Position numbers and translations under genes: made by a program. Below the pieces are notes generated by a model. That model was given only the letters and a program-made list of their open reading frames with translations, was not told where the DNA came from and ran no database searches. From NCBI GenBank assembly GCA_963727625.1, contig CAVSHR010000004.1:352001-416000 (forward strand): a stretch of 64,000 bases of DNA, in the 5' to 3' direction. The stretch comes from an uncultured delta proteobacterium. GTDB taxonomy: Bacteria; Desulfobacterota; Binatia; UBA9968. Of the stretch, positions 1 to 64,000 are shown one piece after another. How positions within the stretch are numbered: the first letter of the stretch is position 1; each line of letters starts with the position of its first letter.

Positions 1-806
1 TAAACTCTTCCGACATACTGATCGCTGATCTTCAGATGATCTTTCATGATCTCCAGAGTTGCTTCCTTGTTGGTCTTAAAAAACCTGAGACCTTTCAAAG
101 TCGCGCGAATCATTCTTTTGATCTGCTCTGGGTTGGCTTTAATTTTTTCCGCGCCGACGGCAAGACCGCCCAAGGGTAAATTCACGATGTCGCCGAAATA
201 CAGGATGTCGCGTAAGCCCAACTTGTCGGTTTTCTCGATAAAGGCGACATCCAGCGGTGATGCATCAACGGTGCCGGATTCCAATGCCGCCAGCCGGGCG
301 GAAGAACCGCCGATCGACATGAAGATGACGTCATGATCGGGATCCATCCCTTCTGCAGCCAGAGCCTCTCGAACCATCACATAGGGTGTGGAACCGATGG
401 AACTGATTGCGACTTTTTTGTTTTTTAAGCCCTTGACGTTTTTGATCTCGGGCCTGCTGACTAGAATGTGCAAGGGCCGGTCCCACCAACCCATCACGAC
501 TTTGACCGGCAACCCTTTTGCGGCAGCTCTGATCGCGGCTCCGCCGACGCTGGAAAAATCGAGCTCGCCTGCGGCTAGCGCGGTCGCCTGCAAACCGGTT
601 TTAATCACGATGGTCCGGACGTTCAGACCCTCTTCTTTGTAGAAGCCTTTCCGTTTGGCGATTACCAAAGGAATTTCGTAGAGTCCCACCGAAGAAATCG
701 CCACGTTGACGTCCTCCGCATAGGCCCGATAGCAAGCGGGCTGCACCAATAAGCAAAAAATCATCGCCGCCGATGCTCCCATGAGCCGGAATGATACGAT
801 ATCCAT
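1..806 (-). CDS. ABC transporter substrate-binding protein (NMT1/THI5/TauA-like), runs off window edge
   Basis: Manual translation MDIVSFRLMG..AEDVNVAISSVGLYEIPLVIAKRKGFYKEEGLNV; signal peptide; GGAGG RBS upstream. Confidence 0.8.
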   Translation of the reverse strand, partial: MDIVSFRLMGASAAMIFCLLVQPACYRAYAEDVNVAISSVGLYEIPLVIAKRKGFYKEEGLNVRTIVIKTGLQATALAAGELDFSSVGGAAIRAAAKGLPVKVVMGWWDRPLHILVSRPEIKNVKGLKNKKVAISSIGSTPYVMVREALAAEGMDPDHDVIFMSIGGSSARLAALESGTVDASPLDVAFIEKTDKLGLRDILYFGDIVNLPLGGLAVGAEKIKANPEQIKRMIRATLKGLRFFKTNKEATLEIMKDHLKISDQYVGRV

Positions 807-1151
807 TGCAATGACCTCCTCTCTAAAATTCAAAACTTGGATTTCCGGGAACAGGATACTCATTTCCCTTTCCTGCCCTTCAGTCAACCGCTTTCCTTGG
901 ATTGCAAACTCTTACAGATGAGTTCTTCTGCTGCCCTATAAATTCAGCAGCCCCTAAGGGCCGTCCGGCGCGCAGATGCAACTCATAATCCTGGTATCAT
1001 TCACGACCGACTTAGTACGTGCCGCGGCCCATCGGTCACAAATCCTAAAAACATCCCCTCTCGGGCAAGCCAATCGTCACGAACCGCAGTCTATAGCCAA
1101 AGAATTGAGTCGTTACCCAGGGTTTTAAAACTGATGGGACACGATATGCTC

Positions 1152-2003
1152 TCATTGCTTTACAAACTTGAGCGTAAAGCGGTCGCTCTCGCCGATCGCC
1201 TGGTATTTTGCGCGATTCATGTCCTTCAGGCGATACGACGGCGGCAGCGTCCACACTCCCTCCGGATAATCCTTGGTATCCTTGGGATTGGCATTGACCT
1301 CTGAGGTGCCGACCAACTTGAAGCCGGCCTTCTCGATCAACGCGACGGCAAAATCCTGGCGCACATAGCCCGTCGCCAATTGAGCTTCCTGCGAAACCTC
1401 GGTGCGCCCGCGGTGATCGACGACGCCAAGCACGCCGCCCGGCTTGAGCGCTCGGTGAAAAGCTCGCAGCGCGCCGACGATTTCATTACGCGCGATCCAG
1501 TTGTGCAGGTTGCGGAAGGTGAGCACGAAATCGGCGCTGCCCGCAGGCGCGATCTCGTGCTTGTCGGCGTTGAATTGAGTGACCAAAACCTTGCTGTAAA
1601 GGGCCGGCTCGGCCTTGAGCCGGGCCAGCAGCTTCTTGTGATCGGCAAGATACCGCGGCGGCGCCGCTTCGTCGCGGTTGGCGGCGATGTAGCGCCCTCG
1701 TTCCTTCAAATAAGGCGCGAGAATCTCCAGATAATAACCGCGGCTGCCCGGAAGAATCTCCACAACCGTGCTGTTTTCCTTGACGCCGAAGAACGCAAGC
1801 GTCTCAAGCGGATGGCGAGAGCGATCGCGCGCTAAATTGCCGGCGGTCCGATGAGGCGCCTTCACCCATTTAATCAGCCCGTTGGGCCCGCTTGCTAGCG
1901 CGACGCCATGGGAAAACCCCATCCACGACAGGGTCGCCGCAATAAGCAGTCTCGCCAATGCCCGCGCCGACTTGGTGCTCGTAATCGAAAGTGATTGCAT
2001 CAA
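1152..2003 (-). CDS. Class I SAM-dependent methyltransferase, probably exported (COG4798-like)
   Basis: RD..RHP.ETLAFFG, VVEILPG.GY, FRNLHNW, GVWTLPP, IGESDR motifs. Confidence 0.8.
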   Translation of the reverse strand: MMQSLSITSTKSARALARLLIAATLSWMGFSHGVALASGPNGLIKWVKAPHRTAGNLARDRSRHPLETLAFFGVKENSTVVEILPGSRGYYLEILAPYLKERGRYIAANRDEAAPPRYLADHKKLLARLKAEPALYSKVLVTQFNADKHEIAPAGSADFVLTFRNLHNWIARNEIVGALRAFHRALKPGGVLGVVDHRGRTEVSQEAQLATGYVRQDFAVALIEKAGFKLVGTSEVNANPKDTKDYPEGVWTLPPSYRLKDMNRAKYQAIGESDRFTLKFVKQ

Positions 2004-2179
2004 ATCCTCAACTGCTGACAGAATCTGTGTATGGAATCCTAAAATATACCTTCGGTCAATGCTTTGATCTTCACACTTTGGAGATTCAAATTTTACGGCA
2101 GGAGTCGTTTTTGCCGGGTTAGCAGATCAGGGCTGTCGTTGGCAAACCGCCAGGGCCGGATATCACGCGAGGATGCGGT

Positions 2180-2321
2180 ATCGATCCAAGCGGTTAAATT
2201 CCTGGCCATGAAATCGAGGCAGGCTCGTCCACCGTTGTCGGTTTGGAAGATAAATCGGACACTCCGCTGCGGAACGTGATGCGGATAACCAGAAGCTACG
2301 ACTCCGGAAAATACCCGCCAT
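2180..2321 (-). pseudogene. 5' relic of a REP-associated tyrosine transposase (RAYT/Y1)
   Basis: Frameshifted MAGI..VVASGYPHHVPQRSVR..IFQTD..LDFMA resembles the RAYT N-terminus; GTGTCCCCGGAATT motif at 2373-2386. Confidence 0.5.
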
Positions 2322-2480
2322 GCGCAAACCCTATTCGAGATGAATGTATTCAGTCAAGAAAAAATCAGTATCGTGTCCCCGGAATTTGGTGGACCCTTGG
2401 CGCCTGTTACGAATAAATGCCCGGCTTGGGGAAACACAATCTAGACATCTCAATTCAAGCGACTTCAAGGGCACTGTGTG

Positions 2481-3467
2481 TCAGCGCTTTGGCTTCCATC
2501 CCTCTTTCTTCAAGTCTGCATATGCCTTTTTGATCAGGCTATAGTCGAAAAGAGTTTCCATATCCGGAACGCTGGTGGCTTTGACCAATTCGGCGCGGGT
2601 CTTTACTTCTTCTTTAAGCGTTTCATCGCTCACCCATCCCTCCTCGGTCATGCTTCCCAGGGCGACGTCATAATCGAGTGACAAGGCTTCCACCGGGAGC
2701 GGATTATATTTAGCGATAATGGCAACCGTTGGTTCTTTGAAACGCTTCGCAAATTCGCGCCCTTTCGCCAGCCCGCGCATAAAGCGTTCCACAGTCATCG
2801 GTCTTTCCGCTAGAAACCGGTTGGAAACCGCCACGCTGGTGTACACCATCTGTATCTCGGCGCCCAAATCAGCCAAAATGTGCCCTTTGCCTGCGCCTAT
2901 CTTGCTAATTTCCCCGGCAGTCAGTGGCGCGGCGTCTACGGAACCTGCGAGAAACGCAGGAAGCTTTGCATCATTACTGCGCACGGCGATGAACAAAACT
3001 GATTTAGCGTTGATATGATATTTCTTTAGAAGTAAAAGCATCGCCAGATGACCCGTATCTCCATGAGTGTTAATTGCAATTTTTCTACCGATCAGGTCTT
3101 GCATTGTCCGGATTTCGGGTTTGTTCGTCACCAGTTTGTACGCAGGCCGTGAAATGTTGGTATAGACAATCTTGACAGGGCCGCCACGAATCCCCGCGCT
3201 TATAGCCGAACTGCCGGACGAGCTGAAGTCCAATTTATTGGCCACAAGAGTTTGTGTTGCAGTTCCGCCGCCGACCCTGAACCTTTTTAGAGTCAATCCT
3301 TCTTCGGCGAAGTAGCCTCGTTCCAAAGCAACCAAATGGTCCATATAGGACGCAGTATAAGTGGCGTAAGAAACACTGACTTCTTCGGCACGGGCGGAAC
3401 CAATCCATATAAAAATCGACATTGCAGCAGCAATTCGGAGGATGACGCTCGTTCGAATATTAAACAT
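2481..3467 (-). CDS. ABC transporter substrate-binding protein (NMT1/TauA-like)
   Basis: Signal peptide; ALERGYFAEEGL and DLIGRKIAI motifs. Confidence 0.85.
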   Translation of the reverse strand: MFNIRTSVILRIAAAMSIFIWIGSARAEEVSVSYATYTASYMDHLVALERGYFAEEGLTLKRFRVGGGTATQTLVANKLDFSSSGSSAISAGIRGGPVKIVYTNISRPAYKLVTNKPEIRTMQDLIGRKIAINTHGDTGHLAMLLLLKKYHINAKSVLFIAVRSNDAKLPAFLAGSVDAAPLTAGEISKIGAGKGHILADLGAEIQMVYTSVAVSNRFLAERPMTVERFMRGLAKGREFAKRFKEPTVAIIAKYNPLPVEALSLDYDVALGSMTEEGWVSDETLKEEVKTRAELVKATSVPDMETLFDYSLIKKAYADLKKEGWKPKR

Positions 3468-3794
3468 GCGGTTATTCCCTTTCCCTGATTTTGAGTTCCT
3501 TCAGCACGACGCTCTGGTTATTACAGACAATACGACTTCCGGGCTTCGGTTCTACAAACGTCACAAATCTCAGACTTGATCGAAGTAGAACCTCTCCAAG
3601 TAGCCCCAATTGCTTCAAAGAATTATGCCCCTCCAGCGAGTAGATCCATGTGCGAAGGCTGAATCATTTTAAATTCCCTTTTGCAGTTTCCCGTCGCCTC
3701 AAATAGGCGACTTACTAACTGAGGTCTCAAGGCAACGCTTGTGCCACGCCTCACTAAAAAATTTATTCAAACTGCGAAGCGTGGAATCTTTACG

Positions 3795-4907
3795 CTACCA
3801 TAACGTATTCGATCCGTGCGCTTCGTGAGATACCGGCGCAAGCACCTGATAGGGATCTCCGAATTGGCTAGCCACATCAAGCACTTCGGGATGATGAAGC
3901 AGTGTTCGATCGAGCATCCCATACTTGTCAACAATGAGCCGATCATCGATGTAAAGGCGCGCGTTCATGACCGACCCGTCCACATGTCGAAAGTTCGGGT
4001 GTTTCCGTTCGGTGCCTAGGCCCGCCCAAGGCATTTTGCTGATGAGCTCCCAGTGCATCGGATCCTCGATCCCGTGGGCGATCGACGCCTTGGGGTGATA
4101 GCCAAACATAATCTCGATCAAACGATTTGAACCCGGAACCTGTTCAAAGAGTCTGCGGCATTCCTCTCCGACCTCTCCTCCCCCATCGACTTCCACCACC
4201 CAGCTCTCCTTGACCTTCCAGCGCATTGGCTCGGACAGCACGCCGGCCACACCTTGGACGCAACTTAAATAGATTTCTCCATCCGCGTTCCCGTCGCCGT
4301 TGAAAACGCCGCAACGACCCCACGGAAAATGGCAACGGCCGGGCGGATCTCCCGCGCGAAACTGCATGCCATAAAGGCGTTTGCCGTCGTAGGTAGCGGT
4401 TAATTTAGATCCCAGATCGTCTTCGACTCTAACCACCCGGCCCGAAGTAACGACCTCGCTTACTTTCTCAGCCAACTTCCAAATAACCTTGTTGGGAAAT
4501 TTGGCATAATCGCGCGCCAAGAGACCTGGAGTACCTTCGAAGTAAACGAAGTACGGTTTGAGACGGCGCTCCTGGAGCTGGGTCCCGCTTTCCTCGCGCT
4601 TGCGCCCCATAGCCCGATGATCCGGGGTAAATGTTATAAAAGTTGGCCAAACCCATATGGCGACATCCGAAGCATGCATGGCTTGCAGCACTGCATCGGG
4701 AACATGTCCGTAGCGGGAAATCGGTTCAGTAATTAACGACATCGGGATGGCGCCGTACATTTTGAGCCCTGCGGTGAGGGCTTCCATACTCATCGGGTCG
4801 CTTCGACGATCCGCTAAGAGCAAGACTTGGTCCCCGGTCCGGATATCTGCCGCCTCGATCATATTTTTAACTCCGAGCATCATGTCGGAGATCTGACTGC
4901 TAATCAT
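3795..4907 (-). CDS. M29 peptidase-fold / NicX (2,5-dihydroxypyridine dioxygenase)-like protein
   Basis: IRTGDQVLLLAD, AMHASDV, EIMFGYHPKA, HVDG...LYIDDRLIV pattern. Confidence 0.55.
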   Translation of the reverse strand: MISSQISDMMLGVKNMIEAADIRTGDQVLLLADRRSDPMSMEALTAGLKMYGAIPMSLITEPISRYGHVPDAVLQAMHASDVAIWVWPTFITFTPDHRAMGRKREESGTQLQERRLKPYFVYFEGTPGLLARDYAKFPNKVIWKLAEKVSEVVTSGRVVRVEDDLGSKLTATYDGKRLYGMQFRAGDPPGRCHFPWGRCGVFNGDGNADGEIYLSCVQGVAGVLSEPMRWKVKESWVVEVDGGGEVGEECRRLFEQVPGSNRLIEIMFGYHPKASIAHGIEDPMHWELISKMPWAGLGTERKHPNFRHVDGSVMNARLYIDDRLIVDKYGMLDRTLLHHPEVLDVASQFGDPYQVLAPVSHEAHGSNTLW

Positions 4908-5135
4908 AGTTCTTCTCCTTATTTAGTCTTCCCGCAAATGCTGCCATGGGACGACGCAACGATAGGCAATACGCTAAACTCCTGCAAATCTCTTCCAGCA
5001 CACCCCAAGGATGATTGCACCGAAAACAACGAGGATCTGATCGTGCTTGGCACCGACCGGGGGAATTCAGCGATCATCACGATGCCAAGCGCGCGTCTAA
5101 CGGCCAGCGGCATAGCGTCAATGATCGCGCCGTTT

Positions 5136-5990
5136 TCAATGATGCGGTCTATTTTCGCTCACCTGCAGACGATTGCCGAATGGATCGTAGAAATAGACCG
5201 TCTGCGAATTTGGCTCATGCCACGGGATGCGATTGCCGAAAGGGCTCCAATATCGCTCGACGTTGGTCAAGTTAGAGACGAACGCCTCAAATGACCCGAC
5301 GGGAACCTTGACGTCCACGTGGGGGCCACGGGAGTAATGGCTTCGTTGCGTCATCTGCGACACTTCATGAAGAATGAACATCTGCCCCGTCTCCGCTATC
5401 ACCAGTGAGGCTTGGCGATCCCCTGGTACGGGGTCGGTTCGACTCAAACCCAGCGTATCCACGTACCAACGCTCGGCAAGCTCTAGATCCGTGACCTCGA
5501 GTCGGACATGGTTGATGCGGCGAAGCCCCAACTCCCCCTGACCCGGCTCAGTGCTCTTTTGTCCGTCACGCCGAACCGAAAACTCGTAGTTGAAATCATG
5601 GAGGTCTCGTATGAAGAGGGACGCAGCAATCGGACTGGGCTTCGCATATTCTACGGGCCCCTCATAAGCGACCTTTCGCTGGTCTAAGGCCGCGATGACA
5701 CCTCCCAAACCTCGGTCGTCGACCTCGAATCCCCATACCGGTCCTTCTAATCCACGAATCGGTGGCGGAATGGGTTGATCTTCAAGCGCAAGACCAAATC
5801 CCCGGTGGTTTGCCAATGTAAAAAACGCGATCTCCGGAACTTCACGATTAAGCCCACGCAGGTTCACATTTACGAGAGCATTAAAGCGAGCGCCCAGGAC
5901 ATCGGTAAAAAAAGACAGCGACTTTCCCAAATCGTTGGTCGGAATAACTCCGTGATCGATTCGGAGAACGCTAGGCGTTGGTTGACTCAT
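5136..5990 (-). CDS. Two-domain VOC/glyoxalase family protein
   Basis: IDH...DL..SL.FF.DVLG, INHV.LEVTDL..AERWY..TLG, YFYDPFGNRLQ. Confidence 0.85.
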   Translation of the reverse strand: MSQPTPSVLRIDHGVIPTNDLGKSLSFFTDVLGARFNALVNVNLRGLNREVPEIAFFTLANHRGFGLALEDQPIPPPIRGLEGPVWGFEVDDRGLGGVIAALDQRKVAYEGPVEYAKPSPIAASLFIRDLHDFNYEFSVRRDGQKSTEPGQGELGLRRINHVRLEVTDLELAERWYVDTLGLSRTDPVPGDRQASLVIAETGQMFILHEVSQMTQRSHYSRGPHVDVKVPVGSFEAFVSNLTNVERYWSPFGNRIPWHEPNSQTVYFYDPFGNRLQVSENRPHH

Positions 5991-6135
5991 AGCTCACTCC
6001 TTATTTAATCCAAAAACTGCATCTTACGACAATCTAAGCCTTTGAGCTGGTCGATGGCCGTAACTAACCAGCGGCCACGCTTATCTCGAACAGGCTCTAA
6101 TGATCGCTCGGCTTTCCTTCCTGCCGAGCAGCGAA

Positions 6136-7137
6136 CTATACCGCTCGGGGTCTCAGCCGAGGTTTTACCTCCTCAATCAATAATCGCATTTGCCTTTCAA
6201 CATCAGAGGAAGCCAAGCGGGCAACGACTGCTGTTAGCCCAGCATCTATATACGACTGGAGAAGTCGGACGCAGTCGTCTGGTGTTCCAAAGATGGTAAA
6301 GAAAAATTCCAAATTCGCCTTCGGTTGGCGAAAAAAATCCACCATCCACTTCCATCCCTGTTCCATGGCCTTTTCCCGGCTTGGGTTCAGATTAAACGTG
6401 GCATAGATACCCGACGGCACATCCCAATTTTGTCTGCCATAAGTTTCCGCGTAAGCCTGGATCTTATTCCGGTTTAACGCAAATTTATCCACCGGGCGCG
6501 CACTCGACGTGAACCAGCCGTCGGCCAAGCGCGCCACGCGCTTGAAAGCGTTTTCACTCCGGTCCGCTGTCACCCACACTGGGATGCTCGGCCGTTGAAT
6601 GGGATGGGGCAATATGCCGACATCCTGGAGCTTGTAATATCTGCCTTCGAAACTCACCGTTTTTTCCATCCACAACCGTTTCATAATTTGAATAGACTCG
6701 CTGAGTCGACCGGCCTTTTCGGCATACGGAACGCCGCACGCCTCGAACTGATGCTGTATATAGGGTAGGGACGGAGCGACGCTTGCGCCAATTAAAACAC
6801 GACCCTGGGAGATCACGTCGAGCGTCGCGAGAGTGTGGGCTAACAATACCGGTGAGCGCATGGCGGGTAGAAGAGGCACCGTGCCCACTTTGACGCGGTT
6901 TGTTTTCGTCGCAAGGGAACCCATCAGTGCCAGACAATCACCCCTCGCTCTGTCTAATACGGTCACGCTATCGCCAATCCACACGTGATCCATGCCGACT
7001 TTTTCGGCGAGCGCGGCCTCGTCCCACATGGTCTCAAACGAAGGCGCTAGTCCGTCGTTGTGAATCAAATGCCGGGTATGGAGAAGAACTCCGAATTCGA
7101 TGCCTCCGGACACATTTTTAATCTCATTTACAATCAT
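6136..7137 (-). CDS. LLM-class flavin-dependent oxidoreductase
   Basis: AEKVGMDHVWIGD, LATLDVISQGR, RVARLADGW. Confidence 0.9.
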   Translation of the reverse strand: MIVNEIKNVSGGIEFGVLLHTRHLIHNDGLAPSFETMWDEAALAEKVGMDHVWIGDSVTVLDRARGDCLALMGSLATKTNRVKVGTVPLLPAMRSPVLLAHTLATLDVISQGRVLIGASVAPSLPYIQHQFEACGVPYAEKAGRLSESIQIMKRLWMEKTVSFEGRYYKLQDVGILPHPIQRPSIPVWVTADRSENAFKRVARLADGWFTSSARPVDKFALNRNKIQAYAETYGRQNWDVPSGIYATFNLNPSREKAMEQGWKWMVDFFRQPKANLEFFFTIFGTPDDCVRLLQSYIDAGLTAVVARLASSDVERQMRLLIEEVKPRLRPRAV

Positions 7138-7616
7138 GTGGTGGACCCATGGGCGTCATGAGCGCTGCCGCCGGAGCAAGACACCGTGCAAACATGCTCG
7201 TCAACTCGCGTCTGCGCTTAATCTGTAACCCGAAACACGTGAGAATTGGCCGCAACCCTTAACGTGAATTGCCTGAAAAATGTTACAGATAGTTCATAGC
7301 CCTTACCAATATGAAACAAATCTGTCAACTGGCCCGTCATGGCTCCAGGATTTTTAAACCAAACTCACGGCCTAATAAGGTGATAATTTTGCAAGCAGAG
7401 GGGTGTGGGCAAATGCGAATTTCTCGAAATCAGGCTTTCGACTGATATGGTGGAGTTCCCGAGGATTTTTCAGTATAACCAATATGCGCCGATCAGAAAT
7501 TGAGGATTGCTCCGGAACGAGCCAGAGAGTCGAAAGCGAGCTGATGCACAGTAGACTTTGTTGCATTCTTTAGGTCATTTTACTCATCAATTGGCCATCA
7601 GCGGAATCGCATAGAC

Positions 7617-8477
7617 ATGGACCCGAATTTCCAAAAGAAAATTTATCTACTGCGCCCGCAACTGAGTGGACAACTTCGGAAAGTCGCGGATTTCATTCTA
7701 AAGGACGGAAATCATGCCTGCTTTTTGAATGCACGAGATTTGGCCGAAGCCGCGAGCGTCAGTTCTGCAAGTGTCGTCCGGTTTGCTCGCAAACTCGGCT
7801 ACGACGGGTATCAATCTTTCAAAGCAGAACTTCAAGACGGTCTTTGGCGACAACTCAGTTCGAGTGAACGAGTTTCCAAAACTATTCGATCAGTTTCCGG
7901 AGATCAGATACTAAGCCAGGTTATGCGCAAGGATGTCGGTCTCATAGAGAATACCCTTCGTATAAATTCAGAGAAAGACTTTCAACAGGCTATCGCTAGA
8001 ATTTGTGGCGCAGGCACCATTTATTTCGTGGGGCAGAAGAGTTCATTTGCACTAGCCTATTTCATCTATTACAGACTTTGCCGGCTTGGAATCAGCTGCA
8101 AATTGGCGACGGTCGGCGGACCCGGTGTTCTATTTAGCGAATTGGCGTCACTTAAAAAAAATGACATTCTCTTCGTTGTCGGGTTTCAGAGAATAACTCG
8201 CGAAGTACAGGCGTGCGTCAAAAACGCGGCAGCGCGACGGGTGGGGGTGTTGCTAATAACCTCAACATCGCTCAATTTCGTCGGCGACGAAGCGGATGTG
8301 GTTTTTCTTGCCGATCGCGGCAGTGCAGATTTGCTGCAGTCCGTTACTGCCGCATTTTCGTTGGGTCATGCGCTCGTCATTGCTGTGGCCGCTAAATTGG
8401 GTACCCGTTCGGCGGCGCTTTTAAATGCCATCGATGCAATGGAGGAGGATACACTCGCTCGCGAACCCAATGGTTGA
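7617..8477 (+). CDS. MurR/RpiR family transcriptional regulator (HTH + SIS)
   Basis: LAEAASVSSASVVRFARKLGYDGYQSFK followed by a SIS domain; divergent from the LLM operon. Confidence 0.9.
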   Translation: MDPNFQKKIYLLRPQLSGQLRKVADFILKDGNHACFLNARDLAEAASVSSASVVRFARKLGYDGYQSFKAELQDGLWRQLSSSERVSKTIRSVSGDQILSQVMRKDVGLIENTLRINSEKDFQQAIARICGAGTIYFVGQKSSFALAYFIYYRLCRLGISCKLATVGGPGVLFSELASLKKNDILFVVGFQRITREVQACVKNAAARRVGVLLITSTSLNFVGDEADVVFLADRGSADLLQSVTAAFSLGHALVIAVAAKLGTRSAALLNAIDAMEEDTLAREPNG

Positions 8478-8479
8478 GG

Positions 8480-8537
8480 GAGAAACAAAGCGTTGCGAGC
8501 ACCAACCATCGCGGCAAAAACAACTTTAACGTTAGAT
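8480..8537 (-). other. Possible degenerate terminal attC of array 1
   Basis: Minus strand ATCTAAC...imperfect hairpin...GTTTCTC, 58 bp, abutting the rpiR stop. Confidence 0.35.
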
Positions 8538-8599
8538 CAGATCTCCACAAGCGCACGCCGGAAAAAACAGCCGTTTCGGCGCGCGCGACGACCACGTGC

Positions 8600-9460
8600 T
8601 CAGCCCAGCTCGAACGACGTGACGCCGAAGATCTCGACGTCCGGCAACTCCGGGATCGGGCCGAGCACCATGCGCGCGCAGCCGAAGACCTCCTTCATGC
8701 CGTGGCGTCCTGCCAGAGCCAGCGCTTCACGGTTGACCTCCGGCACGTCCAGGAAGATTGGCTCGCCCGGGACCCGCGAGGCCAGGGCCACGAAGAGCCG
8801 CTCGGCCAACGCGGCGTTCGCCGCGAACAGCGGGCCGATTTTGTGGCCGGTCCGGCACGGCCGCATGACCGCGTAGCCGCGCACCCTGTCACCTTCGAGA
8901 GCGGCCACGGCATGTCCGCCAGGGCGGCGAATCCAGCCACGCAGGAACCGGCTGCGCGACGCGGGAAAGTGCCGGCGATCGCAGGCTTCGATGGGTTCGA
9001 AAGGAAGGGAGCTCGCCTCGACGACGCCCGCCTGCGGCGGCGCTTCCCTGCCTCGTCCCTCGAAGCGCAGGTCGCGGCAGACAAAGCGGAAGCCGCCGCG
9101 GGTGTAGTATTCCTGCATGTTGAACACCCCGTCCATGCCGATGCACGCGTCCGCGTCGAGGCGCTCCAACAGGCGCCGCTTGCGCTCGTTCCAGAGGAGA
9201 TTGCCCAGGCCGCGCCCGCGGTAGCCGGGCCGCATGATGAAGAAGCCCATGAAACCATAGCGCTTTTCGTAAGCGACGATCGAGCCTCCGCCGACCAGCT
9301 CGCCGCCCATCTCGGCGGCGATGAACCCCTCCGGGTCAGTGGCCCAGAAGATCTCGGCATCGTCGAGGCCTGGGTTCCAACCCTCGCGCGCCGCCCATTC
9401 AACCAGCGTATCCAGCTCGCCGCGGGTCATGCGGCGAATTTTCATCTCCTCAGAGGCCAT
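8600..9460 (-). CDS. GNAT family N-acetyltransferase (YitH-like, two domains)
   Basis: WAAREGWNP, PGYRGRGLG, KIGPLFA. Confidence 0.85.
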   Translation of the reverse strand: MASEEMKIRRMTRGELDTLVEWAAREGWNPGLDDAEIFWATDPEGFIAAEMGGELVGGGSIVAYEKRYGFMGFFIMRPGYRGRGLGNLLWNERKRRLLERLDADACIGMDGVFNMQEYYTRGGFRFVCRDLRFEGRGREAPPQAGVVEASSLPFEPIEACDRRHFPASRSRFLRGWIRRPGGHAVAALEGDRVRGYAVMRPCRTGHKIGPLFAANAALAERLFVALASRVPGEPIFLDVPEVNREALALAGRHGMKEVFGCARMVLGPIPELPDVEIFGVTSFELG

Positions 9461-9525
9461 CAGTCCGTGCTCCTGCCGTTAAGATAAGAAATATCCCTTC
9501 ACTAATACGAACGTTATCGTGCAAC

Positions 9526-9553
9526 ATGCTATGCGCGGGTTCTCGCGTGTCAA
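9526..9553 (-). promoter_or_regulatory. Sigma70 promoter for the GNAT gene
   Basis: TTGACA-16-TAGCAT on minus strand. Confidence 0.5.
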
Positions 9554-9565
9554 CGGACCTGCCCA

Positions 9566-10945
9566 TCACCTGCGGCGCGAGGCGCCGTCAGGTGCATCGG
9601 CATGATAGGCCGCGCTTCCCAATGATTCGAGTCTTTTGTAAGCCGCGAGTGGATTTGTAAGTCGTTTCACGAAGTAGATAAAGACTCCGGTCAACAGAAG
9701 GTTCAGCGCGAGACTGAGCATCGAGATAGTCACGATCGGCCCGCCGATTCCATAACTCATCGAGATGACCAGGACGCCAGCGCCCACCTCGCCGCGAGGC
9801 CACATGCCGATCGCGAGGGCGAGTCGCTCCCGCCAATGCGCCTCTCGTCGATAACAAAACGCTGGGAACATCTTGCCGAGGTTGGAAATCAAAGTGACGG
9901 CGAGGACGTGCAGAATGATCTGAGGCCACCCCATGGGTGGCTGGGCGGCGGTGACGCGTCCAACTTGCTGCAAGCTCCCGATTTCGGCCGCCGCAGCCTC
10001 TGCTGCGGGAGCGCCAGCCCCGTGCAAACTGGGTTCGATAGTTTCGGCCATCGCTCCCCCTTGCACCGCGAGGTCCTCCACGAGAATCATGGGCATGGAA
10101 AGGCCGACGAGAACCATGAACACCGCGGCGACAATCGTGGTGACGCGCCTCTCGACAAGCGTTTCGAGCTCGTGGTGGGCGTCGCGCCCGTCGCCTCTAC
10201 CGCTTGTGCCATGCCCCGGATACGCCATGATGCACCCGATCACGAAGGCCGGGAGCAGTACCTCGATGTGAATGGGCACAGACTCATCGATCAGCTTGGA
10301 GCCCCTGTACACCAGCTCGCTGACGGTACTGATTACAACGCCATACGCAAGGACCCAAGGCCATGAAATGGGGATGCGGACGCGGTGCAGGAACGCGAAC
10401 GCGATCGCAAGCATGGTGCCCATCACCACCACGACCAGGCCGAGCTGCCAGGCCAGGCCAACCATCAGCATCTTGAGCGGTATCATCAACAGTACGGTGT
10501 CCAAGTCATCGAAGATGGCCAAGATTCGCGCCTTGCGGAACAGCCACGTCGCACCCAGCCCGGCCGCGGCGAGCATCGAGAACAGCACGCCCGCCGACGT
10601 CGGCGCTGCGAATCGCCCGGCGAGTAGAGTCTCCCGCCATGCGGCCAGAGTTGCCCAGGAGTCCGGCGGAAGCAGGACGAAGACGAGGTACGCCGTCACA
10701 AGGATCCACGGCAAGCTCGCAGCCGTGAACGCTACGGCGTAGTCCCAGCCGTACTGCCTAAGGTTCGACCTGTCGATATCGAATTCATAGCCGACACGAA
10801 TCATGATGAACGACAAGCCTGTCATGGTTGAGATGCGGATGACGTCATCGAGGCCCTCGTACGCGGCACCAATGGCCTCGGGCAGCCACTGCGATCCGAT
10901 CAGGCCGCTCAGGAGCAGCATCGAGAACAGCAGCACCTTTCTCAT
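9566..10945 (-). CDS. Cation:proton antiporter (Na+/H+ exchanger-like), integron cassette gene
   Basis: Multiple TM helices; AIFDDL, GK, PRGEVG motifs; preceded by attC core GTTAGGC. Confidence 0.75.
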   Translation of the reverse strand: MRKVLLFSMLLLSGLIGSQWLPEAIGAAYEGLDDVIRISTMTGLSFIMIRVGYEFDIDRSNLRQYGWDYAVAFTAASLPWILVTAYLVFVLLPPDSWATLAAWRETLLAGRFAAPTSAGVLFSMLAAAGLGATWLFRKARILAIFDDLDTVLLMIPLKMLMVGLAWQLGLVVVVMGTMLAIAFAFLHRVRIPISWPWVLAYGVVISTVSELVYRGSKLIDESVPIHIEVLLPAFVIGCIMAYPGHGTSGRGDGRDAHHELETLVERRVTTIVAAVFMVLVGLSMPMILVEDLAVQGGAMAETIEPSLHGAGAPAAEAAAAEIGSLQQVGRVTAAQPPMGWPQIILHVLAVTLISNLGKMFPAFCYRREAHWRERLALAIGMWPRGEVGAGVLVISMSYGIGGPIVTISMLSLALNLLLTGVFIYFVKRLTNPLAAYKRLESLGSAAYHADAPDGASRRR

Positions 10946-11007
10946 CGCAGCGATTCGTTCCCTTCTTCTGGCGTTTCCGTTTGCGGGCTGTAGTTGCCAC
11001 CTGCGCG

Positions 11008-11066
11008 GCCTAACGCTATGGGTGCAAGGCGCGTTCCACCGCGTTCTTCTCTAACCATGGTTAGCC
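11008..11066 (-). other. attC site (59 bp)
   Basis: Plus strand GCCTAAC...GTTAGCC. Confidence 0.65.
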
Positions 11067-11082
11067 TGGGTTCGTCTGCGCA

Positions 11083-11890
11083 AAAACGGGGTCAGAGAAC
11101 TTTTTCAATCCGAATCCCAGGCATCTTCCTAGGCCGGCCACGGGCTTCACCGACTAATCGTCGCCCAGTCATCGCCTCCACCTGTTTCTGAAACGTTTCT
11201 CGCCCAATCAAACGACCCCGCTGCGTTGCCTGGCGAATTTTATCCCATTCCATTTCGTCGCATTGCCTTTCTATCCACTCTCGATATTTGTCTTGTCTCT
11301 CGTCCGCAGTCAATCCCAATCCTTCGTACCAAGGATCCACATCCAGCAAACGATCCGAGATGCCCAATGCCCGGCTCCGATAACTACTCCAACGATAATC
11401 CCTCGGATGCTTCACAAGACAAGCTCTCACCGGATTCAGCTCAATATACCTGCTACACGCTATCAGGTATTCGTCACGACTGACCGCTGCGCTCTTAAAC
11501 CTTCCCTCCCACAACGTACCCGTACGACCATAAGTTTCATTCACGTATCGAACATATCGTCGTCCTACGCTCTGCATGAATCGACCGAGGCCACCAGCTT
11601 CTGCGGGTTCTACCAGCAGATGGAAATGATTCGTCATTAGAACGTACGCATCAATCCTGCAATGACATTTGACTTTGGCCTGTCGGAGACATTCCAAGAA
11701 GAATCGATAATCGTCGTCGGCAAAAAAGCTCGCGGCTCGATTGTTTCCGCGCTGAATAATGTGCTGGGGATAAGCGGGAATCGTGATTCGACGCAACCGC
11801 GCCATGGAATAACTCGATGTCTGCGAGTTTTGCCAGAAACTATCGCTAGATTAGAGCGTCGTCAAAGAAAAAGTTCTCTGACCCCGTTTT
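11083..11890 (-). mobile_element. RAYT-type element with perfect 23-bp inverted repeats inside a cassette
   Basis: AAAACGGGGTCAGAGAACTTTTT (11083-11105) and AAAAAGTTCTCTGACCCCGTTTT (11868-11890). Confidence 0.8.
11092..11805 (-). CDS. REP-associated tyrosine transposase (HUH, Y1)
   Basis: HIIQRGNNR, YVLMTNHFHLL (HUH), LWEGRF, RYIELNPVRA, WSSY. Confidence 0.9.
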   Translation of the reverse strand: MARLRRITIPAYPQHIIQRGNNRAASFFADDDYRFFLECLRQAKVKCHCRIDAYVLMTNHFHLLVEPAEAGGLGRFMQSVGRRYVRYVNETYGRTGTLWEGRFKSAAVSRDEYLIACSRYIELNPVRACLVKHPRDYRWSSYRSRALGISDRLLDVDPWYEGLGLTADERQDKYREWIERQCDEMEWDKIRQATQRGRLIGRETFQKQVEAMTGRRLVGEARGRPRKMPGIRIEKVL

Positions 11891-12114
11891 CCCTTTGAAG
11901 ACGAAACGGAAGCCGGCCCTGTATACTCCTTTGCCCGCTGGTGCGAAGCGTCCGCCGAGCCGGACCAAGGAAAGGTTCTTCGAACCGGCGATAAGGAACA
12001 GGCTCTTTCCCGAGCGTCGAAAGTTCGGCGCGAGACGGTTCGCGACTTCGGCCTCGAAAATCGCGTCGTAGTCCTCGCGTCTCACACCTGTCTCTCAAGG
12101 TCCCGACTTGGGGC

Positions 12115-12195
12115 GGCCAACGTTAAGGCTGAGAAGCCGCGGCCCGCGAGCCTTGCGAGCGGGTCCGTAGGTCTGTCTCAAGCCGCTTGTTAGGC
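12115..12195 (-). other. attC site (81 bp)
   Basis: GGCCAAC...GGCTGAGA...TCTCAAGCC...GTTAGGC imperfect palindrome. Confidence 0.85.
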
Positions 12196-12858
12196 GTCAT
12201 TGTGCCCTTGGCGCCGGAGTACAACATGGGTGGCTTTCTCCGACGCAACGAACTGAACGCATTCGTATCCCAGAGCGCGCACGTCAATCCCCTCGAACAG
12301 TCGCTCTCCCCCGCCCAGCAGGACCGGCGAGATAGCGACGTGCAGCTCATCGATGAGGCCCGTACGAAGATATTGCTGGATAGTGTTAGGTCCGCCGCCA
12401 ATGCGTATATCCATTCCGTTCGCTGCGTCGCGCGCCCGGTCAAGCGCCTCGTGAATACCGCCCGTGACGAAGTAGAATGTCGTTCCGCCTTCCATCTGGA
12501 TGGGCGGGCGCGCGTGATGAGTCAAGATGAAAGTTGGAACGTGATAAGGTGGGTTGTCCCCCCACCAGCCTTTCCAGTTCATGTCGGGCCAGGAACCGCG
12601 AATCGGTCCGAACATGTTTCTTCCGAGAATCCAGGCGCCAACATTCTTGAAGCCCCGCGCAGCGAAGTCGTCATCGATCCCCGTTGTGCCACCATCGGCG
12701 CCAAATAGGGTCCGTTGTAACGTGCGTGTCGGGACTAACCACTGATGCAAATCTGTCCCGCCCACGCCGAGCGGATTCCTGATGTCCTGATTCGGACCAG
12801 CTCCGTATCCGTCAAGCGAGATGGTAAAGCCCTCAACTCGGACGCGTGTCATTTTCAT
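12190..12858 (-). CDS. Dihydrofolate reductase / RibD C-terminal domain protein, cassette gene
   Basis: ISLDGY, ILGRNMF, IGGG, IDELHVAISPVLLGGGERLF. Confidence 0.9.
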   Translation of the reverse strand: MKMTRVRVEGFTISLDGYGAGPNQDIRNPLGVGGTDLHQWLVPTRTLQRTLFGADGGTTGIDDDFAARGFKNVGAWILGRNMFGPIRGSWPDMNWKGWWGDNPPYHVPTFILTHHARPPIQMEGGTTFYFVTGGIHEALDRARDAANGMDIRIGGGPNTIQQYLRTGLIDELHVAISPVLLGGGERLFEGIDVRALGYECVQFVASEKATHVVLRRQGHNDA

Positions 12859-12876
12859 GCCTTCCTTTCGATTGAC

Positions 12877-12963
12877 GCCTAACGCGATGCGGCTAAGCGG
12901 TGGCGAAGAAGGCTAGCTTTAAGGCGAGCGTTTTCACCATCAGGCTTAAGGCGCTGGTTCGGG
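12877..12963 (-). other. attC site (87 bp)
   Basis: GCCTAAC...GCTAAGC...GCTTAAGGC...GTTCGGG. Confidence 0.75.
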
Positions 12964-13512
12964 CGATGAACGCCGCAAGGCATTATGACGTGCAACGCGA
13001 GATCTGCTACCGCTGGAAACCAGATACCTCGCCATGTTGTCGACGTCATTCGAATACACCTCAACAACTGTATAAACCAAACTGCTCTTTGGTGCTTTCG
13101 ACGACTCACCGTGTCCGTTGAGAGAAATAACTTCTCCGTGAATAAGTGCGACGCGGTCGCCCACCTGAAACCTCTCAGAATTCGCCACCTGATACCATGG
13201 TCGCCCAAGTTGTTTCCAACAAAGTCTCAGATAATCTTCAATTGTTTCGTAAAGCAACGACTTCTGCTCCTCCACCTGGGAGGAGAATGCCACATCGGTC
13301 AACGATCCCATACCGCCGTAGATATTCTCAACTTGTCGCCCAAGAGAATATTTTTCTTCCCAGTTGTCAGCGTTTGTCTCCAATCTAGCCGCCACGGCGG
13401 CGAAGCGGCCTAATGTTTCCGCCCAATGCGGACTTTCCTGCAGAATGGTAGTCGAGAGAACTTGAAGCTGCTCGAACAATGACCTCTCCGCGGTATGTTC
13501 TGAATGCGCCAT
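12946..13512 (-). CDS. Hypothetical cassette protein (DUF6966-like N-terminus)
   Basis: IYGGMGSLTD motif; bounded by attC sites. Confidence 0.6.
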   Translation of the reverse strand: MAHSEHTAERSLFEQLQVLSTTILQESPHWAETLGRFAAVAARLETNADNWEEKYSLGRQVENIYGGMGSLTDVAFSSQVEEQKSLLYETIEDYLRLCWKQLGRPWYQVANSERFQVGDRVALIHGEVISLNGHGESSKAPKSSLVYTVVEVYSNDVDNMARYLVSSGSRSRVARHNALRRSSPEPAP

Positions 13513-13533
13513 AATCAGGTGCGATAGTTTGCG

Positions 13534-13614
13534 CCCTAACGAATCAAGCTGAAAGGACGAGACCAGCGAGCGCAGTGAGCGGGTCGAAGATCCGTCTCAA
13601 GCCGATCGTTAGAT
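13534..13614 (-). other. attC site (81 bp)
   Basis: CCCTAAC...GCTGAAAGGA...TCCGTCTCAAGC...GTTAGAT. Confidence 0.85.
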
Positions 13615-13623
13615 GGTGGAGCA

Positions 13624-14289
13624 CTACAAAAACTCGACATAGTCTAGCTTACGAGCAAGATCTACGGGTAAAAAATCGTCGTCCAACCATTGGCTTGGCT
13701 TACCTGTAACGATTACCACAAACCGAAATTCATTTTCTGTGCTGAAAATAGCAGGCTTTTGTGAATAAGACAGTGGCACCGAGGCGACCGTGAGTTGGTG
13801 CAGAGACTTCTCTCCTTTGTTGTACTGCACCACGCATCCTTTGACGCCTCCGCTAAATCCATAAGGGAGTGTTTCCACGAAAGCGCAAATATCATCGGCA
13901 AACTGCCTCGGCTGTTTGATTTTAACAACCCACGGCCCAAAACGCTGTCTTAGCAAATCGATGTCTACACTTGGAAGCGAGCAACTGAATATGAACTTCG
14001 GGTTCAGGAGTTCAATATGACTGTGAACGTATCCAGGTTGAGTCAGAGTCGTTGTCTCGACTGAATCGCGTGAAAAATCCACGGAGGTCACCATTCCATA
14101 GCGCTGGAAATGCCCCTGGCCTTCCGACGAGTCTTTTCGGTTCTCATCTTCAATCTCAGTGTAAATTCTTAGATTGCCCATACGGAATCTGCCGTGCTCC
14201 ACGAAGGCTTCTGCGTATGCTCTTTCTTTGAAGGCACGGAAGACAACTTTAAGAGAGTTTCCGATTGCATGGAGTTTTTTGTCCATCAT
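13624..14289 (-). CDS. Hypothetical cassette protein (DUF2971-like, possible ADP-ribosyltransferase fold)
   Basis: FR..., D..EG, IFSCS, VQY, K..F..ENEFRF motif series. Confidence 0.5.
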   Translation of the reverse strand: MMDKKLHAIGNSLKVVFRAFKERAYAEAFVEHGRFRMGNLRIYTEIEDENRKDSSEGQGHFQRYGMVTSVDFSRDSVETTTLTQPGYVHSHIELLNPKFIFSCSLPSVDIDLLRQRFGPWVVKIKQPRQFADDICAFVETLPYGFSGGVKGCVVQYNKGEKSLHQLTVASVPLSYSQKPAIFSTENEFRFVVIVTGKPSQWLDDDFLPVDLARKLDYVEFL

Positions 14290-14302
14290 CGTGCTGGAAT
14301 CG

Positions 14303-14402
14303 GTCTAACGGCTTGCCGCTCAGCCGCGAGCGGCGCGAAACATCAACTTTCAGATCGGCCATACCCACACGCGCCGATCGGCGGCTCAGCTGCTTGTTAG
14401 AC
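14303..14402 (-). other. attC site (100 bp)
   Basis: GTCTAAC...GCTCAGCCGC...GCGGCTCAGC...GTTAGAC. Confidence 0.85.
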
Positions 14403-14834
14403 CGCCTCCAAGCGTGCTTCGCCATTGGCGTCTTCAGGTATCCGCTTAAGTTCGTCGATAAATCTGTCGAGAAGAACGGGCTCCGAGCACAGGTACATCG
14501 TTGCACGGCTTGCCACCGTCTTTTTGCCGAATTCCCTAAAGTCAGACTCTTGCTCGCAAGTAATGAAAAGCCTTCCAGGCTTCGGAAAGTGAAACCGAGC
14601 ATGAAAGGCACCGTTACCGTACTCACAACCAAACTCACCGAAGCGGACTTCCAAAAGCCCTCCGTAAACATGCGATTTGAAAGCATCGAGATTTGCGATC
14701 GTTTCTGCGAGGTCACGGAACCCTACGTAGACTCGGTTTGCAAAACGGGACGTACCGTCAGCCACCTCGATGGTGAGCTCGACCATGTCGTCGTCGGACC
14801 ACACTCTGGATATGCGTATTCCTTGTTCCATCAT
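14397..14834 (-). CDS. Hypothetical cassette protein
   Basis: ORF fills the cassette; stop lies within the inverse core site. Confidence 0.7.
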   Translation of the reverse strand: MMEQGIRISRVWSDDDMVELTIEVADGTSRFANRVYVGFRDLAETIANLDAFKSHVYGGLLEVRFGEFGCEYGNGAFHARFHFPKPGRLFITCEQESDFREFGKKTVASRATMYLCSEPVLLDRFIDELKRIPEDANGEARLEAV

Positions 14835-14856
14835 GGCGTCGATTCTGTCGGTCTAA

Positions 14857-14908
14857 CGGGTCGGCTTACCCGTCGACCCGTTCGCACGACCGTCTGCGGT
14901 CGGGCGAA
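14857..14908 (-). other. 52-bp ORF-less micro-cassette with a 36-bp mini attC-like hairpin
   Basis: Lies between core sites GTTCGCC and GTTAGAC; internal inverse core TGCGAAC; two hairpins. Confidence 0.6.
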
Positions 14909-14998
14909 CGACAGAACTGACCGACGCGGGCGGTCAGTGACGTCCGAATTGGAAACTGACGCGGCCCGCCCGCGTTCGGTCCAGTGATCTGGTTCGGC
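14903..14998 (-). other. attC site (96 bp)
   Basis: GGCGAAC...ACTGACCGACGCGGGCGG...CCGCCCGCGTTCGGTCCAGT...GTTCGGC. Confidence 0.85.
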
Positions 14999-15005
14999 GT
15001 TCCCG

Positions 15006-15341
15006 TCATGAGTAGAATGAGAGCGCCAGAACCGCTGGCTCTCCCTTTTCGATCCTCCGCCAATTCACGAATGCGGAGCACTCGACCAGCGCATCGTAAA
15101 TCTCCGAGCATCTCTTCCTCAAGCCGCCGACGTCAGAAACGCACAAGACAAGCACATCTCCCGGTGCGACGTGAACAGAACTCAAGCCGTCGTCCGGTGC
15201 ATCCAAGGAAGTCATGCAATCATTCCAAGCGTCCATGTTCCGGCCGTAGAATCCAGGAAAGCCGAGCGCCTGCGAGAACTGATCGTGAAACGAATCCCAA
15301 TCGGTGATTTTGCTGCCGTCGATCTGAATGTTCTTGGGCAT
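15006..15341 (-). CDS. Barstar family protein, cassette gene
   Basis: IDGSKI.DW.SFH..F...LGFPGFYGRNMDAWNDCM. Confidence 0.9.
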   Translation of the reverse strand: MPKNIQIDGSKITDWDSFHDQFSQALGFPGFYGRNMDAWNDCMTSLDAPDDGLSSVHVAPGDVLVLCVSDVGGLRKRCSEIYDALVECSAFVNWRRIEKGEPAVLALSFYS

Positions 15342-15355
15342 CGCGATGCTCTTAC

Positions 15356-15448
15356 GCCGAACGACAAAACTCACCGACGCCGGGCCGAAGATGCTCGCCT
15401 TGGAACCGCAGCGCAATCCCGGCGTTCGGTGCAGTGATTTTGTTCGGC
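15356..15448 (-). other. attC site (93 bp)
   Basis: GCCGAAC...CACCGACGCCGGG...CCCGGCGTTCGGTG...GTTCGGC. Confidence 0.85.
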
Positions 15449-16021
15449 ACGTCCGTCCTCTCGGTACCAAGCGAGTAAGCCCAACAGCCCTGCTTGACTA
15501 CCGTGCCGTGCTATCATCTTGGTCGTGCCGTCGAGAAATCCACAAACGAGCTCTGTGAAAATATCGAGAGCTTCGAATCCCTTCGGAACTGGCTCCCCTG
15601 CGGCTTTGCGCCAGATGCTGATGCTTTCGGCGATGTGAGCCAAATCCTTATCGGTCGGAACATAATCGAGGCGATGCGCAACCTTGTTCCGCATTGCATT
15701 CAGCGCCTTCATCCCGGCGACGAAAAAGTGGAAATTGGCTTGGGGGTGGTCTGCAAGGTCAATCTTCTGAGCAAACGTGAGCCTTGCAGAACCGATTCCC
15801 GGAGACGCAGGATTTGCCGCCTCAAGGTAAGCAGTGAGGAAGTGCTCAAGAACAAGGTGACACTTAAGAATCATCAGCTTGGCTGAGTGGTCAGTGCTCC
15901 ATAGATGCCTATAGTGCGATTTGAACGCGTGGAAATCAGCCTCGATCTGGGGAGCGTCCGCAAGGAGCTTCCGGAAGACAGGTGACTTCTTGAATTCCTT
16001 CCTGAGGCTATCGGTGCTCAT
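15371..16021 (-). CDS. HEPN-like domain protein, cassette gene
   Basis: HLVLEHFL...LTFAQKIDL...LNAMRNKVAH (Rx4H); start set to MSTDS inside the cassette. Confidence 0.65.
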   Translation of the reverse strand: MSTDSLRKEFKKSPVFRKLLADAPQIEADFHAFKSHYRHLWSTDHSAKLMILKCHLVLEHFLTAYLEAANPASPGIGSARLTFAQKIDLADHPQANFHFFVAGMKALNAMRNKVAHRLDYVPTDKDLAHIAESISIWRKAAGEPVPKGFEALDIFTELVCGFLDGTTKMIARHGSQAGLLGLLAWYREDGRAEQNHCTERRDCAAVPRRASSARRR

Positions 16022-16041
16022 GGTGTGTTCAGATTTCTGCT

Positions 16042-16104
16042 GCCGAACGTCATGAATCAGGCTCTTCGGCGCTAGCCGAAATAGCCTGGATTCAGTTGTT
16101 CGCA
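16042..16104 (-). other. attC site (63 bp)
   Basis: GCCGAAC..TGAATCAGGCT.TTCGGC..GCCGAA.AGCCTGGATTCA..GTTCGCA. Confidence 0.85.
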
Positions 16105-17141
16105 TTATTCTTGGCGGCCTTCTTCGTCGCCGGTGCTGGCAGAAGGCGGAGTTGATCCACGGTCTTCTGGAGTTGCCGAACTTCCGTGAAGATGTCGTCA
16201 ACTCCCTTCTCTGCGTCTGCTGAAGAAGGACAGTCAACACGCCCACCCTTGTCGATGAAGACGAACAGATTGCGAATGCCGAGGCTGACGCCGTTGATTA
16301 CATCGCCGACTGGTTTCGGTTTCATCCCGGCAGTGAGTTCTCCGGTGATCTCCTGTGCCGATTTATCGGAGAATGCGTCAGCTTCGGCCTCCAGATCCTT
16401 CTCGATTTGCTTGTTCTCCAACTTCAGCTTCTTGATCTCCTGCACCTGCTTCCTGATGCTCAAGTACTTTTCAACGCGTGCAAGGACACAGTCCACGGCC
16501 TTGCCAACCATGAGGACTAGGCTGCAGGCTGTTGCAACGTCGATGATGAGAGGAGAAGACTTCTGAACAAACACGATCCTGGAGCTTTCAGGCTTCTCGT
16601 CGACCAGTTGGCTGAAAGCCCGAATGATCTTCGTCCATGAGTCAATCCATCCCTCAAATTCAACGATGTTGTCCACTGCCGCCTTCTCTGTGAAGGTGAT
16701 CTCAAGAAGGGCTTCGCCCTTTTGCAGAGCAACATCCTTGAGCGTGGGAATTCGCTGAAGGGCCGATTGAAGATTGCGGTTCCTCTCGAGGAACTGCTGG
16801 AAAGCCTTCTGTTTGGCATCCACTTTCTGAATCACGCCTTGGGGGTCGAAGTTCTCGTCGTACAGTATCGCCTCAAGCTCGCGGACCCCGGCGTCACCAA
16901 CGTACTCGCCGTATCCCAGCACATCGAACAGGTGAGTTTCGCTGTAGGTAAACGATATCTGATCGAATGAACGCAGCGCGCTGAACAGTTGGTCTTTCTG
17001 TTGAGATACTGGTTGTTGCCGGTTGTTGCGGAGCGAGTTGGCGAGAATCTGAAGAAACTGCTCATACAACTGCTCCGCTTTGCTCTTCTGTATGTGTTCC
17101 ACGAGTTTCGTGGCAAGCGTCTTCAGATCATCAACCTTCAT
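16092..17141 (-). CDS. Hypothetical 349-aa cassette protein
   Basis: Long ORF with AG-rich RBS, fills the cassette; coiled-coil-like segment. Confidence 0.75.
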   Translation of the reverse strand: MKVDDLKTLATKLVEHIQKSKAEQLYEQFLQILANSLRNNRQQPVSQQKDQLFSALRSFDQISFTYSETHLFDVLGYGEYVGDAGVRELEAILYDENFDPQGVIQKVDAKQKAFQQFLERNRNLQSALQRIPTLKDVALQKGEALLEITFTEKAAVDNIVEFEGWIDSWTKIIRAFSQLVDEKPESSRIVFVQKSSPLIIDVATACSLVLMVGKAVDCVLARVEKYLSIRKQVQEIKKLKLENKQIEKDLEAEADAFSDKSAQEITGELTAGMKPKPVGDVINGVSLGIRNLFVFIDKGGRVDCPSSADAEKGVDDIFTEVRQLQKTVDQLRLLPAPATKKAAKNNANN

Positions 17142-17160
17142 CGTGTCTTTCTCCTCTCAA

Positions 17161-17241
17161 TGCGAACGCTACGGCTGAACGGACAAGGCCAGCGAGCGCA
17201 GCGAGCGGGTCCGACGATCCGTTTCAAGCCGTTTGTTAGGC
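17161..17241 (-). other. attC site (81 bp)
   Basis: TGCGAAC...CGGCTGAACGGA...TCCGTTTCAAGCCG...GTTAGGC. Confidence 0.9.
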
Positions 17242-17955
17242 CACTCGCGGTGCACACGCCGCTGCCCAGAGAGCAACACTTGCATAAACCCCGACAACCG
17301 ATACTGGAATTGTGAACACGTCACCTTCCCCAAAGGCCCGAACGCCTGCGAGCACAAACCATGAAAGGAGTACCATTAAAAACGCCGTGGCCACCACACC
17401 CTTGGAGCCCCGTGGAACTTGTAAAACGGCGACCGGCAGTCTCACTCCGCGCGTTGAGAGATACCAACCGCATAGCACAAAGGGAAAACCAAGCACACAA
17501 AAGAACACGCTCCCTGCGATTGGGATTGCAATATTGTCCGCCCACCACGGATAGTCTCCACGCTCAAGTGTATATTGCAGCCACAGCAACTGTGCCGGAA
17601 CCCAACCCCACCATGCTGCGGTTGCCATCCAGAACATTCCTCGCCGAGTTGCTAGTGTCCCTAAATGAAACAGATCTCGAAACGTTCGAAGTCGAAGCAT
17701 GAGAAAAAGAGCAGCAATCGACACTCCGAGACTGATTACCGCGGCACCATGGTCCGAGCGTATGGCGGCTGGAGTCAAATTGTTAGCCTGTGCTTCGTAG
17801 AATTTCCGGGACAGATCGCCGGAAAGGTCGCGAGACACGTCCGCGGTCTCGAATTCCCGACGCCAACTTGGATCTGCGTACCTTGACTCGTCGACCGTCG
17901 GAGCAATGAGAATGATTCCGAAAAGTATGATGGCAATTGGGATGGAATAAACCAT
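17236..17955 (-). CDS. Hypothetical membrane protein, cassette gene
   Basis: About 6 hydrophobic segments; fills the cassette. Confidence 0.7.
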   Translation of the reverse strand: MVYSIPIAIILFGIILIAPTVDESRYADPSWRREFETADVSRDLSGDLSRKFYEAQANNLTPAAIRSDHGAAVISLGVSIAALFLMLRLRTFRDLFHLGTLATRRGMFWMATAAWWGWVPAQLLWLQYTLERGDYPWWADNIAIPIAGSVFFCVLGFPFVLCGWYLSTRGVRLPVAVLQVPRGSKGVVATAFLMVLLSWFVLAGVRAFGEGDVFTIPVSVVGVYASVALWAAACAPRVA

Positions 17956-17963
17956 TGTTGTTG

Positions 17964-18034
17964 GCCTAACGCTAGGTTAAGCCGCGCCGAACGAGCGCAG
18001 CGAGCGAGACGTCGGCTTGAACCGTTTGTTAGCC
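17964..18034 (-). other. attC site (71 bp)
   Basis: GCCTAAC..GGTTAAGCCG...CGGCTTGAACC..GTTAGCC. Confidence 0.9.
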
Positions 18035-18140
18035 GCCATGTTCTTCGCGGTTCATCTGCGGTCGATCTCCGGTACGGCGCTGGACGATCCTTCCAACCGC
18101 CGCGCTGATGTGGCGACGTAACCCCGCCGCCGTAGCGCCA

Positions 18141-18758
18141 TCATGATCGTCTGCGGCGAAGGCAGTAAAAGCGAGGGTGTGCTTTCTGCACAAAACGGGG
18201 TGCCCCGGTCAAATCGAATGCTTCCTCGTCGGTGATCGTCCATCCGTCATAAGCTTGTTCGATCTCCTCCCGACTGATGCCTCGCGGCAGGGGTCCTCTG
18301 CGACCCGGTGAGAACGCGTACATCAGGAGCGTGGCGTCCTCGGTGGCCACCGCCGTGACTTCACGGCTCACCGCCCGCACCTGCTCGGGCGGGAGGCCAT
18401 GTACGACGCCAAAGTCCAGGATGAGGCGAAATCCCGAGCCGATGCCTGCGGCCGTGAGCGCCGTGATGCTCCCTTCGACGAATAGAACCTCCACGCCGGC
18501 TCCGCGTGCGCGTTCGCGGGCGGTGCGCACCGCCTTCGGCACGATGTCGACGCCGGTTACCTCCCACCCGCGTTGAGCCAGGCGAACCGACCAGAACCCG
18601 GTGCCGCATCCGAGATCGAGCGCGCGCCCGTAGGGCGGTTCTCGACCGCGCTCCTCTCGGTCAAGGAGCGCGACGGCCTGTTCGCCTATAGGAAGTGACG
18701 GCATCCGCTCCCACGGCGTCATGCCGACCAGATACTGGAATTTGTAGAAAAGGCTCAT
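18141..18758 (-). CDS. Class I SAM-dependent methyltransferase, first cassette of array 1
   Basis: ALDLGCGTG, VTGVD, LILDFG..H. Confidence 0.9.
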   Translation of the reverse strand: MSLFYKFQYLVGMTPWERMPSLPIGEQAVALLDREERGREPPYGRALDLGCGTGFWSVRLAQRGWEVTGVDIVPKAVRTARERARGAGVEVLFVEGSITALTAAGIGSGFRLILDFGVVHGLPPEQVRAVSREVTAVATEDATLLMYAFSPGRRGPLPRGISREEIEQAYDGWTITDEEAFDLTGAPRFVQKAHPRFYCLRRRRS

Positions 18759-18782
18759 TCAACCTCCCGGTAACGCCTTGGC

Positions 18783-18811
18783 GGCTAACCATTAAGTATG
18801 CTGACCAGCAT
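18783..18811 (-). other. attI site of integron 1
   Basis: Core GTTAGCC (18783-18789) is the exact complement of cassette 1 inverse core GGCTAAC; no attC hairpin upstream; adjacent palindrome ATGCTGACCAGCAT. Confidence 0.75.
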
Positions 18812-18844
18812 TTTACAGTCTCTAAAATTCGAATGACGGCGGAA

Positions 18845-18873
18845 ATTCTCCTACCTTTTAAGATGCTTGTCAA
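18845..18873 (-). promoter_or_regulatory. Pc cassette promoter, integron 1
   Basis: TTGACA-17-GAGAAT pointing into the array. Confidence 0.65.
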
Positions 18874-18923
18874 AGCAAACCGGCGGCAGTCGTTGCCGGC
18901 AAAGGCTGACCAGCCTAAGATCA

Positions 18924-20012
18924 TTATGGCCGACCAAGAGGTTGGATCGCACCGATCCCATCCAGCGGGCTTCGGACTCCCCGCCCGCCACGGTTCAAGA
19001 CGTGGGTATAAATCATCGTCGTACTGACGTCGGCGTGTCCAAGTAACTCTTGCACCGTTCGAATATCATACCCATTTTCAAGTAGATGGGTGGCGAAGGA
19101 ATGGCGCATGCTGTGCGGGGCAGCTGGTTTTGTGATATCAGCCCTGAGCCTGGCCTCTTTGAACGCCTTTTGGAGAACGGACTCGTGGAGATGGTGTCGC
19201 CGTTTTTCTCCTGTGGCCCGATCGATGAAATGGCTAGTCGCAGGAAACACCCATTGCCAACCCCATTCTTTGCCTGCGCTCGGGTATTTTCGCTCCAGCG
19301 CATTTGGCAGACTGACGCGCCCCAGGCCCGCCTTCAGATCCTCTTCGTGCTGCCGCTTCACTGCCTCCAGGTGTTTGAGGAGAGGCTCTTTCACCATGGC
19401 GGGAAGCATAGTGTGTCTGTCTTTATCTCCCTTGCCGGCGCGAACGACTAGCTGGTTCCTGGAAAAGTCGACGTCCTTGACCCTAAGACGGCAACATTCC
19501 ATGAGCCGGAGCCCGGCACCATACAAAAGCATGGCCATCAACCACGGAGTCCCCTCCACACAAGCCAAAAGCCGCTGAACTTCTTCTTTCGTTAAGACGA
19601 CGGGCAGGCGTCTTTGCACTTTGGCGCGAACGACACCCTCAATCAGACCGATTTTTCGCTGCAGCACTGCCTGATATAAAAACAACAGCGCGTTGAAGGC
19701 TTGATTCTGCGTTGATGAGCTAACGTGAGACTCTGTCGCCAGGCTGGAGAGAAAACGGGCAATCTCTGGCTCACCCATTTCCGCCGGATGACGCTTGTTG
19801 TGGAAAAAGATGAACCGCTTGATCCAATGAACATAGCTGTCCTCGGTCTTGGGACTGTAATGCCGCGTGCGGATCGCTTGCCGTACCTGTTCGAGGAGTT
19901 TGGGCTTGTGATCGGCGGGCAGCGGTGAAGCTCCGACTCCAAGGTTTTTACCTCCGTCGATCACGGCAAGCGTGCGGTTCATTGATATGCGCGTATTTAC
20001 TGTTTCCATCAT
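18924..20012 (-). CDS. intI: Integron integrase
   Basis: [34 protein letters not shown] plus the IntI-specific insert [23 protein letters not shown]; AAGGAGG RBS. Confidence 0.97.
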
Positions 20013-20025
20013 GCGCCCTCCTTGA

Positions 20026-20210
20026 TTATCCCGCATAGCGTAGCGACTGCTTCCTCGAAAACTCCTTCGCCAACCGCTCATCTGGTTTTCCGTCGTACCG
20101 CGCCTGCAAGTCGAGCCAGTAACGCTCGGACATGCCGAAGTAGTGCGCGAGGCGATGGGCGATGTCGCCGTTGATCGGCCGCTGGCCCTGGACGATCTCG
20201 TCGATGCGCG
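20026..20210 (-). pseudogene. 3' partial duplicate of higA
   Basis: [43 protein letters not shown], near-identical to 20908-21090; N-terminus missing. Confidence 0.8.
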
Positions 20211-20302
20211 AGTGCACCCATTGATCTAAATTCACGGATCCCCAACGGTAACGCCAGGGCCACCACCCTAAGTGCGAATGGGCGAATACCAAAGGTTAAC
20301 GA

Positions 20303-20519
20303 TTAGAGAAGCTCGCGGAATTGCTCGACGGTCAGGCCGGCGTCACGAACGATACCGCCCATCGTAAATGCGTTAACAGGATTGTGGCGTGGAATAGTAA
20401 GAATCCGGCCTCCGCTGGACATCACGATATGCTTTCCTTGCCGCACGATCTGGAAGCCGGCCTTTTCAAGAGCACGAACGGCGTCAAGGTGATTGATTGA
20501 TGCCGGGAATCTTCGGCAA
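20303..20519 (-). pseudogene. hicA: HicA toxin, frameshifted by a 4-bp duplication
   Basis: TTG start PKIPGIN/HLDAVRALEKAGF..RQGKHIVM...IPRH..; extra AATC unit at ~20491-20501. Confidence 0.85.
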
Positions 20520-20521
20520 GG

Positions 20522-20719
20522 CTACACCGACACTTCGACCTCACGGATATTTTCACCGCGAAGCTGTTCTTCGACCACGGCGAGATACTCGCGAATGGCG
20601 TCTTTAATATTTTCTATCGCTTCTTGCTCGGTGGCCCCTTGTGACCAGCAGCCAGGCAATCCTGGCACCGACACGCTGAAACCCTCTTCCGACTGTTGCA
20701 GTGCTATTTTATATTTCAT
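20522..20719 (-). CDS. hicB: HicB antitoxin (short form)
   Basis: FSVSVPGLPGCWSQGATEQEAIENIKDAI. Confidence 0.92.
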   Translation of the reverse strand: MKYKIALQQSEEGFSVSVPGLPGCWSQGATEQEAIENIKDAIREYLAVVEEQLRGENIREVEVSV

Positions 20720-20777
20720 GCTTTATTCCTCTTAAATCTTTGAGCTTATCCGCAAGACACTCGTCCAAGATGGTGCA

Positions 20778-20806
20778 ATTCTAGTAGCATTCCCGGACCC
20801 TGACAA
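20778..20806 (-). promoter_or_regulatory. Sigma70 promoter upstream of hicB
   Basis: TTGTCA-17-TAGAAT. Confidence 0.55.
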
Positions 20807-20907
20807 GCACCATCGCTCGCTGTCGTATTCGCAGCTCAGGAATTCATTCGATCTGCACCCCCACTCGTTGTGCGCACCAGGGCAGGATTCGCCGTACAAA
20901 GATTTTG

Positions 20908-21204
20908 TCATCCTGCGTAACGCAGCGACTGCCTTCCCAAATACTCTTTGGGCAATTCCCCGGCCCGTTCCCCTTCATACTGTGCCTGCAAGTCGAGCCA
21001 GTAACGCTCGGACATGCCGAAGTAGTGCGCGAGGCGATGGGCGATGTCGGGGTTGATTGGGCGCTGGCCCTGGACGATCTCGTAGATGCGCCGCGCCGGC
21101 ACGCCGATATCTCGGGCGAGATGCCAGACACTGATCCCGCGGGGGGCGAGGAAGTCTTCGAGTAAGATTCTGCCAGGGTGTATCATTAAAAGCCTGTTAT
21201 TCAT
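20908..21204 (-). CDS. higA: HigA family antitoxin, no adjacent toxin
   Basis: IHPGRILLEDFL...LARDIGVP..RI.EIVQGQR...RLAHYFG...WLDLQ. Confidence 0.88.
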   Translation of the reverse strand: MNNRLLMIHPGRILLEDFLAPRGISVWHLARDIGVPARRIYEIVQGQRPINPDIAHRLAHYFGMSERYWLDLQAQYEGERAGELPKEYLGRQSLRYAG

Positions 21205-21232
21205 TGTTGAGTCTCCTTATCTAACTTTCCTA

Positions 21233-21266
21233 GGTTCAAGACGTTCAAACCGTTCAAAAAGTTAAG
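21233..21266 (+). repeat. 9-bp-period GTTCAA tandem array
   Basis: GGTTCAAGA CGTTCAAAC CGTTCAAAA AGTTAAG. Confidence 0.75.
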
Positions 21267-21699
21267 CCGTCTCGGATGGGGTCGAAAAGCTCGGACTTTT
21301 TGGACGCTTTGTCGCAGTATATTTTGATCCTTTCATGCCACTGCCCTTTAAGTAGTCAATTAGATTGCTGATCATAATTGATAAACGCCGCAGTGAATTG
21401 CTGGCATCGCTACAGTCTTTCGCCGCTACATACGATTGATCCAGGGCTACGTAAAGTTGACACCGAGCTTCCCCGCACGATCCTTTAGCGACGTAGAGAA
21501 ACTGAATAAACTCTTGGTTGCCGCCCCGTTCGAATCCTTCGGCAATGTTTGACATGATGGAGACAGCCGCTCGGCGAATCTGATCGCGCAATCCGAAATC
21601 TTTTGAGAATTTCGGATCTCTTGTGAGCTGATAAATTGCCCGTGTTAAGGCCCTAGCATCTTTCCAGATTTCCAAATCTTCAAAGTTTTTCACTTGCAT
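21262..21699 (-). CDS. Four-helix-bundle protein (23S rRNA IVP / Avd-like)
   Basis: FEDLEIWK, LRDQIRRAAVSIMSNIAEGFER, F.QFL.VAKGSCGE. Confidence 0.92.
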   Translation of the reverse strand: MQVKNFEDLEIWKDARALTRAIYQLTRDPKFSKDFGLRDQIRRAAVSIMSNIAEGFERGGNQEFIQFLYVAKGSCGEARCQLYVALDQSYVAAKDCSDASNSLRRLSIMISNLIDYLKGSGMKGSKYTATKRPKSPSFSTPSETA

Positions 21700-21711
21700 G
21701 GATGCTCCCTC

Positions 21712-21756
21712 CTAAACAATTTGAACGTTTTGAACGGCTTGAACGATTTGAACGCT
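21712..21756 (-). repeat. 9-bp-period TTGAAC tandem array, inverted relative to 21233-21266
   Basis: TTGAACGTT TTGAACGGC TTGAACGAT TTGAACGCT. Confidence 0.8.
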
Positions 21757-21758
21757 TT

Positions 21759-23303
21759 TTATTCGACCGTCCCCTGCCAGAACCACCGCCGCCTTACCCG
21801 ATCGTAATACAGCCACAACAAATCCCCGCGGCGGGTTTCGGCGAAGTAATACTCGCGCTGGATTTCCCGGTTCCACCAGCCGCCGGAAAAGACGTAGGGG
21901 CCAGTGAGCTTGTCGATGGTGCCGTGCTTGGGGCCGAGAATCAGCCAGCCGTCTTCGTGCGAGTGGTAGGGCCCGCCGGCGAGGCGAACCGGTTTGGCGG
22001 CGATGCGGCGCACCAACATATTTGGAGCGGAGAGGTTCAAGCCGTTCAAATCGTTCAACTGCTTCGCTCCGTTCAAAACGTTTTTGGGCAATTTAAGCTG
22101 GGTCAAGGGCTCCCAGGTAAAGCGCGCTTCGGGCAGGTGGCCGTCGGTGAGCTTGGCGTACACGACAGATTCTTCGCCGAATTCGGCGCGCAGGCGGGCG
22201 AGCGCGCGGTTGGCGGCGTCGAGGTCGCGCGCCGGCTGCTCGGCGAACAAACGAAGCTGCTCACGGGTCGCGGCGCAGGCTTCGGCGCTGAGCTCGATCT
22301 CGCTGACGCCGGCCGGTAGCTGCAGCGACTCCAGCCGCAACCGGACGAGATCCAATATCTGCGCGGCATCGAGCGTCGGTACCGCCGGACGCAGCGACTC
22401 ACGAAGCCAAGGGCCGTGATGGAGCAGCAAAGCGATCTCGAGCGCGAGCAGCGCCTGATGGCGTTGCGCCAGCGTCGCCAGCAGTGGATGGAGCAGTTGC
22501 TTGATCAAAAACAACAGTCGCGTGCTGTCTTCTTCCGGATCGTCGAGAAGATATTTTTGCCGGGCGGGCTCTTCGGGCGCCTGCGGTACGAGCGGCGTCC
22601 AGAGATCGCCGGCGGCCATGCGGTAAAGCCGGTGCGCCTTTTTGCCGAAGCGCTCGCGCAGCCCGCCCGGCGGCAGCGCCAGCAAGCCGCCGACGGTTTT
22701 GATGCCGAGCTTGAAAAGCATGTCGCGAAAAGCGGGCTCGATATTTAGTCGATTGAGCGGCACTTCGCGCGCGACGTTGCGTTCCTCAGCAAGATCGCGA
22801 AAGATCGTGATTCCCTCTCTCGCTTTGGCGACGGCGTAGCTGCCGAAGCGCGTGAAGCCGACGACAAAATGAGCGGTGAATCCTTGGGCGCATAGATCTT
22901 TCTGCATGGCGCAAGCCCACTGCTTCGGCGAGGCATAGAGCCTCTGCAAACCGGCGCCGTTGAGCCAGAAAACCCCGGGCTCCTCGGCCGACGGCTCAAC
23001 CTCGGGAGTAAAGCGCATGAGGCGGTGGGACAAGTCATCGACGGCTTTTTTATTTTCAGCGGCTGAAATCTCGCCGGCGCGGAGCGTCGAAGCCAGAGAA
23101 AACGCTGCGGCGTAGCGCAGGCCGGGCAGCACACCGTGGCGGCGCGCTTTTTCGTTCACCCAGAGGACCACGCCCTGCGGCTTGTCTTCGGCCACCACCG
23201 CCGCCGGATGGCCGGCCCAGTCGGGATGGCGCCGGAGCAAAAGCTGCAGCGGAAAAGCCGGCAGATCAACACAGGCCAGCCGGTCCGTTGTAAAGCTCTT
23301 CAT
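21759..23303 (-). CDS. imuB: ImuB, inactive Y-family polymerase homolog
   Basis: RLACVDLPAFPLQLL, FTPEVE, LGIKTVG.LLALP...LRERFG, C-terminal GP...GGWW...REYY..W. Confidence 0.88.
   Translation of the reverse strand: MKSFTTDRLACVDLPAFPLQLLLRRHPDWAGHPAAVVAEDKPQGVVLWVNEKARRHGVLPGLRYAAAFSLASTLRAGEISAAENKKAVDDLSHRLMRFTPEVEPSAEEPGVFWLNGAGLQRLYASPKQWACAMQKDLCAQGFTAHFVVGFTRFGSYAVAKAREGITIFRDLAEERNVAREVPLNRLNIEPAFRDMLFKLGIKTVGGLLALPPGGLRERFGKKAHRLYRMAAGDLWTPLVPQAPEEPARQKYLLDDPEEDSTRLLFLIKQLLHPLLATLAQRHQALLALEIALLLHHGPWLRESLRPAVPTLDAAQILDLVRLRLESLQLPAGVSEIELSAEACAATREQLRLFAEQPARDLDAANRALARLRAEFGEESVVYAKLTDGHLPEARFTWEPLTQLKLPKNVLNGAKQLNDLNGLNLSAPNMLVRRIAAKPVRLAGGPYHSHEDGWLILGPKHGTIDKLTGPYVFSGGWWNREIQREYYFAETRRGDLLWLYYDRVRRRWFWQGTVE
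22034..22085 (+). repeat. 9-bp-period GTTCAA array, in frame within imuB
   Basis: GGTTCAAGC CGTTCAAAT CGTTCAACT GCTTCGCTC CGTTCAAAA; encodes VLNGAKQLNDLNGLNL. Confidence 0.75.
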
Positions 23304-23862
23304 AGTTCCAAGTGGGACCGCGCCGCTTGTCTTTGAGAACGCTCAGCGCGCAAGCGAAACGGTTGTCCGCCAACCGATGCTTTTCGGCGTGGGCGCGCAG
23401 CGATACCAGCGACCCCAAAGAAAACGCCGTACGGTTTTTTTCGGTGAGACAAATCAGCGCGCTGTGATGACGATGGGCCAGGCCGGTCAGGCGCGTCTGC
23501 AGCGGCATGGGAATATCGGCGGCGCCGAGATCGAGCACGACGACGCCGAATCCGCCCGAGCGCAGAAGTTTTTCGCCGGCGCGGGCGATACTCTCCGCGT
23601 GCACTAAGCGAATGACGACGAGCGTGGCTAAATCGATGCCGCCATGTGCGACGTCCGGCGGATAAAAACAACTCTCCGCCAGCGTCACCCAGCCCACCGG
23701 TTCGCCGCGCTCTTGCGCCTCCCGAATCAAGGTGAAAGCGATGGTCAACGCAGCCGAAGCCGTCGAGCCGGAGATCTCCACCATCCGCCCGGCCACTTCG
23801 TCAAACGTCCACGGCGTCGGTACAACGGCGGGACGAAACTTCAGTGTGGAAGATGAGACCAT
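23266..23862 (-). CDS. imuA: ImuA, RecA-like protein
   Basis: GRMVEISG, FYPP...GIDL..L, EKLLRSGGFGVVVLD; overlaps the imuB start. Confidence 0.85.
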   Translation of the reverse strand: MVSSSTLKFRPAVVPTPWTFDEVAGRMVEISGSTASAALTIAFTLIREAQERGEPVGWVTLAESCFYPPDVAHGGIDLATLVVIRLVHAESIARAGEKLLRSGGFGVVVLDLGAADIPMPLQTRLTGLAHRHHSALICLTEKNRTAFSLGSLVSLRAHAEKHRLADNRFACALSVLKDKRRGPTWNYEELYNGPAGLC

Positions 23863-23922
23863 GGATAGAAACTCCGGGAAAGTTGTCTGCACTGAGCAGG
23901 ACGTAAAAAATGAGATCAGCAA

Positions 23923-23938
23923 CTGACAACAGCTTCAG
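23923..23938. promoter_or_regulatory. Putative LexA box upstream of imuA
   Basis: CTGACAACAGCTTCAG = CTG-N10-CAG, similar to the lexA operator. Confidence 0.6.
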
Positions 23939-23982
23939 GACGGTATGATTGCGGAGCTGCTAAAGGACAGTAACGTCGCGTT

Positions 23983-24038
23983 TGCAGGAATGTAGTTGCA
24001 GGAATGTAGTCGCAGGAATGTAGTCGCAGGAATGTAGA
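23983..24038. repeat. 4 x 14-bp tandem repeat
   Basis: (T/C)GCAGGAATGTAGT x4, no spacers. Confidence 0.9.
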
Positions 24039-24052
24039 AAAGGGAGAGCTTT

Positions 24053-24137
24053 ATTTAACGCTCAAAATGAGCCGTGCGCCACGGCGACATGATCGCGATG
24101 GACGGTCAGGCGCGTCGGCTCCGTTTTGTTGTTAGCC
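24053..24137 (-). other. attC site (85 bp), last of array 2
   Basis: ATTTAAC..CAAAATGAGCCG.GCGCC...GGCGC..CGGCTCCGTTTTG..GTTAGCC. Confidence 0.85.
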
Positions 24138-24164
24138 CGCGACGCTGGTTCTTCATGCCAATGT

Positions 24165-24713
24165 TCACCGACTCTGAAGGCTCAACCGCGCCACAACGTC
24201 GCTCAGGTAGTCACCGTATCCCCAACCTATGTCCTGCGCACGGTTCCGAACCCGAACGAGACGAGCGGTTGCGCGCGTGCGTTCCTCACTGGAGAGTGCC
24301 CCCAGTGATTTCACGATGGCAGCCACCTTTGTCTCAAGCGCTGAAAAGTACGGATCATCGCCGTACCCAAGGTCGACCGCTTGCTCTGTTCCGGCCTCCA
24401 CAAACGTCAGCATCAGATCAACGCTTCCGGCGACATCACCAGTCGAACGACGATATTCTGTGATCGCCGCACTGGCGTCCCGAAGCCGAATCGGACGCTG
24501 GCTCAGGGGATCCGGAAATACCGCAACCTCGACCAAGTGCCGGTACTTCTCAATCGCCGCGGCCGAAGGAAGAAACCGCGCTTCAAGAAAACGTCGATTT
24601 GCCTCGCTTGCCTCGTGCATGTCGTGAACCAGGCCCACCAGTGCCTTTCGATCAAGGGTATCCAGCCGATTCTTCAGTGCGGCCCAACCAGAACTCTTCA
24701 ACACACGGTTCAC
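24165..24713 (-). CDS. Hypothetical cassette protein (DUF6155-like)
   Basis: A.AAITEYRR..GD....DLMLTFVEAG...GYG pattern. Confidence 0.6.
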   Translation of the reverse strand: MNRVLKSSGWAALKNRLDTLDRKALVGLVHDMHEASEANRRFLEARFLPSAAAIEKYRHLVEVAVFPDPLSQRPIRLRDASAAITEYRRSTGDVAGSVDLMLTFVEAGTEQAVDLGYGDDPYFSALETKVAAIVKSLGALSSEERTRATARLVRVRNRAQDIGWGYGDYLSDVVARLSLQSR

Positions 24714-24750
24714 TCTGAGATCCTCGAATTCGAATGAATGATGTTTTGCG

Positions 24751-24807
24751 GGCTAACGCGAAGGCTGAGCGGAGTCTTTAACGCCGATCTCAAGCCGTTA
24801 GTTAGGC
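24751..24807 (-). other. attC site (57 bp)
   Basis: GGCTAAC..GGCTGAGCGG...CCGATCTCAAGCC..GTTAGGC. Confidence 0.85.
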
Positions 24808-24813
24808 GATGAG

Positions 24814-25107
24814 TCAGGCGGCCAATTTCACGGCGACTGAGACACCAGCCTTTGCGCACAGGCCCACGAGGTAGTCCAGAGACAGCTTGTCAACCTTGTT
24901 GCGCGCGATTTCGGAGATGCGGGGCTGGACAATGCCAAGGCGCTTGGCGGCTTCCACCTGGGTAATCCCCTCACGCTCCATCCACTTACGAAGCGCTTCG
25001 GCCAACTCGCAACGCAAAAGCATCACAGCGGCCTCATGCGGTGGGAAGCCGAGATCGAGGAACAGGTTTTTAGAGCCCTTCACTTGCCGTGCTTGCTTCT
25101 TCTTCAT
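24814..25107 (-). CDS. XRE-family HTH antitoxin
   Basis: GSKNLFLDLGF, TQVEAAKRLGIVQPRISEI...LSLDYL. Confidence 0.88.
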   Translation of the reverse strand: MKKKQARQVKGSKNLFLDLGFPPHEAAVMLLRCELAEALRKWMEREGITQVEAAKRLGIVQPRISEIARNKVDKLSLDYLVGLCAKAGVSVAVKLAA

Positions 25108-25427
25108 GTCTTCTCTCCGATTAACTTGTAACGCTGCGCTGCCAGCCTAATGTCCGCCTGGGCCGTCTTTCGGGTCTTCTTCTGAAAAGCGTGCAAGACA
25201 AAAACCGCTTTCTCGAACTTGGCGACGTACACGACGCGGAACGCCCCGGCGGTATCTCGTATCCGAATTTCGTAGGCTCCGGATCCAACCGTCGGAAGCG
25301 GTTTGAAATCCGCGGGTTCACGCCCGACTTGGACCATGAACAGCTCGTAGCCGGCTTGTCGACGCACCGACTCGGGAAAGGCCGCCAAGTCGCGACGAGC
25401 TGTGCCAAGAAAGCGAACCGGCCTCAT
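25104..25427 (-). CDS. RelE/ParE (Gp49-like) toxin
   Basis: DL.AFP, DFKP..TVG.G.YEIRI, VLHAFQKKTRKT. Confidence 0.9.
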   Translation of the reverse strand: MRPVRFLGTARRDLAAFPESVRRQAGYELFMVQVGREPADFKPLPTVGSGAYEIRIRDTAGAFRVVYVAKFEKAVFVLHAFQKKTRKTAQADIRLAAQRYKLIGEKT

Positions 25428-25435
25428 CTCGATGG

Positions 25436-25464
25436 ATTATACGAATAGTCGTATGCACTTGCAA
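25436..25464 (-). promoter_or_regulatory. Cassette-internal TA promoter and operator
   Basis: TTGCAA-17-TATAAT overlapping palindrome ATACGA-N4-TCGTAT. Confidence 0.7.
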
Positions 25465-25474
25465 GTGGCCGCAC

Positions 25475-25538
25475 GTCTAACGAGATGCTTCAGGCGCGCG
25501 TTGCTTTGAACGCGTCGCTCTGAAAGCAATGGTTATGC
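25475..25538 (-). other. attC site (64 bp)
   Basis: GTCTAAC..TGCTTCAG.CGCGCGTT...AACGCG..CTGAAAGCA..GTTATGC. Confidence 0.85.
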
Positions 25539-25829
25539 TGCTGTAAGCCTGACCTTGCCAACTTTCCCGAGCTTTACGCGCTGTTTCGCCTGCCACAAGT
25601 CATAGTTGCATTGCATGGCAAGCCAACTTTCAGGAGAACGTCCCAACGCCTTGGAAAGACGCAGCGCCATCTCAGGACTGACCGCGCTAGTTCCAATAAG
25701 GATGCGATGTAAAGTAGAAGCAGCCACTCCAAGCTTGCTCGCCAGTTCGCGAGCGCTCAGATTGTTGGGCTCCAGATAAACCTCGGCAATGAACTCGCCT
25801 GGATGAGGGGGATTGTGCATAGCCATCAA
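25533..25829 (-). CDS. higA: HigA antitoxin
   Basis: MHNPPHPGEFI...SPEMALRLSKALG.SPESWL.MQ. Confidence 0.92.
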   Translation of the reverse strand: MMAMHNPPHPGEFIAEVYLEPNNLSARELASKLGVAASTLHRILIGTSAVSPEMALRLSKALGRSPESWLAMQCNYDLWQAKQRVKLGKVGKVRLTAA

Positions 25830-26104
25830 TGATAATCCTCGTAGTCTAAAATATAAGCGTGTCCGTCTCTGAACTCAAAAGTTAAACGCCAGTTTCCGTT
25901 CACCCACACCGACCAACGGCCACGCTCCGCTCCCTTCAGCGGATGCAGGCGAAACCCAGGAACGTTCATATCTTCAACAGACTGGGCCGTGTCCAGAGCG
26001 ACCAAAAGCATCCGAAGCCGCTTTCCGTGATGGGGTTGAATACCCGCTGCAATTCCGGATTCAAAGAACTTTCTCAGCCCCTTGTGCCGGAATGATTGAA
26101 TCAT
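25826..26104 (-). CDS. higB: HigB toxin
   Basis: MIQSFRHKGL, PGFRLHPLKG, WSVWVNGNWRLTFEF..DYH. Confidence 0.93.
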   Translation of the reverse strand: MIQSFRHKGLRKFFESGIAAGIQPHHGKRLRMLLVALDTAQSVEDMNVPGFRLHPLKGAERGRWSVWVNGNWRLTFEFRDGHAYILDYEDYH

Positions 26105-26110
26105 GCGCCA

Positions 26111-26140
26111 ATAATAGCTTGTTGCGCATCACGCAACAAG
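26111..26140 (-). promoter_or_regulatory. higBA promoter and operator
   Basis: TTGTTG-17-TATTAT; palindrome CTTGTTGCG-N5-CGCAACAAG. Confidence 0.65.
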
Positions 26141-26148
26141 ACCAAGTA

Positions 26149-26277
26149 GTATAACGCGAAGCTGAGCGGGAGGCGAGGAACGGCATAATATATAGACGCA
26201 GCAATTTGAACTTATAAGCTACCAGTCGTTCAAACGTTAAAAGCTTCTCGCCGATCCGTTCAAGCGAATGGTTATGC
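26149..26277 (-). other. attC site (129 bp)
   Basis: GTATAAC..GCTGAGCGG.AGGCGAG...CTCGCCGATCCGTTCAAGC..GTTATGC. Confidence 0.85.
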
Positions 26278-26754
26278 ATTAGCACCACCAGAGCACGCTT
26301 TCTTTACAAACGGTTGAAGTAGCAAAAGCAACAAGAGACCGCTAACTACACCGATAATAAAGGCTGGCCACATGCTTACATAAACTTCAACCGCCCCATC
26401 CGGAAGAGGTGGTATAGGGACGTCTCGGAACTGATAACTTAGAATCGCGAACTTCACGGTCTCGTATAACTCCAGTAGGAACAAGATAGAACAAACTGCC
26501 AGCGCCAATCTTCGTCCCCACGGCCTAAGTTTGAATAATCCGTAAGCAGACACGAAGGCAGCGGCGGGAAGAAAAACACTCCATCCCAAAGACAAAATAA
26601 CAAACCAGATGTAATCCAAATCCACATTAGAGCAATTTACGAGACATCGTAAGGCCAACCAAATTCCACGAGATCCGGCGAGGACCATCCACAAACCGTA
26701 AGCGCCCAAAATAACAGTGATAAACTGAACTACGTAAGATCTATTTTGGAGCAT
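26272..26754 (-). CDS. Hypothetical 4-TM membrane protein, first cassette of array 2
   Basis: Four hydrophobic helices; ATG overlaps the core site. Confidence 0.7.
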   Translation of the reverse strand: MLQNRSYVVQFITVILGAYGLWMVLAGSRGIWLALRCLVNCSNVDLDYIWFVILSLGWSVFLPAAAFVSAYGLFKLRPWGRRLALAVCSILFLLELYETVKFAILSYQFRDVPIPPLPDGAVEVYVSMWPAFIIGVVSGLLLLLLLQPFVKKACSGGANA

Positions 26755-26780
26755 AACTTGTGATTATACTGACCAGTGTA
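26751..26780 (-). other. attI site of integron 2
   Basis: Core GTTATGC matches the cassette inverse core GCATAAC; CTGACCAG at the same 11-nt offset as in attI-1. Confidence 0.72.
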
Positions 26781-26811
26781 ATAACTTTCTTGAAATCACT
26801 CACGACGGCCA

Positions 26812-26840
26812 ATTTCTACAAGCGTTCCAATACCTGTCAA
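26812..26840 (-). promoter_or_regulatory. Pc cassette promoter, integron 2
   Basis: TTGACA-16/17-TAGAAAT at essentially the same distance from the core as in integron 1. Confidence 0.6.
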
Positions 26841-26897
26841 CTGTTTTAAAAACGTCGGAAAACTCCATACACTGGTCAGTGTATGAATATTACACTG

Positions 26898-26964
26898 CTA
26901 GCGGTCGCCTCCGGTCAAGAAATCCGCCGGGCTCCGAACTCAGCACATGGGTGTAAATCATCGT
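26898..26964 (-). pseudogene. Relic of an intI 3' end
   Basis: TMIYTHVL then a frameshifting deletion then VRSPADFLTGGDR*; compare [20 protein letters not shown] in the intact IntI. Confidence 0.8.
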
Positions 26965-26986
26965 GGCACCTTCGGACCGAAGATTT

Positions 26987-27028
26987 ATTCCAAATGTTCC
27001 AGGTGTTCCAATCGTTCAACCCCGTTGA
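26987..27028 (+). repeat. 9-bp-period GTTC(C/A)A array
   Basis: ATTCCAAAT GTTCCAGGT GTTCCAATC GTTCAACCC. Confidence 0.6.
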
Positions 27029-27050
27029 TGATAACATCTAACTCGCACTA

Positions 27051-27791
27051 TTAACCCAAAATCCGCTTTGAGCTTCTCGAACCTATTTCCGGCATTTCGT
27101 CCCATGTTCTGCCGTCCAGCTTACGACCCGTAAGCTTCTTTCTCGTCCCGCCCCATTGTTTAAAGAAGAATGGAACCCCTTGAGCGATGCATCGGTCTCT
27201 AATCTTTCTGACCCACTGCGGATCAATAATACGCGCTCCAGGACCAGACTCACCACCGACAATTACCCACTGGATTCCTTGGAGTGGTAATCGAGGAATA
27301 GGTCCCAACAAAGGCTCAACTGAGAGAAACCGGACTGCTGCAGGCACTTTTCGCAAATGCTCAATGCGATAAGCATATTCCGCATTCTCAACGCTCACGC
27401 CCATCCAGATATTGTCATGCCAGGGAAGTTTTCTTGCGAGCTCGAAAACTCTTTCCGCGCGCTTCGTTAAAATCTGGAAGGTATGCCAAGGAGTTTTTCC
27501 CATCACGTCAAAAACCGATCGGATGAATTCAAACGGCACATCAGGATGAAACAAATCGCTCATGGAATTGACGAAAATCTTCCGTGGCTGATGCCAGCGC
27601 AGAGGCTGACCGAGAACATCCGGCTGTAAGGTTACAGCGAAATTATTCCGATACCTCACCTGCCCCATCGCATACAGCCTGCGCGCCATCCGATGCGCGT
27701 AACAGTTCTTGCACCCTGGGCTAATTTTCGTGCATCCGGTCACCGGGTTCCAGGTTGCGTCAGTCCATTCAATCGCCGAATCTTGGGCCAT
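27051..27791 (-). CDS. DUF5131 / phage Gp37-Gp68 family three-Cys protein
   Basis: [52 protein letters not shown]. Confidence 0.92.
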
Positions 27792-27801
27792 ATATACCTC
27801 A

Positions 27802-28683
27802 CTAAAATTCGAAGCCTGTTTGCGGGTCTGAATATTTCTTTGTTTCGCTCCAAAACTTTGCACCTAGCTCACTTCTGCTGTAAAGAGCGAGCCTGTATAG
27901 GGGTAAATTTTTTTCGCCGCGAATCAATTTGGATTCGTTTATCCCAGGGTCGATGTATCTGAGTTTCTGCATTGAACGTCTAAATTCCTCAACTACGAAG
28001 CGCTCAAACGACTTACCAGACGGTTTCTCTTTATCCCAGCGAACACGCCAATCGGGGTTCCCAACAAAATTTTCCAACGTCTTATTAACATCCCGAACAT
28101 AGTGCTGCTCGTTGCGGTTTGCGTCCATTGCCGAGGGAATGAGCACCAAGAAATCCACAAATCTTTGTGACAAGCTCTCTATTGTTGAAAAATTTAAGTT
28201 CTGCATCTGAAATGGATCAAGGAAGCAAAAACCTAGCACTTTATGGTTTTTCCCTGGGCGTGGCATCTCAGCAATAATTCGCTCTACTAAAAGGTTGGCG
28301 TCCCCGGAAATAACCGATATTTTTCGATCAGGAAACTCTCGCTGGCACCGTTTTACGAGTGTGTCGGCATTAATTCTATCGCCTTCGCAAAAAATGTATT
28401 TATCAAATGCCTCGGGCATCCCAAGGATCAAAAGAGGAGACGCGTTCACAATTCGCTTTGTTCCCCGAATTCGAGACCGTCCTGAACCCGCAAACAAATC
28501 TAAGTAAATTATTTCATCCCATTTGGTGCGTATGGATTTTATAAAAAGCGACGCATAGAAAAGTACGTGGCGATATTTATCTTCACCCCAAGCGCCAATT
28601 TCTGGGGTTGGTAGCCCGTCCTCTTTCAGTGCTTTAAGAGGCTGTATATTCGCCATACAGGGATTTCCTACCAAACTGTACAT
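27802..28683 (-). CDS. tcmP: Three-Cys-motif partner protein (TcmP-like, methyltransferase fold)
   Basis: [27 protein letters not shown]; adjacent to DUF5131; start may be 28656. Confidence 0.85.
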
Positions 28684-28845
28684 ACATTACTGCGTCGTTT
28701 CGAAGCAATTAAAATGCACCTACAACGATAGCCGCTGCTTTGAGGTCGGTACCACAACGAATCCTGAAAAACTAGCCAAACATTAGATGGGCTTCCGCCC
28801 ACACTGCATCGAACCGTTCCAGGAGAGAAGTTTCGAAGTTTGACA

Positions 28846-28936
28846 GTTTCAATCGTTCCAACGGTTCGAATGGTTCAATCCGGTCGAATCTGTTTAAACG
28901 ACTGGAACGTTTTGAACGACTTGAACGATTGGAACT
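28846..28936. repeat. Inverted pair of 9-bp-period arrays just downstream of lexA
   Basis: GTTTCAATC GTTCCAACG GTTCGAATG GTTCAATCC ... TGGAACGTT TTGAACGAC TTGAACGAT TGGAAC. Confidence 0.75.
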
Positions 28937-28937
28937 C

Positions 28938-29546
28938 CTAGAATTTTCTCAATAACCCGACGACCTTCCCAGCGATGCGAAACTCTCCCTGTGAAACGGT
29001 AATCGGGGCGTATTTTTCATTTTCCGCTTTAAGCGTGACGACACCGTCTTTTTTAAAAAATCGCTTTAACGTCGCCTCGCCGTCGATCACGGCGCAGACG
29101 ATCTCGCCGTTTTCCGCCCCTGCCTGTTGCTTCACGATCACCCGGTCGCCGTCCATGATGCCGGCGCCGATCATGCTGTCGCCTTTGACTTGGAGCGCGA
29201 AAGTTTTCCCGCTGCTCATGTCGTCGGGGATGGTGATGACGCCTTCAATATTTTCTTCGCTGAGAAAGGGTTTACCGGCGGGCACCCGGCCCAAAACCGG
29301 CGCTTCCCGAGTAGCGGTTAGAGCCGCTTTCCCTAAGGCGTTGACGACTTCGATGGCGCGCTTGCCGACCCGGCGGATGTAGCCCTTCTTTTCCAAGGCT
29401 TTCAGATGGTCGGAGACACCGTTGGTCGAGGCGATCTTGAAGCGCCGGCCGATCTCGTGGATCGACGGCGCGAAGCCCTTTTCTCGGATAGTCTTCAGCA
29501 GAAAATCGTAGATCGCCTTTTGCCGGTCGGTGAGCGATGGAAGCAT
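28938..29546 (-). CDS. lexA: SOS repressor LexA
   Basis: LTDRQ..IYDF, PS..EI, HLKALEKKGYI, GRVPAG cleavage site, GDSM, EATLKR. Confidence 0.96.
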   Translation of the reverse strand: MLPSLTDRQKAIYDFLLKTIREKGFAPSIHEIGRRFKIASTNGVSDHLKALEKKGYIRRVGKRAIEVVNALGKAALTATREAPVLGRVPAGKPFLSEENIEGVITIPDDMSSGKTFALQVKGDSMIGAGIMDGDRVIVKQQAGAENGEIVCAVIDGEATLKRFFKKDGVVTLKAENEKYAPITVSQGEFRIAGKVVGLLRKF

Positions 29547-29557
29547 GAAAGCTTGTA

Positions 29558-29577
29558 TACTGAAAATATTTTCAGTA
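29558..29577. promoter_or_regulatory. LexA operator within the lexA promoter spacer
   Basis: Perfect palindrome TACTGAAAATATTTTCAGTA within TTGACT-17-TATACA. Confidence 0.85.
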
Positions 29578-29612
29578 GTCAAGACGTGGCGGAAAGCGCG
29601 CAGGAACGTGCT

Positions 29613-29722
29613 CGTTCAAGGGTTCGAGGTTCAAAAGCTCAAGGGCTTAAACCGTGCTTCTAACGCGGTTATCGGACAATCCCAGTCCGGCCCTGAACCT
29701 TGAACAATTGAACTTTTGAACG
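29613..29722. repeat. Inverted pair of 7-8-bp-period GTTCAA/TTGAAC arrays
   Basis: GTTCAAGG GTTCGAG GTTCAAAA GCTCAAGG ... CTGAACC TTGAACAA TTGAACTT TTGAACG. Confidence 0.7.
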
Positions 29723-29741
29723 GTGTAACGCGCGAAGTGCA

Positions 29742-31334
29742 TTACACTTTTTTTCGTTGATGCGAGAGATAGTCGACGAGCAGATATTCGCCGAGGCGAT
29801 CGGGGCGGGTGTAAAAGGCGCGTCCCTTGTTGATGCGGGTGAGGTCGTCGACGAAGCCGCGCAGCACCGGGCTGTCGTCGAGCATGAAGGTGTTGATGGT
29901 GATGCCCTTGCGCGTGATCCGTTCGACTTCCTTCAAAGTTTCTTCGGCGGCGCGCTGGCTGATTCCACCAAAGCTCAGCGGCCATTCGCAGTAAAGCCTG
30001 CCCTGCCGGCAGTAGGCGGTCGGCTGGCCGTCGGTGATGACGATCATCTGCTGGTTGGCGCTGGGCTTGCGGCCGAGCATTTCAGTGGCCAGGTGCAGGC
30101 CGTCCTGCAAATTGGTGAATGGATCGCCCATGTTCCAGGTGGCCTGGGGTAAATCTTTCGCTTTGAGCTCGACGGCGCGAGTGAAGAAACCGACGATGCC
30201 GAAATAATCGCGCGGGTGGAGCGAGCGTACCAGACTTTCCATCGCCAGCGCGACTTTTTTCGCCGCGGCAAAGCGCCCTTCCCAGCTCATCGACCAGCTC
30301 ATATCCAAAAGCAGCACGGTGGCCGCGCGGGTGTTGAACTCCGACTCGTAAACCGCGAAATCCTTCGGTCCGATCCGCACCGGCACTCCGCCGCCGTGCA
30401 GCAGCGCGTTCTTGAGCGTCTGAATCATGTTGATGTGCAGCGGCTCGCCCTGGACATAGGGCCGGCTGGTCTCGATGAGCAACTCCTGGGTGCCGCGGTT
30501 GCGTGTAGCATGGCGCCCCATGCCGTCGCGGCGCAGCTGCTGGTAAATATCCCGCAGCGCCAGCTGGCCGACCCGCCGCACTCCCTTGGGGGTCAGCTCA
30601 AAGCGCTCGCCCTGCTCGAGCACGTAGCCGCCTTCTTCGAGCAGCGATTGCATGCGCATAACGCCTTCGAAATCCTGCTTGGGATCCCCGCCCAAGAGCT
30701 TCTCCAACAACTCTTGATCGACGTCCTTGAGCTGCATGCTGGAGAGCTGGGACTCGAGTTTGCGCAGGTCTTCCATGCGCTCCATCAACTCTTGCGATTG
30801 TTGGAACTGCATCGGCGTCTGGCCGCGGAACAAGCTGCCTTCGCGCCGCAGCCAGTTTTCCAGCTTGCGGATCTGCTCCAACTGCATCACTAGCTGTTGA
30901 AATTCCTTTGCCGCGTCGGTGTTTTCGAAAGAATAAGAGGTCAGCTTATCGATCGCTTCGCTGCTCTTGCCCGGCAGATCGTTGAGGAACTGCTTTTTGT
31001 CTTGAACGTCGTTGCCCGCTTGATCCATCTGTTCGAGCGTATCGCGCTCCTGGTCGACGATCGAGTCGAGCTGATCCTGGATTTCATCCATCGCCGACTG
31101 CAAGCGGTATTCGTCGTAGAGCTTGCGCATCTCGCGGGCAACTTGCGACAGCAGATCCTCGAGGCCCTTGGTCTGTTTTTCGCCCTGCTTGATGCCTTTT
31201 TGCATCAGCCGGCGCATGGCCTGCTGCAAGTCCCCGGTCTCGTTCATAAAGTCGTTTAGCTGATCGAACACGGAGTCCGAATCGAGCGAATCGCGCGCGT
31301 TACCGCTCCAGCGACTATAACGATAATGAACCAT
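29742..31334 (-). CDS. VWA domain-containing protein
   Basis: MIDAS motif DMSWS, TNLQDGL, ITDG. Confidence 0.9.
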   Translation of the reverse strand: MVHYRYSRWSGNARDSLDSDSVFDQLNDFMNETGDLQQAMRRLMQKGIKQGEKQTKGLEDLLSQVAREMRKLYDEYRLQSAMDEIQDQLDSIVDQERDTLEQMDQAGNDVQDKKQFLNDLPGKSSEAIDKLTSYSFENTDAAKEFQQLVMQLEQIRKLENWLRREGSLFRGQTPMQFQQSQELMERMEDLRKLESQLSSMQLKDVDQELLEKLLGGDPKQDFEGVMRMQSLLEEGGYVLEQGERFELTPKGVRRVGQLALRDIYQQLRRDGMGRHATRNRGTQELLIETSRPYVQGEPLHINMIQTLKNALLHGGGVPVRIGPKDFAVYESEFNTRAATVLLLDMSWSMSWEGRFAAAKKVALAMESLVRSLHPRDYFGIVGFFTRAVELKAKDLPQATWNMGDPFTNLQDGLHLATEMLGRKPSANQQMIVITDGQPTAYCRQGRLYCEWPLSFGGISQRAAEETLKEVERITRKGITINTFMLDDSPVLRGFVDDLTRINKGRAFYTRPDRLGEYLLVDYLSHQRKKV

Positions 31335-31378
31335 GAACGATGCGACGGATAAAGAATTGAGTTAGCGACAAAGGATGC

Positions 31379-32776
31379 CTACTTGCCGTAGGTGACCCGC
31401 CCGCCCTCGATCTCCTTGTTGAGCTTCTGATGGAGATGGAGCCCTTCGAGAACGAACTCCGTCGCCGAGGCCATCAGGGTCGGCGATTCCTGGATTCCCA
31501 GCGACTTGATCGCTTCCTTGAGACCGGAAATTTCCTTGATGCCTTCCAGATAGTCCTGCGCGCTCATCTGGTCGGAGACTTCCACGCCCCAGCCGGAATT
31601 AAAGTACTCGACGACCTTTTGGAGCGAATTGAGATTGAAATATTGATCGAAAACTTTGATGATGGAGCGATTGATCAGCTTTTCCACCAACTCGTCGTCT
31701 TTTTTATCTTCGCCGACGTACTCCATTTCGATCTTACCGGCGGTCGACGGCATCAACGAGTGCAGGTCGCTCACCCGCGGCACGATGTCATTTTCCTTGC
31801 AGCGCAAAGCGCGTTTTTCTGCGTTGCTGATGATGCTTTCGTAGTTGTTGATGGTCACGCGCACGCTGACTCCGGAGGATTGGTTGATTTCGTTCGATTT
31901 GCGCGCCTCGAAGGTCAGATGGCCGAGAATCTCTTTCATGAACTGCGGCACTTCGACTTTGTGGCTGCGGTTATGGGTCTCCGCCGCTTCCTGCTCCATG
32001 ATGCGGATTTCGTCCTCGATCTTTTTCGGGTAGTGGGTGCGAATCTGCATGTCGAAGCGGTCTTTAAGCGGCGTGATAATTCGGCCGCGACTGGTGTAAT
32101 CCTCCGGATTGGCGCTGGCGACAATGACCACGTCCAGCGGCAAACGGATTTTGTAGCCCTTGATTTGAACGTCTTTCTCTTCCATCAAGTTGAATAGACC
32201 GACCTGTACCTTTTCGGTCAAATCGGGCAACTCATTGATGGCAAAGATGCCGCGGTTGGTGCGTGGCACCAGCCCGTAGTGAATGGTTTCTTCGTCGGCG
32301 AGATAACGCCCTTCGGCGACTTTGATGGGGTCGATCTCGCCGACCAGATCGGCAATCGACACATCCGGGGTCGCCAGCTTTTCACCGTACCGGCTGTCGC
32401 GATCGATCCACTGAAGCGGCAATGCATCGCCCAGCTCCGCCGCCTTCTTGCGGCAGGCGCGGCAGATCGGCTGAAGCGGGTTGTCGTTGATCTCGCAGCC
32501 GTCGACGATGGGAATGCGTTCGTCAAGCAGGCTGGTCAAGCCGCGAATGATGCGCGATTTCCCCTGGCCGCGCTCGCCGAGGAAAACCATGTGGTGGCCC
32601 GAGAGAATGGCATTTTCGATTTCCGGTATGACGGTATCATCGTAGCCGAGGATACCGGGTAAAATGCGCTCCCCTTTTTCCAGAAGATGGACCAGATTTT
32701 TGCGCATCTCATCCCGCACCGATAAAACCGCATGGCCGCTTTTTTTGAGTTCCCCGAGTGTTTTTGCCTCGCTCAC
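31379..32776 (-). CDS. AAA+ ATPase (Mg-chelatase subunit I-like), partner of the VWA protein
   Basis: GERGQGKS Walker A, FAINELPDL, ANPEDYT.RG. Confidence 0.88.
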   Translation of the reverse strand: MSEAKTLGELKKSGHAVLSVRDEMRKNLVHLLEKGERILPGILGYDDTVIPEIENAILSGHHMVFLGERGQGKSRIIRGLTSLLDERIPIVDGCEINDNPLQPICRACRKKAAELGDALPLQWIDRDSRYGEKLATPDVSIADLVGEIDPIKVAEGRYLADEETIHYGLVPRTNRGIFAINELPDLTEKVQVGLFNLMEEKDVQIKGYKIRLPLDVVIVASANPEDYTSRGRIITPLKDRFDMQIRTHYPKKIEDEIRIMEQEAAETHNRSHKVEVPQFMKEILGHLTFEARKSNEINQSSGVSVRVTINNYESIISNAEKRALRCKENDIVPRVSDLHSLMPSTAGKIEMEYVGEDKKDDELVEKLINRSIIKVFDQYFNLNSLQKVVEYFNSGWGVEVSDQMSAQDYLEGIKEISGLKEAIKSLGIQESPTLMASATEFVLEGLHLHQKLNKEIEGGRVTYGK

Positions 32777-32883
32777 TGGCTATGGCCTCCTCTTTAGAAA
32801 ATTTGCGAGCCGTCGCTACCAACCCGCCCCTTGCCCAGGATATCTTGAGTTTAGAAGAGTAACATGTTTTTTCGTTCAGCGCA

Positions 32884-33378
32884 TTATGCGTATAGTTTTT
32901 GGAAGTGGGGCTGTAACCGATCGTAGCTGTCAAGCAGATGCTGCGGCATCACGCGGGTCTCAGCGATCACCGGCATGAAGTTGGTGTCGCCTTCCCAACG
33001 CGGCACGATATGCCAATGGAGATGGTCTTCAATCCCCGCGCCGGCGCACTTGCCTAAATTCATACCGATATTGACGCCGGCCGGATTGAAAACTTCGCGA
33101 ACGACTTGAATGGAGCGGCGCAGCGTTTCGTTGAGATCGAGATATTGTTCCACCGACAGGTTGGCAAGATTATTTTCGTGACGCTTGGGAGCAATCAACA
33201 AATGGCCGTTGTTGTAGGGATATTTGTTGAGCATCACAACCGTATGGCTCGTTTGGGTCATGACCAGCGCGTCCCTGAGGTCCTGGCTTTGGAACTTCGT
33301 GCAAAAAATGCAGCGTTCTTCCTTGGAGCCATCCTCGATATACGCCATGCGCCAAGGGGCCCAGAGCTGCCTCATCAA
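32884..33378 (-). CDS. HIT family hydrolase
   Basis: LWAPWRMAYI, CIFC, HLHWHIVPR. Confidence 0.92.
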   Translation of the reverse strand: MMRQLWAPWRMAYIEDGSKEERCIFCTKFQSQDLRDALVMTQTSHTVVMLNKYPYNNGHLLIAPKRHENNLANLSVEQYLDLNETLRRSIQVVREVFNPAGVNIGMNLGKCAGAGIEDHLHWHIVPRWEGDTNFMPVIAETRVMPQHLLDSYDRLQPHFQKLYA

Positions 33379-33686
33379 TCCTCTCCGCTATCGGTAGGAT
33401 CGAAGGGTTTGCCGTCCACGCGCAAGCGTAACTCTTTGCCGACTTTGAAGAACGGCACCTTCTTGGCCGCCACCGACACCAAGGCGCCGCTCTTGGGGTT
33501 ACGGCCTTGTCGCGCTCGGCGGTGCTTCACGACGAAACTTCCGAAGCCGCGGATTTCAATCCGATCTCCCGTCGCCAGCGCCTCCACCATGGAGTCGAAT
33601 ATGGCGTTGATGATCACTTCCGAATCTCGCCGCGAAAGATGAGGAAAGCGCTTGTTGACCTCATCGATCAAGTCCCGTTTTGTCAT
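33375..33686 (-). CDS. ihfB: Integration host factor beta
   Basis: RIEIRGFGSF, GRNPKSG, VPFFKVGKELR; follows rpsA-sppA. Confidence 0.9.
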   Translation of the reverse strand: MTKRDLIDEVNKRFPHLSRRDSEVIINAIFDSMVEALATGDRIEIRGFGSFVVKHRRARQGRNPKSGALVSVAAKKVPFFKVGKELRLRVDGKPFDPTDSGED

Positions 33687-33751
33687 AGCTTCACCCTCGC
33701 AACACAAAAAATATTTTAAATTCTTAAGGAAACAAACGGCGGCGCCGTGGA

Positions 33752-34651
33752 CTACTGGAGCAACGACGGCGACCACTCATAGCGCAGCCAGCCGCGCTGC
33801 CGCCCGGGTAGCCGGAGGCCGAAGATACCCATGAACATACGCTCCCACCAGCGTTCCTGTTCGGGGCGCGAGTAATACACTGCGGGCTCCCCCTCGAGGC
33901 CGGCGCGCTTGGCGGCAAGCTCGATGGCGTCCTGCAAACTCCCGAATTGATCGATCAACCCCAATTGTTTGGCCTGCGCGCCGGAGTAGATTCGTCCATC
34001 GGCGAGCTTTCGCACCTGACTCTCCTCCATACCACGCCCCTGGGCTACGGCCGCGACGAACTGACTGTGAACGTTGTCGACCAGCGACTGAAGGATCTCT
34101 CGTCCTTCGGCGGATAGCGGCTGAAAAGGGGAGCCGATGTCTTTGTTGGCGCCGCTCTTGATGTTGATCCCCTTGACGCCGATTTTTTTCATCAGCTCTT
34201 CAAAATTGCTGAGCTGCATGATCACGCCAATGGACCCGGTCAGCGTCCCCGGGTTGGCGACGATCTTGTCGCAGGCCGCGGCGATATAGTAACCGCCCGA
34301 AGCGGCCATGCCGCCCATCGAGGCGATGAACGGCTTACGCTTTTTAGAACGAATAATTTCTTCGAAGATTTCCTGGGTGGGCGCCACGGCGCCACCGGGA
34401 GAATCGATGCGCACCACGATCGCTTTCACCCACGGCATTTCTTTGAGCCGCTTTAGCTCCGCAAGCACGCTCTGCGAGTCGTCAATGGTGCCTTCGACCT
34501 GCAATACTCCGACACCGTCGCCGGAGAACAACGCCAGTGTTTTGGCGTCGCCACCGGTGATATAGGCATAGAAAAAGACGCCGGTGAAAACCACTAAGAT
34601 CATCACGAACAATACGCCCAGGCCGCGCAATATGGAAAATTTTCCAGCCAT
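33752..34651 (-). CDS. sppA: Signal peptide peptidase SppA
   Basis: RIDSPGG, AASGGYY, TGSIGVI. Confidence 0.93.
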   Translation of the reverse strand: MAGKFSILRGLGVLFVMILVVFTGVFFYAYITGGDAKTLALFSGDGVGVLQVEGTIDDSQSVLAELKRLKEMPWVKAIVVRIDSPGGAVAPTQEIFEEIIRSKKRKPFIASMGGMAASGGYYIAAACDKIVANPGTLTGSIGVIMQLSNFEELMKKIGVKGINIKSGANKDIGSPFQPLSAEGREILQSLVDNVHSQFVAAVAQGRGMEESQVRKLADGRIYSGAQAKQLGLIDQFGSLQDAIELAAKRAGLEGEPAVYYSRPEQERWWERMFMGIFGLRLPGRQRGWLRYEWSPSLLQ

Positions 34652-34681
34652 AAAATCATCAGGAAAAACTAGCGATCGAGA

Positions 34682-36427
34682 TTAACCCCGTCCCTTGCGC
34701 CCGCCTTCATTGTCCTCATCGCGGTCCAGCCGGAGCTCGTCGCCGAGCAAAGACTCGAAGGAGAACCGGCCGCCTTCTTTCTCCCGCTTCAAGTAATTTT
34801 CCATCTCCACGCGCTCTTCGGTACGGCGCAGGGCGCGAACGCTGAGGCCGATCTTGCGATCGGCCGGGTCGATGCTCACCACCTCGGCTTCGACTTCGTC
34901 GCCGACCTTGAAGAGACTCGACGGTTTGTCGACCCGTTCGGTGCTTAACTGGGAGACGTGAATCAATCCTTCGACGCCTTCTTCGATACGTACGAAAACG
35001 CCGAAGTCCGGCAGGCTGGTTACCTGACCTTTGACTTTCGATCCCACCGGATGGCGGTCCGCCACGACTTTCCAGGGATCGGGCGCGAGCTGTTTGATAC
35101 CGAGAGAGAAGCGCTCGTTCTCGACGTTGATGCCGAGAACTTTCGCTTCGACGATATCGCCCTTCTTGTACAGCTCGGACGGATGCTTGACCTTCTTAGT
35201 CCAGTGCAAATCGGAAATATGCACCAGGCCGTCGATGCCTTCCTCGATGCCGACAAAGATACCAAAGTCGGTGATGTTGCGCACCGGGCCCTTGATCACG
35301 GTGCCCACTTGATATTTTTCCTTTGCCGCTTCCCATGGATTTGCCATGATCTGTTTAAGCCCGAGCGAGATCCGCCGATGCGACGCGTCGACGTTCAAGA
35401 CCACCACCTCGACTTGCTGACCAACCTGGAGAATCTTCGACGGATGGGTCACCTTGCGCGTCCAAGACATCTCGGAGATATGCACCAATCCTTCGATGCC
35501 GCTCTCCAATTCGACGAAGGCGCCGTAGTCCATCAAACTGATCACTTTGCCTTCGACGCGGGTTCCGACCGGATATTTCTCCGCCACGGTGTGCCAGGGA
35601 TCGGGCATCAGCTGTTTCATGCCGAGGGAGATGCGCTCCTTCTCGGCGTCGAACTTGAGCACCACGACTTTGATTTTTTCGCCCACCTGGACGATCTCGG
35701 ACGGATGATTGATTCGGCCCCAGGACATATCGCTGATGTGCAGGATACCGTCGATGCCGCCGAGATCAACGAAGGCGCCGTAGCCGGTGATGTTTTTGAC
35801 CGTGCCCTCGAGAATCACGCCTTCTTCGAGCACCTTCAGAATTTCTTGTTTTAGCGAATCGCGTTCTTTTTCCAGCAGCGCCCGGCGCGAGACCACGACG
35901 TTGCCGCGGGCGCGGTTAAACTTGAGGATCGCAAATCGGTCGGTTGTACCGATAAACCGATCGAGATTGCGGCTCGGACGAATATCCACGTGCGAGCCGG
36001 GAAGAAACGCCGGCACGCCGACATCGACCTTGAAACCGCCCTTTACCTTGCCGACGATATGTCCCTCGACGGCCCGCTCCTCGTTAAAGGCATTTTCGAG
36101 CTCTTCCCAAACCTTGAGGTTCTCGGCCCGTTGCCGCGACAGCACGATGCCCCCGCCTTCGGATTCCGAAGAGTCGAAAAATACGTCGACGTCGTCGCCG
36201 ACCTTAACTTGTACGTTCCCCTGGCGGTCGGTGAATTCTTGAATCGGAATCTGTCCTTCGGATTTATAACCGACATCGATGAGTACATGGGTCGCGGTGA
36301 TGCCGACCACTCTGCCCTTAACAACTCCGCCGGGTTTGACCGTGCGCAGGCTCTCCTCGAACATCGCCTCAAACTCGCTAGCGCCGCCTGCATTCGCGCC
36401 CTGCTTCCCTTCATCCTGTTCTGCCAT
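34682..36427 (-). CDS. rpsA: 30S ribosomal protein S1
   Basis: Six S1 repeats (YGAFVDLGGIDG.LHISD); follows cmk. Confidence 0.97.
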   Translation of the reverse strand: MAEQDEGKQGANAGGASEFEAMFEESLRTVKPGGVVKGRVVGITATHVLIDVGYKSEGQIPIQEFTDRQGNVQVKVGDDVDVFFDSSESEGGGIVLSRQRAENLKVWEELENAFNEERAVEGHIVGKVKGGFKVDVGVPAFLPGSHVDIRPSRNLDRFIGTTDRFAILKFNRARGNVVVSRRALLEKERDSLKQEILKVLEEGVILEGTVKNITGYGAFVDLGGIDGILHISDMSWGRINHPSEIVQVGEKIKVVVLKFDAEKERISLGMKQLMPDPWHTVAEKYPVGTRVEGKVISLMDYGAFVELESGIEGLVHISEMSWTRKVTHPSKILQVGQQVEVVVLNVDASHRRISLGLKQIMANPWEAAKEKYQVGTVIKGPVRNITDFGIFVGIEEGIDGLVHISDLHWTKKVKHPSELYKKGDIVEAKVLGINVENERFSLGIKQLAPDPWKVVADRHPVGSKVKGQVTSLPDFGVFVRIEEGVEGLIHVSQLSTERVDKPSSLFKVGDEVEAEVVSIDPADRKIGLSVRALRRTEERVEMENYLKREKEGGRFSFESLLGDELRLDRDEDNEGGRKGRG

Positions 36428-36447
36428 GCAAACCAACTCCGATCTAT

Positions 36448-37170
36448 TTAATTTACTTGTCTCTTCTTTTGAATTGCCGCCAGCGCTCGGGCCGCAACTG
36501 CATCGGCGTCAACGCCCGATGAATCGATCATCAGGGCGTCCTCCGCTTTGCGCAGCGGCGCGATGTCGCGCTCGCTGTCGCGCCTGTCCCGTTCTTCGAT
36601 TTCGCGCATCGTCTCGGCCAAATCCACGGCGCGCCCAGCCGCCTTGATTTCGTCGTAACGGCGCCGGGCCCGCTCGCGCACCGAAGCGTCAAGAAAAATT
36701 TTGACCTCGGCTTGCGGAAATATCACGGTGCCGATATCCCGCCCCTCGGCGACCACGCTGCCGCGCCGCCCCATGGCGCGCTGCAAATCCAGCATGCGCC
36801 GCCGGACGGGCCGCAAAGCCGAAACTTTGGAGGCCATTTGGCTCACCTCCGGAGTGCGGATCTCGCCGGCCACGTCGCAGCCATCCAACGACACGACGAG
36901 ATTGCCTTGCTTCTCGGCTAAATCGATCTCTGTCACCCTTATCAATTCTGCCAACATCTCATCATCCGCCAAATCGACGCCTTCACGCAAGACCTTTAAA
37001 GCCAGGGCCCGATACATCGCCCCGGTGTCCAAATAAATGAAATTAAGCTCTTTGGCCAAGCGCTTTGCCAAGGTGCTCTTGCCGGCACCCGACGGCCCGT
37101 CGATGGCGATGATCAACCGCTCCCCCTTGTCGCGCCGACTATCCTCTGTCTCTGCACCTAATGCAAACAA
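36448..37170 (-). CDS. cmk: Cytidylate kinase
   Basis: IAIDGPSGAGKST, DTGAMYR, EGRDIGT. Confidence 0.96.
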   Translation of the reverse strand: MFALGAETEDSRRDKGERLIIAIDGPSGAGKSTLAKRLAKELNFIYLDTGAMYRALALKVLREGVDLADDEMLAELIRVTEIDLAEKQGNLVVSLDGCDVAGEIRTPEVSQMASKVSALRPVRRRMLDLQRAMGRRGSVVAEGRDIGTVIFPQAEVKIFLDASVRERARRRYDEIKAAGRAVDLAETMREIEERDRRDSERDIAPLRKAEDALMIDSSGVDADAVAARALAAIQKKRQVN

Positions 37171-38444
37171 ATTTCCGCCAGCAAATCAAAGAACACCGGA
37201 AACGAAATGTCAGCGCAGCTCGCGTCGTCAATCTCGACGCCGTTGGTGCTGACCAATCCGGCAATCGCAAACGACATCGCGACGCGATGGTCGGCGTAGC
37301 TTTTGACGGCGCCGCCTTTGAGCTTTTTGCCGCCGGTGATCGTCATACCGTCTTCGCGCGCCTCGACCTGTGATCCGATGGCGCGCAACCCTTCGGCCAT
37401 CGCCGCGATGCGGTCCGACTCTTTAAATCGCAGCTCCTGCACATCGGAAAACGTCGTCACGCCGTCGGCGACGGCGGCGGCGACGGACAGGATCGGATAC
37501 TCGTCGATAGTCCGCGCCACCATTTCGGAGCCGACGTTCACGCCGCACAAAGGACCGCCGGCCACGTGGATATCCACAACTCGCTCCCCCGCCTCAAACC
37601 GTTCGTTCTCCAATTCGATCGACGCGCCCATGCGTCTGAGAATTTCGATCACGCCGGCACGCGTCGGATTGCAGCCCACGCCGCGAATCAAAAGGTCCGA
37701 TCCGGGAACCATCGCCGCCGCGACCAAAAAAAATGCCGCTGATGAAATGTCGCCCGGGATACGCACCTCCCGACCCGCGAGCCGCTGGCCGCCGGTAATA
37801 TTTATCGTTAAGCCCTTCACGGAAATCTTACCACCGAAACCGTCGATCATGACTTCCGTATGGTCGCGCGATTGCTGCAACTCCTCGATGGTCGTTTGCC
37901 CTTCGGCTTGCAAGGCCGCGAGCAAGATCGCCGATTTTACCTGGGCGCTGGCAATCGGCATACGATAGCAAATGCCACACAAGTCGCCGCCGTCAATTTC
38001 CAGAGGCGCCAGTCCGCTGTCGCTCCGGCTCTTGATCCGCGCACCCATCCGGCTCAATGGATCGATCACCCTCTGCATGGGCCGTTGGCGCAGCGAGGCG
38101 TCGCCGTCCAATTCGCTGTGAAACGGCCGTCCCGCCATCAGGCCGGAGAGCAGGCGCATGGTCGTGCCTGAATTGCCGCAATCGATCGGCGCCGCCGTTC
38201 CGCGCAGTGCGTCCCAGCCCTTCCCCTCGACACGGAGCGCGTCGCCTTTGCGAAAAATTTCCACGCCCAGTTGGCGAAAGGCACGAACCGTGCGCGAGTT
38301 ATCATCGCCGCCGGAAAGATTGAAAATCCGGCTCGTACCCTGGGCCACGGCGGAAAAGATCACCGCCCGGTGGGCGATTGATTTATCCCCCGGCACGGCG
38401 ATCTCGCCCTTGAGCGGTTTATTGATCGGTTCGATCCGTTTCAT
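37158..38444 (-). CDS. aroA: EPSP synthase
   Basis: PGDKSIAHR, DCGNSGTTMR, SAQVKS, KESDR, DHR. Confidence 0.97.
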   Translation of the reverse strand: MKRIEPINKPLKGEIAVPGDKSIAHRAVIFSAVAQGTSRIFNLSGGDDNSRTVRAFRQLGVEIFRKGDALRVEGKGWDALRGTAAPIDCGNSGTTMRLLSGLMAGRPFHSELDGDASLRQRPMQRVIDPLSRMGARIKSRSDSGLAPLEIDGGDLCGICYRMPIASAQVKSAILLAALQAEGQTTIEELQQSRDHTEVMIDGFGGKISVKGLTINITGGQRLAGREVRIPGDISSAAFFLVAAAMVPGSDLLIRGVGCNPTRAGVIEILRRMGASIELENERFEAGERVVDIHVAGGPLCGVNVGSEMVARTIDEYPILSVAAAVADGVTTFSDVQELRFKESDRIAAMAEGLRAIGSQVEAREDGMTITGGKKLKGGAVKSYADHRVAMSFAIAGLVSTNGVEIDDASCADISFPVFFDLLAEICLH

Positions 38445-38454
38445 CGAGCTGTCA

Positions 38455-39318
38455 TCAAGGAATCCGCTCGCGCAGTTCGTACGCGCGCGCAAATTCCTTC
38501 TCCAACGCCGCGCCCTTGCCGGCGCGGATCCAGCGATTGAGCTGCTCCAAGTATTTTATATAGTCGCCAAGGGAGCGACTCAGGGCGCGCCGATTCATCA
38601 AACAAATATCGCGCCAGAGCTCCGGCCGGCTCGACGCGATCCGGGTAAAATCTTTGAAACCGCCGGCGCAATATTTTTTGAGATCGATACCGCGCAGCGG
38701 CTGGCGCTCCAGGGCGTTGACCAGGGCATAAACCAACACATGGGGCAGATGGCTGATTACGCCGAGCACATGATCGTGCGCGTCCGGCGCCATCATCTCG
38801 ACTTCGGCGCCAACCTTGCGCCAGAGCGCGGCGATTTTGTTGAGCGCCTTGCGATCGGTTGTTTTCGTCGGCGTCAAAATACATCGATGGCCCAGAAACA
38901 GGTTGCGGCGCGCCGCCTGCGCGCCCCATTGCTCGCTGCCGGCGATCGGATGACCGGCGACAAAGGGAACGGTTTTCGGCAGCAACCGCTCCATGACGCG
39001 CACGATCTCGCCCTTGACGCTGCCCACATCGCTGATGATGCAACCGGCTTTTAGCTTGGGCAAAAATGCTTGGGTCAAAGGTGGGATAGCTTCCACCGGC
39101 GTGCCCATCATGAGAAAATCGACGTCGGCGGGAAACTCGTCCGGGTTAAGAAAATAACGGTCAATGATGCCTTTGCGCTTGGCCAAGCGCAGGTTGACTT
39201 CACCCCGTCCGTAGCCCACGATCTGCTTAGCTAACTTTTTGCGGCGCATATCGATGGCCAGGGAACCGCAAATCAGCCCGACTCCCGCCATCACAACCTT
39301 ATTAAACATCGCCGCCAT
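38455..39318 (-). CDS. tyrA: Prephenate/arogenate dehydrogenase
   Basis: GVGLICGS, DVGSVK, HPIAGSE, SHLPH, DFTRIA. Confidence 0.92.
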   Translation of the reverse strand: MAAMFNKVVMAGVGLICGSLAIDMRRKKLAKQIVGYGRGEVNLRLAKRKGIIDRYFLNPDEFPADVDFLMMGTPVEAIPPLTQAFLPKLKAGCIISDVGSVKGEIVRVMERLLPKTVPFVAGHPIAGSEQWGAQAARRNLFLGHRCILTPTKTTDRKALNKIAALWRKVGAEVEMMAPDAHDHVLGVISHLPHVLVYALVNALERQPLRGIDLKKYCAGGFKDFTRIASSRPELWRDICLMNRRALSRSLGDYIKYLEQLNRWIRAGKGAALEKEFARAYELRERIP

Positions 39319-39342
39319 TAACTGTGCCTCTGCGCCTGCCCC

Positions 39343-40440
39343 TCAGCGCGATCGAATGACCTTCTTCAGCGCACCGATAAATTTACGGTTCTCCGCCATC
39401 GTGCCGACGGTCACGCGAACATGGTCGGGGAACCGATAACCGGCGGTGGGGCGCACGATGACGCCTTGGCCGAGCAGTTGTTTAAAGACCTCTTGGCCCT
39501 TGCCGACGCGCACTAAAACAAAATTGGCCTGGCTCGGCACAAATTCTAAATTGAGCCGCTTGAACTCGCCTTGGAGGTAATCGAGCCCCTGGCGGTTCAC
39601 TTCCAGGCTGTGCTGAACATGGTCGGTGTCGTCCAGCGCCGCCAGAGCGGCCCACTGAGCCGGTGCATTGACATTGAACGGTTGGCGCACCCGCTGCATC
39701 AGGCTGACGACCTCCTTGGAGGCCACACCGTAACCGATGCGCAGCCCTGCCAGGCCGTATAATTTGGAAAACGTGCGCAGGGTAAGGATCGCGCGATCAT
39801 TGGCATGGTAGCGCAGTGAGTCGGGATAGTCGGAGTCTTGGACATATTCGAAATAGGCCTCGTCGACGATCAGTAATACGTCCCGCGATACGCTGTCGAG
39901 AAAGCGCTCCCACTCGGCGCGCCTGTATATAGTTCCGGTGGGGTTGTTCGGATTGGCTAAAAATACGACGCGCGTGCGCTCGGACACCGCCTTGGCAAGG
40001 CCGGCGAGATCGTGCGTGAAATTTTTGAGCGGCACTGCCAGGCTCTTTCCGCCCACCGCCTGAATGATCAATTGATAGACAACGAAAGCTTGTTCGGCCA
40101 TCACCGCTTCGTCGCCCGGGCGCATGAAGGTCCGGGCCGCCAGCTCGATGATCTCGTTGGAACCGTTGCCGAAGATCAGATTTTCCGGCGCCACGCCGAG
40201 CTTTTGCGACAGCGCCCGTTTCAAGTAAAAGCAATCGCCGTCGGGATATAGATTCAGCTGTTCCAATTTTGCCCGGACCGCGGCCACCGCCTTGGGCGAT
40301 GGACCCAGGGGGTTTTCGTTGGATGCGAGCTTCACCGAGTTGGCAATACCGTACTCGCGCTCCACCTCCTCGATCGGTTTACCCGGTTCGTAGGGAATCA
40401 ACGAACTAATGTATTCTGGAACTTGCTCGACCGTTTTCAT
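39343..40440 (-). CDS. hisC: Histidinol-phosphate aminotransferase
   Basis: KLASNENP, NPNNPTG, DEAY, RTFSK.YGLAGLRIGY. Confidence 0.95.
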   Translation of the reverse strand: MKTVEQVPEYISSLIPYEPGKPIEEVEREYGIANSVKLASNENPLGPSPKAVAAVRAKLEQLNLYPDGDCFYLKRALSQKLGVAPENLIFGNGSNEIIELAARTFMRPGDEAVMAEQAFVVYQLIIQAVGGKSLAVPLKNFTHDLAGLAKAVSERTRVVFLANPNNPTGTIYRRAEWERFLDSVSRDVLLIVDEAYFEYVQDSDYPDSLRYHANDRAILTLRTFSKLYGLAGLRIGYGVASKEVVSLMQRVRQPFNVNAPAQWAALAALDDTDHVQHSLEVNRQGLDYLQGEFKRLNLEFVPSQANFVLVRVGKGQEVFKQLLGQGVIVRPTAGYRFPDHVRVTVGTMAENRKFIGALKKVIRSR

Positions 40441-41513
40441 TTACCGCTCGGATAGGAACCCATAATCTTTAGAAACGAACAGTTTTTCTCCAGGCCGGCG
40501 ATCGCCTTTTTCACCACGGACTGTTCGCGATGACCGCGCAGGTCGAGAAAGAACAGGTATTGCCATGGCTTGTTCTTGATCGGCCGCGATTCGATCTTGG
40601 ACAGATTGATCCGGCTGCGAGCGAAGGGCTGAAGCATGCGAAACAGCACTCCGGGTTTGTCCTGCACTGAAAAAACCAAAGACGTTTTATCGTCGCCGCT
40701 CGGCGGCGCGCTCATTTTACCAATAACCAAGAACCTGGTGATATTCGTGCTCTGGTCCTCGATGTTGGCCGCCACGACTTTGAGGTCGTAGACTTCCCGA
40801 GCCATAGCGCTCGCAACCGCCGCCAGCGACGGATCGGCTGCCGCCTGGATCGCCGCATGCGCCGTGCTCGCCACTTCTTCCACCGGTACCGACGGAAAAT
40901 GGTGTGTCAGCCAGTCGCGGCATTGGGCCAACGCCTGGGGATGGGAAATGATCCGCTTGACGTCTTTCGCCCGGCCCGAGCGTGATAATAGATTGTGATG
41001 AATCTCTTGATAAATCTCCGCGCTGATTCGCAGATCGGAATTGACCAGCTCGTCGAGCGTGTGCGCTACCGCGCCTTCGGTCGAATTCTCGATCGGCACG
41101 ACGCCGAAAGCGGCGCGTCCCTGCGCGACGTCCTGAAATACTTCGGCAATGCTCGCCGTCGGCCGCAAGTTGACTAATGAACCGAATTTCTCCCTGGCGG
41201 CCAGATGAGTGTAGGTCGCCTCAGCGCCGAAAAAAGACACATCGAGCGGCCCCTCGAGAGAGCGACAAGCGGATATGATTTCGCGAAAAACGGCGCGTAC
41301 GGCCGGAGCTGGGAGCGGTCCGCAATTTAGCTGGCAAGCACGCTCAAGAACGTCTTTTTCACGATGGGGAGCGTAAACCTCTTGCTTGCTTTGGCTCTTA
41401 AAATGGCCGATCCTCTGCGCCAGAGAAGCCCGGTCATTTAGAAGTTTGACGATTTGCGCATCAACTTGATCGATTTTTTTTCTTAGAACATCGACCGACT
41501 CATTACGACTCAA
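40437..41513 (-). CDS. pheA: Chorismate mutase / prephenate dehydratase
   Basis: LRKKID..D, PIENSTEG, SHPQAL.QC, N.TRF, IESRP. Confidence 0.96.
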   Translation of the reverse strand: MSRNESVDVLRKKIDQVDAQIVKLLNDRASLAQRIGHFKSQSKQEVYAPHREKDVLERACQLNCGPLPAPAVRAVFREIISACRSLEGPLDVSFFGAEATYTHLAAREKFGSLVNLRPTASIAEVFQDVAQGRAAFGVVPIENSTEGAVAHTLDELVNSDLRISAEIYQEIHHNLLSRSGRAKDVKRIISHPQALAQCRDWLTHHFPSVPVEEVASTAHAAIQAAADPSLAAVASAMAREVYDLKVVAANIEDQSTNITRFLVIGKMSAPPSGDDKTSLVFSVQDKPGVLFRMLQPFARSRINLSKIESRPIKNKPWQYLFFLDLRGHREQSVVKKAIAGLEKNCSFLKIMGSYPSGK

Positions 41514-41656
41514 TGATTACCTCGCCCGGCGCACACCAGTCAAGGCTCGATGCCTTGGCGCCGTCCACGTAAGCTATCTTAATCCTTGAACTATTGCAAA
41601 TAATACCGGCTTCAGGGGTTGACTCCGGCGGGAATGAGCCGTTATCACACTGACAA

Positions 41657-42541
41657 ATGCGTGAAATCGTCTTAGGCGCCAACGAGATACCCAAGAGAGT
41701 CGAGAGTTTTTTAAAAAAGCGGTTCCCGATCGGTTATGTCAGGAAGCTTTTCCGCAAGAGCGGGGTGCGCGTCAACGGCCGGCGGGCCAAGGCGGAGGAT
41801 GTAATTCGCGCGGGCGACCGGATTCAACTCTACATTCCCTTTGAAGCCGATAAAAAATACCTCGCCCCGATCGCGCGTCCAGACAAGCTCGAAATCGTTT
41901 TTGAGGACGACACGCTTCTAGTGGTGAACAAATGCGCCGGGCTTGCCGTACATGAAGGCAGGACTATCAGCAAAAAAGATTCGGTTCTGGGAATGCTCGA
42001 AGCAAAATACCGTGACCGAGGCATTAAACCGCAACTCGTCCACCGCCTCGACAAAGACACATCCGGTCTGCTGTTAATTGCAAAGAATCCACAAAGCGCC
42101 GATAAATTGATGGCGCTTTTCGACTCGGGCGAGGTCGGCAAAGAATATCTCTGCCTGGTTGTCGGGCGGCTGCCATTTAACGACGGCAAGATCGACTTCC
42201 CTTTGCCCGGGCGTGAGAGCAAGCCGGTTCGCGCTCTCACCCATTACCGGGTCCTAAAGCGCTATCCGGAGACTACCCTGGTGCGGGTGATCATCGAAAC
42301 TGGCCGGCTGCATCAAATCCGTTTGCACTTCGCCAAGCTCGGTTATCCCGTGGTGATGGACGATCAGCACGGCGATTTCCAATTTAATAAACGCTTTCGC
42401 AAGGCATTCGGGTTGAAGCGCCAGTTTCTGCACGCCGAGAAATTGAAACTGAACTATGGCGGGAAGCCGCGGCAGTGGACAGCGCCGATTGAGAAAGACT
42501 TGCGCAACACTCTCGACCTAATGTCGGACGAGCTATGCTGA
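41657..42541 (+). CDS. RluA/RluC family pseudouridine synthase
   Basis: S4 domain, VHRLDKDTSG, TGRLHQIR.H. Confidence 0.92.
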   Translation: MREIVLGANEIPKRVESFLKKRFPIGYVRKLFRKSGVRVNGRRAKAEDVIRAGDRIQLYIPFEADKKYLAPIARPDKLEIVFEDDTLLVVNKCAGLAVHEGRTISKKDSVLGMLEAKYRDRGIKPQLVHRLDKDTSGLLLIAKNPQSADKLMALFDSGEVGKEYLCLVVGRLPFNDGKIDFPLPGRESKPVRALTHYRVLKRYPETTLVRVIIETGRLHQIRLHFAKLGYPVVMDDQHGDFQFNKRFRKAFGLKRQFLHAEKLKLNYGGKPRQWTAPIEKDLRNTLDLMSDELC

Positions 42542-42565
42542 ACCGTGCGACTGTTTTCCTGATTT

Positions 42566-43201
42566 TCACAGTTTCCGCACCAACATGATACCGTCGCGCA
42601 GCGGCAACAAGACATTTTCCACCCGTGGGTCGTTGCGGATGCGCTTGTTGAGTGCGTCGATCGCTCTGGTGCCCTGGTCTTGCGGATAGAGGACGCGGCC
42701 TCCTCTCATCATGTTGTCCAAAATAATTAATCCATGGGACCGAACCAGCTCCAAGCAGCGATCGTAGTAGATACCGTAATTTTCTTTGTCAGCGTCGATA
42801 AAACAAAGATCGAAGGGGCCCCAGATGGACCTCAGCGAATCCAACGCGGGGCCAAGTTTGATTTCGATTTTATTGCCGTGCGGGCTATCGGCAAAATAGC
42901 GCTTGGCGATTTCCGCGGTCTCGGGATTGATCTCGCAGGTTACCACGCGCCCGTCTTTGGGCAATGCTTCGGCCCAAGCCAGCGTGCTGTAGCCGGTAAA
43001 CATGCCGATTTCGAGGATGCGCCGGGCGCCGGTCATCTCGGCCAGCATTTTCAGAAACTGACCTTCCACCGGTCCGACCATCATCGCCGGGCTATGGGTC
43101 TTCGAGTAGGTCTCCACCCAGAGTTTGTCGTGCAGAGCGGATAACGGCTTGCTGCACCGTTCCGCGTAGTCTTCTATCCCAATCGGCCGTACGTCGAGCA
43201 T
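42566..43201 (-). CDS. O-methyltransferase (CCoAOMT-like)
   Basis: LEIGMFTGYS, FIDADK, DN. Confidence 0.9.
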   Translation of the reverse strand: MLDVRPIGIEDYAERCSKPLSALHDKLWVETYSKTHSPAMMVGPVEGQFLKMLAEMTGARRILEIGMFTGYSTLAWAEALPKDGRVVTCEINPETAEIAKRYFADSPHGNKIEIKLGPALDSLRSIWGPFDLCFIDADKENYGIYYDRCLELVRSHGLIILDNMMRGGRVLYPQDQGTRAIDALNKRIRNDPRVENVLLPLRDGIMLVRKL

Positions 43202-43272
43202 TTTACTTTCCCTACCAATTCCGAAACATACCCGAATAGCAAAATCCTGAGAGCTTGTCTTGATCAATGTCC

Positions 43273-44022
43273 TTACGGTCCGGTCAGCCGCATGCCGCCG
43301 TCCACCGGCAAGATCGCTGCCGTCACCATCGAGGCTTCCTCCGAGGCGAGATAAAGCGCCGCGCAAGCGACGTCCTGCGGTTCACCGATGCGGCCGAGCG
43401 GCACTCGAGTTTTGTATCGCGCAAGCTTCTCGGGCGTCGAGGTGTCGACCATCGGCGTGCGCGTCGGACCGGGACAGATACAGTTGACGCGAATCTTATC
43501 TTTTGCGTGGTCCATGGCCATCGCTTCGGTCAATCGCACCATGCCGCCCTTCGATGCGCAATAGGCCGCCCGCCCCGATTGGCCGAGCATGCCCGAGCGC
43601 GCCGCGATATGCAGGATCACGCCGCCGCCGCGCTTTATCATTTCGGGAATCGCCAGGCGCGAGACGATGAAGGCGCCTTTGAGATTGACGTCGAGCGTGC
43701 GGTCCCAATCTTCTTCCGTGATGTCGGTGATGCTGCCGTTGGTGCGCACGCCGGCGCTGTTGACGACGATATCGATACCGCCCAACTGTTGGACAGTCGC
43801 ACCGATCAAGGCTTTCATCTGCGCCGAGTTGGAAACATCGCCCGGCCAATAAAGCGCCCTGCCGCCGATTTTCTCGACCATGGCAACCGTCTCGCGGCCC
43901 TTCGCTTCGGTAGGAGACGTTCCCGCCACAACCGCGCCTTCTTTTGCAAACATGACCGCTATCGCCTGTCCCAATCCTGACCCAAATCCGGTAATAAACG
44001 CCGCTTTCCCTTTAAGTTTCAT
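43273..44022 (-). CDS. SDR family oxidoreductase
   Basis: TGFGSGLG, NSAG, YCASK. Confidence 0.92.
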   Translation of the reverse strand: MKLKGKAAFITGFGSGLGQAIAVMFAKEGAVVAGTSPTEAKGRETVAMVEKIGGRALYWPGDVSNSAQMKALIGATVQQLGGIDIVVNSAGVRTNGSITDITEEDWDRTLDVNLKGAFIVSRLAIPEMIKRGGGVILHIAARSGMLGQSGRAAYCASKGGMVRLTEAMAMDHAKDKIRVNCICPGPTRTPMVDTSTPEKLARYKTRVPLGRIGEPQDVACAALYLASEEASMVTAAILPVDGGMRLTGP

Positions 44023-44129
44023 CGCCACGCGTCCTCCCTGGAAGCCAAGACGAGGAACTTTCACAAAAGTTGACTCGGTTCCGGCTCATTGTTACCTTTA
44101 GAAAACAATCATGGAAGGATTTCAAGTGC

Positions 44130-45386
44130 ATGGCGGAAACCAACGATCAAAGAGTGCCGGTCACCGTACTTACCGGTTTTCTCGGCGCCGGCAAGACGAC
44201 CTTACTTAACCGAATATTGACCGCCGATCACGGCCGGCGTGTCGCCGTCATCGTCAACGAATTCGGCGAAGTCGGCATCGATCATCATTTGCTGATTTCC
44301 TCCGACCAAGAAGTTGTCGAAATGAGCAACGGCTGCATCTGCTGCACCGTGCGCGGCGACCTGTTACGAAGCTTATTCGGACTTCTCGACCACCGGGACA
44401 AATTCGACACGCTGATGATCGAAACCACCGGCCTCGCCGATCCCGCGCCGGTGGTGCAGAGTTTTTTCGTCGATGATCGAATCAAAAGCGAATATCAGCT
44501 CAACGGCGTCGTCACGGTAGTCGATGCCAAGCATATTTTCCAACAACTGGGCAACTCGCCGGAGGCAAAAGAACAAATCGCCTTCGCCGACATGGTGCTG
44601 CTCAACAAAATCGATTTGATCAATCCCGAGGATCTGCCCGAGCTCGAATTCAAGCTGCGCAATTTAAACGGCGCCGCGCGCATTTGCCAGACGCGCAACT
44701 CCGACGTCGATATCGGCACAGTCTTGGATCTGCGTAGCCTTGATGTCGAAGTCCGAGCAGAAAACCACGATCACAACCATAGTCACACCGACGACATCGA
44801 AACGGTGTCGATTACTACGCCGGGCGATCTCGACGGTTTAAAGCTGAGCCACTGGTTTCGCGCGCTGCTGGCGGAATTCGGGGAGCACATTATGCGCATG
44901 AAGGGGATTCTAAACCTGCGCAAAGATCCCGATCAGTTCGTGTTCCAGGGCGTGCACATGCTTTTCGAAGGCCGCCCCGGCCGAGCTTGGGCCGACGATG
45001 AAGAACGGCTCAATCGGCTGGTGTTCATCGGCCGCAATTTGAATAAAGAGAAAATTAGTCAAGGTTTTTTGGATTGCATCACCACGGCGAGCGGCGCCTT
45101 ATCTGCCGAAGACATCGATCCGTTCGGGCGTAAGCAGGACGTGTCCAAGTTTACTCTCGACCAGATCCGCTACTGGGTGCAAACAATTTTGACGTTTCCG
45201 CCGGACGCGCCCATCGTGGTCAAGGAAGTCCCTTGCGTTAAAGCCGGCTGCCCGCCGGTGGAAACCGCGATCATGGTATTTCTCAAAAACGAGCCACCCC
45301 GGACTTTTAAGATCCTCGCGCGCATCAACGAGGTCACCTTCGATCACGTCTATAACTTGATCGAAAATCCGCTACCCTGCTGCTGA
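44130..45386 (+). CDS. CobW/COG0523 metallochaperone GTPase with a Cys-containing C-terminal extension
   Basis: GFLGAGKTT, NEFG, GCICC, ETTG, His-rich linker, CobW_C domain. Confidence 0.92.
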   Translation: MAETNDQRVPVTVLTGFLGAGKTTLLNRILTADHGRRVAVIVNEFGEVGIDHHLLISSDQEVVEMSNGCICCTVRGDLLRSLFGLLDHRDKFDTLMIETTGLADPAPVVQSFFVDDRIKSEYQLNGVVTVVDAKHIFQQLGNSPEAKEQIAFADMVLLNKIDLINPEDLPELEFKLRNLNGAARICQTRNSDVDIGTVLDLRSLDVEVRAENHDHNHSHTDDIETVSITTPGDLDGLKLSHWFRALLAEFGEHIMRMKGILNLRKDPDQFVFQGVHMLFEGRPGRAWADDEERLNRLVFIGRNLNKEKISQGFLDCITTASGALSAEDIDPFGRKQDVSKFTLDQIRYWVQTILTFPPDAPIVVKEVPCVKAGCPPVETAIMVFLKNEPPRTFKILARINEVTFDHVYNLIENPLPCC

Positions 45387-45472
45387 TACGCGTTTAAGAT
45401 TTCGAGTCTCGGTCTCGATTTTTTTATTTGGCGACCCCTCTTGAAGCAACCCACGCCGGGTTATTCTCCACG

Positions 45473-46894
45473 CTACTCCGCCGCCAGCTTACGCACGATC
45501 TCGTACATTGCCCGAATCCCAAATCTCAAACCCTCCACGGAAGTCCGTTCATCGACACCGTGAACCAGACCTTCGCTGCCGGGACCGCTGCGACGAGGCA
45601 TGAAGCCTAAGCAGGGGATACCCTTTTCGCGAAAGAAATGGCAATCGGTAAAGCCGCGCACCAACGGCGCGACGACCCGCGCGCCGGGGTCATGAGCTTT
45701 GGCAAACTCGGTGATGATTCGTAGCGCTTCGGGATGGGGCGGCGAAGTAGCGGCGGGAAACGAAAGCAGGACGTCGATTTTGATCGACTCATCGCCGATG
45801 ACTTCTCGCAGCTCGCCGATGAAGGCCTGGGGATTTTCTCCAGGCAGCAACCTGACATCAAGATTGGCGGTGGCCAGCGTCGGAATGACGTTCACTTTGT
45901 CCGAGCCTTTGACGCCGGTGATCGCGATGGTATTGCGCACGCTGGCGTTGTTGCGCGCATCTTTGAGAAATTCGGCGCGAAATTCCGGGTCTTGCAGCGA
46001 CCCACGTAAATCCCGATAGCGCATCCGGCTCGGTTCAGGCGCATAGCCCGCCATGTCGGCATATAACTTTTCCACCTCGGGCACCACTTTGATCGGGCTC
46101 TGGTACGCCATGATACGATTGAGCGCCGCAATCAGTTTGTTTACCGCGAGATTATGACCCGGTGTCGAGCCGTGACCCGGCCTACCGGATGCCGTGAGTT
46201 TTAACCAGAGCGGGGTTTTCTCGGCGACGCTGACGTTGTAAACGCGCGCTCGACGGTCCACGCCGACGCGAATCCCGCCGCCTTCGTTCAATACCAGGCC
46301 GGCGTCCTTGAATAACTCGGCGTGCTTCTCGGTCACATAACCCGCGCCCAAGGCACCGCCGGCCTCTTCGTCTGCGGTGCCGAGAAAAATGACGTCTCCT
46401 TTGAGCGCCGCTCGTTGTCGTTTGAGCGCCAGCATCGCCGTCAGCTCCATGATCGCCGCGCCCTTGTCGTCCAACGCGCCCCTTCCCCAGATAATGCCGT
46501 CTTTAATCAAACCGCTGAATGGCGGTTCCTTCCACAGCTTCGCATCTGCCGGCACCACGTCCATATGGTTGAGCAAGACCGTCGCTTTCTTGCTGCCGTC
46601 GCCGCGCAGGCGCGCGTAGATGTTGCCTCTGCCCGGAGCGGATTCGATGATTTTCGCCTCGATCCCCTCGCGCTCGAAAATTTCCTTGAAGAACTCCGCC
46701 GCTTTGATTTCATTGCCCGGCGGATTGGTGGTGTCGATCTGAATGTAGCGGCTCAACAGCGCGACTGCATTGTCCTCCAAGGCTTTCCAGTTAAACGCCG
46801 CATCCGCCCCATAGCCTCGGACCGGTACCCGCGCCAACGCCGTCAGCACAATCATCAGAAACAGACCGAGTCGCTTGCTCATTTTCATAGGCAC
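45473..46894 (-). CDS. M20/M25/M40 family metallopeptidase, exported
   Basis: HMDVV, GRGALDDK, DEE, H..DE. Confidence 0.9.
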   Translation of the reverse strand: MPMKMSKRLGLFLMIVLTALARVPVRGYGADAAFNWKALEDNAVALLSRYIQIDTTNPPGNEIKAAEFFKEIFEREGIEAKIIESAPGRGNIYARLRGDGSKKATVLLNHMDVVPADAKLWKEPPFSGLIKDGIIWGRGALDDKGAAIMELTAMLALKRQRAALKGDVIFLGTADEEAGGALGAGYVTEKHAELFKDAGLVLNEGGGIRVGVDRRARVYNVSVAEKTPLWLKLTASGRPGHGSTPGHNLAVNKLIAALNRIMAYQSPIKVVPEVEKLYADMAGYAPEPSRMRYRDLRGSLQDPEFRAEFLKDARNNASVRNTIAITGVKGSDKVNVIPTLATANLDVRLLPGENPQAFIGELREVIGDESIKIDVLLSFPAATSPPHPEALRIITEFAKAHDPGARVVAPLVRGFTDCHFFREKGIPCLGFMPRRSGPGSEGLVHGVDERTSVEGLRFGIRAMYEIVRKLAAE

Positions 46895-47850
46895 TCCCCG
46901 CCTTGTTCACCGGTAGCGACCGCCGCGTCAATCGAGCGCAGAAACTCGCTTGCTCGCTGGAAGATTTTCTGCCGCTGTTTTTCCGGATGAAACCAGAGAA
47001 TTTCTCCGTCACGGCGAAACCAGGTGAGCTGGCGTTTGGCTAGACGGCGGGTTTCCTGCTTCATCTCCGCCAACGCCTGGGGCAACTCCTTCTCACCCTG
47101 CAACACCTCGCCCATCTGACGGTAACCGACACTGCGCAGCGGTTTCAACTCCAAGCTGAATCCCTGCGCGACCAAGTTCCGCACCTCTTCCAAGAGGCCG
47201 TCTTGAACCATCCGCTCGCTGCGCCGGTTGATTCGGTCGTAAAGCTCGGCGCGCTCGCGCCGCAAGCCGATCTTGAGCAGCGCGAAGGGTTGGTCATGAA
47301 AAGCATGCTCCTTCTGCCAGGCGCTGATCGGCCGGCCGGTGATTTCGAACACCTCCAGGGCGCGGATAATGCGCTGGCGGTCATGGGGATGAATCGTCGA
47401 GGTCACATTGCCGTCGATCGCAACCAAACGCTGATACAGGGCTGCGAGCCCCTCCTCGTTGATCTGCCGCTCCAGCGCCGCGCGCAAAGCCGCATTCTGA
47501 CCGGGCCCCTCGAAAAGTCCCTGGGTCAGCGCCTTGAGATAGAGTCCGGTGCCGCCGCAAACGATGATGTTTTTTCCCCGCCCATGAATCTGCTCGATGA
47601 TCGCCAGAGCGACCCGGCGAAATTGCGCGGCGTTGAATTCCTCGTCCGGATTGACCACGTCGATGAGATGATGGGGAACCCGTTGCCGTTCGGGCGCCAA
47701 AGGTTTCCCCGTGCCGACATCCAAGAAGCGATACACCTGCTGTGAATCCGCGTTGACTATTTCGCCATCGATGTTTAGCGCCAACTCCAGCGCCAGTTCG
47801 CTTTTGCCGACCGCGGTAGGACCGAGAACAATGACGAGCTTAGGTTTCAT
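46885..47850 (-). CDS. miaA: tRNA dimethylallyltransferase
   Basis: GPTAVGKS, DSQQVY, GGTGLY, KRQLTWF. Confidence 0.96.
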   Translation of the reverse strand: MKPKLVIVLGPTAVGKSELALELALNIDGEIVNADSQQVYRFLDVGTGKPLAPERQRVPHHLIDVVNPDEEFNAAQFRRVALAIIEQIHGRGKNIIVCGGTGLYLKALTQGLFEGPGQNAALRAALERQINEEGLAALYQRLVAIDGNVTSTIHPHDRQRIIRALEVFEITGRPISAWQKEHAFHDQPFALLKIGLRRERAELYDRINRRSERMVQDGLLEEVRNLVAQGFSLELKPLRSVGYRQMGEVLQGEKELPQALAEMKQETRRLAKRQLTWFRRDGEILWFHPEKQRQKIFQRASEFLRSIDAAVATGEQGGECL

Positions 47851-47891
47851 GACTGGGAGGGTGGCGCGGAGCAAAACCCGTGCGCGATTCG

Positions 47892-49658
47892 TCAGACGAT
47901 GCGCTTGAACAGCCTTTCCAGCTCCTCACGGCGAAATTCAATCAGCACCGGGCGGCCGTGCGGGCACTGGGTCGCAAACGGGATCTGATCCAAGTCCCGC
48001 AGCAACGCGCGCATTTCGTCCACTTCCAGAGCGCGATTGGCACGAATCACGCTATGGCAGGCGATGGTCGCCAGGCGGTCCTCAAGATGCTGGCGGAGTT
48101 TCGCCGAGGTGTCCACTTCGGCCAACTCCGCGACCATGCCCCGTACCAACCGGCTGTAGTCCCCCTCGGGCAACAGCGCCGGCGCGCTGGTGATGGCATA
48201 GGAACCCGGACCGAAAGGCTCTAAGTCAAAGCCGAAGCGTGCCATCAGCTCACGCTTTTGCTCCACGAGCATCATCTCGCCCGCGCTTAGCTCGACGCTC
48301 TGCGATATCAATAAACTCTGGGTTTCGACTCGGCCCTCGTCCAGCTGTCGGCGCAATCGCTCGAAAGCGACTCTTTCATGGGCCGCATGTTGATCGATCA
48401 ACGCCAACCCGTGGGCTGAAGCGCAAACTAAATAGCAGCCGAGGATTTGCCCGAGCACGCGCATCGACGAGAAGAAGCCTTCTTCACCGTCGCCGACGAC
48501 GGTCTGCGCCGGCGCGCTAAAGAACGGGCCGCGCAACGGATCGCTAGTATTTTGTTCACCGGCCGCGGCAACGGTATAGGGCAGCGACGATTCATGAACG
48601 GTGCTCAACCTCTCCGGCCACGGCACAAAATCACGTGCCGCCGGAGCCTTGGCTTCGCGATGGAGCGCCTGGCGAACTGCACGCGATACCGCCTCATGGA
48701 TCTCCGATTGGCGGCGAAAGCGCACTTCGAATTTTGCCGGATGAACGTTCACATCCACTTCTTCGAACGGCAAATCGAGGAACAGCACCGCCGCCGGGTA
48801 TTGGCCCTTCATCAACAGAGTATCGTAACCGAACATTAGCGCGTGGGTGAGCACCTTATCCCGCACATAGCGGCGGTTCACGAAGGTATAAAGATAACGC
48901 GCATTGGGATAGGAAGTGGGCGCCGAGCTCAAGAATCCATGCACCGCAAGGTCACCCTGAGCACGGCTGAATGGGCGCAATCCCTTGGCCACTTCGCGGC
49001 CCAATACCTGGGACAATCGGTCCTTCGGATCGGCGACCGAAATATAGTCGGCCACGGTGCGACCGTCATGCTGCAGACGAAAATGCACCTGAGGATATGC
49101 CAGCGCCATACGGTTGAGTGCATCACAAATATGACTCAGTTCGGTGGCCGGCGCTTTGAGAAACTTGCGCCGCGCCGGCGTATTAAAAAATATCTCACGA
49201 GTCTCGACGGTGGTGCCGATGGGTGCCGCGGTAGGCCGCATTTCCGCTTTTTTACCGCCGTCGACGGCGACCCGATGGCCGCTTGCCACGCCGGGCGGGC
49301 GGGATACAATTTCCAGCTTTGAAACCGAGCCGATGCTCGGCAACGCCTCGCCGCGGAAGCCCAATGTAGAGATGCGAAACAAGTCCTCGTCTTCCTTCAG
49401 TTTGCTGGTGGCATGGCGCTCCACCGCGAGCTCCAAATCCTGCGCAGCCATGCCGGGGCCGTTGTCGGTCACGCGAATGACCGAGGTGCCACTCTTCTCG
49501 ATCCAGAGGAAAATTTCCGTGGCGCCCGCGTCGAGGCTGTTCTCGATCAGCTCCTTGACCACGGAGGCCGGCCGCTCGACCACTTCGCCGGCGGCGATAC
49601 GGCTGGCCATCTCATCGGATAAAATTTGGATTTTCGCTCTTGGTTCCGTATCGATCAT
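47892..49658 (-). CDS. mutL: DNA mismatch repair protein MutL
   Basis: IAAGEVVERP, GFRGEAL, DQHAAHER, CPHGRP. Confidence 0.97.
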   Translation of the reverse strand: MIDTEPRAKIQILSDEMASRIAAGEVVERPASVVKELIENSLDAGATEIFLWIEKSGTSVIRVTDNGPGMAAQDLELAVERHATSKLKEDEDLFRISTLGFRGEALPSIGSVSKLEIVSRPPGVASGHRVAVDGGKKAEMRPTAAPIGTTVETREIFFNTPARRKFLKAPATELSHICDALNRMALAYPQVHFRLQHDGRTVADYISVADPKDRLSQVLGREVAKGLRPFSRAQGDLAVHGFLSSAPTSYPNARYLYTFVNRRYVRDKVLTHALMFGYDTLLMKGQYPAAVLFLDLPFEEVDVNVHPAKFEVRFRRQSEIHEAVSRAVRQALHREAKAPAARDFVPWPERLSTVHESSLPYTVAAAGEQNTSDPLRGPFFSAPAQTVVGDGEEGFFSSMRVLGQILGCYLVCASAHGLALIDQHAAHERVAFERLRRQLDEGRVETQSLLISQSVELSAGEMMLVEQKRELMARFGFDLEPFGPGSYAITSAPALLPEGDYSRLVRGMVAELAEVDTSAKLRQHLEDRLATIACHSVIRANRALEVDEMRALLRDLDQIPFATQCPHGRPVLIEFRREELERLFKRIV

Positions 49659-49778
49659 CGACGACAATGTAGCGCAATTACCTCGGTCAAGAAACCGGTG
49701 CGGTTCACTCGCTCCCGGCCGATGCATTAAACGGCAAGCGAGGTCGGCAAAGGGCGCTCGCATGTTCCGGAGGGTTAG

Positions 49779-50575
49779 ATGAAAACACTCTCTTGTCTGC
49801 TGGTTTTCTTCCGCACCGTCATTGCCCCATCGAACCCGAAGGCTGCGCAAGAACCGGGCGACGTCGAGACGAAGGTCAAAACGCTGTTCATCGATCCGCA
49901 GTCGCAAACACCGATCATCATCCTTGAAACTGAAACGGTCGTGACCAAGAGAATTTTGCCGATCTGGATCAATATCGCGGAAGCCAGAGCCATCGCCCTG
50001 GAGCTCGAGCACGTGACGCTGCCGCGGCCGTTAACCCTCGACCCGATCCGCAATATGCTTCAAGGCCATGGGCGCAACTCTGCAGCGGGCATCGATCACC
50101 GAGCTGCGTAACAACACCTATTTCGCCCGCCTCTCGCTCGTCGTCAATGGGCAAGGCTTGGGAAATCGACAGCCGGCCGAGCGATGCGATCGCCCTCGCC
50201 TTGCGCATGAAGGCGCCGATCTTTGCGTCTAACCAGGTGTTGGCCCAAGCCAAACCGCTGCCGGCGAGATCGATGGGTTAGGGACAGATTCAGGGTAAGC
50301 TGGGCATTCAATCGCAGGACTTAAATGCCGAGCTCGCCAAGCTGCTCGATAGCCAACAGCAGGGAGGCGTGCTGGTTACCGAGGTGAAGTTCGGCGGCGC
50401 AGGCATGAAAGCCGGACTGCAGCGCGGCGACATCATCGTTAAGCTCAACGCACATGCTATCCGATCCGCGGCCGATCTCGAATCTGCGCTCCAAACCGCC
50501 ATATTCCCCGGTAAAGTCACCCTCGAAGTCATAAAAAAGGCAAGCCGACCACCATTGTGATCGACTTGCCTTGAT
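49779..50575 (+). pseudogene. Bifunctional nuclease (DUF151) + PDZ fusion, disrupted
   Basis: LPIWI..AEA.AI, RPLT, then in shifted frames ITELRNNTYFA, EIDSRPSDAIALA, a TAG, then LGIQ..AGLQRGDII. Confidence 0.75.
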
Positions 50576-50600
50576 GATTTAAAGTTAACCTTAAAAAACT

Positions 50601-52040
50601 TTACTTCTTGCCGTTAGTGCCGAACAGCTCCGCGCCCCATTTCTTGGCCGTAGCATCGAGCACTTCCTTGCTCGACTCGGCCACCGGCGGAAAGTCTTTC
50701 ATCCACTCATAGGGCCGGGTCGCGTCGAGGATCGCGCGCGAGTTGAAACCCTTCTTGGTCGGGTGAATGACCGGATCGAGCGGTCCGCTCCAGCAGCGGC
50801 GTAAGATATCGATATCCTGCTCCGGCTCGCAGCGGCTCGACATGGCCCAGATCACGTCGTCGGTGTTGGACGGATCGATATCGTCGTCGACGACCACCAC
50901 GAATCTTCCGAGATAAGCGCCGGCGTGGCACTGCGAGGCGACGATCGCCGCCTGCTTGGCGTGGCCCGGATAGCGCTGCTTGATCGAAACCACCATCATC
51001 AAGCGGCTGCCACCGGAAACGGTCAGCCAGACACCTTTGACATCCGGCACGCCAGCCTTTTCCATTTCGTCCCAAATCAGCGCGGAACGGAGATAGGAGC
51101 GGTACCAGCCCAACTCTGCGGGCGGGCGGCCCGGAGGGGAGCCGAGAATGATCGGATCGTTGCGGTGATAGAGGCGTTTTACTTCGACCCAGGGCTCGGC
51201 GCGTTCGGCGCTGGCATAATAACCGGTCCACTCGCCGAACGGCCCTTCGACCTTCGGGTTATCGAAATGCACGTCGCCTTCGATGACGATTTCGGCGTTG
51301 GCCGGAATCGGCAAGCCCGAGTATTCGCCCTCGATCATCTCGAAGGGCTCGCCGCGCAAACCGCCGATGAATTCATATTCGGGGACGCCGTAAGGCACTT
51401 CGATGCTGCCGGCCAAAAAAGTCAAAGGATCGTGGCCGAAAGACATGGCGATCTTAAAAGGCTCCCCGCTAGCGGCATATTTTTCCCTCTGAATGCGGCC
51501 ATGCTTTCCCGGAGAAATATAAAATCCGACCTTGTTCTTGTCGTGGATCATCACCCGGTAGGTGCCATAATTAACCCAGCCCTCGTCCGGATCGCGCGTG
51601 ATATCGACGCTGCCCGTGCCGATGTAACGGCCCCCGTCTTTGTCGTGCCAAAGCGGAGTGGGGAACTTGAACATATCGATATCGCCATCTTTGTAAACGT
51701 TGTCGAAAAGCCCGCTCTTTTTGACGAACTTCGCCGGCACCGGTTTGATGCTTTTATAGTTGTCTTTCCAGATCTTGACGAAATCCATCTTGGTTTCGCC
51801 GGCGGGAAGGCCGAGAGTCAATGCCAAGCGTTTGCGCGAGGAAAGCGAGTTCGACAACACCCGATAGCCCTTGGGGTAGCCCTTAATGTCTTCGAATAAC
51901 ACGGCCGGACCGTCTTCTTTATGTGCTACGATCTCGGTGATCGCGCCGATCTCCAGGTTCCAGTCACACCCTTTCAACGTCTTTAACTCGCCCATCTCCT
52001 CGGCGATTTGGATCCAGTCTCGTAGATCCTGATATTCCAT
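50601..52040 (-). CDS. UbiD family decarboxylase
   Basis: DLRDWI...GEL, DGGRYI, N.GTYR, EGPFGEWTGYY, VVDDDIDP. Confidence 0.93.
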   Translation of the reverse strand: MEYQDLRDWIQIAEEMGELKTLKGCDWNLEIGAITEIVAHKEDGPAVLFEDIKGYPKGYRVLSNSLSSRKRLALTLGLPAGETKMDFVKIWKDNYKSIKPVPAKFVKKSGLFDNVYKDGDIDMFKFPTPLWHDKDGGRYIGTGSVDITRDPDEGWVNYGTYRVMIHDKNKVGFYISPGKHGRIQREKYAASGEPFKIAMSFGHDPLTFLAGSIEVPYGVPEYEFIGGLRGEPFEMIEGEYSGLPIPANAEIVIEGDVHFDNPKVEGPFGEWTGYYASAERAEPWVEVKRLYHRNDPIILGSPPGRPPAELGWYRSYLRSALIWDEMEKAGVPDVKGVWLTVSGGSRLMMVVSIKQRYPGHAKQAAIVASQCHAGAYLGRFVVVVDDDIDPSNTDDVIWAMSSRCEPEQDIDILRRCWSGPLDPVIHPTKKGFNSRAILDATRPYEWMKDFPPVAESSKEVLDATAKKWGAELFGTNGKK

Positions 52041-52207
52041 ATTGGCCTCCTAAATGATTTGAAAACGAAATAAAAAGCTAAATTGAGGTAGTGCTTGTCG
52101 TGCTCTCGCACCTTAGCCAATATTCGCTCCTGGGTCAAGTTAGCGTTAGCGGCCATGCCGCTGATTTTCAATTGAAAACAGCGATTTATCATGTTACCCA
52201 GGAGAGT

Positions 52208-52687
52208 GTGTCGAACAAGTTAAAGGATTTAACGGAAGTCACGGCGATCGCCGCCGAAGCTCAAAAACACGGCAAGGTCGTAGTCTTCACCAACGGTTGT
52301 TTTGACCTGTTGCACCTCGGCCATGTGCATATTCTGCGGCAGGCCAAGGCCGGCGGCGATATTCTGATTGTCGGAATCAACAGCGACCGTTCGGTGCAGT
52401 CGATCAAAGGCCCGAAGCGCCCGATTTTGCCGCAAACCGACCGCGTCGAGTTGATTGCGGCGATGGAGATGGTAGACTACGTGATCGTTTACGACGAAGC
52501 CGACCCTTACAAGCTGATTGCCGCAATCAAGCCGAACGTACTTGCAAAAGGCGGGGATTGGAGCACGGACAAAATTATCGGCGCAGAGATCGTCGAACAG
52601 GAAGGCGGTCGAGTGGCCGTAATCCCGTACTTGCAGGGTTATTCCACAACAGAAATCATCGAAAGGATACGAAACCAAAATGGCTAG
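52208..52687 (+). CDS. rfaE2: Heptose-1-phosphate adenylyltransferase
   Basis: [32 protein letters not shown]. Confidence 0.93.
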
Positions 52688-52871
52688 GATATGTTCGATT
52701 TGCGGCAAAGGCCGCTCGGTTGGTTACAATGTCAGCCACGCTAACAATAAATCGAAACGCTCGTGGAAACCCAATTTGCAGCGCGTGAAGGGCAACTTCG
52801 AAGGTCAAGTGAAGCGCGCCTTGGTTTGCACCGACTGCATTCACTCGGGCAAAGTGCAAAAAGTCGCTTAA
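52680..52871 (+). CDS. rpmB: 50S ribosomal protein L28
   Basis: CSICGK...[24 protein letters not shown]. Confidence 0.95.
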
Positions 52872-52888
52872 GCTCTCGCCTCGTCAGG

Positions 52889-55102
52889 CTAATGCAACTC
52901 CTCTTTTTGAACCTGATCTAACTCAATTTTGCCGCCGGTTCTGCCGCGCGCCCGAACCGCCTTGTAGACGCCGTTAACCTTGGCGATGTTCTGCAGTACC
53001 CGGTTGAGGTGTTCGGAATTTTTTATCATCACCTCGAAAGTGTTGATCGCGCGTTGACTTGAAAAGGTTCGCACCTGCGCGCGGGCGATGTTGGCCTCGG
53101 CGCTGGTGATCGCCGAGCTGATCGACGCCAACAGTCCGGGTCGATCGACGCAAGTTACTTCGATTTTCACCGGCCGCGGCGACTGGTCAGCGTCCTCCCA
53201 GCTCACGTCGATTTTTCGATGCGGGTCGCTTTCCAGCACCGTCGGGCAACCGACGGTATGGATCGTCACGCCGCGACCGCGGGTGATGAAACCGATGATA
53301 TGCTCCCCTGGTAGCGGATGGCAGCAAAGCGCGAAGCGCACCAGCACGTCGTCGACGCCTTTGACGCGAATCCCCAAACCGCGCTTTTGTTTGGACACCA
53401 GACGAAACAACGATTCGAGAGCGCCGTCGGCCTTCTTTAGCCCAGGATCGAGCTTTTCCGGTGCAATCAGCTTGGCGAGTACATGTCGGGTGGTGATACG
53501 GCCGTAACCGATGGCCGCAAGCAACGCCTCTTCGTCTTTCATTCCGAGCTCATTGGTCACCCAATCAACTCTTCCTTCGCCTCGCAACACGGCGTAGTCG
53601 AGCTGATAGCGATGCAGATCGCCGTCGAGTATTTCCCGCCCTAGCAACACGCTCCGTTCGCGTTGCTGGGTTTTCAACCAGTTGCGGATTTTGGTTCTAG
53701 CGCGCGGCGTCTTGACCCATTTTAGCCAGTCGCGGCTGGGAAATTGCTGCTGCGTGGTAATGATCTCCACCGTGTCGCCACTGCGCAAGATGTATTTAAG
53801 CGACACCAGTTGGCCGTTCACTCGCGCCCCCGAGCAATGCTGACCCACTTCGGAGTGAATTCGATAGGCGAAATCGATGACTGTAGAGCCTTTGGGGAAG
53901 TTCAGGAGATCTCCCTTGGGCGTAAACACGTACATCGACGTGGAAAACAAATCCTCTTTCAAACTGTGCAAAAACTCCTGCGGATCCTGCATGTTTTCCT
54001 GCCATTCGAGCATTTGCCGGAGCCAAGCGAATCTTTGAATGTCGCTGACCTGAAACGCTTCGCCCTCCTTGTAGCGCCAGTGTGCCGCGATCCCCTCTTC
54101 GGCGACCCTGTGCATTTCATGGGTGCGAATCTGGATCTCGATGCGCTCGCCGTAGGGGCCGATCACGCTGGTATGGAGCGATTGGTACATGTTGAGCTTG
54201 GGCAAGGCGATATAATCTTTGAAGCGCCCCGACACCGGGCGCCACTGGGAATGCACCACGCCGAGCGCTTCGTAGCACTCGCGCTGGGTGTCCACCAGGA
54301 TCCGAAAGGCGACGAGATCATAAATCTGATCGTAGAGCAGATTTTGGCTCTCCATTTTCTGATAGATACTGTAAAAATGTTTAGGCCGCCCGCTCACCTC
54401 TGCCTCGATGCCTTCGGCCTCGAGTTTTTTGGTGATGATCGAGTTCACTTCCTCGATGTATTTTTCCCGGTCGCTCTTCTTCTTCGCGACGTTGCGCTTG
54501 AGCTGATAGTAAATTTCAGGGTTAAGGTACTTGAGCGCGAGGTCTTCCAATTCGCTTTTAATCCAGGCGATGCCGAGCCGATGGGATAACGGTGCGTAGA
54601 TGTCCAAGGTCTCCTGAGCGGTGAGGATGCGCTTTTGCGGCGGCATATGGTCGAGCGTACGCATATTATGAACCCGGTCGGCAAGCTTGATCAAGATGAC
54701 GCGCACGTCCTTGCCCATCGCTAGCAACATTTTGCGGAAGTTTTCCGCCTGCTTCTCTTCTCGACTGCTAAAGTTCGCCCGCCCTAGTTTGGTCACGCCG
54801 TCGACCAGCGCGGCGACCTCGCGGCCGAACAGGTTCTTAATCTCGTCGAGGCTGGTCAGAGTATCTTCGACCGTGTCGTGCAACAGCCCCCCGACGATGC
54901 TCGGCACATCGAGCTTGAGATCCGCAATGATATTAGCCACCGCCATGGGATGGATCAGATAAGGTTCGCCGGAAAGCCGCTTTTGACCCTGGTGTACCTT
55001 GGCGGAGAAATCGTAAGCCTTGCGAATCAGCTCCACATCTGCAGTGGGATAGTAGGACCGCACCTTGTCGAGCAGATCGCTAATTTTCGCTTCTTTGCCC
55101 AT
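52889..55102 (-). CDS. spoT: Bifunctional (p)ppGpp synthetase/hydrolase
   Basis: HD motif LLHDTVED, synthetase GRPKH..YQSLHT, TGS and ACT domains. Confidence 0.95.
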   Translation of the reverse strand: MGKEAKISDLLDKVRSYYPTADVELIRKAYDFSAKVHQGQKRLSGEPYLIHPMAVANIIADLKLDVPSIVGGLLHDTVEDTLTSLDEIKNLFGREVAALVDGVTKLGRANFSSREEKQAENFRKMLLAMGKDVRVILIKLADRVHNMRTLDHMPPQKRILTAQETLDIYAPLSHRLGIAWIKSELEDLALKYLNPEIYYQLKRNVAKKKSDREKYIEEVNSIITKKLEAEGIEAEVSGRPKHFYSIYQKMESQNLLYDQIYDLVAFRILVDTQRECYEALGVVHSQWRPVSGRFKDYIALPKLNMYQSLHTSVIGPYGERIEIQIRTHEMHRVAEEGIAAHWRYKEGEAFQVSDIQRFAWLRQMLEWQENMQDPQEFLHSLKEDLFSTSMYVFTPKGDLLNFPKGSTVIDFAYRIHSEVGQHCSGARVNGQLVSLKYILRSGDTVEIITTQQQFPSRDWLKWVKTPRARTKIRNWLKTQQRERSVLLGREILDGDLHRYQLDYAVLRGEGRVDWVTNELGMKDEEALLAAIGYGRITTRHVLAKLIAPEKLDPGLKKADGALESLFRLVSKQKRGLGIRVKGVDDVLVRFALCCHPLPGEHIIGFITRGRGVTIHTVGCPTVLESDPHRKIDVSWEDADQSPRPVKIEVTCVDRPGLLASISSAITSAEANIARAQVRTFSSQRAINTFEVMIKNSEHLNRVLQNIAKVNGVYKAVRARGRTGGKIELDQVQKEELH

Positions 55103-55751
55103 TCGTCTTCCGGCTGCCGTTGCCGCGCAGAGGTTCGATCAGCCACTTGTTGACTCGAGCGATCTTCGCCCGCTCGGCCTCGACGATCGCGCTCAAGGCA
55201 AAAACTGCCGGTTTAACCTCCTGGTTAACCACGTAGTAATCATAATGGATTATCTCCCCTATTTCACCTCGGGCGTTGGCCAGCCGGCGGCGGATGATTT
55301 CCTTGCCGTCGGTGCCTCGCGCCGCCAGTCGGCGTTCCAATTCGCGCAATGACGGCGGCAAGAGAAAAATAGAAACGGCTTTTGGAAAGGCCTTTTTAAT
55401 TTGGCGCGCGCCCTGAACATCGATATCGAGGAGAATATCCCTTCCCGTGCGCACGCACCGTTCAAGGGGTTTTTTCGGTGTGGCGTAAAAATAGTCATGC
55501 ACCTTGGCCCATTCGGCAAAGGCGCCCGTTCGCTTGAGATCGTCGAACTGGCGTTCGCTGACGAAGCGATAATCCCGGCCGTCAATCTCGCCGGGGCGCT
55601 GGCCGCGCGTGGTATAGGACACAGAGAGCTCGATCTCGGGGTGAATTTCTCGCAGTCCGTTGTAGAGGGTAGTTTTGCCCGCGCCGGAGGGGGCCGATAG
55701 GATAAAAATAATCCCCAGCCGCTTGGCCGGCACAGCTGCTAAACGTTTCAT
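55080..55751 (-). CDS. gmk: Guanylate kinase
   Basis: SAPSGAGKTT, TTR..RPGE.DG.DY, DIDVQGA. Confidence 0.96.
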   Translation of the reverse strand: MKRLAAVPAKRLGIIFILSAPSGAGKTTLYNGLREIHPEIELSVSYTTRGQRPGEIDGRDYRFVSERQFDDLKRTGAFAEWAKVHDYFYATPKKPLERCVRTGRDILLDIDVQGARQIKKAFPKAVSIFLLPPSLRELERRLAARGTDGKEIIRRRLANARGEIGEIIHYDYYVVNQEVKPAVFALSAIVEAERAKIARVNKWLIEPLRGNGSRKTNGQRSEN

Positions 55752-56608
55752 TCGACGTTTTGTGCCTGTTCGCGAATTTTCTCCACCCGTTCTTTGCCCT
55801 GCAGGACTAACTGCACGACCGGCAGCTGGGGCACTTTCGAGCTGATGGTATTCAGCTCGCGGTTCACTTCCTGGAGCATGAAATCGAGTTTTTTACCTAC
55901 CGGCTCACGCTCGCGAATCACTTTAGCCAAAGCCGCGACATGGGTCTTAAGGCGGACGATCTCCTCGTTGACGTCTCCCTTAAACGACACGATCGCCAGG
56001 TCAGGAGAATCCTTTTCCCCGTTTGAACCGTTTACCGCCTCCAAAGATGAGCCCTTTTGCAATCGCAACGGATTCTCCGCCGTGCGATCTTCCAGGAGAA
56101 CGGCGATCTGCGTGAGGTGACGAATTTGCGCTTCCATGTCCGCCTTGAGATGGCCACCTTCGCGTTCGCGCGAACGATTCAGTTTATTCAATGCGCTCGC
56201 CAGCGATTTCATCACTGCTTGGCGCTCGCCGGCGGGGTCGGCCTCGGGTTCACGTACATGCAACAGATCGGGTATGTTGGAAAGCAAAGAAACACCGACC
56301 TCGCCTGCCAGATGATATTTCTTCTGCAACTGTTTTACGCCTGCGATGTATTGACCGACCAACCCTTCATCCATTTCCAATTTGCGCGCCTGTGCTTTAG
56401 CCGAATATCGGTTGACGAACAGATCTACCCGGCCGCGCGATATCTTGCCCCGCAGTATCTTACGAATTTCTTCTTCGAGCGCGAGATACTCTCTGGGCAC
56501 GCGCAACTGCAAGTCCAGGTGCCGGTGGTTAAGACTCCGGATCTGCACCGTCACTTTGGTGCCGCGAACACTGTGCGCCCCTTCGCCGTAACCGGTCATA
56601 CTCTTCAT
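55748..56608 (-). CDS. yicC: YicC/YloC family endoribonuclease
   Basis: MKSMTGYG, GKKLDFMLQE.NRE.NTI.SK, REQ.QNVE. Confidence 0.93.
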   Translation of the reverse strand: MKSMTGYGEGAHSVRGTKVTVQIRSLNHRHLDLQLRVPREYLALEEEIRKILRGKISRGRVDLFVNRYSAKAQARKLEMDEGLVGQYIAGVKQLQKKYHLAGEVGVSLLSNIPDLLHVREPEADPAGERQAVMKSLASALNKLNRSREREGGHLKADMEAQIRHLTQIAVLLEDRTAENPLRLQKGSSLEAVNGSNGEKDSPDLAIVSFKGDVNEEIVRLKTHVAALAKVIREREPVGKKLDFMLQEVNRELNTISSKVPQLPVVQLVLQGKERVEKIREQAQNVE

Positions 56609-57588
56609 ACCGTATCCTCGATAATACGTTTTAACCTTTCAAAGGGAACCGCCACCGTGCCGACCTCGTCACCGACAAAGCCGCCGGCCAGATTGGCGAG
56701 CACCGCCGCCTCCTCGTAGGCCGCGCCCCCGGCCAACGCCAGGGCACAAACCGAGACCACCGTATCACCTGCTCCGGTGACATCGAAGACGTCCCGCGGC
56801 GCGGTCGGGAAATGCTTGACCGGCAGGCGCGGACGAAACAAACTCATGCCTTCCGCGCCGCGCGTGATCAGCACCGCCTGCGCACGCCACTTGCGCAGCA
56901 GTTTATTGCCGGCCATACGCAGGGTCTTCTCGTCGATGATCGGGATACCGGCAGCCTCGCTGGCTTCATTCTTATTGGGCGTAATCAGCGTGAGCGATCG
57001 GTAGCGCTCGTAATTTTCCTTTTTAGGATCGACGACGCAAACGATCTTCCTCTTGCCGACTACCGCCACGACGGTGGCGAGAAGCTCCTCATGAATCACT
57101 CCCTTGCCGTAATCGGAAATCACGATCGCGTCCATCCGCGCCGCCTTGGCGGCAATGAAGTCACGCATTTTTTTCAAAGTGGCACGCGCGATAGGTTGGC
57201 GGTTCTCGCGGTCCAGCCGGACGATTTGCTGGTGATGCGGACTGGCGATGACGCGACTTTTCTGAATGGTCTGAAAAGCCGCATCGACGAACACACCGGC
57301 AGTGGAAGCGCCGACCTTTTTGAGCGCGCCGATGATTCTGCCGCCGGCGTCGTCTTTGCCGACGATACCGCAGGCGGTTACCTGTCCTCCCAGCGAGCGC
57401 ACGTTGTGAGCCACGTTCGCCGCCCCACCCAAGCTCGTTTTCTCGGAAACCACTCGAAGCACCGGGACCGGCGCCTCGGGCGAAAGCCGTTCGACATCGC
57501 CCCAAATAAAACGGTCGAGCATTAAATCACCGACCACGAGCAATTGCCGGTCGGCAAAATTATCGAGTATATCCGAAAATCGATTCAT
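56605..57588 (-). CDS. rfaE1: Heptose-7-phosphate kinase
   Basis: GDLMLD, RLSPEAPVPV, SDY.KG, DVTGAGDT. Confidence 0.93.
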   Translation of the reverse strand: MNRFSDILDNFADRQLLVVGDLMLDRFIWGDVERLSPEAPVPVLRVVSEKTSLGGAANVAHNVRSLGGQVTACGIVGKDDAGGRIIGALKKVGASTAGVFVDAAFQTIQKSRVIASPHHQQIVRLDRENRQPIARATLKKMRDFIAAKAARMDAIVISDYGKGVIHEELLATVVAVVGKRKIVCVVDPKKENYERYRSLTLITPNKNEASEAAGIPIIDEKTLRMAGNKLLRKWRAQAVLITRGAEGMSLFRPRLPVKHFPTAPRDVFDVTGAGDTVVSVCALALAGGAAYEEAAVLANLAGGFVGDEVGTVAVPFERLKRIIEDTV

Positions 57589-57609
57589 CGATATGGAATC
57601 AACACAAAA

Positions 57610-58716
57610 TCAAGCTGACGCGTTCAAAAGATCAAAGTAGTAGGACTCGTTTTGTCGCGCCATGTTTTCTAAAGAAAAATGTTGCCGCACCCGCTCGCGC
57701 CCTTGCCGCCCCATCGTCTTAGCGAGCGCCGGGGAGCTTACCAGTTTGGCGATCGCTGAGGCTAGCGAAACGGCTTCGCGGGGCGGCACGAGCAGGCCGG
57801 TGACGCCGTCGACCACCGACTCGGCGAGACCGCCGACGCGGAAGGCTACTACCGGTTTAGCCGCAGCCATCGCTTCCAGGGCGGCCACCCCCAAACCCTC
57901 GAACAACGACGGCATTGCCACCAGATCGATGCCGGCGAGGAACTCCGCCGCGTCGTCGACAAAACCCATGAAGCGCACCTCATCGCGCAAACCCGCGCGC
58001 GCGACATCGGATTCGAGCCGGGCACGCAATGGACCATCGCCGGCGATTTTGTAGTGAATTTTTAAACCTTGCGCTTTCAATCGCGCCGCCGCTTCGATCA
58101 AATAACGGTGCCCCTTGCGCTCATCGAGGCCGCCCAAACAACCGACCACGGTGGCACCGTCTCCGCGTTCTCCCCGCGCGTGCTCCACCTCGAAACGACT
58201 CGTTTCGATGCCGCTGGGGATGTAGCGAATTTTTTGCTGTTCCACGCCGGCGCGCGCGAGCAGATCGGCGATCGCTTGCGAGATCGCCACCACACCATCG
58301 ACGCGCCGATTATATAACCGGTCCGTGAACCAACTGCGCCTTTCCGGATAGTCCATTCGCCGCGTCACCAGGTATTTCGGCCTGCCTCCGACGCGCGGCA
58401 GCCAGAGCGCCAGAGTATGCGCCCGCTTGGTATGAAAATGCACGATGTCGTAAGCCGTCTCGCCGATCAGTCGGCGCAATGCCGGAACGCAGCGCAAATC
58501 GATGTCGTTACGCATGACCAGCGGGAAGGTTCGAACCGCAAGTTTATGGCAGCGGCTAAAAAGCAATCCGCTCGGATGGGCTAAAAGATCGTTGCAATGC
58601 CCCTTGGCTGAGAGATAAGCCAGCAGCCCCAGGACCTGCGCCTCCCCACCACCCCAATTTGTCTCAGGATCGATGTGTAAGATCTTAAGAACGCGGCTAT
58701 CACCGCTTCCGCCCAA
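57610..58716 (-). CDS. Glycosyltransferase family 4
   Basis: WGGGE.Q, RKGH, EGLG...LEAMA. Confidence 0.9.
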   Translation of the reverse strand: MGGSGDSRVLKILHIDPETNWGGGEAQVLGLLAYLSAKGHCNDLLAHPSGLLFSRCHKLAVRTFPLVMRNDIDLRCVPALRRLIGETAYDIVHFHTKRAHTLALWLPRVGGRPKYLVTRRMDYPERRSWFTDRLYNRRVDGVVAISQAIADLLARAGVEQQKIRYIPSGIETSRFEVEHARGERGDGATVVGCLGGLDERKGHRYLIEAAARLKAQGLKIHYKIAGDGPLRARLESDVARAGLRDEVRFMGFVDDAAEFLAGIDLVAMPSLFEGLGVAALEAMAAAKPVVAFRVGGLAESVVDGVTGLLVPPREAVSLASAIAKLVSSPALAKTMGRQGRERVRQHFSLENMARQNESYYFDLLNASA

Positions 58717-59506
58717 GTTTCTGTTTCTCCTCTAGTTCAAGCTCCCAAAGCTTAGCATACTTAAGAAAAACATAAACCGCAGCGCTGAGCGCGACATAAA
58801 ATCCTGCAAACCCCTCCATGAAACCGCGCTTGATTATGTAAGAGCGAAAAAACCGCACGGCTGGCCGCACTAACGCGTCACTCAGTCGCCATCGCCCGCC
58901 CTCTTTCTTGAGCTCCCGGGAGGAAATCTCGGTAAAACGATTGATGCGTTGAAAATGATCTTCAATGTTCCGATAAGAAAAATGGTGCAGCGGATTCCGT
59001 AAACGCCGCACCAGCCCGTCGACGATAATTTTTTCATGGGGGTCCGAACCTCCCCAGGTCGCCCGGTCGCGCCGGAAAAGCCGCACGTCGTAATCCGGGT
59101 ACCACCCCCCACGCCACCACCAACGGCCGAGATAGTAGACCAAACGAGGCACGGCGTATCCAGCGTAGGCGTCGTTTTGCTGTGTTAAGACAGCTATGAT
59201 TTCCCGCTGAAGCTCGGCGGTTACGCGCTCGTCCGAATCGACCAGCAAGACCCAGTCTTTGGTCGCCCGAGAATGAGCGTAGGCTTTTTGGTCGCGATAG
59301 CCGGCCCAGGCGCGCTGAATAAAACGATCGGTGTAGCGCCGGCAAATTTCCGGTGTTCGGTCCGTACTGAAGGAATCGACGACAACGATCTCGTCGCACC
59401 AGCGCAGGCTTTCGAGACAGTCCATGATCCGGTCTTCCTCGTTGAAGCAAACCACAATAGCGGAAACGGCCGCTCTAGAGGAGGAGTTTGTGCGTTCAAC
59501 AACCAT
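58700..59506 (-). CDS. Glycosyltransferase family 2 (WaaE/KdtX-like)
   Basis: NEEDRI..CLESL, VVDSFSTD.T, VDSDE, GWYPD. Confidence 0.9.
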   Translation of the reverse strand: MVVERTNSSSRAAVSAIVVCFNEEDRIMDCLESLRWCDEIVVVDSFSTDRTPEICRRYTDRFIQRAWAGYRDQKAYAHSRATKDWVLLVDSDERVTAELQREIIAVLTQQNDAYAGYAVPRLVYYLGRWWWRGGWYPDYDVRLFRRDRATWGGSDPHEKIIVDGLVRRLRNPLHHFSYRNIEDHFQRINRFTEISSRELKKEGGRWRLSDALVRPAVRFFRSYIIKRGFMEGFAGFYVALSAAVYVFLKYAKLWELELEEKQKLGRKR

Positions 59507-59845
59507 CGCCGTCAGAAGCTAGGGAGAGAATCAGTAAAACGCAAATGACTGCTTCAATCGAGTTTGATCAGAGGTAGCGAACCTTGCCCATTCAGGGCCG
59601 CCAAATAAAAGAGGTTGATGATAGTTATGCCTGCTAGACATGCCCGCAATAGTTGAGACCGTGCAGTGATGTTTTTACTTTGTAAAAATCCGACCTCGTC
59701 GGTGTGGGATACTCACCAAGCATGACATCATCAGCAAGCGAGGATCGCTTCGCCAAATTAAGATCGACGATATCCTCGCCGCTCTAGAGAATCCGGCGCC
59801 CTTACTGGAAACCCGCCGGTCGGGCCCTTCTTCAAGCAGCAGCGT

Positions 59846-60748
59846 CTAGCGATGACCAGTGATTCTTTTGGTCTTCTCGGCGAGCATCGCGCGGTAGTGA
59901 AAGTAGCGACCCTTCGCTCGATACTGTTTGCGGACGTTAGCTCTATACGAATACCACATAAAAGTACACACCGCGCGCATTAGATTCGGTAAGATGGTCG
60001 CAATGGATTGATTCTTATAAATAAGGCGACTCCGACCCTGCTGTTCATGACGCTGCCGGAAAAATCCTTCGGTCAGACGCATCCAGTCGACAACGTGATA
60101 CACGGCAGCTGCAGGGGCATACCCGATCGTACCACCGCTCTGAAGAAGTCGTTTCGCAAACTCCACGTCCTCTGAAATTCCAGAACGGCCGGGGCCAAGT
60201 TCTTCGTTGAAATAGCCGATACGGGGGAACACTTCCTTACGAATTGCCATGTTTGCCCCAGTCAGGGTCTTCAAGGTCGTTAACCTGGGCGAGTACCTCA
60301 CAAAATTGATCGTTCTGAATTTTTGCTGCGCCTCTATAAATTGACGGTTTATTTTCATTTCCGGCGGAATCAGAATGGGTCCCTGCATGGCGTCGTGAGG
60401 TTTTTCTCGGAAAAACTTCGCCGCCTCCCGCAGCCAACTTGGGTCAACGACGACATCATCGTCGAAGAAAGCTAAAACCGCTCCCCGAGCCTGTCTAATC
60501 GCTTTGTTCTGGGCCTTGCATTTGCCCGCTGTCGGCTCCCTCACTTCTCGGAGATAATCTCCGTGGCGCTGACGAAGATTTTCCAAAATTTGGGTAATGC
60601 GTCCGGAAGCCTGTTCGTCGCGACCATTATTGGCAACGATCACCTCGTGTCGCACATCACTGGGTTGGAAATGTTCGATTATGCTATTGAGCAAAAGGAG
60701 GAGAGAATCGCACCGCTCATAGGTGGCAATGATAATACTAAATTCCAT
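59846..60748 (-). CDS. Glycosyltransferase family 2
   Basis: SIIIATY.R, FFDDD, GANMA, ED. Confidence 0.88.
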   Translation of the reverse strand: MEFSIIIATYERCDSLLLLLNSIIEHFQPSDVRHEVIVANNGRDEQASGRITQILENLRQRHGDYLREVREPTAGKCKAQNKAIRQARGAVLAFFDDDVVVDPSWLREAAKFFREKPHDAMQGPILIPPEMKINRQFIEAQQKFRTINFVRYSPRLTTLKTLTGANMAIRKEVFPRIGYFNEELGPGRSGISEDVEFAKRLLQSGGTIGYAPAAAVYHVVDWMRLTEGFFRQRHEQQGRSRLIYKNQSIATILPNLMRAVCTFMWYSYRANVRKQYRAKGRYFHYRAMLAEKTKRITGHR

Positions 60749-60757
60749 GGCGAACCC

Positions 60758-61663
60758 CTACCGAGCATGCAGCTGCCATTGCAATTGATAGAACCGATAC
60801 TTCGTCGCGTACGGGCGCAGCCTAACAGCCTGTTGAATCGCGCGCCGCGCATCATCGTATTGGCCCCGCTTCCAACGTCCTTTTGCCAGACGATAATAAC
60901 GATAAGCTAAACGGCGCGCTATGTTTGATTGCCCCAATATGTTTCGTGCGATCGGATGATCGTTGAGTAATTTGTGAATGACGCGAATGTTTTCGGTCAA
61001 TCTGAGCTCCTCATTTTTGCCGATGTTACCCTCGTGTTTCCGATAAAAGAAAACCACGTCGTCAATGTAAACCACGGGCGAGTTCATAAACAGCCGCAGG
61101 GAAAGATCGAGATCCATGCAAATCCGCAGCGACTCGTCATGACGACCGACGGCATCGTAGACCGTTCTGGAAATCAAGCTGGCCTGCAACCGGACGATGC
61201 TTTTTTCAAAGATGTCTTTGAGACCTACTCCACCAGCGGCTAAACGGCTCGACTTATGCTCCGGTATAATCGTTTCACGACTGTGTTCCGGACCATCCAA
61301 GTATTTACCGTTGGCGAACACCATGCCGATATCAGGATGCATGGTTACGTATTTGAACAGAACCTCCAGATGGTTCGGCGCGCAAAGATCATCCGAATCC
61401 TGGATCGATATCCATGGCGCCCGCGCATGCCGCACGCCAAGATTGCGCGCGGCGGAAGGCCCGCTGTTCTCCTGACGCAAATAACGCAGCTGCGCGCCAT
61501 ACCCCTTTAGCATTTCTTGCGTGTCATCGGTCGATCCGTCGTCGACGACGATCAGTTCGAAATTCTTGAAATTTTGATTAAAAATGCTCTCGATCGTTTC
61601 GCTCAGCAAAGCGGCCCGATTGTAAGTCGCGATGATCACAGATACGGCAGGATTATTGCGCAT
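60758..61663 (-). CDS. Glycosyltransferase family 2
   Basis: VSVIIATYNR, VVDDGSTD, QDSDD. Confidence 0.9.
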   Translation of the reverse strand: MRNNPAVSVIIATYNRAALLSETIESIFNQNFKNFELIVVDDGSTDDTQEMLKGYGAQLRYLRQENSGPSAARNLGVRHARAPWISIQDSDDLCAPNHLEVLFKYVTMHPDIGMVFANGKYLDGPEHSRETIIPEHKSSRLAAGGVGLKDIFEKSIVRLQASLISRTVYDAVGRHDESLRICMDLDLSLRLFMNSPVVYIDDVVFFYRKHEGNIGKNEELRLTENIRVIHKLLNDHPIARNILGQSNIARRLAYRYYRLAKGRWKRGQYDDARRAIQQAVRLRPYATKYRFYQLQWQLHAR

Positions 61664-61674
61664 GGAACGTAAGG

Positions 61675-62607
61675 CTAGATCCCATACCAAGGCCCGGCAG
61701 CGACGCGCGGAGAAAATTTGCCCATGAGATACCCCCAAGACTTCAATATCCGGCCCTCGCTCTTGTAAGCCTTTTGCGTGAGACGGAAAAGACGGTAAAC
61801 GCCGTACCGGCAACAGTTGGCGATCAAATTTGGAAGAACCTTGAAAAGAAGCGAATCGCGCCGGTAAATACTCCGGCTTAATCCTTTGCGATATTGCACT
61901 GAGCGATGATAGGCCCGGCCATAACGGTCGGGATTGAGCTCGTGATAGACGATCGCATGAGGGGTATAGCCGATCTTGAACCCAGCTTTGCGTATACGAA
62001 TAGAGAATTCCGTATCCTCGCTGAAACCAGAAGCCCCCGGTCCCAGCCGTGCGTCAAACCTTCCAACCTTTTCCAAGACATGGCGCTGGAACGACATATT
62101 GGTTCCGGTTAAACCCCGTATCTCGAGGATTTCGGAGCCGTAGTCAATGTGTGGGATGTTGTACTCGCGCAAACGGAGCGGGTCGGCACTCCTTCCGTGG
62201 CGGTCTTTACCCGGCAAGACTTTCCCTTGAAACGCCGAAAACTCGCCTTGCTCGTAGGCCTGCAGATGCTTCACCAAGCACAGTGGGTCTACGAAAACAT
62301 CGTCATCGACAATCATTAGAACGTCGCCGCGAGCCATACTGAGACCCCGGTTTACTGCATTCGACTTGCCGGATAGCTTCTCCTCCACTACTACCAGTCG
62401 ATGGCCCCTGGACAGCGCCATTTCCCGGGCCAGAAGCTCCTTGGTGCGATCCGTGGAGCCATTATTGACTACAACAATCTCGATTTCTGTCCCGTTTAAA
62501 CTCTCACTATTCTTGAGGCTATCGAGCAGTGATTTTAAACTTGCAGCCCGGTTCCGCGTGGGGATGATGACGCTGACGCGCTTGGTCACGAATGCCTCAC
62601 TGAGCAA
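61675..62607 (-). CDS. Glycosyltransferase family 2
   Basis: VSVIIPTRNR, NNGSTD, VDDD, G.NM, ED. Confidence 0.9.
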   Translation of the reverse strand: MLSEAFVTKRVSVIIPTRNRAASLKSLLDSLKNSESLNGTEIEIVVVNNGSTDRTKELLAREMALSRGHRLVVVEEKLSGKSNAVNRGLSMARGDVLMIVDDDVFVDPLCLVKHLQAYEQGEFSAFQGKVLPGKDRHGRSADPLRLREYNIPHIDYGSEILEIRGLTGTNMSFQRHVLEKVGRFDARLGPGASGFSEDTEFSIRIRKAGFKIGYTPHAIVYHELNPDRYGRAYHRSVQYRKGLSRSIYRRDSLLFKVLPNLIANCCRYGVYRLFRLTQKAYKSEGRILKSWGYLMGKFSPRVAAGPWYGI

Positions 62608-63361
62608 TTGAATCCAAATACTTGCGCTCGTTTTCGATCTTGATCTTTGGAAACCACTCGCCTAAAACCCTATTCGAACGGACATCGGATCCTCTCATCC
62701 TACCCGGTGTATTGCCCCAGACACTAAGACCAAAACCGCAAATTGCACATCCGCTGAATTTCATGCCTACTTAATTCCAGACCGAGAATCGCGATACAAT
62801 CAAAAAAACCGGACCCCTTGCTTCTGCTGTAATCCTAATAGACTCATTTTCACTAATTAAGTTCATGGCACCCTCTCCAACGGGCAAGCTTTTGCGAACA
62901 GCACAATCAAAGAAAACCGCGGGCACACCGAGCTAATTTTCTCACCCGACCGTCCCGAAAGCATGCAGCTTCATTTGCTTTCAAATTCAGGGGCTCCCGA
63001 TAAAAACTTATTTCCGCCAAAAAACAGCAGAGAATTTCCCCAATCCATGCAAAAAGTCAATATCAACAGTACCGGCCGTAATTGTGGCCATTTTATTGGC
63101 TAGCGATCGAACCTGTGCTGGACCAGAGTTTGAAAATTACGGAGTTATTCTCGTCAAAGATAGGGTCTATTTGAATGGTAAAATCGTACGCAAGTTTCGC
63201 GGCCAAGTACGATATTTGTCGGAACCCTAAAGGCGGCAGGTTTCGGCGCGAATTCTAAAACTCTACCAAGGGTGAAACACTTGAGAGGCCTAAATTGCAC
63301 TACTTCAACCATTAACGAGGGCATTTTCAACGATGAAATAATGTCGGATCAGGGTTAACTT

Positions 63362-63644
63362 TTACATTTCGTTGGGCAGCAGAATCGGGTGATATTGATG
63401 GCCGGGATGAAGCATGACGACGAAGTCGGCGCCGCCTTGAGCGCTTTTGTGTAACAGGTTTTTTAGATTGTCGCCGTAGCTGTAATTGAGCGCGTGCACG
63501 AAGAACTCGACATTGAGCCCTTTGGCGACCCCAATGTCTTATCCCGGCTGGCGTTATCCACCCAAATCACATGATCGACGTCATGTTTGGGGACCGCGCA
63601 GCTAAGACAACGACAATCTTGAGGTGGTCGTCGCTATCTGACAT
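63362..63644 (-). pseudogene. Degraded GT2 (DPM1-like) gene
   Basis: Fragments KIVVVL.A / VDHVIWVDNASRDKT / NYSYGDN.KTCY / GADFVVMLHPGHQY across frameshifts. Confidence 0.7.
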
Positions 63645-63653
63645 CACTCAACT

Positions 63654-64000
63654 CTAACCCAATTTATACAATAATAGCCGATCCTTCCCTGTTCCGGTAA
63701 ACACTTTTTCCAATCTCAGACCGTATCGCTCGGGCTTGGTCACAATATCCGGGAAAGAATTTTGTAGGGCTTTCGCCTCCGCGGCCAAATAGGCGGGTGC
63801 CTCCGTGCGCAGTTTTGCCGCCAATTCGGAGCGCTTAACGTGGGTCAACGAGACCTTCTTGGCGCCGGCATAGAAAGTAATCCGCCCATCGAGCACGGCA
63901 ACTTTCAGGTCGTCGTTCCGGTTGAGCGTCTTTAAATAGAGACCGGCATCGCGAACATACGCTTTCTCTTGAGATACCGATTTCAAGGTTTTCGGCAGCG
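63654..64000 (-). CDS. C-terminal part of a protein starting beyond the window (possibly a membrane glycosyltransferase)
   Basis: Open frame to the window edge; D.RITFYAG motif; glycosyltransferase cluster context. Confidence 0.5.
   Translation of the reverse strand, partial: LPKTLKSVSQEKAYVRDAGLYLKTLNRNDDLKVAVLDGRITFYAGAKKVSLTHVKRSELAAKLRTEAPAYLAAEAKALQNSFPDIVTKPERYGLRLEKVFTGTGKDRLLLYKLG

Follow-up and report, generated by a model that had tools for sequence, protein, structure and literature searches.

How could an integron integrase gene without a LexA box of its own be brought under SOS control? In thinking about stress-accelerated bacterial adaptation, the SOS control of integron integrases holds a central place, and to our knowledge it is known only in the form of a LexA box in the promoter of intI itself, the original report of such LexA-repressed integrase promoters being, it is said, that of Guerin et al. 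2009. [quoted passage not shown] 2006 is reportedly the work cited. The window is a 64,000-nt stretch of the 6.6-Mb genome (G000) of an uncultured, soil-type bacterium. In this genome, and family-wide, intI lies just behind LexA-controlled lexA-imuA-imuB on the same strand, so one stress switch may drive both point mutation and the shuffling of cassettes. The reading that we favour, with a probability of about 0.6, is that a sedentary chromosomal integron is lodged in the LexA-autoregulated operon lexA-imuA-imuB-(dnaE2), and that SOS control of its integrase would come by co-transcription.

A locus in which two integron platforms alternate with lexA, imuA and imuB

All genes of the locus are on the minus strand (Table 1). 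In order of transcription, lexA is followed by tcmP, DUF5131, a tiny intI remnant, a second attI, four cassettes, imuA and imuB, and then by a four-helix-bundle gene, higA, hicBA, a partial higA copy, intact intI, attI and 7–8 cassettes. Profile matches and ORF coordinates bear out this one-strand order, as given in the original prediction, and with it the anatomy of two integron platforms interleaved with lexA, imuA and imuB.

Table 1. Features of the locus, in order of transcription (window positions, unless a contig is named)
Feature	Position	Strand	Remarks
lexA promoter	29554-29582	minus	-35 TTGACT 29577-29582; -10 TATACA 29554-29559
LexA box TACTGAAAATATTTTCAGTA	29558-29577	minus	between TTGACT and TATACA, inside lexA promoter
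lexA	28938-29546	minus	202 aa from ATG at 29546; TIGR00498 210 bits (cut-off 111); PF00717, PF01726
REP-like hairpin 3' of lexA	28845-28936	minus	inverted pair of 9-bp GTTCMAANN repeat arrays
tcmP	27802-28683	minus	TIGR04474, 126 bits
DUF5131	27051-27863	minus	PF07505, 347 bits
intI relic	26938-26964	minus	encodes TMIYTHVLS (C-terminal box); tblastn 8/9 residues
Putative attI-2 region	26748-26882	minus	palindromes 26869-26882, 26766-26779; -35 TTGACA 26835-26840
attI-2 crossover GTTATGC	G at 26757	minus	
Upstream array	24053-26757	minus	4 cassettes
Upstream cassette 1	26272-26754	minus	unknown ORF
Upstream cassette 2	25826-26104, 25533-25829	minus	higB/higA; HigB PF05015, HigA TIGR02607
Upstream cassette 3	25104-25427, 24814-25107	minus	Gp49/HTH_37 pair; Gp49 PF05973
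Upstream cassette 4	24165-24713	minus	unknown ORF
Upstream attC	26149-26277, 25475-25538, 24751-24807, 24053-24137	minus	
imuA leader	23863-24052	minus	begins at attC R' site GTTAAAT; 4 tandem 14-bp repeats 23984-24037
imuA (RecA-like)	23266-23862	minus	PF00154 30.6 bits; NF033429 25 bits (cut-off 150)
imuB (Y-family polymerase-like)	21759-23303	minus	PF00817 38.7 bits, above cut-off
Four-helix-bundle gene	21262-21699	minus	TIGR02436, 115 bits
higA	20908-21204	minus	
59-aa ORF	20732-20911	minus	
hicB	20522-20719	minus	PF15919
hicA	20306-20521	minus	PF07927
Partial higA copy	20027-20230	minus	182-nt direct repeat, 83% identical to higA
intI, intact	18924-20012	minus	TIGR02249 467 bits (cut-off 265), model positions 1-314/315
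Putative attI-1 region	18780-18915	minus	palindromes 18904-18915, 18799-18810; crossover GTTAGCC, G at 18789
Predicted cassette promoter in attI-1	-35 18868-18873; -10 18845-18850	minus	
Downstream array	11008-18789	minus	~8 cassettes
Downstream cassette genes	18141-18758; 17236-17955; 15006-15470		methyltransferase; ORF; barstar-like gene in large unit
Downstream cassette ORFs	14397-14834, 13624-14289, 12946-13512; 12190-12858; 11092-11805		last two: RibD_C; IS200/RAYT-like
Downstream attC	17964-18034, 17161-17241, 14303-14402, 13534-13614, 12877-12952, 12115-12195, 11008-11066		
Downstream doubtful attC	14851-14887		37 nt
dnaE2	G000:C4:334395-337490	same as imuB	1031 aa, pol III alpha domains

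The genome encodes a single LexA that we could find, which combines an S24 peptidase with a winged-helix domain; the promoter of its gene carries an operator. The imuA and imuB ORFs are adjacent and overlap (23266-23303), and imuB, for which 83 of the order's 123 genomes have an orthologue, carries an in-frame GTTCAA repeat array (22035-22061). Since the RecA/ImuA profile matches of ImuA are weak, imuA is named by its position beside imuB and dnaE2 in relatives. dnaE2 cannot be counted with the block: it does not directly follow imuB in this genome but lies outside the region, on the same strand and 36 kb past imuB. It adjoins imuB in sister families and in G008. Of six genomes covered (G000 and five others searched), G000, G014 and G077 have dnaE2 and intI on one contig, and in these three dnaE2 lies 24–33 kb past intI on the same strand.

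The intact IntI belongs to the IntI subfamily of tyrosine recombinases and has the extra segment specific to integrons; it aligns end to end with the solved IntI4 structure 2a3v (5e-90, residues 40-351), with no large gap through that segment. Its translation probably begins at the ATG at 20012, which follows AAGGAGG and lies 15 nt past the stop of the partial higA copy. The block behind intI consists of a palindrome, TTGACA-N17-nAnAAT, a second palindrome and CAATG/GTTAGCC, with similarity between genomes stopping at GTT, and this layout is retained in most of 14 aligned relatives. The arrays are bounded by attC imperfect palindromes, as is characteristic of integrons. We called attC by our own pattern-and-fold scan and by eye, a heuristic that takes R'' RYYYAAC ... 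R' GTTRRRY as the criterion; 12 sites directly follow ORF stops, several of them belonging to one repeat family. About 12 downstream cassettes reaching position 8480 had been expected, and we count about eight, ending at 11008 (seven clear attC sites and one doubtful because it is too short); no attC follows the ORFs at 9566-10945 and 8600-9460. Cassette content varies between relatives, which is consistent with cassette turnover.

The upstream platform has no working integrase, only the relic. Tiny as it is, the relic is real: besides the tblastn match, there is a 30-nt DNA match 80% identical to 18995-19024, and the DNA beyond it is homologous to that beyond intact intI. Its attI is closest to that of G012, and the four cassettes predicted for it are confirmed by four attC sites. 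The imuA-imuB block starts, here and in several congeners, exactly at an attC-type G/TTA junction behind the cassette array, and so sits like a giant terminal cassette of the upstream platform. The homology of the imuA leader with G014, G019, G021 and G018 starts at GTTA(A/G), where G003 reads TTTAAAT.

Other small modules are scattered along the locus. The type II toxin-antitoxin modules are adjacent small genes of known families (HigB/HigA, Gp49/HTH_37 and HicB/HicA), and a promoter-like TTGTCA-17-TAGAAT precedes hicB (20778-20806). Read by eye, hicA has no standard in-frame start codon. In G012, G017, G073 and G120 the tcmP-DUF5131 pair immediately precedes intI or what is left of it, and the four-helix-bundle gene, which in most relatives follows either imuB or lexA, is flanked here by forward and reverse GTTCAA arrays (region 21234-21753) of a repeat family (GTTCAA/GTTCMAANN) with 129 arrays genome-wide.

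One LexA box and a candidate route to intI

The predicted LexA box before lexA is real: it sits between the promoter elements, it recurs in all 15 of the family loci with lexA, and no other TACTG-N10-CAGTA in the genome is both perfect and A+T-rich. At recA of the same genome there is no LexA box, the best site having 6/16 mismatches, and, judged from the sequence, the lexA-headed operon may be the only LexA-regulated unit. A second box, proposed before imuA, is not supported. This CTG-N10-CAG (23921-23939) is unique to the genome studied, four relatives having CGA or CGG in place of CAG, and it is probably a chance occurrence.

No LexA box directly precedes intI, in agreement with the original prediction; a TACTG-N10-CAGTA with up to two mismatches is absent before intI in this genome and in every relative fetched. 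The sole nearby CTG-N10-CAG, 90 nt before intI (20102-20121; second copy at 20984), was rejected as a LexA box: it is higA coding sequence, encoding the YWLDLQ motif, and has a G+C-rich centre.

From this anatomy we infer that intI is co-transcribed and SOS-induced, and in which order the rearrangements took place. In the ancestral form, intI would be the fourth gene, directly behind imuB on the same strand, with attI, the cassette promoter and the cassettes next, and with dnaE2 pushed downstream. Upon DNA damage, self-cleavage of LexA would de-repress the sole LexA-boxed promoter, at lexA, and transcription from it would run via imuA-imuB into intI, so that translesion mutagenesis and cassette recombination would be switched on together; the cassettes would be read from a separate promoter 3' of intI. 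In the genome studied, the locus would have expanded and partly eroded into two platforms, the second lying between lexA and imuA with its integrase destroyed beside tcmP-DUF5131, and selfish modules (the four-helix-bundle gene, higA and hicBA) would have come to lie between imuB and intI.

From the lexA promoter it is 5.7 kb to imuA and 9.6 kb to intI in this genome. The path to intI crosses the REP-like hairpin behind lexA (RNA fold of -29.9 kcal/mol, z = -2.5, without a U-tract), two toxin-antitoxin cassettes with promoter-like sites, and the site before hicB. The hairpin or the promoter-like sites could decouple intI from LexA, and, owing to the long distance and the intervening toxin-antitoxin and cassette promoters, coupling may be weaker here than in compact relatives. 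Strong terminators parting the modules would tell against read-through as originally predicted; the scan for intrinsic terminators gave 24 terminator-like sites where 23.6 are expected, which is no excess. A wider proposal, which we hold tentatively and with somewhat more doubt than belief, is that in this family the whole LexA regulon would be a single 'evolvability operon' lexA-imuA-imuB-intI, in which intI fills the dnaE2 slot and one operator switches both error-prone synthesis and cassette recombination, and that integron machinery would have rearranged the mutasome genes.

Linkage of intI to mutasome genes in relatives

We scanned the 123 genomes of the order, 33 of which have an IntI match over the curated cut-off, or 31 after leaving out the unpublished G005 and G093. 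When the IntI and imuB tables were paired, intI and imuB shared a contig and a strand and lay within 5 kb of each other in 16 of the 31 published genomes (G000, G006, G012, G014, G018, G063, G066, G068, G071, G074, G077, G078, G107, G109, G119 and G120). At the linked position G073 and G080 carry a fragment of intI; with them the set comes to 18 genomes from 12 genera of the family. G014 repeats the layout with two platforms, and G018 has an upstream platform only. Compact relatives have lexA-imuA-imuB-intI with spacers of 65–260 nt: the order is lexA-imuA-imuB-intI in G078 and lexA-4HB-imuA-imuB-intI (4HB, four-helix-bundle gene) in G074 and G063. Other relatives add 4HB, higA or tcmP-DUF5131, and all similarity-identified genes are on the operon strand. 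No intI lies within 12 kb after imuB in G003, G021 and G008, and a sister family has the canonical lexA-imuA-imuB-dnaE2 without intI in 5/5 loci.

The synteny proposed as a check therefore recurs family-wide, and the linkage is neither unique to this assembly nor plausibly an artefact of it. That misassembly or chimeric binning made the interleaved order is scarcely credible: the estimated contamination is 6.3% and the locus has repeats (the 182-nt duplicate and the GTTCAA arrays among them), but it sits on a 1.65-Mb contig, and the imuB-4HB-higA-intI, lexA-then-integron and tcmP-DUF5131-intI-remnant junctions recur in six independent assemblies (G014, G006, G018, G017, G012 and G073).

Because the relatives are kin, most of the family-wide count traces back to a single inherited event. 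This shared ancestry would suit a frozen accident, in which a single ancestral insertion behind imuB was inherited and intI here is expressed independently of LexA from local promoters, such as that of hicB or one controlled by higA. The promoter-like site before hicB fits this, as do the lack of a LexA box at intI and the partial higA copy ending 15 nt before it, higA-intI coupling being seen also in G066, G109 and G119. Outside the order, moreover, imuB-intI linkage was unseen in the 80 of 131 IntI-bearing genomes of the phylum that were examined, just four of which have a clear ImuB. We nonetheless consider the accident unlikely. The spacers in compact relatives are tight, that between imuB and intI in G074 being ~65 nt and ending in a ribosome-binding site, and all similarity-identified inserts are co-oriented across 20-odd loci. 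intI also joins mutasome genes in other lineages and in different geometries: a second family has dnaE2-intI in 2/2 loci, and among the best 80 IntI loci from other MAGs, L002, L014, L071 and L080 have same-strand imuB or dnaE2 adjoining intI, which follows dnaE2 in L071, as in the second family, and precedes it in L080.

This recurrence of intI, rather than of other genes, beside mutasome genes in other phyla would be left unexplained if the locus were a sink for selfish DNA, whose REP-like GTTCAA arrays in operon spacers attract insertions (four-helix-bundle genes, tcmP-DUF5131, toxin-antitoxin pairs and integron platforms), the integron being one more decaying passenger. Every gene junction here does have such an array, six of the 129 falling within 8 kb; G078 retains a four-helix-bundle scar between two arrays; and intI is destroyed upstream here and broken in G027, G029, G073, G119 and G120. 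Yet the downstream intI is intact, a full-length open intI is kept in 13/16 linked relatives, and attI is conserved with its promoter and palindromes, all of which makes a mere sink quite improbable.

Comparison with known systems

According to the consulted part of a 2011 survey (Cambray et al. 2011, PMC3108266), intI promoters are LexA-repressed in class 1 and Vibrio cholerae integrons, and SOS control has mostly been lost in soil and freshwater chromosomal integrons. As proposed there for class 1 and V. cholerae integrons, SOS would control the integrase here, tying stress to cassette shuffling, and the LexA box is of the E. coli type, CTG-N10-CAG. In those integrons, as that part of the survey has it, the box lies in intI's own promoter and intI is divergent from the cassettes, whereas no box precedes intI in the loci that we examined and control would be exerted via operon membership. 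Operon embedding would be another route to SOS control of intI.

[quoted passage not shown] The locus is like that cassette in its lexA, RecA-like imuA, Y-family imuB and second pol III alpha, with a LexA box at the operon start. Unlike it, the cassette is split here: intI and its array replace dnaE2 after imuB, dnaE2 is 24–36 kb downstream, and in the genome studied a second array parts lexA from imuA. Treponema integrons are atypical and co-oriented, and the consulted part of their description does not place them within a mutagenesis operon (PMC3607928); we found no description of the intI-mutasome arrangement in the literature searched. The co-orientation here would let upstream operon transcription enter intI. 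If the reading of co-transcription is true, a downstream place for intI in the LexA mutasome operon would be a second, structural coupling of cassette shuffling to DNA damage and would physically join point mutagenesis to the recombination of gene cassettes, the two inducible sources of variation that are best known, and the compact relatives offer a four-gene unit of this kind with an E. coli-type operator.

Gene order at the lexA-imuA-imuB locus

We identified the minus-strand open reading frames (ORFs) of the window by Pfam and NCBIfam scans. In the direction of transcription lexA, tcmP and DUF5131 are followed by four cassette units, imuA, imuB, a four-helix-bundle gene (4HB), higA, a 59-aa ORF, hicB, hicA, a partial higA copy, intI and a second cassette array. 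The one-strand arrangement of SOS mutagenesis genes and two integron platforms described in the original prediction is thus borne out; the observation as a whole is largely confirmed, with corrections, and its interpretation is partly supported. One correction concerns dnaE2, which does not form a contiguous cassette with lexA, imuA and imuB here: it lies off the window on the same strand, 36 kb past imuB (334395-337490 of C4, a contig of the genome under study, G000). About 1 kb upstream of dnaE2 lies a partial duplicate of its 5' end (G000:C4:337493-338494, equivalent to 5490-6494 of the fetched locus L001), and a 128-aa ORF separates the two copies. The DNA of this ORF is 87-89% identical to imuA-upstream DNA of two other genomes (G014 and G019), while the neighbouring genes are at about 77%.

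Features of the locus (window coordinates)
Feature	Position	Strand	Identification
lexA	28938-29546	-	Pfam/NCBIfam
tcmP	27802-28683	-	Pfam/NCBIfam
DUF5131	27051-27863	-	Pfam/NCBIfam
intI relic (box II)	26938-26964		TMIYTHVLS
crossover G after relic	26757
imuA	23266-23862	-	Pfam/NCBIfam
imuB	21759-23303	-	Pfam/NCBIfam
4HB	21262-21699	-	TIGR02436
higA	20908-21204	-	Pfam/NCBIfam
59-aa ORF	between higA and hicB	-
hicB	20522-20719	-	Pfam/NCBIfam
hicA	20306-20521	-	PF07927
partial higA copy	between hicA and intI	-
intI	18924-20012	-	TIGR02249
crossover G after intact intI	18789
GTTCMAANN arrays	21234-21260, 21718-21753, 22035-22061, 26996-27022, 28846-28935, 29610-29720

The hicA frame (20303-20524) is in frame with the hicB stop and lacks any ATG, GTG or TTG ahead of the conserved region. 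This could be a pseudogene, or its translation may begin at an unusual start or depend on read-through. Arrays of the 9-bp repeat GTTCMAANN (REP-like, hereafter GTTCAA arrays) stand at every junction of the lexA-imuAB operon, and one is in frame within imuB. Arrays of at least three units number 129 genome-wide and zero in a 1-Mb shuffle, and in compact relatives the lexA-imuA and imuB-intI spacers consist of such arrays. One forward and one reverse array flank 4HB (21234-21753). This gene follows lexA and/or imuB in most relatives, G078 retaining only a short scar (2290-2480 of its locus L104), while other 4HB copies of G000 have no arrays close by. It resembles a small inserted mobile element.

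Integron platforms and cassette arrays

The intact integrase scores 467 bits against TIGR02249 (cut-off 265) and aligns end to end with the solved IntI4 structure 2a3v. The ATG at 20012 is its likely start; an AAGGAGG site precedes this codon, the partial higA stops 15 nt before it, and relatives align from this point. The relic proposed between lexA and imuA is likewise real: it consists of the box II peptide alone, and the DNA 3' of it aligns with that 3' of intact intI. Both stretches contain, in order, a palindrome, a promoter-like TTGACA-N17-(n)A(n)AAT, a second palindrome and a GTTA crossover, and the promoter-like element 3' of intI is conserved. The palindromes, based on CTGGTCAG/CTGACCAG, flank the putative cassette promoter (18799-18915 and 26766-26882; A6, our alignment of attI regions) and are retained by most of 14 aligned relatives. 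The proximal consensus, ATACTGGTCAGTAT, combines the LexA half-sites TACTG and CAGTA with a spacer of 2 nt instead of 10 nt. HigA is unlikely to be their sole binder, since the palindromes persist in three genomes that have no higA (G074, G078 and G063). We rejected a recent duplication within the genome as the source of both platforms: the two full intI copies of G014 fall into different subclades of the IntI tree (a quick, preliminary tree of 91 rows with SH-aLRT support only), and the relic attI resembles that of G012 while attI-1 resembles that of G071.

The attC sites were detected by our own pattern-and-fold scan, a repeat search and reading of intergenic gaps by eye. By itself, a strict RYYYAAC/GTTRRRY scan gave three candidates, two of them within the arrays. 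A MAFFT alignment of six sites yielded no usable consensus structure, and the pattern-and-fold scan with manual reading was therefore kept. The four cassettes predicted upstream are all accounted for by four attC sites. Downstream, about 12 had been proposed; we find seven clear attC sites and one doubtful site of 37 nt, and the array ends at 11008, which makes about eight cassettes, the final two ORFs of the proposed range having no attC. Past 11008 and across the 20 kb toward dnaE2, the only attC matches are within long ORFs. In one large cassette (14866-17141), two overlapping unknown ORFs (349 and 291 aa) precede a barstar-like gene (15006-15470); this cassette may encode a nuclease toxin together with the matching immunity protein. 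The last cassette holds an IS200/REP-associated tyrosine transposase-like gene (11092-11805; NF047646, 75.6 bits, just below the cut-off of 80), which may be related to the GTTCAA repeat family.

The imuA leader begins exactly at R' (GTTAAAT) of the fourth attC. Four relatives (G014, G019, G021 and G018) have the same leader after GTTA(A/G), and in G019 an attC-like site ends there; imuA-imuB is thus placed like the next cassette behind the array. In genomes with lexA directly before imuA, the spacer holds only GTTCAA arrays. Within the leader, at 23984-24037, a 14-bp unit (CTACATTCCTGCNA) occurs four times in tandem and once in relatives.

Conservation of the imuB-intI linkage

Among 123 genomes of the order, an IntI hit exceeded the cut-off in 33, and ImuB was found in 83; two unpublished genomes were left out and the two tables were then paired, giving 31 genomes. 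The linkage is no peculiarity of one assembly: in 16 of the 31, intI and imuB share contig and strand and are no more than 5 kb apart, and a further two genomes hold an intI fragment at this position. The remaining genomes mostly carry intI or imuB on short contigs, where linkage is not assessable; three counter-examples (G003, G021 and G008) have no intI within 12 kb past imuB. All five sister-family loci have the canonical lexA-imuA-imuB-dnaE2, and both loci of another family read imuA-imuB-dnaE2-intI with a broken intI. In the family of G000, spacing in the compact relatives is tight and on one strand: lexA-imuA-imuB-intI in G078, and lexA-4HB-imuA-imuB-intI in G074 and G063, with an imuB-intI spacer of about 65 nt in G074. 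The other loci add 4HB, higA or tcmP-DUF5131 to the same order and are always co-oriented. The two full intI genes of G014 follow lexA and imuB, the single one of G018 follows lexA, and in G017, G073 and G012 tcmP-DUF5131 is immediately ahead of intI, either intact or reduced to a remnant. Six genomes (G000 and five further ones) were searched for dnaE2; in the three where it shares a contig with intI (G000, G014 and G077), it is 24-33 kb past intI on the same strand.

Outside the order, we examined the best 80 IntI loci from named MAGs, 55 of which include at least 3 kb upstream of intI. In four of the 80 (L002, L014, L071 and L080), imuB or dnaE2 is a same-strand neighbour of intI; in L056 dnaE2 is 9 kb away on the opposite strand. 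IntI is present in 133 of 401 sampled genomes of the phylum. Among 80 of the 131 other IntI-bearing genomes none links imuB to intI, clear ImuB being present in four and never near intI. Taken with the family-wide linkage, these counts point to an association of intI with the mutasome that is lineage-specific here and sporadically recurrent elsewhere.

LexA operators and a predicted damage-inducible unit

The box claimed ahead of lexA is a perfect TACTGAAAATATTTTCAGTA filling the 17-nt spacer between TTGACT and TATACA of the lexA promoter. No other perfect A+T-rich match to TACTG-N10-CAGTA exists in the genome (6.6 Mb), and the operator is conserved at lexA in 15 of the 15 family loci that contain this gene; it is missing at the five loci of the sister family, where LexA identity is just 32-34%. 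No fetched locus has a family-type box ahead of intI, in line with the absence originally noted: the only CTG-N10-CAG directly before the gene (20102) is higA coding sequence specifying YWLDLQ, and that at 20984 is higA coding sequence too. The CTG-N10-CAG claimed as a LexA box before imuA is restricted to G000, and we rejected it for lack of conservation. At recA, a box of the lexA type was not found. A second perfect CTGAAA-N4-TTTCAG (C5:246702, on another contig of G000) was rejected as an SOS site, its neighbours being a DUF6282 gene, unknown ORFs and a PAS-GGDEF gene. Downstream of the array, a site at 7273-7292 differs at one position from the family LexA core (GCCTGAAAAATGTTACAGAT); a luciferase-like monooxygenase gene and a small ORF flank it.

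We infer that the lexA promoter would drive lexA-imuA-imuB-intI as a single damage-inducible unit, that cassettes would be transcribed from the promoter 3' of intI, and that dnaE2 would have been displaced by the integron and its growing array. Terminator-like sites are not in excess (24, vs 23.6 in shuffles), and the inverted GTTCAA arrays 3' of lexA fold into a hairpin of -29.9 kcal/mol that has no U-tract. G000 appears to carry a derived, looser version of the locus, in which SOS control of imuAB and intI would require read-through over 5.7 and 9.6 kb. Alternatively, control in this genome may have moved to the cassette promoter of the relic or to toxin-antitoxin promoters.

In the full-text literature outside subscription journals we found no description of intI within a mutasome operon or linked to imuAB or dnaE2. 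The apparent novelty is an integrase tied to the SOS response through operon embedding and conserved family-wide, its regulatory step being predicted. In known SOS-controlled integrons, according to PMC3108266, the LexA box lies within the intI promoter, unlike here. PMC3323433 describes the imuA-imuB-dnaE2 cassette and organisms in which it alone is LexA-regulated; in G000 integrons split this cassette. Integrons with the co-oriented layout are known from Treponema (PMC3607928).

What the first reader, a model, noticed from the sequence alone, without database searches (positions are those of the whole stretch)
14857..14908. 52-bp ORF-less micro-cassette whose excised circle would be a paired dumbbell
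Seen: between two G|TT crossover points lies TTCGCCCGACCGCAGACGGTCGTGCGAACGGGTCGACGGGTAAGCCGACCCG (minus strand). Circularised, it pairs over 18 bp with one mismatch and is closed by 4-nt and 10-nt loops. Its attC-like part is only 36 bp, shorter than typical attC sites (~55 bp and up), and has no clear L boxes. Inference: a minimal parasitic or regulatory cassette (attenuator, RNA hairpin) or a captured hairpin intermediate of cassette formation.
Basis: partly seen in the sequence, partly recalled or inferred. Interest (0 to 1): 0.72.

Follow-up and report, generated by a model that had tools for sequence, protein, structure and literature searches.

The report
Decayed copy of tiny gene-less integron cassette
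The 52-base unit is real and sits exactly between two integron cassette junctions, but it is a shrunken, probably dead copy of a 128-base gene-less cassette made almost only of hairpins, a family that is scattered through many environmental integrons and that I could not find described.

Summary
Observation confirmed. Window 14857-14908 (minus strand) lies between the G|TT crossover of the barstar cassette's attC and the G|TT that opens the next cassette, in a chromosomal integron (intI 18924-20081). As a circle it pairs over 18 bp with one mismatch and has 4-nt and 10-nt loops (0 of 1000 shuffles fold as well).

Interpretation partly supported. The 52-mer is not a cassette type of its own. 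It equals positions 1-46 plus 123-128 of a conserved 128-bp ORF-less cassette (50 of 52 bases identical), so 76 bp of the hairpin interior are missing.

The parent family has a 22-bp hairpin leader and a 106-bp attC-like three-way hairpin. One 29-nt pattern scan found it in 8 genome and 109 metagenome stretches. G precedes it in 104 of 105 instances. It occurs in 96 upstream and 69 downstream contexts, and in at least 4 contigs it is the first cassette after attI. Other deletion forms (51, 55, 57, 95, 97 bp) and fusions to ORF cassettes also occur.

The 36-bp attC remnant has no central spacer, bulges or L box. It probably can no longer recombine and now rides as the 5' leader of the next cassette. 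The family, not this copy, is the interesting part.

The parts
14857..14908 (-). The 52-bp unit. It is an internally deleted copy of the 128-bp gene-less cassette family: positions 1-46 and 123-128 of the long form, 50 of 52 bases identical to its consensus.
14903..14908 (-). TTCGCC, the cassette-side part of the R' core. With G14909 it reads GTTCGCC.
   Evidence: Likeness of foreign contigs stops at 14905-14907.
14887..14902 (-). 16-nt cap hairpin CGACCG-CAGA-CGGTCG. It is the only 'cargo' of the family.
   Evidence: The loop hexamer, left free in the scan pattern, is the same in nearly all instances.
14880..14886 (-). R''-like inverse core TGCGAAC. It is complementary to G+TTCGC of the unit's own start.
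   Evidence: folds
14858..14879 (-). Remnant of the long P1 stem: GGGTCG, a 10-nt loop (ACGGGTAAGC, formerly the paired 5' arm), then CGACCC. The two private substitutions relative to the family consensus lie in the loop.
14851..14857 (-). GTTAGAC, the R' box in situ. The crossover is G14857|T14856, and TTAGAC belongs to the next cassette.
   Evidence: complementary to GTCTAAC at 14396-14402
14909..14998 (-). attC of the barstar cassette (R'' GCCGAAC 14992-14998, last G at 14909). The site shows an internal loop and bulges next to the R box.
14309..14856 (-). Next cassette: ORF 14397-14834 (145 aa, no family match) and its attC (14309-14402). The 52-mer now probably travels as its 5' leader.
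18924..20081 (-). Integron integrase gene, on the same strand as the cassettes.
   Evidence: TIGR02249 at 467 bits against a cut-off of 265; Pfam Phage_int_SAM_4 plus Phage_integrase
18783..18789 (-). Probable attI crossover GTTAGCC, 135 nt after the intI stop. TTAGCC is complementary to the R'' box GGCTAAC of the first cassette.
   Evidence: Relatives have the family inserted about 131-134 nt after the intI stop.

Best explanation
The 52-mer is a decayed member of a family of cargo-less integron cassettes.

The intact form is 128 bp. It consists of TTCGCC, a 16-nt cap hairpin, an R''-like box TGCGAAC, a 17-bp stem (P1) carrying a three-way junction, and a final G. Its attC-like site (106 bp) is therefore nearly the whole cassette. 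The excised single strand would fold into an almost fully paired rod.

The integron integrase most likely inserts and excises this unit at G|TT like any other cassette. This step is inferred from the junctions and contexts, not shown.

In the window's copy, 76 bp were lost between two GCC triplets (long-form positions 47-122). This removed most of the 3' arm of P1 and the junction. What remains is an R box plus a 6-bp stem and a 10-nt loop, which leaves no room for the second integrase-binding (L) box. That it cannot bind a second integrase is inferred.

The copy therefore probably cannot recombine at its own 3' site. It is now carried passively as the 5' leader of the next cassette (14309-14856).
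For: (1) Deletion alignment. Element positions 1-46 match long-form positions 1-46 at 44 of 46, and the last 6 match positions 123-128 at 6 of 6. The 10-nt loop is the former 5' arm of P1, now without its partner.

(2) The parent is real and abundant. The 29-nt pattern found 8 stretches in genome contigs and 109 in metagenome contigs. That gives 105 distinct instances including the window, and G precedes 104 of them. By my closure rule, 63 of the 105 instances are 127-130 bp and end G|TT. Three more long forms failed the rule only because of stem mismatches.

(3) Contexts. 96 clusters among 102 upstream flanks and 69 among 72 downstream flanks.

(4) First position. The unit starts about 131-134 nt after the stop of a co-oriented IntI homologue (72-85% identity) in L061, L037, L068/L116 and L024.

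(5) Structure. 98.5% of cells pair, against 32-45% with slid partners. Nine pairs carry compensatory changes.

(6) Other decay products of the same parent exist: 51, 55, 57, 95 and 97 bp forms. The 95-bp deletion occurs on two variant backgrounds. Seven copies are fused to ORF cassettes, and a 39-nt remnant is fused to an ORF cassette elsewhere in this genome.

(7) Short copies carry more substitutions. All 6 A-type short copies differ from consensus in the 23 shared, unascertained positions, against 11 of 47 long A copies.

(8) Short forms stay linked to their downstream cassette. L029/L041 and L060/L087 share the downstream cassette but differ upstream.

(9) The remnant site has no internal loop or bulge, unlike the four normal attC sites of this array that I folded.
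Against: The stems of the window's copy are intact and both private substitutions lie in the loop, which could reflect selection (chance probability about 0.18 by my own arithmetic).

The 52-bp deletion type is seen with four different downstream sequences (window, L087/L060, L112, L110). This is also what an independently mobile micro-cassette would give.

The intact long form itself lacks the central spacer and bulges, yet it evidently moves. So absence of these features does not prove inactivity.

Integrase action was not tested, and neither reads nor RNA were available for this locus.

All family members were found through one exact 29-nt pattern, so the sample is biased towards recent, near-identical copies.
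Confidence: 0.7

Rival explanations
1. The 52-mer is itself a still-active micro-cassette, the smallest known. The integrase of this lineage would need only the R box and a short stem. In that case the 52-bp type has spread on its own between arrays.
For: Proper G|TT on both sides, and its start is complementary to its own R''. It folds as a near-perfect dumbbell. The same 52-bp architecture is found next to four different downstream sequences. The parent also lacks spacer and bulges yet is mobile.
Against: Deletions at short direct repeats recur in this family. The 95-bp type occurs on two backgrounds, there are separate 55- and 57-bp types, and the G38A variant is seen in long, 57- and 52-bp forms. 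The shared 52-bp endpoints at GCC..GCC therefore need no common origin. The 52-bp-type copies each carry different private substitutions, two of which break the stem (L112, L110). Short forms stay linked to their downstream cassette in both pairs available. Only 13 bp of helix are left for two integrase monomers (inference from the known attC architecture, PMC5027507, passages read).
Confidence: 0.15
2. The remnant has been co-opted as a regulatory hairpin pair in the mRNA leader of the next cassette, affecting stability, translation or attenuation.
For: It ends 22 nt before the ATG at 14834, on the transcribed strand, and forms two stable hairpins.
Against: There is no T-run, and the terminator scan reports no site in 14857-14908. 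There is no Rfam match. Equivalent remnants precede unrelated cassettes. I had no expression data.
Confidence: 0.08
3. It is an assembly artefact. The genome really holds the 128-bp form and the assembler or polisher collapsed the hairpin.
For: Read support could not be checked. Palindromes are error-prone in some sequencing chemistries (general knowledge).
Against: The inverted arms are only 17 bp. The copy has two private substitutions. Comparable short forms occur in several independent assemblies.
Confidence: 0.04
4. It is a REP-type palindrome spread by the REP-associated tyrosine transposase genes that are numerous in this genome.
For: A RAYT-like gene lies in the same array (11092-11805; NF047646 at 75.6 bits, below its cut-off of 80). 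The genome holds over 30 paralogues.
Against: There is only one full and one partial copy in 6.6 Mb. All other copies sit at G|TT cassette junctions.
Confidence: 0.01

Closest known systems
Canonical integron gene cassettes and attC sites (R''-L''...L'-R' hairpins recombined by IntI as folded single strands)
   Same: The unit lies in an array behind intI and attI. It has G|TT crossovers at both ends and AAC/GTT core triplets. Its start is complementary to its own inverse core. The parent's site length (106-112 bp) is inside the published 57-141 bp range, and branched terminal structures are known in chromosomal integrons (PMC5027507, passages read).
   Different: There is no cargo gene. The parent's site has a continuous 23-24-bp helix from the R box onward, with no unpaired central spacer and no extrahelical bases. 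The 52-mer's site is 36 bp, below the published minimum. intI is co-oriented with the cassettes.
Non-coding / ORF-less / gene-less cassettes (Vibrio arrays, PMC1382264; Vibrionaceae promoter cassettes, PMC11014356; oral Treponema and Xanthomonas sRNA cassettes as summarised in PMC8876359 section 2.4.3; passages read in all three)
   Same: They have no ORF, are highly conserved, are multi-copy within and between arrays, and are restricted to one lineage. Boucher et al. 2006 already raised 'selfish elements' as one reading of such cassettes.
   Different: The tested Vibrionaceae gene-less cassettes correspond in size to 450-650-bp control fragments, carry promoters or sRNAs, and end in a classical attC. 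Here the unit is 128 bp (52 bp in the window), has only a 16-nt hairpin besides the site, and the scan of the window's copy and its flanks found no promoter-like site.
Fused cassettes formed by truncation of an attC site (for example blaGES-1/aacA4, PMC8876359 section 2.4.4, legend and passage read)
   Same: Loss of part of an attC joins two cassettes into one mobile unit. This is what I propose for the 52-mer plus the next cassette, and what the fused copies (L018, L035, L104, L040, and C4:791939) show.
   Different: Here the upstream partner is itself cargo-less, so the product looks like an ordinary cassette with a structured leader.
Other elements that target attC sites: group IIC-attC introns and IS1111-attC insertion sequences (introns: PMC3001079 abstract in a search listing; IS1111-attC recalled)
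   Same: They are found inserted in or next to attC sites.
   Different: Those elements are 1.3-2 kb and encode their own enzyme. This unit encodes nothing and is bounded exactly by the integrase crossover.

Membership tests
Integron gene cassette | Lies in a cassette array served by an integron integrase and an attI | tested here: met
   intI 18924-20081 matches TIGR02249 at 467 bits (cut-off 265). Cassettes follow on the same strand from 18788 downwards.
Integron gene cassette | Bounded on both sides by the G|TT crossover of core sites | tested here: met
   G14909|TTCGCC and G14857|TTAGAC. The left junction is confirmed by foreign contigs that diverge at 14905-14907.
Integron gene cassette | The first bases after the crossover are complementary to the cassette's own inverse core (R'') | tested here: met
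   TTCGC against GCGAA, 5 of 6 with the sixth mismatched. Read by eye, the ORF cassettes c1-c7 and c9 show 5-6 of 6; c8 has no clear R''.
Integron gene cassette | Own attC with L boxes, unpaired central spacer and extrahelical bases, 57-141 bp long (PMC5027507) | tested here: not met
   36 bases from R'' to R', a 9-bp continuous stem and a 10-nt loop, with no internal loop or bulge. Four neighbouring attC sites show these features.
Integron gene cassette | The same unit occurs between different neighbours (mobility) | tested here: inconclusive
   The exact 52-mer is unique in the genome. The 52-bp type is seen with 4 different downstream sequences, but recurrent deletion explains that equally well. 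For the 128-bp parent the feature is met: 96 upstream and 69 downstream contexts.
128-bp gene-less cassette family defined here | 29-nt leader: TTCGCC, cap hairpin, TGCGAAC | tested here: met
   29 of 29 identical to the family consensus. The pattern was taken from the window, so this is the basis of the search, not an independent test.
128-bp gene-less cassette family defined here | 17-bp P1 stem enclosing a three-way junction (P2/P3 and P4) | tested here: not met
   Only the 5' arm (15 of 17) and the last 6 bases remain; 76 bp are missing. The window's copy is therefore a deletion derivative, not an intact member.
REP elements of REP-associated tyrosine transposases | Many dispersed copies in the genome | tested here: not met
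   One full and one partial copy in 6.6 Mb
Intrinsic terminator | G+C-rich hairpin followed by a T-run | tested here: not met
   The terminator scan reports no site in 14857-14908. The hairpins are followed by TGCGAAC and by TTAGACC.
Any Rfam RNA family | Covariance-model match | tested here: not met
   No relevant match at E up to 1 in window 10500-20500 or in 7 loci carrying long or short forms

The most novel reading that the evidence does not exclude
The 52-bp form is not dead. It would be the smallest working integron cassette. Its excised single strand is an end-less 18-bp dumbbell that the integrase of this co-oriented integron lineage can cut and re-insert using only an R box and a 6-bp stem. 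The 128-bp parent and its 52-bp offspring would then be pure parasites of the integron machinery. By inserting next to ordinary genes, they could also supply the recombination site that turns a gene into a cassette.
Probability: 0.15. Interest if true: 0.85.

Novelty: new variant of a known kind. Interest (0 to 1): 0.6.

Why it matters
Integron cassettes are normally thought of as a gene plus a recombination site. This finding points to a family that is nearly all recombination site: 22 bp of hairpin plus a 106-bp attC-like fold. It is near-identical in about a hundred different array contexts and is often the first cassette after attI, so it appears to be inserted often and recently.

That makes three questions testable with one short synthetic substrate:

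- How little DNA does an integron integrase need?
- Are the central spacer and extrahelical bases really required outside the few model integrases?
- Do cassettes exist that serve only themselves?

The decay series (128, 97/95, 57/55/52/51 bp, then fusion to the next cassette) also shows one way in which structured 5' leaders and fused cassettes arise. The window's own copy matters mainly as the lead to that family.

Tried and rejected
REP-type element: rejected on copy number.

Known RNA family: no Rfam match in the window's array or in 7 loci.

Terminator or promoter: no site in 14857-14908 and no promoter-like site in 14300-15500.

Group II intron end: I considered this because of the GTGCG motif after the cap hairpin. 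I dropped it because the conserved unit is only 128 bp and ends at G|TT.

IS200/IS605-like hairpin element: dropped because the upstream flanks share only the final G and no fixed tetranucleotide.

Spread in the host's own phylum: the 29-mer with up to 3 mismatches was found in none of the 400 other genomes sampled from the phylum (339 of the 401 searched genomes are at least 90% complete). It was found only at two places in G000. This covers the genomes searched only.

Viral contigs and plasmids: no match for the pattern or the long form.

Read-level check of the 52 bp: the 4 runs laid hold only the barstar cassette and its attC. Nothing covers 14400-14875, so neither support nor variants could be read.

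Strand of the functional fold: I counted G.T-type against A.C-type non-standard cells by hand from the table, about 19 against 11. This shows no clear bias and does not separate RNA, top-strand or bottom-strand function.

Earlier notes of this scan by place and by sequence: nothing.

Literature. Searches for ORF-less, non-coding or empty cassettes, for integron with Binatia, for 'no ORF' cassettes in metagenomes, and for selfish or smallest cassettes gave no listing that describes a cassette of this size or a hairpin-only cassette. Only listings and the passages named in this report were read. Subscription journals and supplements were not seen.

Full report
**Setting**

The window holds a chromosomal integron on the minus strand. 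The ORF 18924-20081 matches the integron-integrase model TIGR02249 at 467 bits against a cut-off of 265. It also has the Pfam pair Phage_int_SAM_4 plus Phage_integrase.

Unlike the textbook arrangement, intI lies on the same strand as the cassettes. Reading the minus strand, a probable attI crossover G|TTAGCC lies at 18789|18788, 135 nt after the intI stop. A row of cassettes follows:
- a methyltransferase cassette
- a 239-aa membrane protein
- a 349-aa protein
- an ORF that runs through its attC
- a barstar-like ORF (15006-15341; Pfam Barstar)
- the 52-mer
- a 145-aa ORF (14397-14834)
- further cassettes down to below 11000

For cassettes c1-c7 and c9, the six bases after each G|TT are complementary (5-6 of 6) to that cassette's own inverse core (by eye); c8 has no clear R''. 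Examples are TTAGGC with GCCTAAC, TTCGGC with GCCGAAC, and TTAGAC with GTCTAAC. This is what excision and re-insertion of circles predicts.

The 52 bases are at 14857-14908. On the left they follow the last G of the barstar cassette's attC. On the right they end in G before TTAGAC, which belongs to the next cassette.

Contigs from four unrelated metagenome runs contain the barstar cassette and its attC. Their likeness to the window ends at 14905-14907 and at 14998 or 15369, and each continues with different sequence. The left crossover is therefore a junction at which neighbours are exchanged in nature.

The unit's own start (TTCGC) is complementary to its internal GCGAA, as in the ORF cassettes. 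Circularised, it pairs over 18 bp with one C.T mismatch and has loops of 4 and 10 nt. With DNA parameters, the circular fold is lower than all of 1000 dinucleotide shuffles on either strand (z -5.7 and -7.4).

The exact 52-mer occurs once in the 6.6-Mb genome.

**What it derives from**

A blastn-short search of the genome found the first 35 bases again (33 of 35) at C4:791939. There they open an ORF-bearing cassette in a second array.

I then scanned two public collections with the first 29 bases, leaving the hairpin loop and its closing pair free. This gave 8 stretches in genome contigs and 109 in metagenome contigs. The genome contigs are two MAGs labelled Candidatus Binatia and one labelled uncultured delta proteobacterium.

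After removing overlaps there are 105 distinct instances including the window, and G precedes 104 of them. By a closure rule (first six bases after GAAC pair with six bases followed by G+TT), the lengths are:

| Length (bp) | Instances |
|---|---|
| 128 | 52 |
| 129 | 8 |
| 130 | 2 |
| 127 | 1 |
| 97 | 1 |
| 95 | 2 |
| 57 | 1 |
| 55 | 3 |
| 52 | 3 (one is the window) |
| 51 | 1 |
| unclassified | 31 |

Of the 31 unclassified instances:
- 17 are cut by the end of the contig or locus.
- 3 are long forms with two stem mismatches.
- 7 are fused to an ORF cassette without a second G|TT.
- 2 have the leader palindrome inverted.
- 2 are further short forms (L027, and L110, which is of the 52-bp type).

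The bases after the closed forms are TTAGGC, TTAGAC, TTATGC, TTCGGC and the like. These are the starts of ordinary cassettes, followed by diverse ORFs.

**The 52-mer is a deletion derivative**

Aligned with the long form, window positions 1-46 match long-form positions 1-46 at 44 of 46. The last six bases match positions 123-128 at 6 of 6. The missing 76 bp lie between two GCC triplets.

The 10-nt loop of the window's second hairpin is the former 5' arm of the long stem, left without its partner. This fits deletion, not insertion.

Other deletions nest within the same parent. A 95-bp form is missing the stretch between two GGCGG repeats and occurs on two variant backgrounds (L039, L016). There are also 55-, 57- and 97-bp forms. 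The genome itself holds no intact long copy. It has only the 52-mer and a 39-nt remnant at C4:791939-791977 fused to an ORF cassette.

**The parent family**

I aligned 45 distinct long copies, in two subfamilies of 30 and 15. RNAalifold gives a leader hairpin, a 15-17-bp stem P1, and a three-way junction of P2/P3 and P4.

On that structure, 98.5% of cells pair, against 32-45% when partners are slid by 1-3 columns. Nine of 41 pairs show changes on both sides. Three caveats apply. The structure was predicted from the same alignment. Most double changes separate the two subfamilies. The leader helix is invariant by the way the copies were found.

As a single-stranded circle, the long form pairs 108 of 128 bases at -61 to -65 kcal/mol.

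The unit sits in 96 different upstream contexts (102 flanks) and 69 downstream contexts (72 flanks), clustering at 85% identity over 100 bases. In L061, L037, L068/L116 and L024 it begins about 131-134 nt after the stop of an IntI homologue (72-85% identical) on the same strand. That is the attI position, matching the 135 nt in the window. Every IntI hit in these loci is co-oriented with the unit.

There was no match in Rfam, in viral contigs or in plasmids.

**Mechanism**

Shown:
- the junctions are integrase-type crossovers
- the contexts are many and varied
- the fold is conserved
- the window's copy lacks 76 bp of it

Inferred: the family is inserted and excised by IntI through its own 106-bp attC-like hairpin (TGCGAAC ... 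G|TT). The 16-nt cap hairpin merely closes the other end of the circle.

The site is unusual. From the R box onward the helix is continuous. It has no unpaired central spacer and no extrahelical bases, features that Nivina et al. list as typical of attC sites (PMC5027507, passages read). The four ORF-cassette attC sites of this array that I folded do show them. The same paper reports that deleting the extrahelical bases had no noteworthy effect on bottom-strand recombination for some sites (passage read). So absence of these features is not proof of inactivity.

In the 52-mer only the R box plus 6 bp remain, too little for a second integrase-binding box (inference). Four observations fit a dead 3' site:
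- All 6 A-type short copies carry at least one substitution in the 23 shared positions not fixed by the search, against 11 of 47 long A copies.
- Two 52-bp-type copies (L112, L110) have a broken stem.
- In both pairs where a short form is seen twice (L029/L041, L060/L087), the downstream cassette is the same while the upstream neighbour differs.
- Seven copies, plus one elsewhere in this genome, have lost the 3' junction altogether and are fused to an ORF cassette.

I therefore read 14857-14908 as a relic that now belongs, as a structured 5' leader, to the cassette at 14309-14856.

**What speaks the other way**

The window's two private substitutions both lie in the loop and the stems are intact. 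The 52-bp type occurs with four different downstream sequences. An active micro-cassette is not excluded, and I give it 0.15.

A regulatory role for the leader is possible but has no support. The terminator scan reports no site in the unit, there is no promoter-like site nearby, and I had no RNA data.

An assembly artefact could not be tested with reads. It is unlikely given the 17-bp arms, the private substitutions and the similar short forms in independent assemblies.

**Comparison with what is known**

Non-coding cassettes are known. They include paralogous, conserved, lineage-restricted families in Vibrio arrays, for which a selfish nature was already suggested (PMC1382264, passages). The tested Vibrionaceae gene-less cassettes correspond in size to 450-650-bp control fragments and carry promoters (PMC11014356, passages). 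ORF-less cassettes of oral Treponema and sRNA cassettes of Xanthomonas are summarised in a review (PMC8876359 section 2.4.3, passage).

Fusion of cassettes through truncation of an attC is also known (same review, section 2.4.4).

What differs here is the size, the absence of anything except the site and a cap hairpin, the near-perfect self-pairing, and the missing spacer and bulges. My seven literature searches gave no listing that describes such a unit. I read listings and passages only, and subscription journals are not covered.

Earlier unchecked notes of this scan report tiny hairpin-only cassettes (54-157 bases) and self-pairing gene-less cassettes in other genomes. I did not test those notes, and they are not independent evidence.

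**Verdict**

It is a cassette-like unit of a cargo-less lineage, but a deleted and probably inert copy, not a minimal cassette type and not a formation intermediate. The 128-bp family behind it is a new variant of a known kind and worth an experiment.

Noticed in passing
window 18924-20081 and loci L061, L037, L068, L024, L019, L049: intI lies on the same strand as its cassettes, with the attI crossover about 131-135 nt after the intI stop. Every IntI hit in the fetched loci is co-oriented with the unit.
   Followed up: partly
window 21759-23922 and 28938-29582: SOS-type genes lie next to the integron: a Y-family polymerase-like ORF (Pfam IMS), a RecA-like ORF that overlaps it, and a LexA gene.
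   Followed up: no
window 11092-11805: A REP-associated tyrosine transposase-like gene (NF047646 at 75.6 bits, below its cut-off of 80) sits inside the cassette array between two attC-like ends. The genome holds more than 30 paralogues.
   Followed up: partly
G000:C4:791939-791977 (L120): A second remnant of the 128-bp family: the first 39 bases (37 of 39 identical) follow a normal attC and run directly into the leader of an ORF cassette, with no second G|TT. Three fusions (this one, L018, L040) break at the same position, after GGGTCGGCGG.
   Followed up: partly
loci L081, L089, L091; L020, L031; L043: In three long copies the whole interior between the P1 arms is inverted. In two copies the leader palindrome is inverted (loop TCTG, R boxes swapped). 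One copy has P1 arms from two different variants. These look like flips and exchanges between inverted repeats.
   Followed up: no
window 14832-14857 against 14903-14998: The first 22 bases of the next cassette resemble the bottom strand of the barstar attC arm: 17 identities in 22 columns, and 13 of 2000 shuffles score as well. An 8-bp complementarity (TTCTGTCG / CGACAGAA) brackets the 52-mer.
   Followed up: partly
window 14907-15369: The barstar cassette, and especially its attC type, recur in contigs of sludge, wastewater and freshwater metagenomes with other neighbours. The attC part reaches far higher summed contig depth than the ORF.
   Followed up: no
window 12190-12858 and L005: The RibD_C cassette protein is 98.7% identical over 155 residues to one encoded in a MAG labelled uncultured delta proteobacterium. 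That MAG carries four long copies of the family.
   Followed up: no
window 15371-16030: The ORF of the fourth cassette reads through its own attC and stops only in the R' region.
   Followed up: no

Follow-up and report, generated by a model that had tools for sequence, protein, structure and literature searches.

Paired palindromes flank the candidate cassette promoter in the attI regions of two reverse-orientation integrons

Introduction

In the window (the whole stretch of DNA analysed, 64,000 nucleotides), a core site, a promoter-like box and two CTG-N2-CAG palindromes occur twice in the same arrangement. Is this arrangement the recombination and expression region of an integron, is it kept in relatives, and what could bind the palindromes? 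To our knowledge attI has been experimentally dissected for a few classical integrons only and is almost uncharted in reverse integrons and in those of soil phyla, where most of the cassette diversity is found. A first-pass annotation of the DNA proposed that the palindromes are two operators around a cassette promoter (Pc), brought together by the integrase IntI or by another regulator. Here we examine the anatomy of the two sites, their conservation and the explanations that could account for the palindromes.

Results

Two integron platforms in one window

What surrounds the two sites? The window contains two integron platforms arranged head to tail, both on the minus strand. The complete one (platform 1) lies 7 kb beyond a decayed one (platform 2), which adjoins lexA; imuA-imuB follow downstream of array 2. 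The main features are as follows.

13534..18788, minus strand: cassette array of platform 1, which may extend further left
18034-17964, ~17241-17140, 16104-16042, 15448-15356, 14998-14903, 14402-14303 and 13614-13534, minus strand: attC-like sites of array 1
18141-18758, minus strand: ORF of the first cassette of array 1, a SAM-methyltransferase (Pfam Methyltransf_25)
18783-18789: attI-cassette junction of platform 1, plus strand GGCTAAC, minus strand GTTAGCC, crossover between G and TT
18924..20081, minus strand: intI of platform 1 (TIGR02249, 467 bits at a cut-off of 265)
24057..26756, minus strand: cassette array of platform 2
26277-26149, 24807-24751 and 24135-24057, minus strand: attC-like sites of array 2, the last one read by eye
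26751-26757: attI-cassette junction of platform 2, plus strand GCATAAC, minus strand GTTATGC
26886..26964, minus strand: remnant of a second intI, platform 2 (the alignment to the intact intI and module of the related locus L244 starts at 26964)
27051-28683: TcmP and DUF5131 gene pair, occupying the place of the lost rest of the platform 2 intI
28938-29582: lexA, just upstream of platform 2

The product of the platform 1 gene aligns over its full length to the VchIntIA structure 2a3v (E 6e-90), and in this alignment it carries the R, K, HxxR, H and Y motifs together with the IntI-specific insertion. The true start of the gene is likely near 20012, at an ATG that follows a Shine-Dalgarno-like AAGGAGG. 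An integron attI adjoins an integrase with this IntI-specific extra domain; site 1 does so, and site 2 adjoins a remnant only. The remnant comprises about 25 C-terminal codons, those from about ..TMIYTHV.. on, and has lost 17 nt internally; the ~350 codons that preceded it are gone, and tblastn found no further intI sequence upstream of it. By its sequence, site 2 is an orphan platform which has kept nothing of its integrase gene except this remnant.

Are the two core sites real points of cassette insertion? An integrated cassette begins with the TTRRRY of its own attC. At junction 1, where the first attC (18034-17964) has GGCGGCTAAC as its R'' end, GTTAGCCGCC is complementary to this end at 10/10 positions. 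At junction 2, GTTATGC is complementary at 7/7 positions to GCATAAC, the R'' of the first attC there (26277-26149), and for the second cassette of array 1 the complementarity between R'' and junction is 8/8. GTTAGCC and GTTATGC each agree with GTTRRRY at 6/7 positions, as is expected of an attI junction. Judged by this complementarity, both core sites are true attI-cassette junctions. The attC-like sites were located by our own heuristic scan and by folding, with R''/junction complementarity added for cassettes 1 and 2 of array 1. Each attI is followed by an array of attC-like sites in the same orientation, seven after site 1 and three after site 2, all of them from the heuristic finder except the one of array 2 that was read by eye. 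According to family scans, array 2 encodes HigB/HigA, a Gp49-like toxin paired with an HTH_37 antitoxin, a membrane protein of 160 aa and an ORF of 182 aa; several orphan ORFs are among the cassette genes.

The minus strand carries the intI sequence together with promoter, cassette ORFs and attC sites, and attI is at the 3' end of intI, which is the arrangement of a reverse integron. Sites 1 and 2 are the complete attI regions of reverse-orientation integrons, each with a candidate Pc, as their anatomy and true junctions show. The integrase gene, the junction/attC complementarity and the attC-like sites thus bear out the first-pass proposal of an integron attI-Pc module in two copies.

Anatomy of the attI-Pc modules

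We call the module of site 1 W1 and that of site 2 W2, and the distal and proximal palindromes D and P. Every element that the first-pass annotation had listed was found, to the base, at both sites.

18798-18811: ATGCTGACCAGCAT, P of platform 1, minus strand ATGCTG-GT-CAGCAT
18835-18840, plus strand: GACGGC of site 1
18845..18873, minus strand: Pc candidate of platform 1, TTGACA at 18873-18868, 17 nt, GAGAAT at 18850-18845
18868-18873: TGTCAA of site 1, minus strand TTGACA, at 78 nt from the core
18903-18916: AGGCTGACCAGCCT, D of platform 1, minus strand AGGCTG-GT-CAGCCT, starting about 6-7 nt after the intI stop
26765-26780: TATACTGACCAGTGTA, P of platform 2, minus strand TACACTG-GT-CAGTATA, with one arm mismatch
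26804-26809, plus strand: GACGGC of site 2
26812..26840, minus strand: Pc candidate of platform 2, TTGACA at 26840-26835, 16 or 17 nt, TAGAAA or AGAAAT
26835-26840, plus strand: TGTCAA of site 2
26866..26885: D of platform 2, minus strand CATACACTG-AC-CAGTGTATG, perfect over 9+9 positions; ATACACTGGTCAGTGTAT at 26867-26884 on the plus strand

Read along the minus strand, site 1 has the intI stop, ~6-7 nt, D, TTGACA-17-GAGAAT, GCCGTC, P, 11 nt, GTTAGCC and then the cassettes. The order common to both sites is the end of intI, D, a promoter of the form TTGACA-17-(G/T)AGAAT, P, 11 nt, the GTT junction and cassettes with attC. At site 1 exactly 11 nt separate the core from CTGACCAG at 18801, and the right arm of P abuts or overlaps a putative L box, ACTTAAT. 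The 8-mers of D and P are 105 bp apart at site 1 and 103 bp apart at site 2.

The Pc candidate of platform 1, which scored 10/12 in a consensus promoter scan, reads toward attI and the cassettes. The scan did not call a promoter at site 2, where the version is weaker and the -10 box is TAGAAA or AGAAAT; the candidate there is proposed from its sequence and from alignment to site 1 and to L244. A search for RNA-sequencing runs that contain the stretch found none. Taken 7 nt after the -10 box, the start of Pc in platform 1 is predicted at ~18838, inside the GCCGTC motif. Relative to this predicted start, D is centred at about -71 and P at about +34; the crossover falls at about +50 and the first start codon at about +81.

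How unusual are such palindromes? In the window there are six copies of CTGACCAG/CTGGTCAG (1.08 expected), a number reached in 0/100 shuffles, and 4/6 of them sit inside the two modules. The looser CTGNNCAG is not enriched in the window, with 12 found and 11.8 expected. The whole 6.6 Mb genome has 259 sites of the form CTG(GT/AC/AT)CAG, fewer than its composition predicts. Only 8/259 have at least three further symmetric pairs, and three of these eight belong to the two modules.

Conservation in related loci

Is the layout kept elsewhere? A protein-led search for IntI relatives yielded 80 loci from genomes and 80 from metagenomes. In the 260 nt that follow intI, CTG(GT/AC/AT)CAG occurs in 0/80 of the genome loci. 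The closest of them, L009 (identity 77%), has the same layout with one base changed, that is TTGACA-17-GAGAAT followed by ..ATATACTGGTCGGTATACTCAATGGTT. Two metagenome loci, L089 (83%) and L090 (74%), carry both palindromes. The first-pass annotation had named the absence of the motif downstream of homologous intI genes as part of what would speak against it; the layout does recur there in the closest integrase lineages.

A second search used the pattern CTGNTCAGNATANTNAATRGTT, which covers P and the core only. It matched 71 genome contigs, the majority of which represent a Bacteroidota gene coding region or chance. By eye, 22 of the 71 were chosen as modules; 16 of these have a -35 box or D in register, and the remaining six, with neither, are less sure. 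Together with W1, W2 and the three loci reached via intI (L009, L089 and L090), they make a set of 27 modules, and loci L246, L256 and L259 of genome G005 were excluded from all counts. The proximal 8-mer precedes the junction G by 19 nt in the 27 modules, in 22 of them by construction. TTGAC[AT] is in register, at -81 to -85 from the junction G, in 18/27, and a distal 8-mer CNG-RY-CNG is found 99-106 bp upstream of P in 15/27. The -10 box of the relatives, read from their sequences, is (G/A)AGAAT or GTAAAT, 17 nt after TTGACA. The modules come from MAGs labelled as at least six phyla, including Acidobacteriota, Binatia, Nitrospirota, Methylomirabilota and Eisenbacteria. The two palindromes therefore flank the promoter at a conserved spacing in both sites and in relatives, as had been claimed for the window.

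Since the search pattern fixes the proximal site and the core, the conservation of P among the 22 modules is partly circular; in these rows only D, the -35 box, the -10 box and the left arm are free to vary. Could the shared elements simply be inherited and without function now, their apparent conservation coming from kinship and from the search pattern? In favour of this, 22/27 modules were found by a pattern that contains P, the relatives share ancestry, and many platforms are decaying and have lost intI. Pairs that were not selected on D give a different picture. L244, an intact platform from a congeneric genome, was found through its intI and not through the motif. Between W2 and L244, D agrees at 18/18 positions, P at 16/18, the -35 box at 6/6, the -10 box at 5/6 and the L box with core at 10/12. 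Over both palindromes, in a pair not selected on D, 34/36 bases are kept, against 39/74 in the rest of the module. When W1 is compared with L215, L089, L009 and L187, which were found via intI or via P only, P agrees at 14-16/18 positions (78-89%) and D at 8-14/18, while the rest is at 42-51%. The spacing is steady to within ~3 bp although the intervening DNA has drifted to ~50% identity. These differences between the elements and their surroundings indicate that P is strongly and D moderately conserved, and we consider it quite unlikely that the elements are functionless relics.

Do the arms change in concert? The variable pair of P is AT in 10, GT in 9, GC in 4, AC in 1 and something else in 3 of the 27 modules. 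These counts fit an independent choice of purine and pyrimidine, so the earlier suggestion that compensating changes preserve arm symmetry was not supported in relatives. The distal element is frequently only half-palindromic. The asymmetric centre has the same direction in D and P in W1, L187 and L203. An intact intI within 1.5 kb is absent in 13/16 of the secure pattern-found modules (19/22 of all that were chosen), and also at W2.

Repeat units of sister platforms

What do platforms of the same IntI clade have in these places? They carry other short repeats, one or two directly behind intI and a further one or two at 10-25 nt upstream of the L box.

L091, L242 and L254: ATATACGAG, three copies in direct orientation
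L010, L017, L255 and L257: (A/G)ATAGGCYGC units
L092: ATAACCCGCC unit
L011 and L243: CTATACGGAAG unit
L019: GATAWACTGCGG unit
L040 and L100: wider dyads, ATAGRCTGCA-N5-TGCAGYCTAT

As sister platforms carry differing repeats at the same places, the conserved building block is a unit of 8-9 bp, (A/T)TA-K-R-C-Y-G, rather than the palindrome. The palindromes of the window are two (A/T)TA(K)(R)CTG units placed tail to tail with a 2-bp centre. On reading the sequences, the units also resemble the R box of the junction: TAGGCTG and TATGCTG may be compared with TTAGGC and TTATGC. As a general measure of such repeats, exact 10-mers repeated 60-180 bp apart are present in 31/138 regions following intI, with 154/2760 in shuffles and 14/138 in intI-coding regions as controls. 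A looser version that allows one mismatch does not discriminate (104/138 real regions, 405/690 shuffles and 112/138 coding regions).

Is the type of unit a property of the host or of the platform? There are at least five unit types within one genus, and in genome G014 two intI genes that are 18 kb apart have different types. In a quick IntI tree of 77 rows, the six W-type rows fall into two sub-clades of one 13-row clade (SH-aLRT 99), and one of these sub-clades is sister to the CTATACGGAAG type. In the sequences compared, unit type thus tracks the lineage of the integrase, or the platform, and not the host. The same would also be expected from linkage and common descent alone.

Hairpins and promoter inversion

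Might the palindromes work as folded RNA or single-stranded DNA rather than as protein-binding sites? D would then stabilise or terminate the intI transcript at its 3' end, and P would be a hairpin in the leader of the cassette transcript or a recombination signal in folded form. Folding does predict a small hairpin for each palindrome in three of the four stretches, and in L089 and L215 a GC-rich, terminator-like hairpin lies beside D. The stems, however, are A/T-rich and only 5-6 bp long, and the leaders and intI 3' ends fold no better than shuffled sequences (z = -0.25, -2.17, -0.44 and -1.54). In the minimum-energy fold of the site 2 leader the palindrome does not even appear as a hairpin of its own. 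The variable pair of P is G-T far more frequently than A-C (9 against 1), a bias that wobble pairing on the transcribed strand would permit, but independent choice of purine and pyrimidine fits the counts as well. It is also the loop-forming centre, CTGGTCAG, which is most conserved, and a constraint on stems only does not predict this. No Rfam family was matched, and the repeats that sister lineages carry in these positions are direct and not palindromic. With these folds and the null Rfam result, and with no convincing covariation, we set the hairpin aside as very unlikely.

A different proposal is that D and P are secondary recombination sites in double-stranded DNA, at which IntI or a Xer-like enzyme inverts or excises the ~105-bp promoter segment and so switches cassette expression. 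ATATAC-TGGTCA-GTATAC does have the arm-spacer-arm form of core sites of tyrosine recombinases, with TGGTCA as a 6-bp spacer, and in W2, L244, L090 and L179 the centre (GT/AC) of D has the opposite orientation to that of P. If such switching took place, some modules should be seen in the other state. The promoter is reversed in 0/27 modules and forward in register in 18/27. Among the modules without Pc no D/P hybrid left by a deletion was recognised, and L169 retains a P-type left flank. DNA runs contain only 5-7% of the sampled words of the stretch. Metagenome contigs from four runs gave two short two-sided matches (22-29 nt) at D and P of site 2, but no clean joints; these matches derive from diverged relatives and say nothing about deletion, and the contigs, otherwise single cassettes and short conserved pieces, give the modules no context. 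A switch of this kind seems to us very improbable indeed. A fimS-like invertible promoter was considered in the same light and rejected, for the repeats flank Pc as they would in such a system, but 0/27 are reversed and the contigs contain no inversion joints.

What binds the units

If proteins bind the units, which protein is it? In the attI1 site, according to what is reported of the work of Collis, Gravel, Partridge and co-workers, a simple site with L and R is accompanied by the accessory IntI1-binding repeats DR1 and DR2. By analogy with DR1 and DR2, the units may be read as putative IntI-binding sites, and on balance we lean towards the view that the palindromic units are accessory IntI-binding sites flanking Pc, the counterparts of these repeats. 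The gene for the integrase is the only one that these platforms have in common. We scanned the ORFs upstream of modules lacking a full intI (one ORF each in 18/19 modules, two for L214, with L224 omitted) and found unrelated enzymes, transporters and housekeeping genes, together with one different tyrosine recombinase. Two points weigh against this reading. Many modules have no nearby intI, and their conserved palindromes would have to be served in trans by an integrase from elsewhere, or by a different binder. Lineages whose units differ also have the L box with the core, ACTYAATRGTT, in common, so the units cannot simply mirror one core-recognition specificity.

A side observation concerns the shape of the unit pair. 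Conservation is higher in the central CTGGTCAG than in the arms, which would be unusual if the arms are boxes contacted by a protein, and in this respect it speaks against the accessory-site reading.

The other candidate is a dimeric factor distinct from IntI, such as a host regulator, LexA or the antitoxin of a cassette (HigA, for example), for which the palindromes would be operators that repress or activate Pc. The sites are dyads that surround a strong promoter, with their centres near -71 and +34; lexA is a close upstream neighbour of the platform, here and in relatives, and the sites are kept in many modules without a neighbouring intI. The genome, on the other hand, offers no regulon, since only the eight extended palindromes mentioned above occur in 6.6 Mb and three of them are in these modules. 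The modules are spread over at least six phyla. Because units differ between platforms within one genus and even within one genome, a single host factor does not explain them. The units of sister lineages are direct repeats and not dyads, and no regulator gene is consistently linked to the modules. On the whole, we regard an operator for a factor other than IntI as unlikely.

The two regulators that the first-pass annotation had named were looked for individually. As for LexA, there is no CTG-N2-CAG upstream of lexA, imuA or recA and no genome-wide set of palindromes. As for HigA or another antitoxin, there is no CTGNNCAG in 20000-21300 or 25000-26700, the regions of the higBA, higA-like and gp49/HTH pairs. 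The absence of the motif at their genes and the lack of a genomic regulon make both LexA and HigA unlikely binders. Overall, the attI-Pc module, the palindromes flanking Pc and their recurrence have stood the analysis, and the compensated symmetry of the arms and these two binders have not.

Discussion

A possible mechanism

How could accessory sites on both sides of a promoter work? In the scheme that we suggest, transcription of intI runs into a spacer of ~140 bp. Along the spacer come the distal cluster of units, a near-consensus sigma-70 Pc directed toward the cassettes, the proximal unit pair, the putative L box ACTYAAT and the crossover between the G and the TT of the junction. As accessory sites, the units may help IntI to assemble on double-stranded attI. 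With IntI at both clusters, at about -71 and +34, Pc would lie enclosed between the two and might be occluded or looped during recombination. A bridge between the clusters would enclose ~10 helical turns, as in two-operator repression loops. The geometry itself is real and conserved; that IntI is the binder, that a loop forms and that Pc is affected is what we infer.

One may go further and propose that IntI bridges both clusters and loops out the ~105 bp with Pc, shutting or resetting cassette transcription while attI recombines, that orphan modules are controlled in trans, and that the whole is a switch between expressing and reshuffling cassettes with its timing set by the SOS response. The last part comes from gene order: lexA is the immediate upstream neighbour of intI, and the SOS response would in this way time the switch. 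This extended proposal is speculative, and we think it rather unlikely in its entirety. If it is true, orphan attI-Pc modules would be under an integrase encoded elsewhere, and platform 1 could control platform 2.

What does the module offer apart from this proposal? It is a defined, conserved and compact (~140 bp) architecture which predicts both the bases bound by the integrase and the start of Pc. It raises the possibility that integrase occupancy and cassette transcription are coupled. In addition, its sequence signature finds the attI-Pc heads of arrays even where intI is missing, as in the 13/16 secure modules above, and could improve the annotation of cassette arrays without an integrase.

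Comparison with known systems

Reverse ('unusual') integrons are known from Treponema denticola, Chlorobium and Blastopirellula, and the accessible parts of the papers on them describe intI as co-directional with the cassettes and Pc and attI as following the 3' end of intI, ahead of the first cassette (PMC6557892, PMC4909258). As far as those parts go, the direction of intI and the placement of Pc and attI are the same here. The accessible text also describes L and R integrase-binding sites and a putative Pc, with no mention in it of promoter-flanking repeat clusters (PMC6557892, PMC4909258). The hosts are different: the present modules belong to soil and sediment lineages (MAGs of Acidobacteriota, Binatia, Nitrospirota and others). 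In the openly searchable literature we found no description of Pc-flanking repeat clusters in a reverse integron, and no integron paper that contains any of four motif strings. Reverse integrons were thus known already, as were attI, Pc and accessory integrase sites, and the paired palindromes that flank the promoter are a conserved and, in that literature, so far undescribed part of attI.

There is a further likeness to integrons under SOS control. Work by Guerin from 2009 reportedly showed that a LexA box in PintI places integron integrases under this control. SOS control of integron integrases is also a subject of PMC3108266, by its abstract. A link to SOS exists here too, with lexA upstream of the platform and imuA-imuB downstream of array 2. 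Unlike a LexA box in PintI, however, the palindromes are neither at PintI nor at lexA, recA or imuA, and the link would come through gene order (lexA, then intI) and not through the palindromes.

Two-operator repression loops, such as that of gal with OE and OI ~113 bp apart, provide a second comparison. Like the gal operators, the two dyads are ~10 helical turns apart and bracket the promoter, one upstream of the -35 box and one in the early transcribed region. The likeness is one of functional analogy only, and a repressor and a loop would here be hypothetical.

Another comparison is with attI1; the sequences of attI1 and of the present module are unrelated. Both have a crossover between G and TT in an R box resembling GTTRRRY, an imperfect inverted L box, and R-box-like repeats further upstream on the side of the integrase. 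In class 1 integrons Pc is inside intI1, and DR1 and DR2 are adjacent direct repeats. Here, unlike in class 1, intI is co-directional with the cassettes, and the units are tail-to-tail dyads in two clusters ~105 bp apart, with Pc between them.

lexA next to the integron platform

By what means might the integrase be timed with the SOS response? The genes and repeats of the window that are taken up below are as follows.

Features around the integron platforms (window positions)
21262-21699, four-helix-bundle ('23S rRNA IVS protein') gene, PF05635, within 21258-21724
23266-23922, imuA
about 24000-24055, directly upstream of imuA-imuB, a CTACATTCCTGCGA-like 14-bp unit repeated in tandem, four copies in all
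about 26990-27035, 28808-28870 and 29700-29730, short tandem GTTCAA / TGGAAC repeats, period 8-9 bp
27051-28683, TcmP (three-Cys-motif partner) gene and DUF5131 gene
28938-29582, same strand as the integron platform and directly upstream of it, lexA
29742-31334, VWA protein gene

The adjacency of lexA and intI was found again in loci of five published relatives (L090, L252, L254, L247 and L201). In L090 the gene order is VWA protein, S24 peptidase, intact intI and attI-Pc module, and its VWA protein is 92% identical to that of the window. Since lexA lies directly upstream on the same strand and this adjacency is recurrent, the integrase may be SOS-timed by gene order and not through its own LexA box.

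The GTTCAA / TGGAAC tandem repeats stand on both sides of lexA and also ahead of the intI remnant of the second platform, and in L090 the lexA-like gene is bordered by repeats of a similar kind. These repeats may serve as the LexA operators of this lineage. No ORF of dnaE2 size was found after imuB in the window.

Insertions and possible breaks

What became of the second intI? The TcmP gene and the gene for DUF5131, a relative of radical-SAM mobile pair protein A, occupy the exact place expected for its first roughly 350 codons. The two look like a mobile gene pair that took the place of most of the second intI.

In three metagenome loci (L136, L093 and L095) intI is interrupted right after ..ELLGH by a GIY-YIG nuclease ORF (PF01541, E 2e-13; 554-823 in L136), and an Rfam search for an intron at this insertion gave no match. 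In four other platforms (window about 26964, L181, L187 and L202) what is left of the truncated intI starts within about ten codons of the same point. The catalytic-tyrosine region of intI may hold here a site that is prone to breakage or used for homing.

The four-helix-bundle gene is a presence/absence insertion, because metagenome contigs link 21257/21258 directly to 21721-21730 and skip about 465 bp. In one soil run the 35-nt stretch beside it (21720-21757) is very abundant and has many unrelated flanks.

Orphan and tandem platforms in relatives

Neighbouring intI was surveyed in the loci found by pattern and picked by eye (L169-L239). A full intI is absent within 1.5 kb upstream in 13 of the 16 secure modules (19 of all 22 picked), and the modules without intI adjoin ordinary chromosomal genes. 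Orphan attI-Pc heads may be more frequent than complete platforms in this reverse-integron family.

Tandem integrons seem to be a trait of the window's genus. The same-genus genome G014 carries two intI genes 18 kb apart on one strand of contig C15 (184057-185001 and 202187-203131; loci L243 and L254); their attI repeat units differ from each other, and the upstream intI adjoins lexA.
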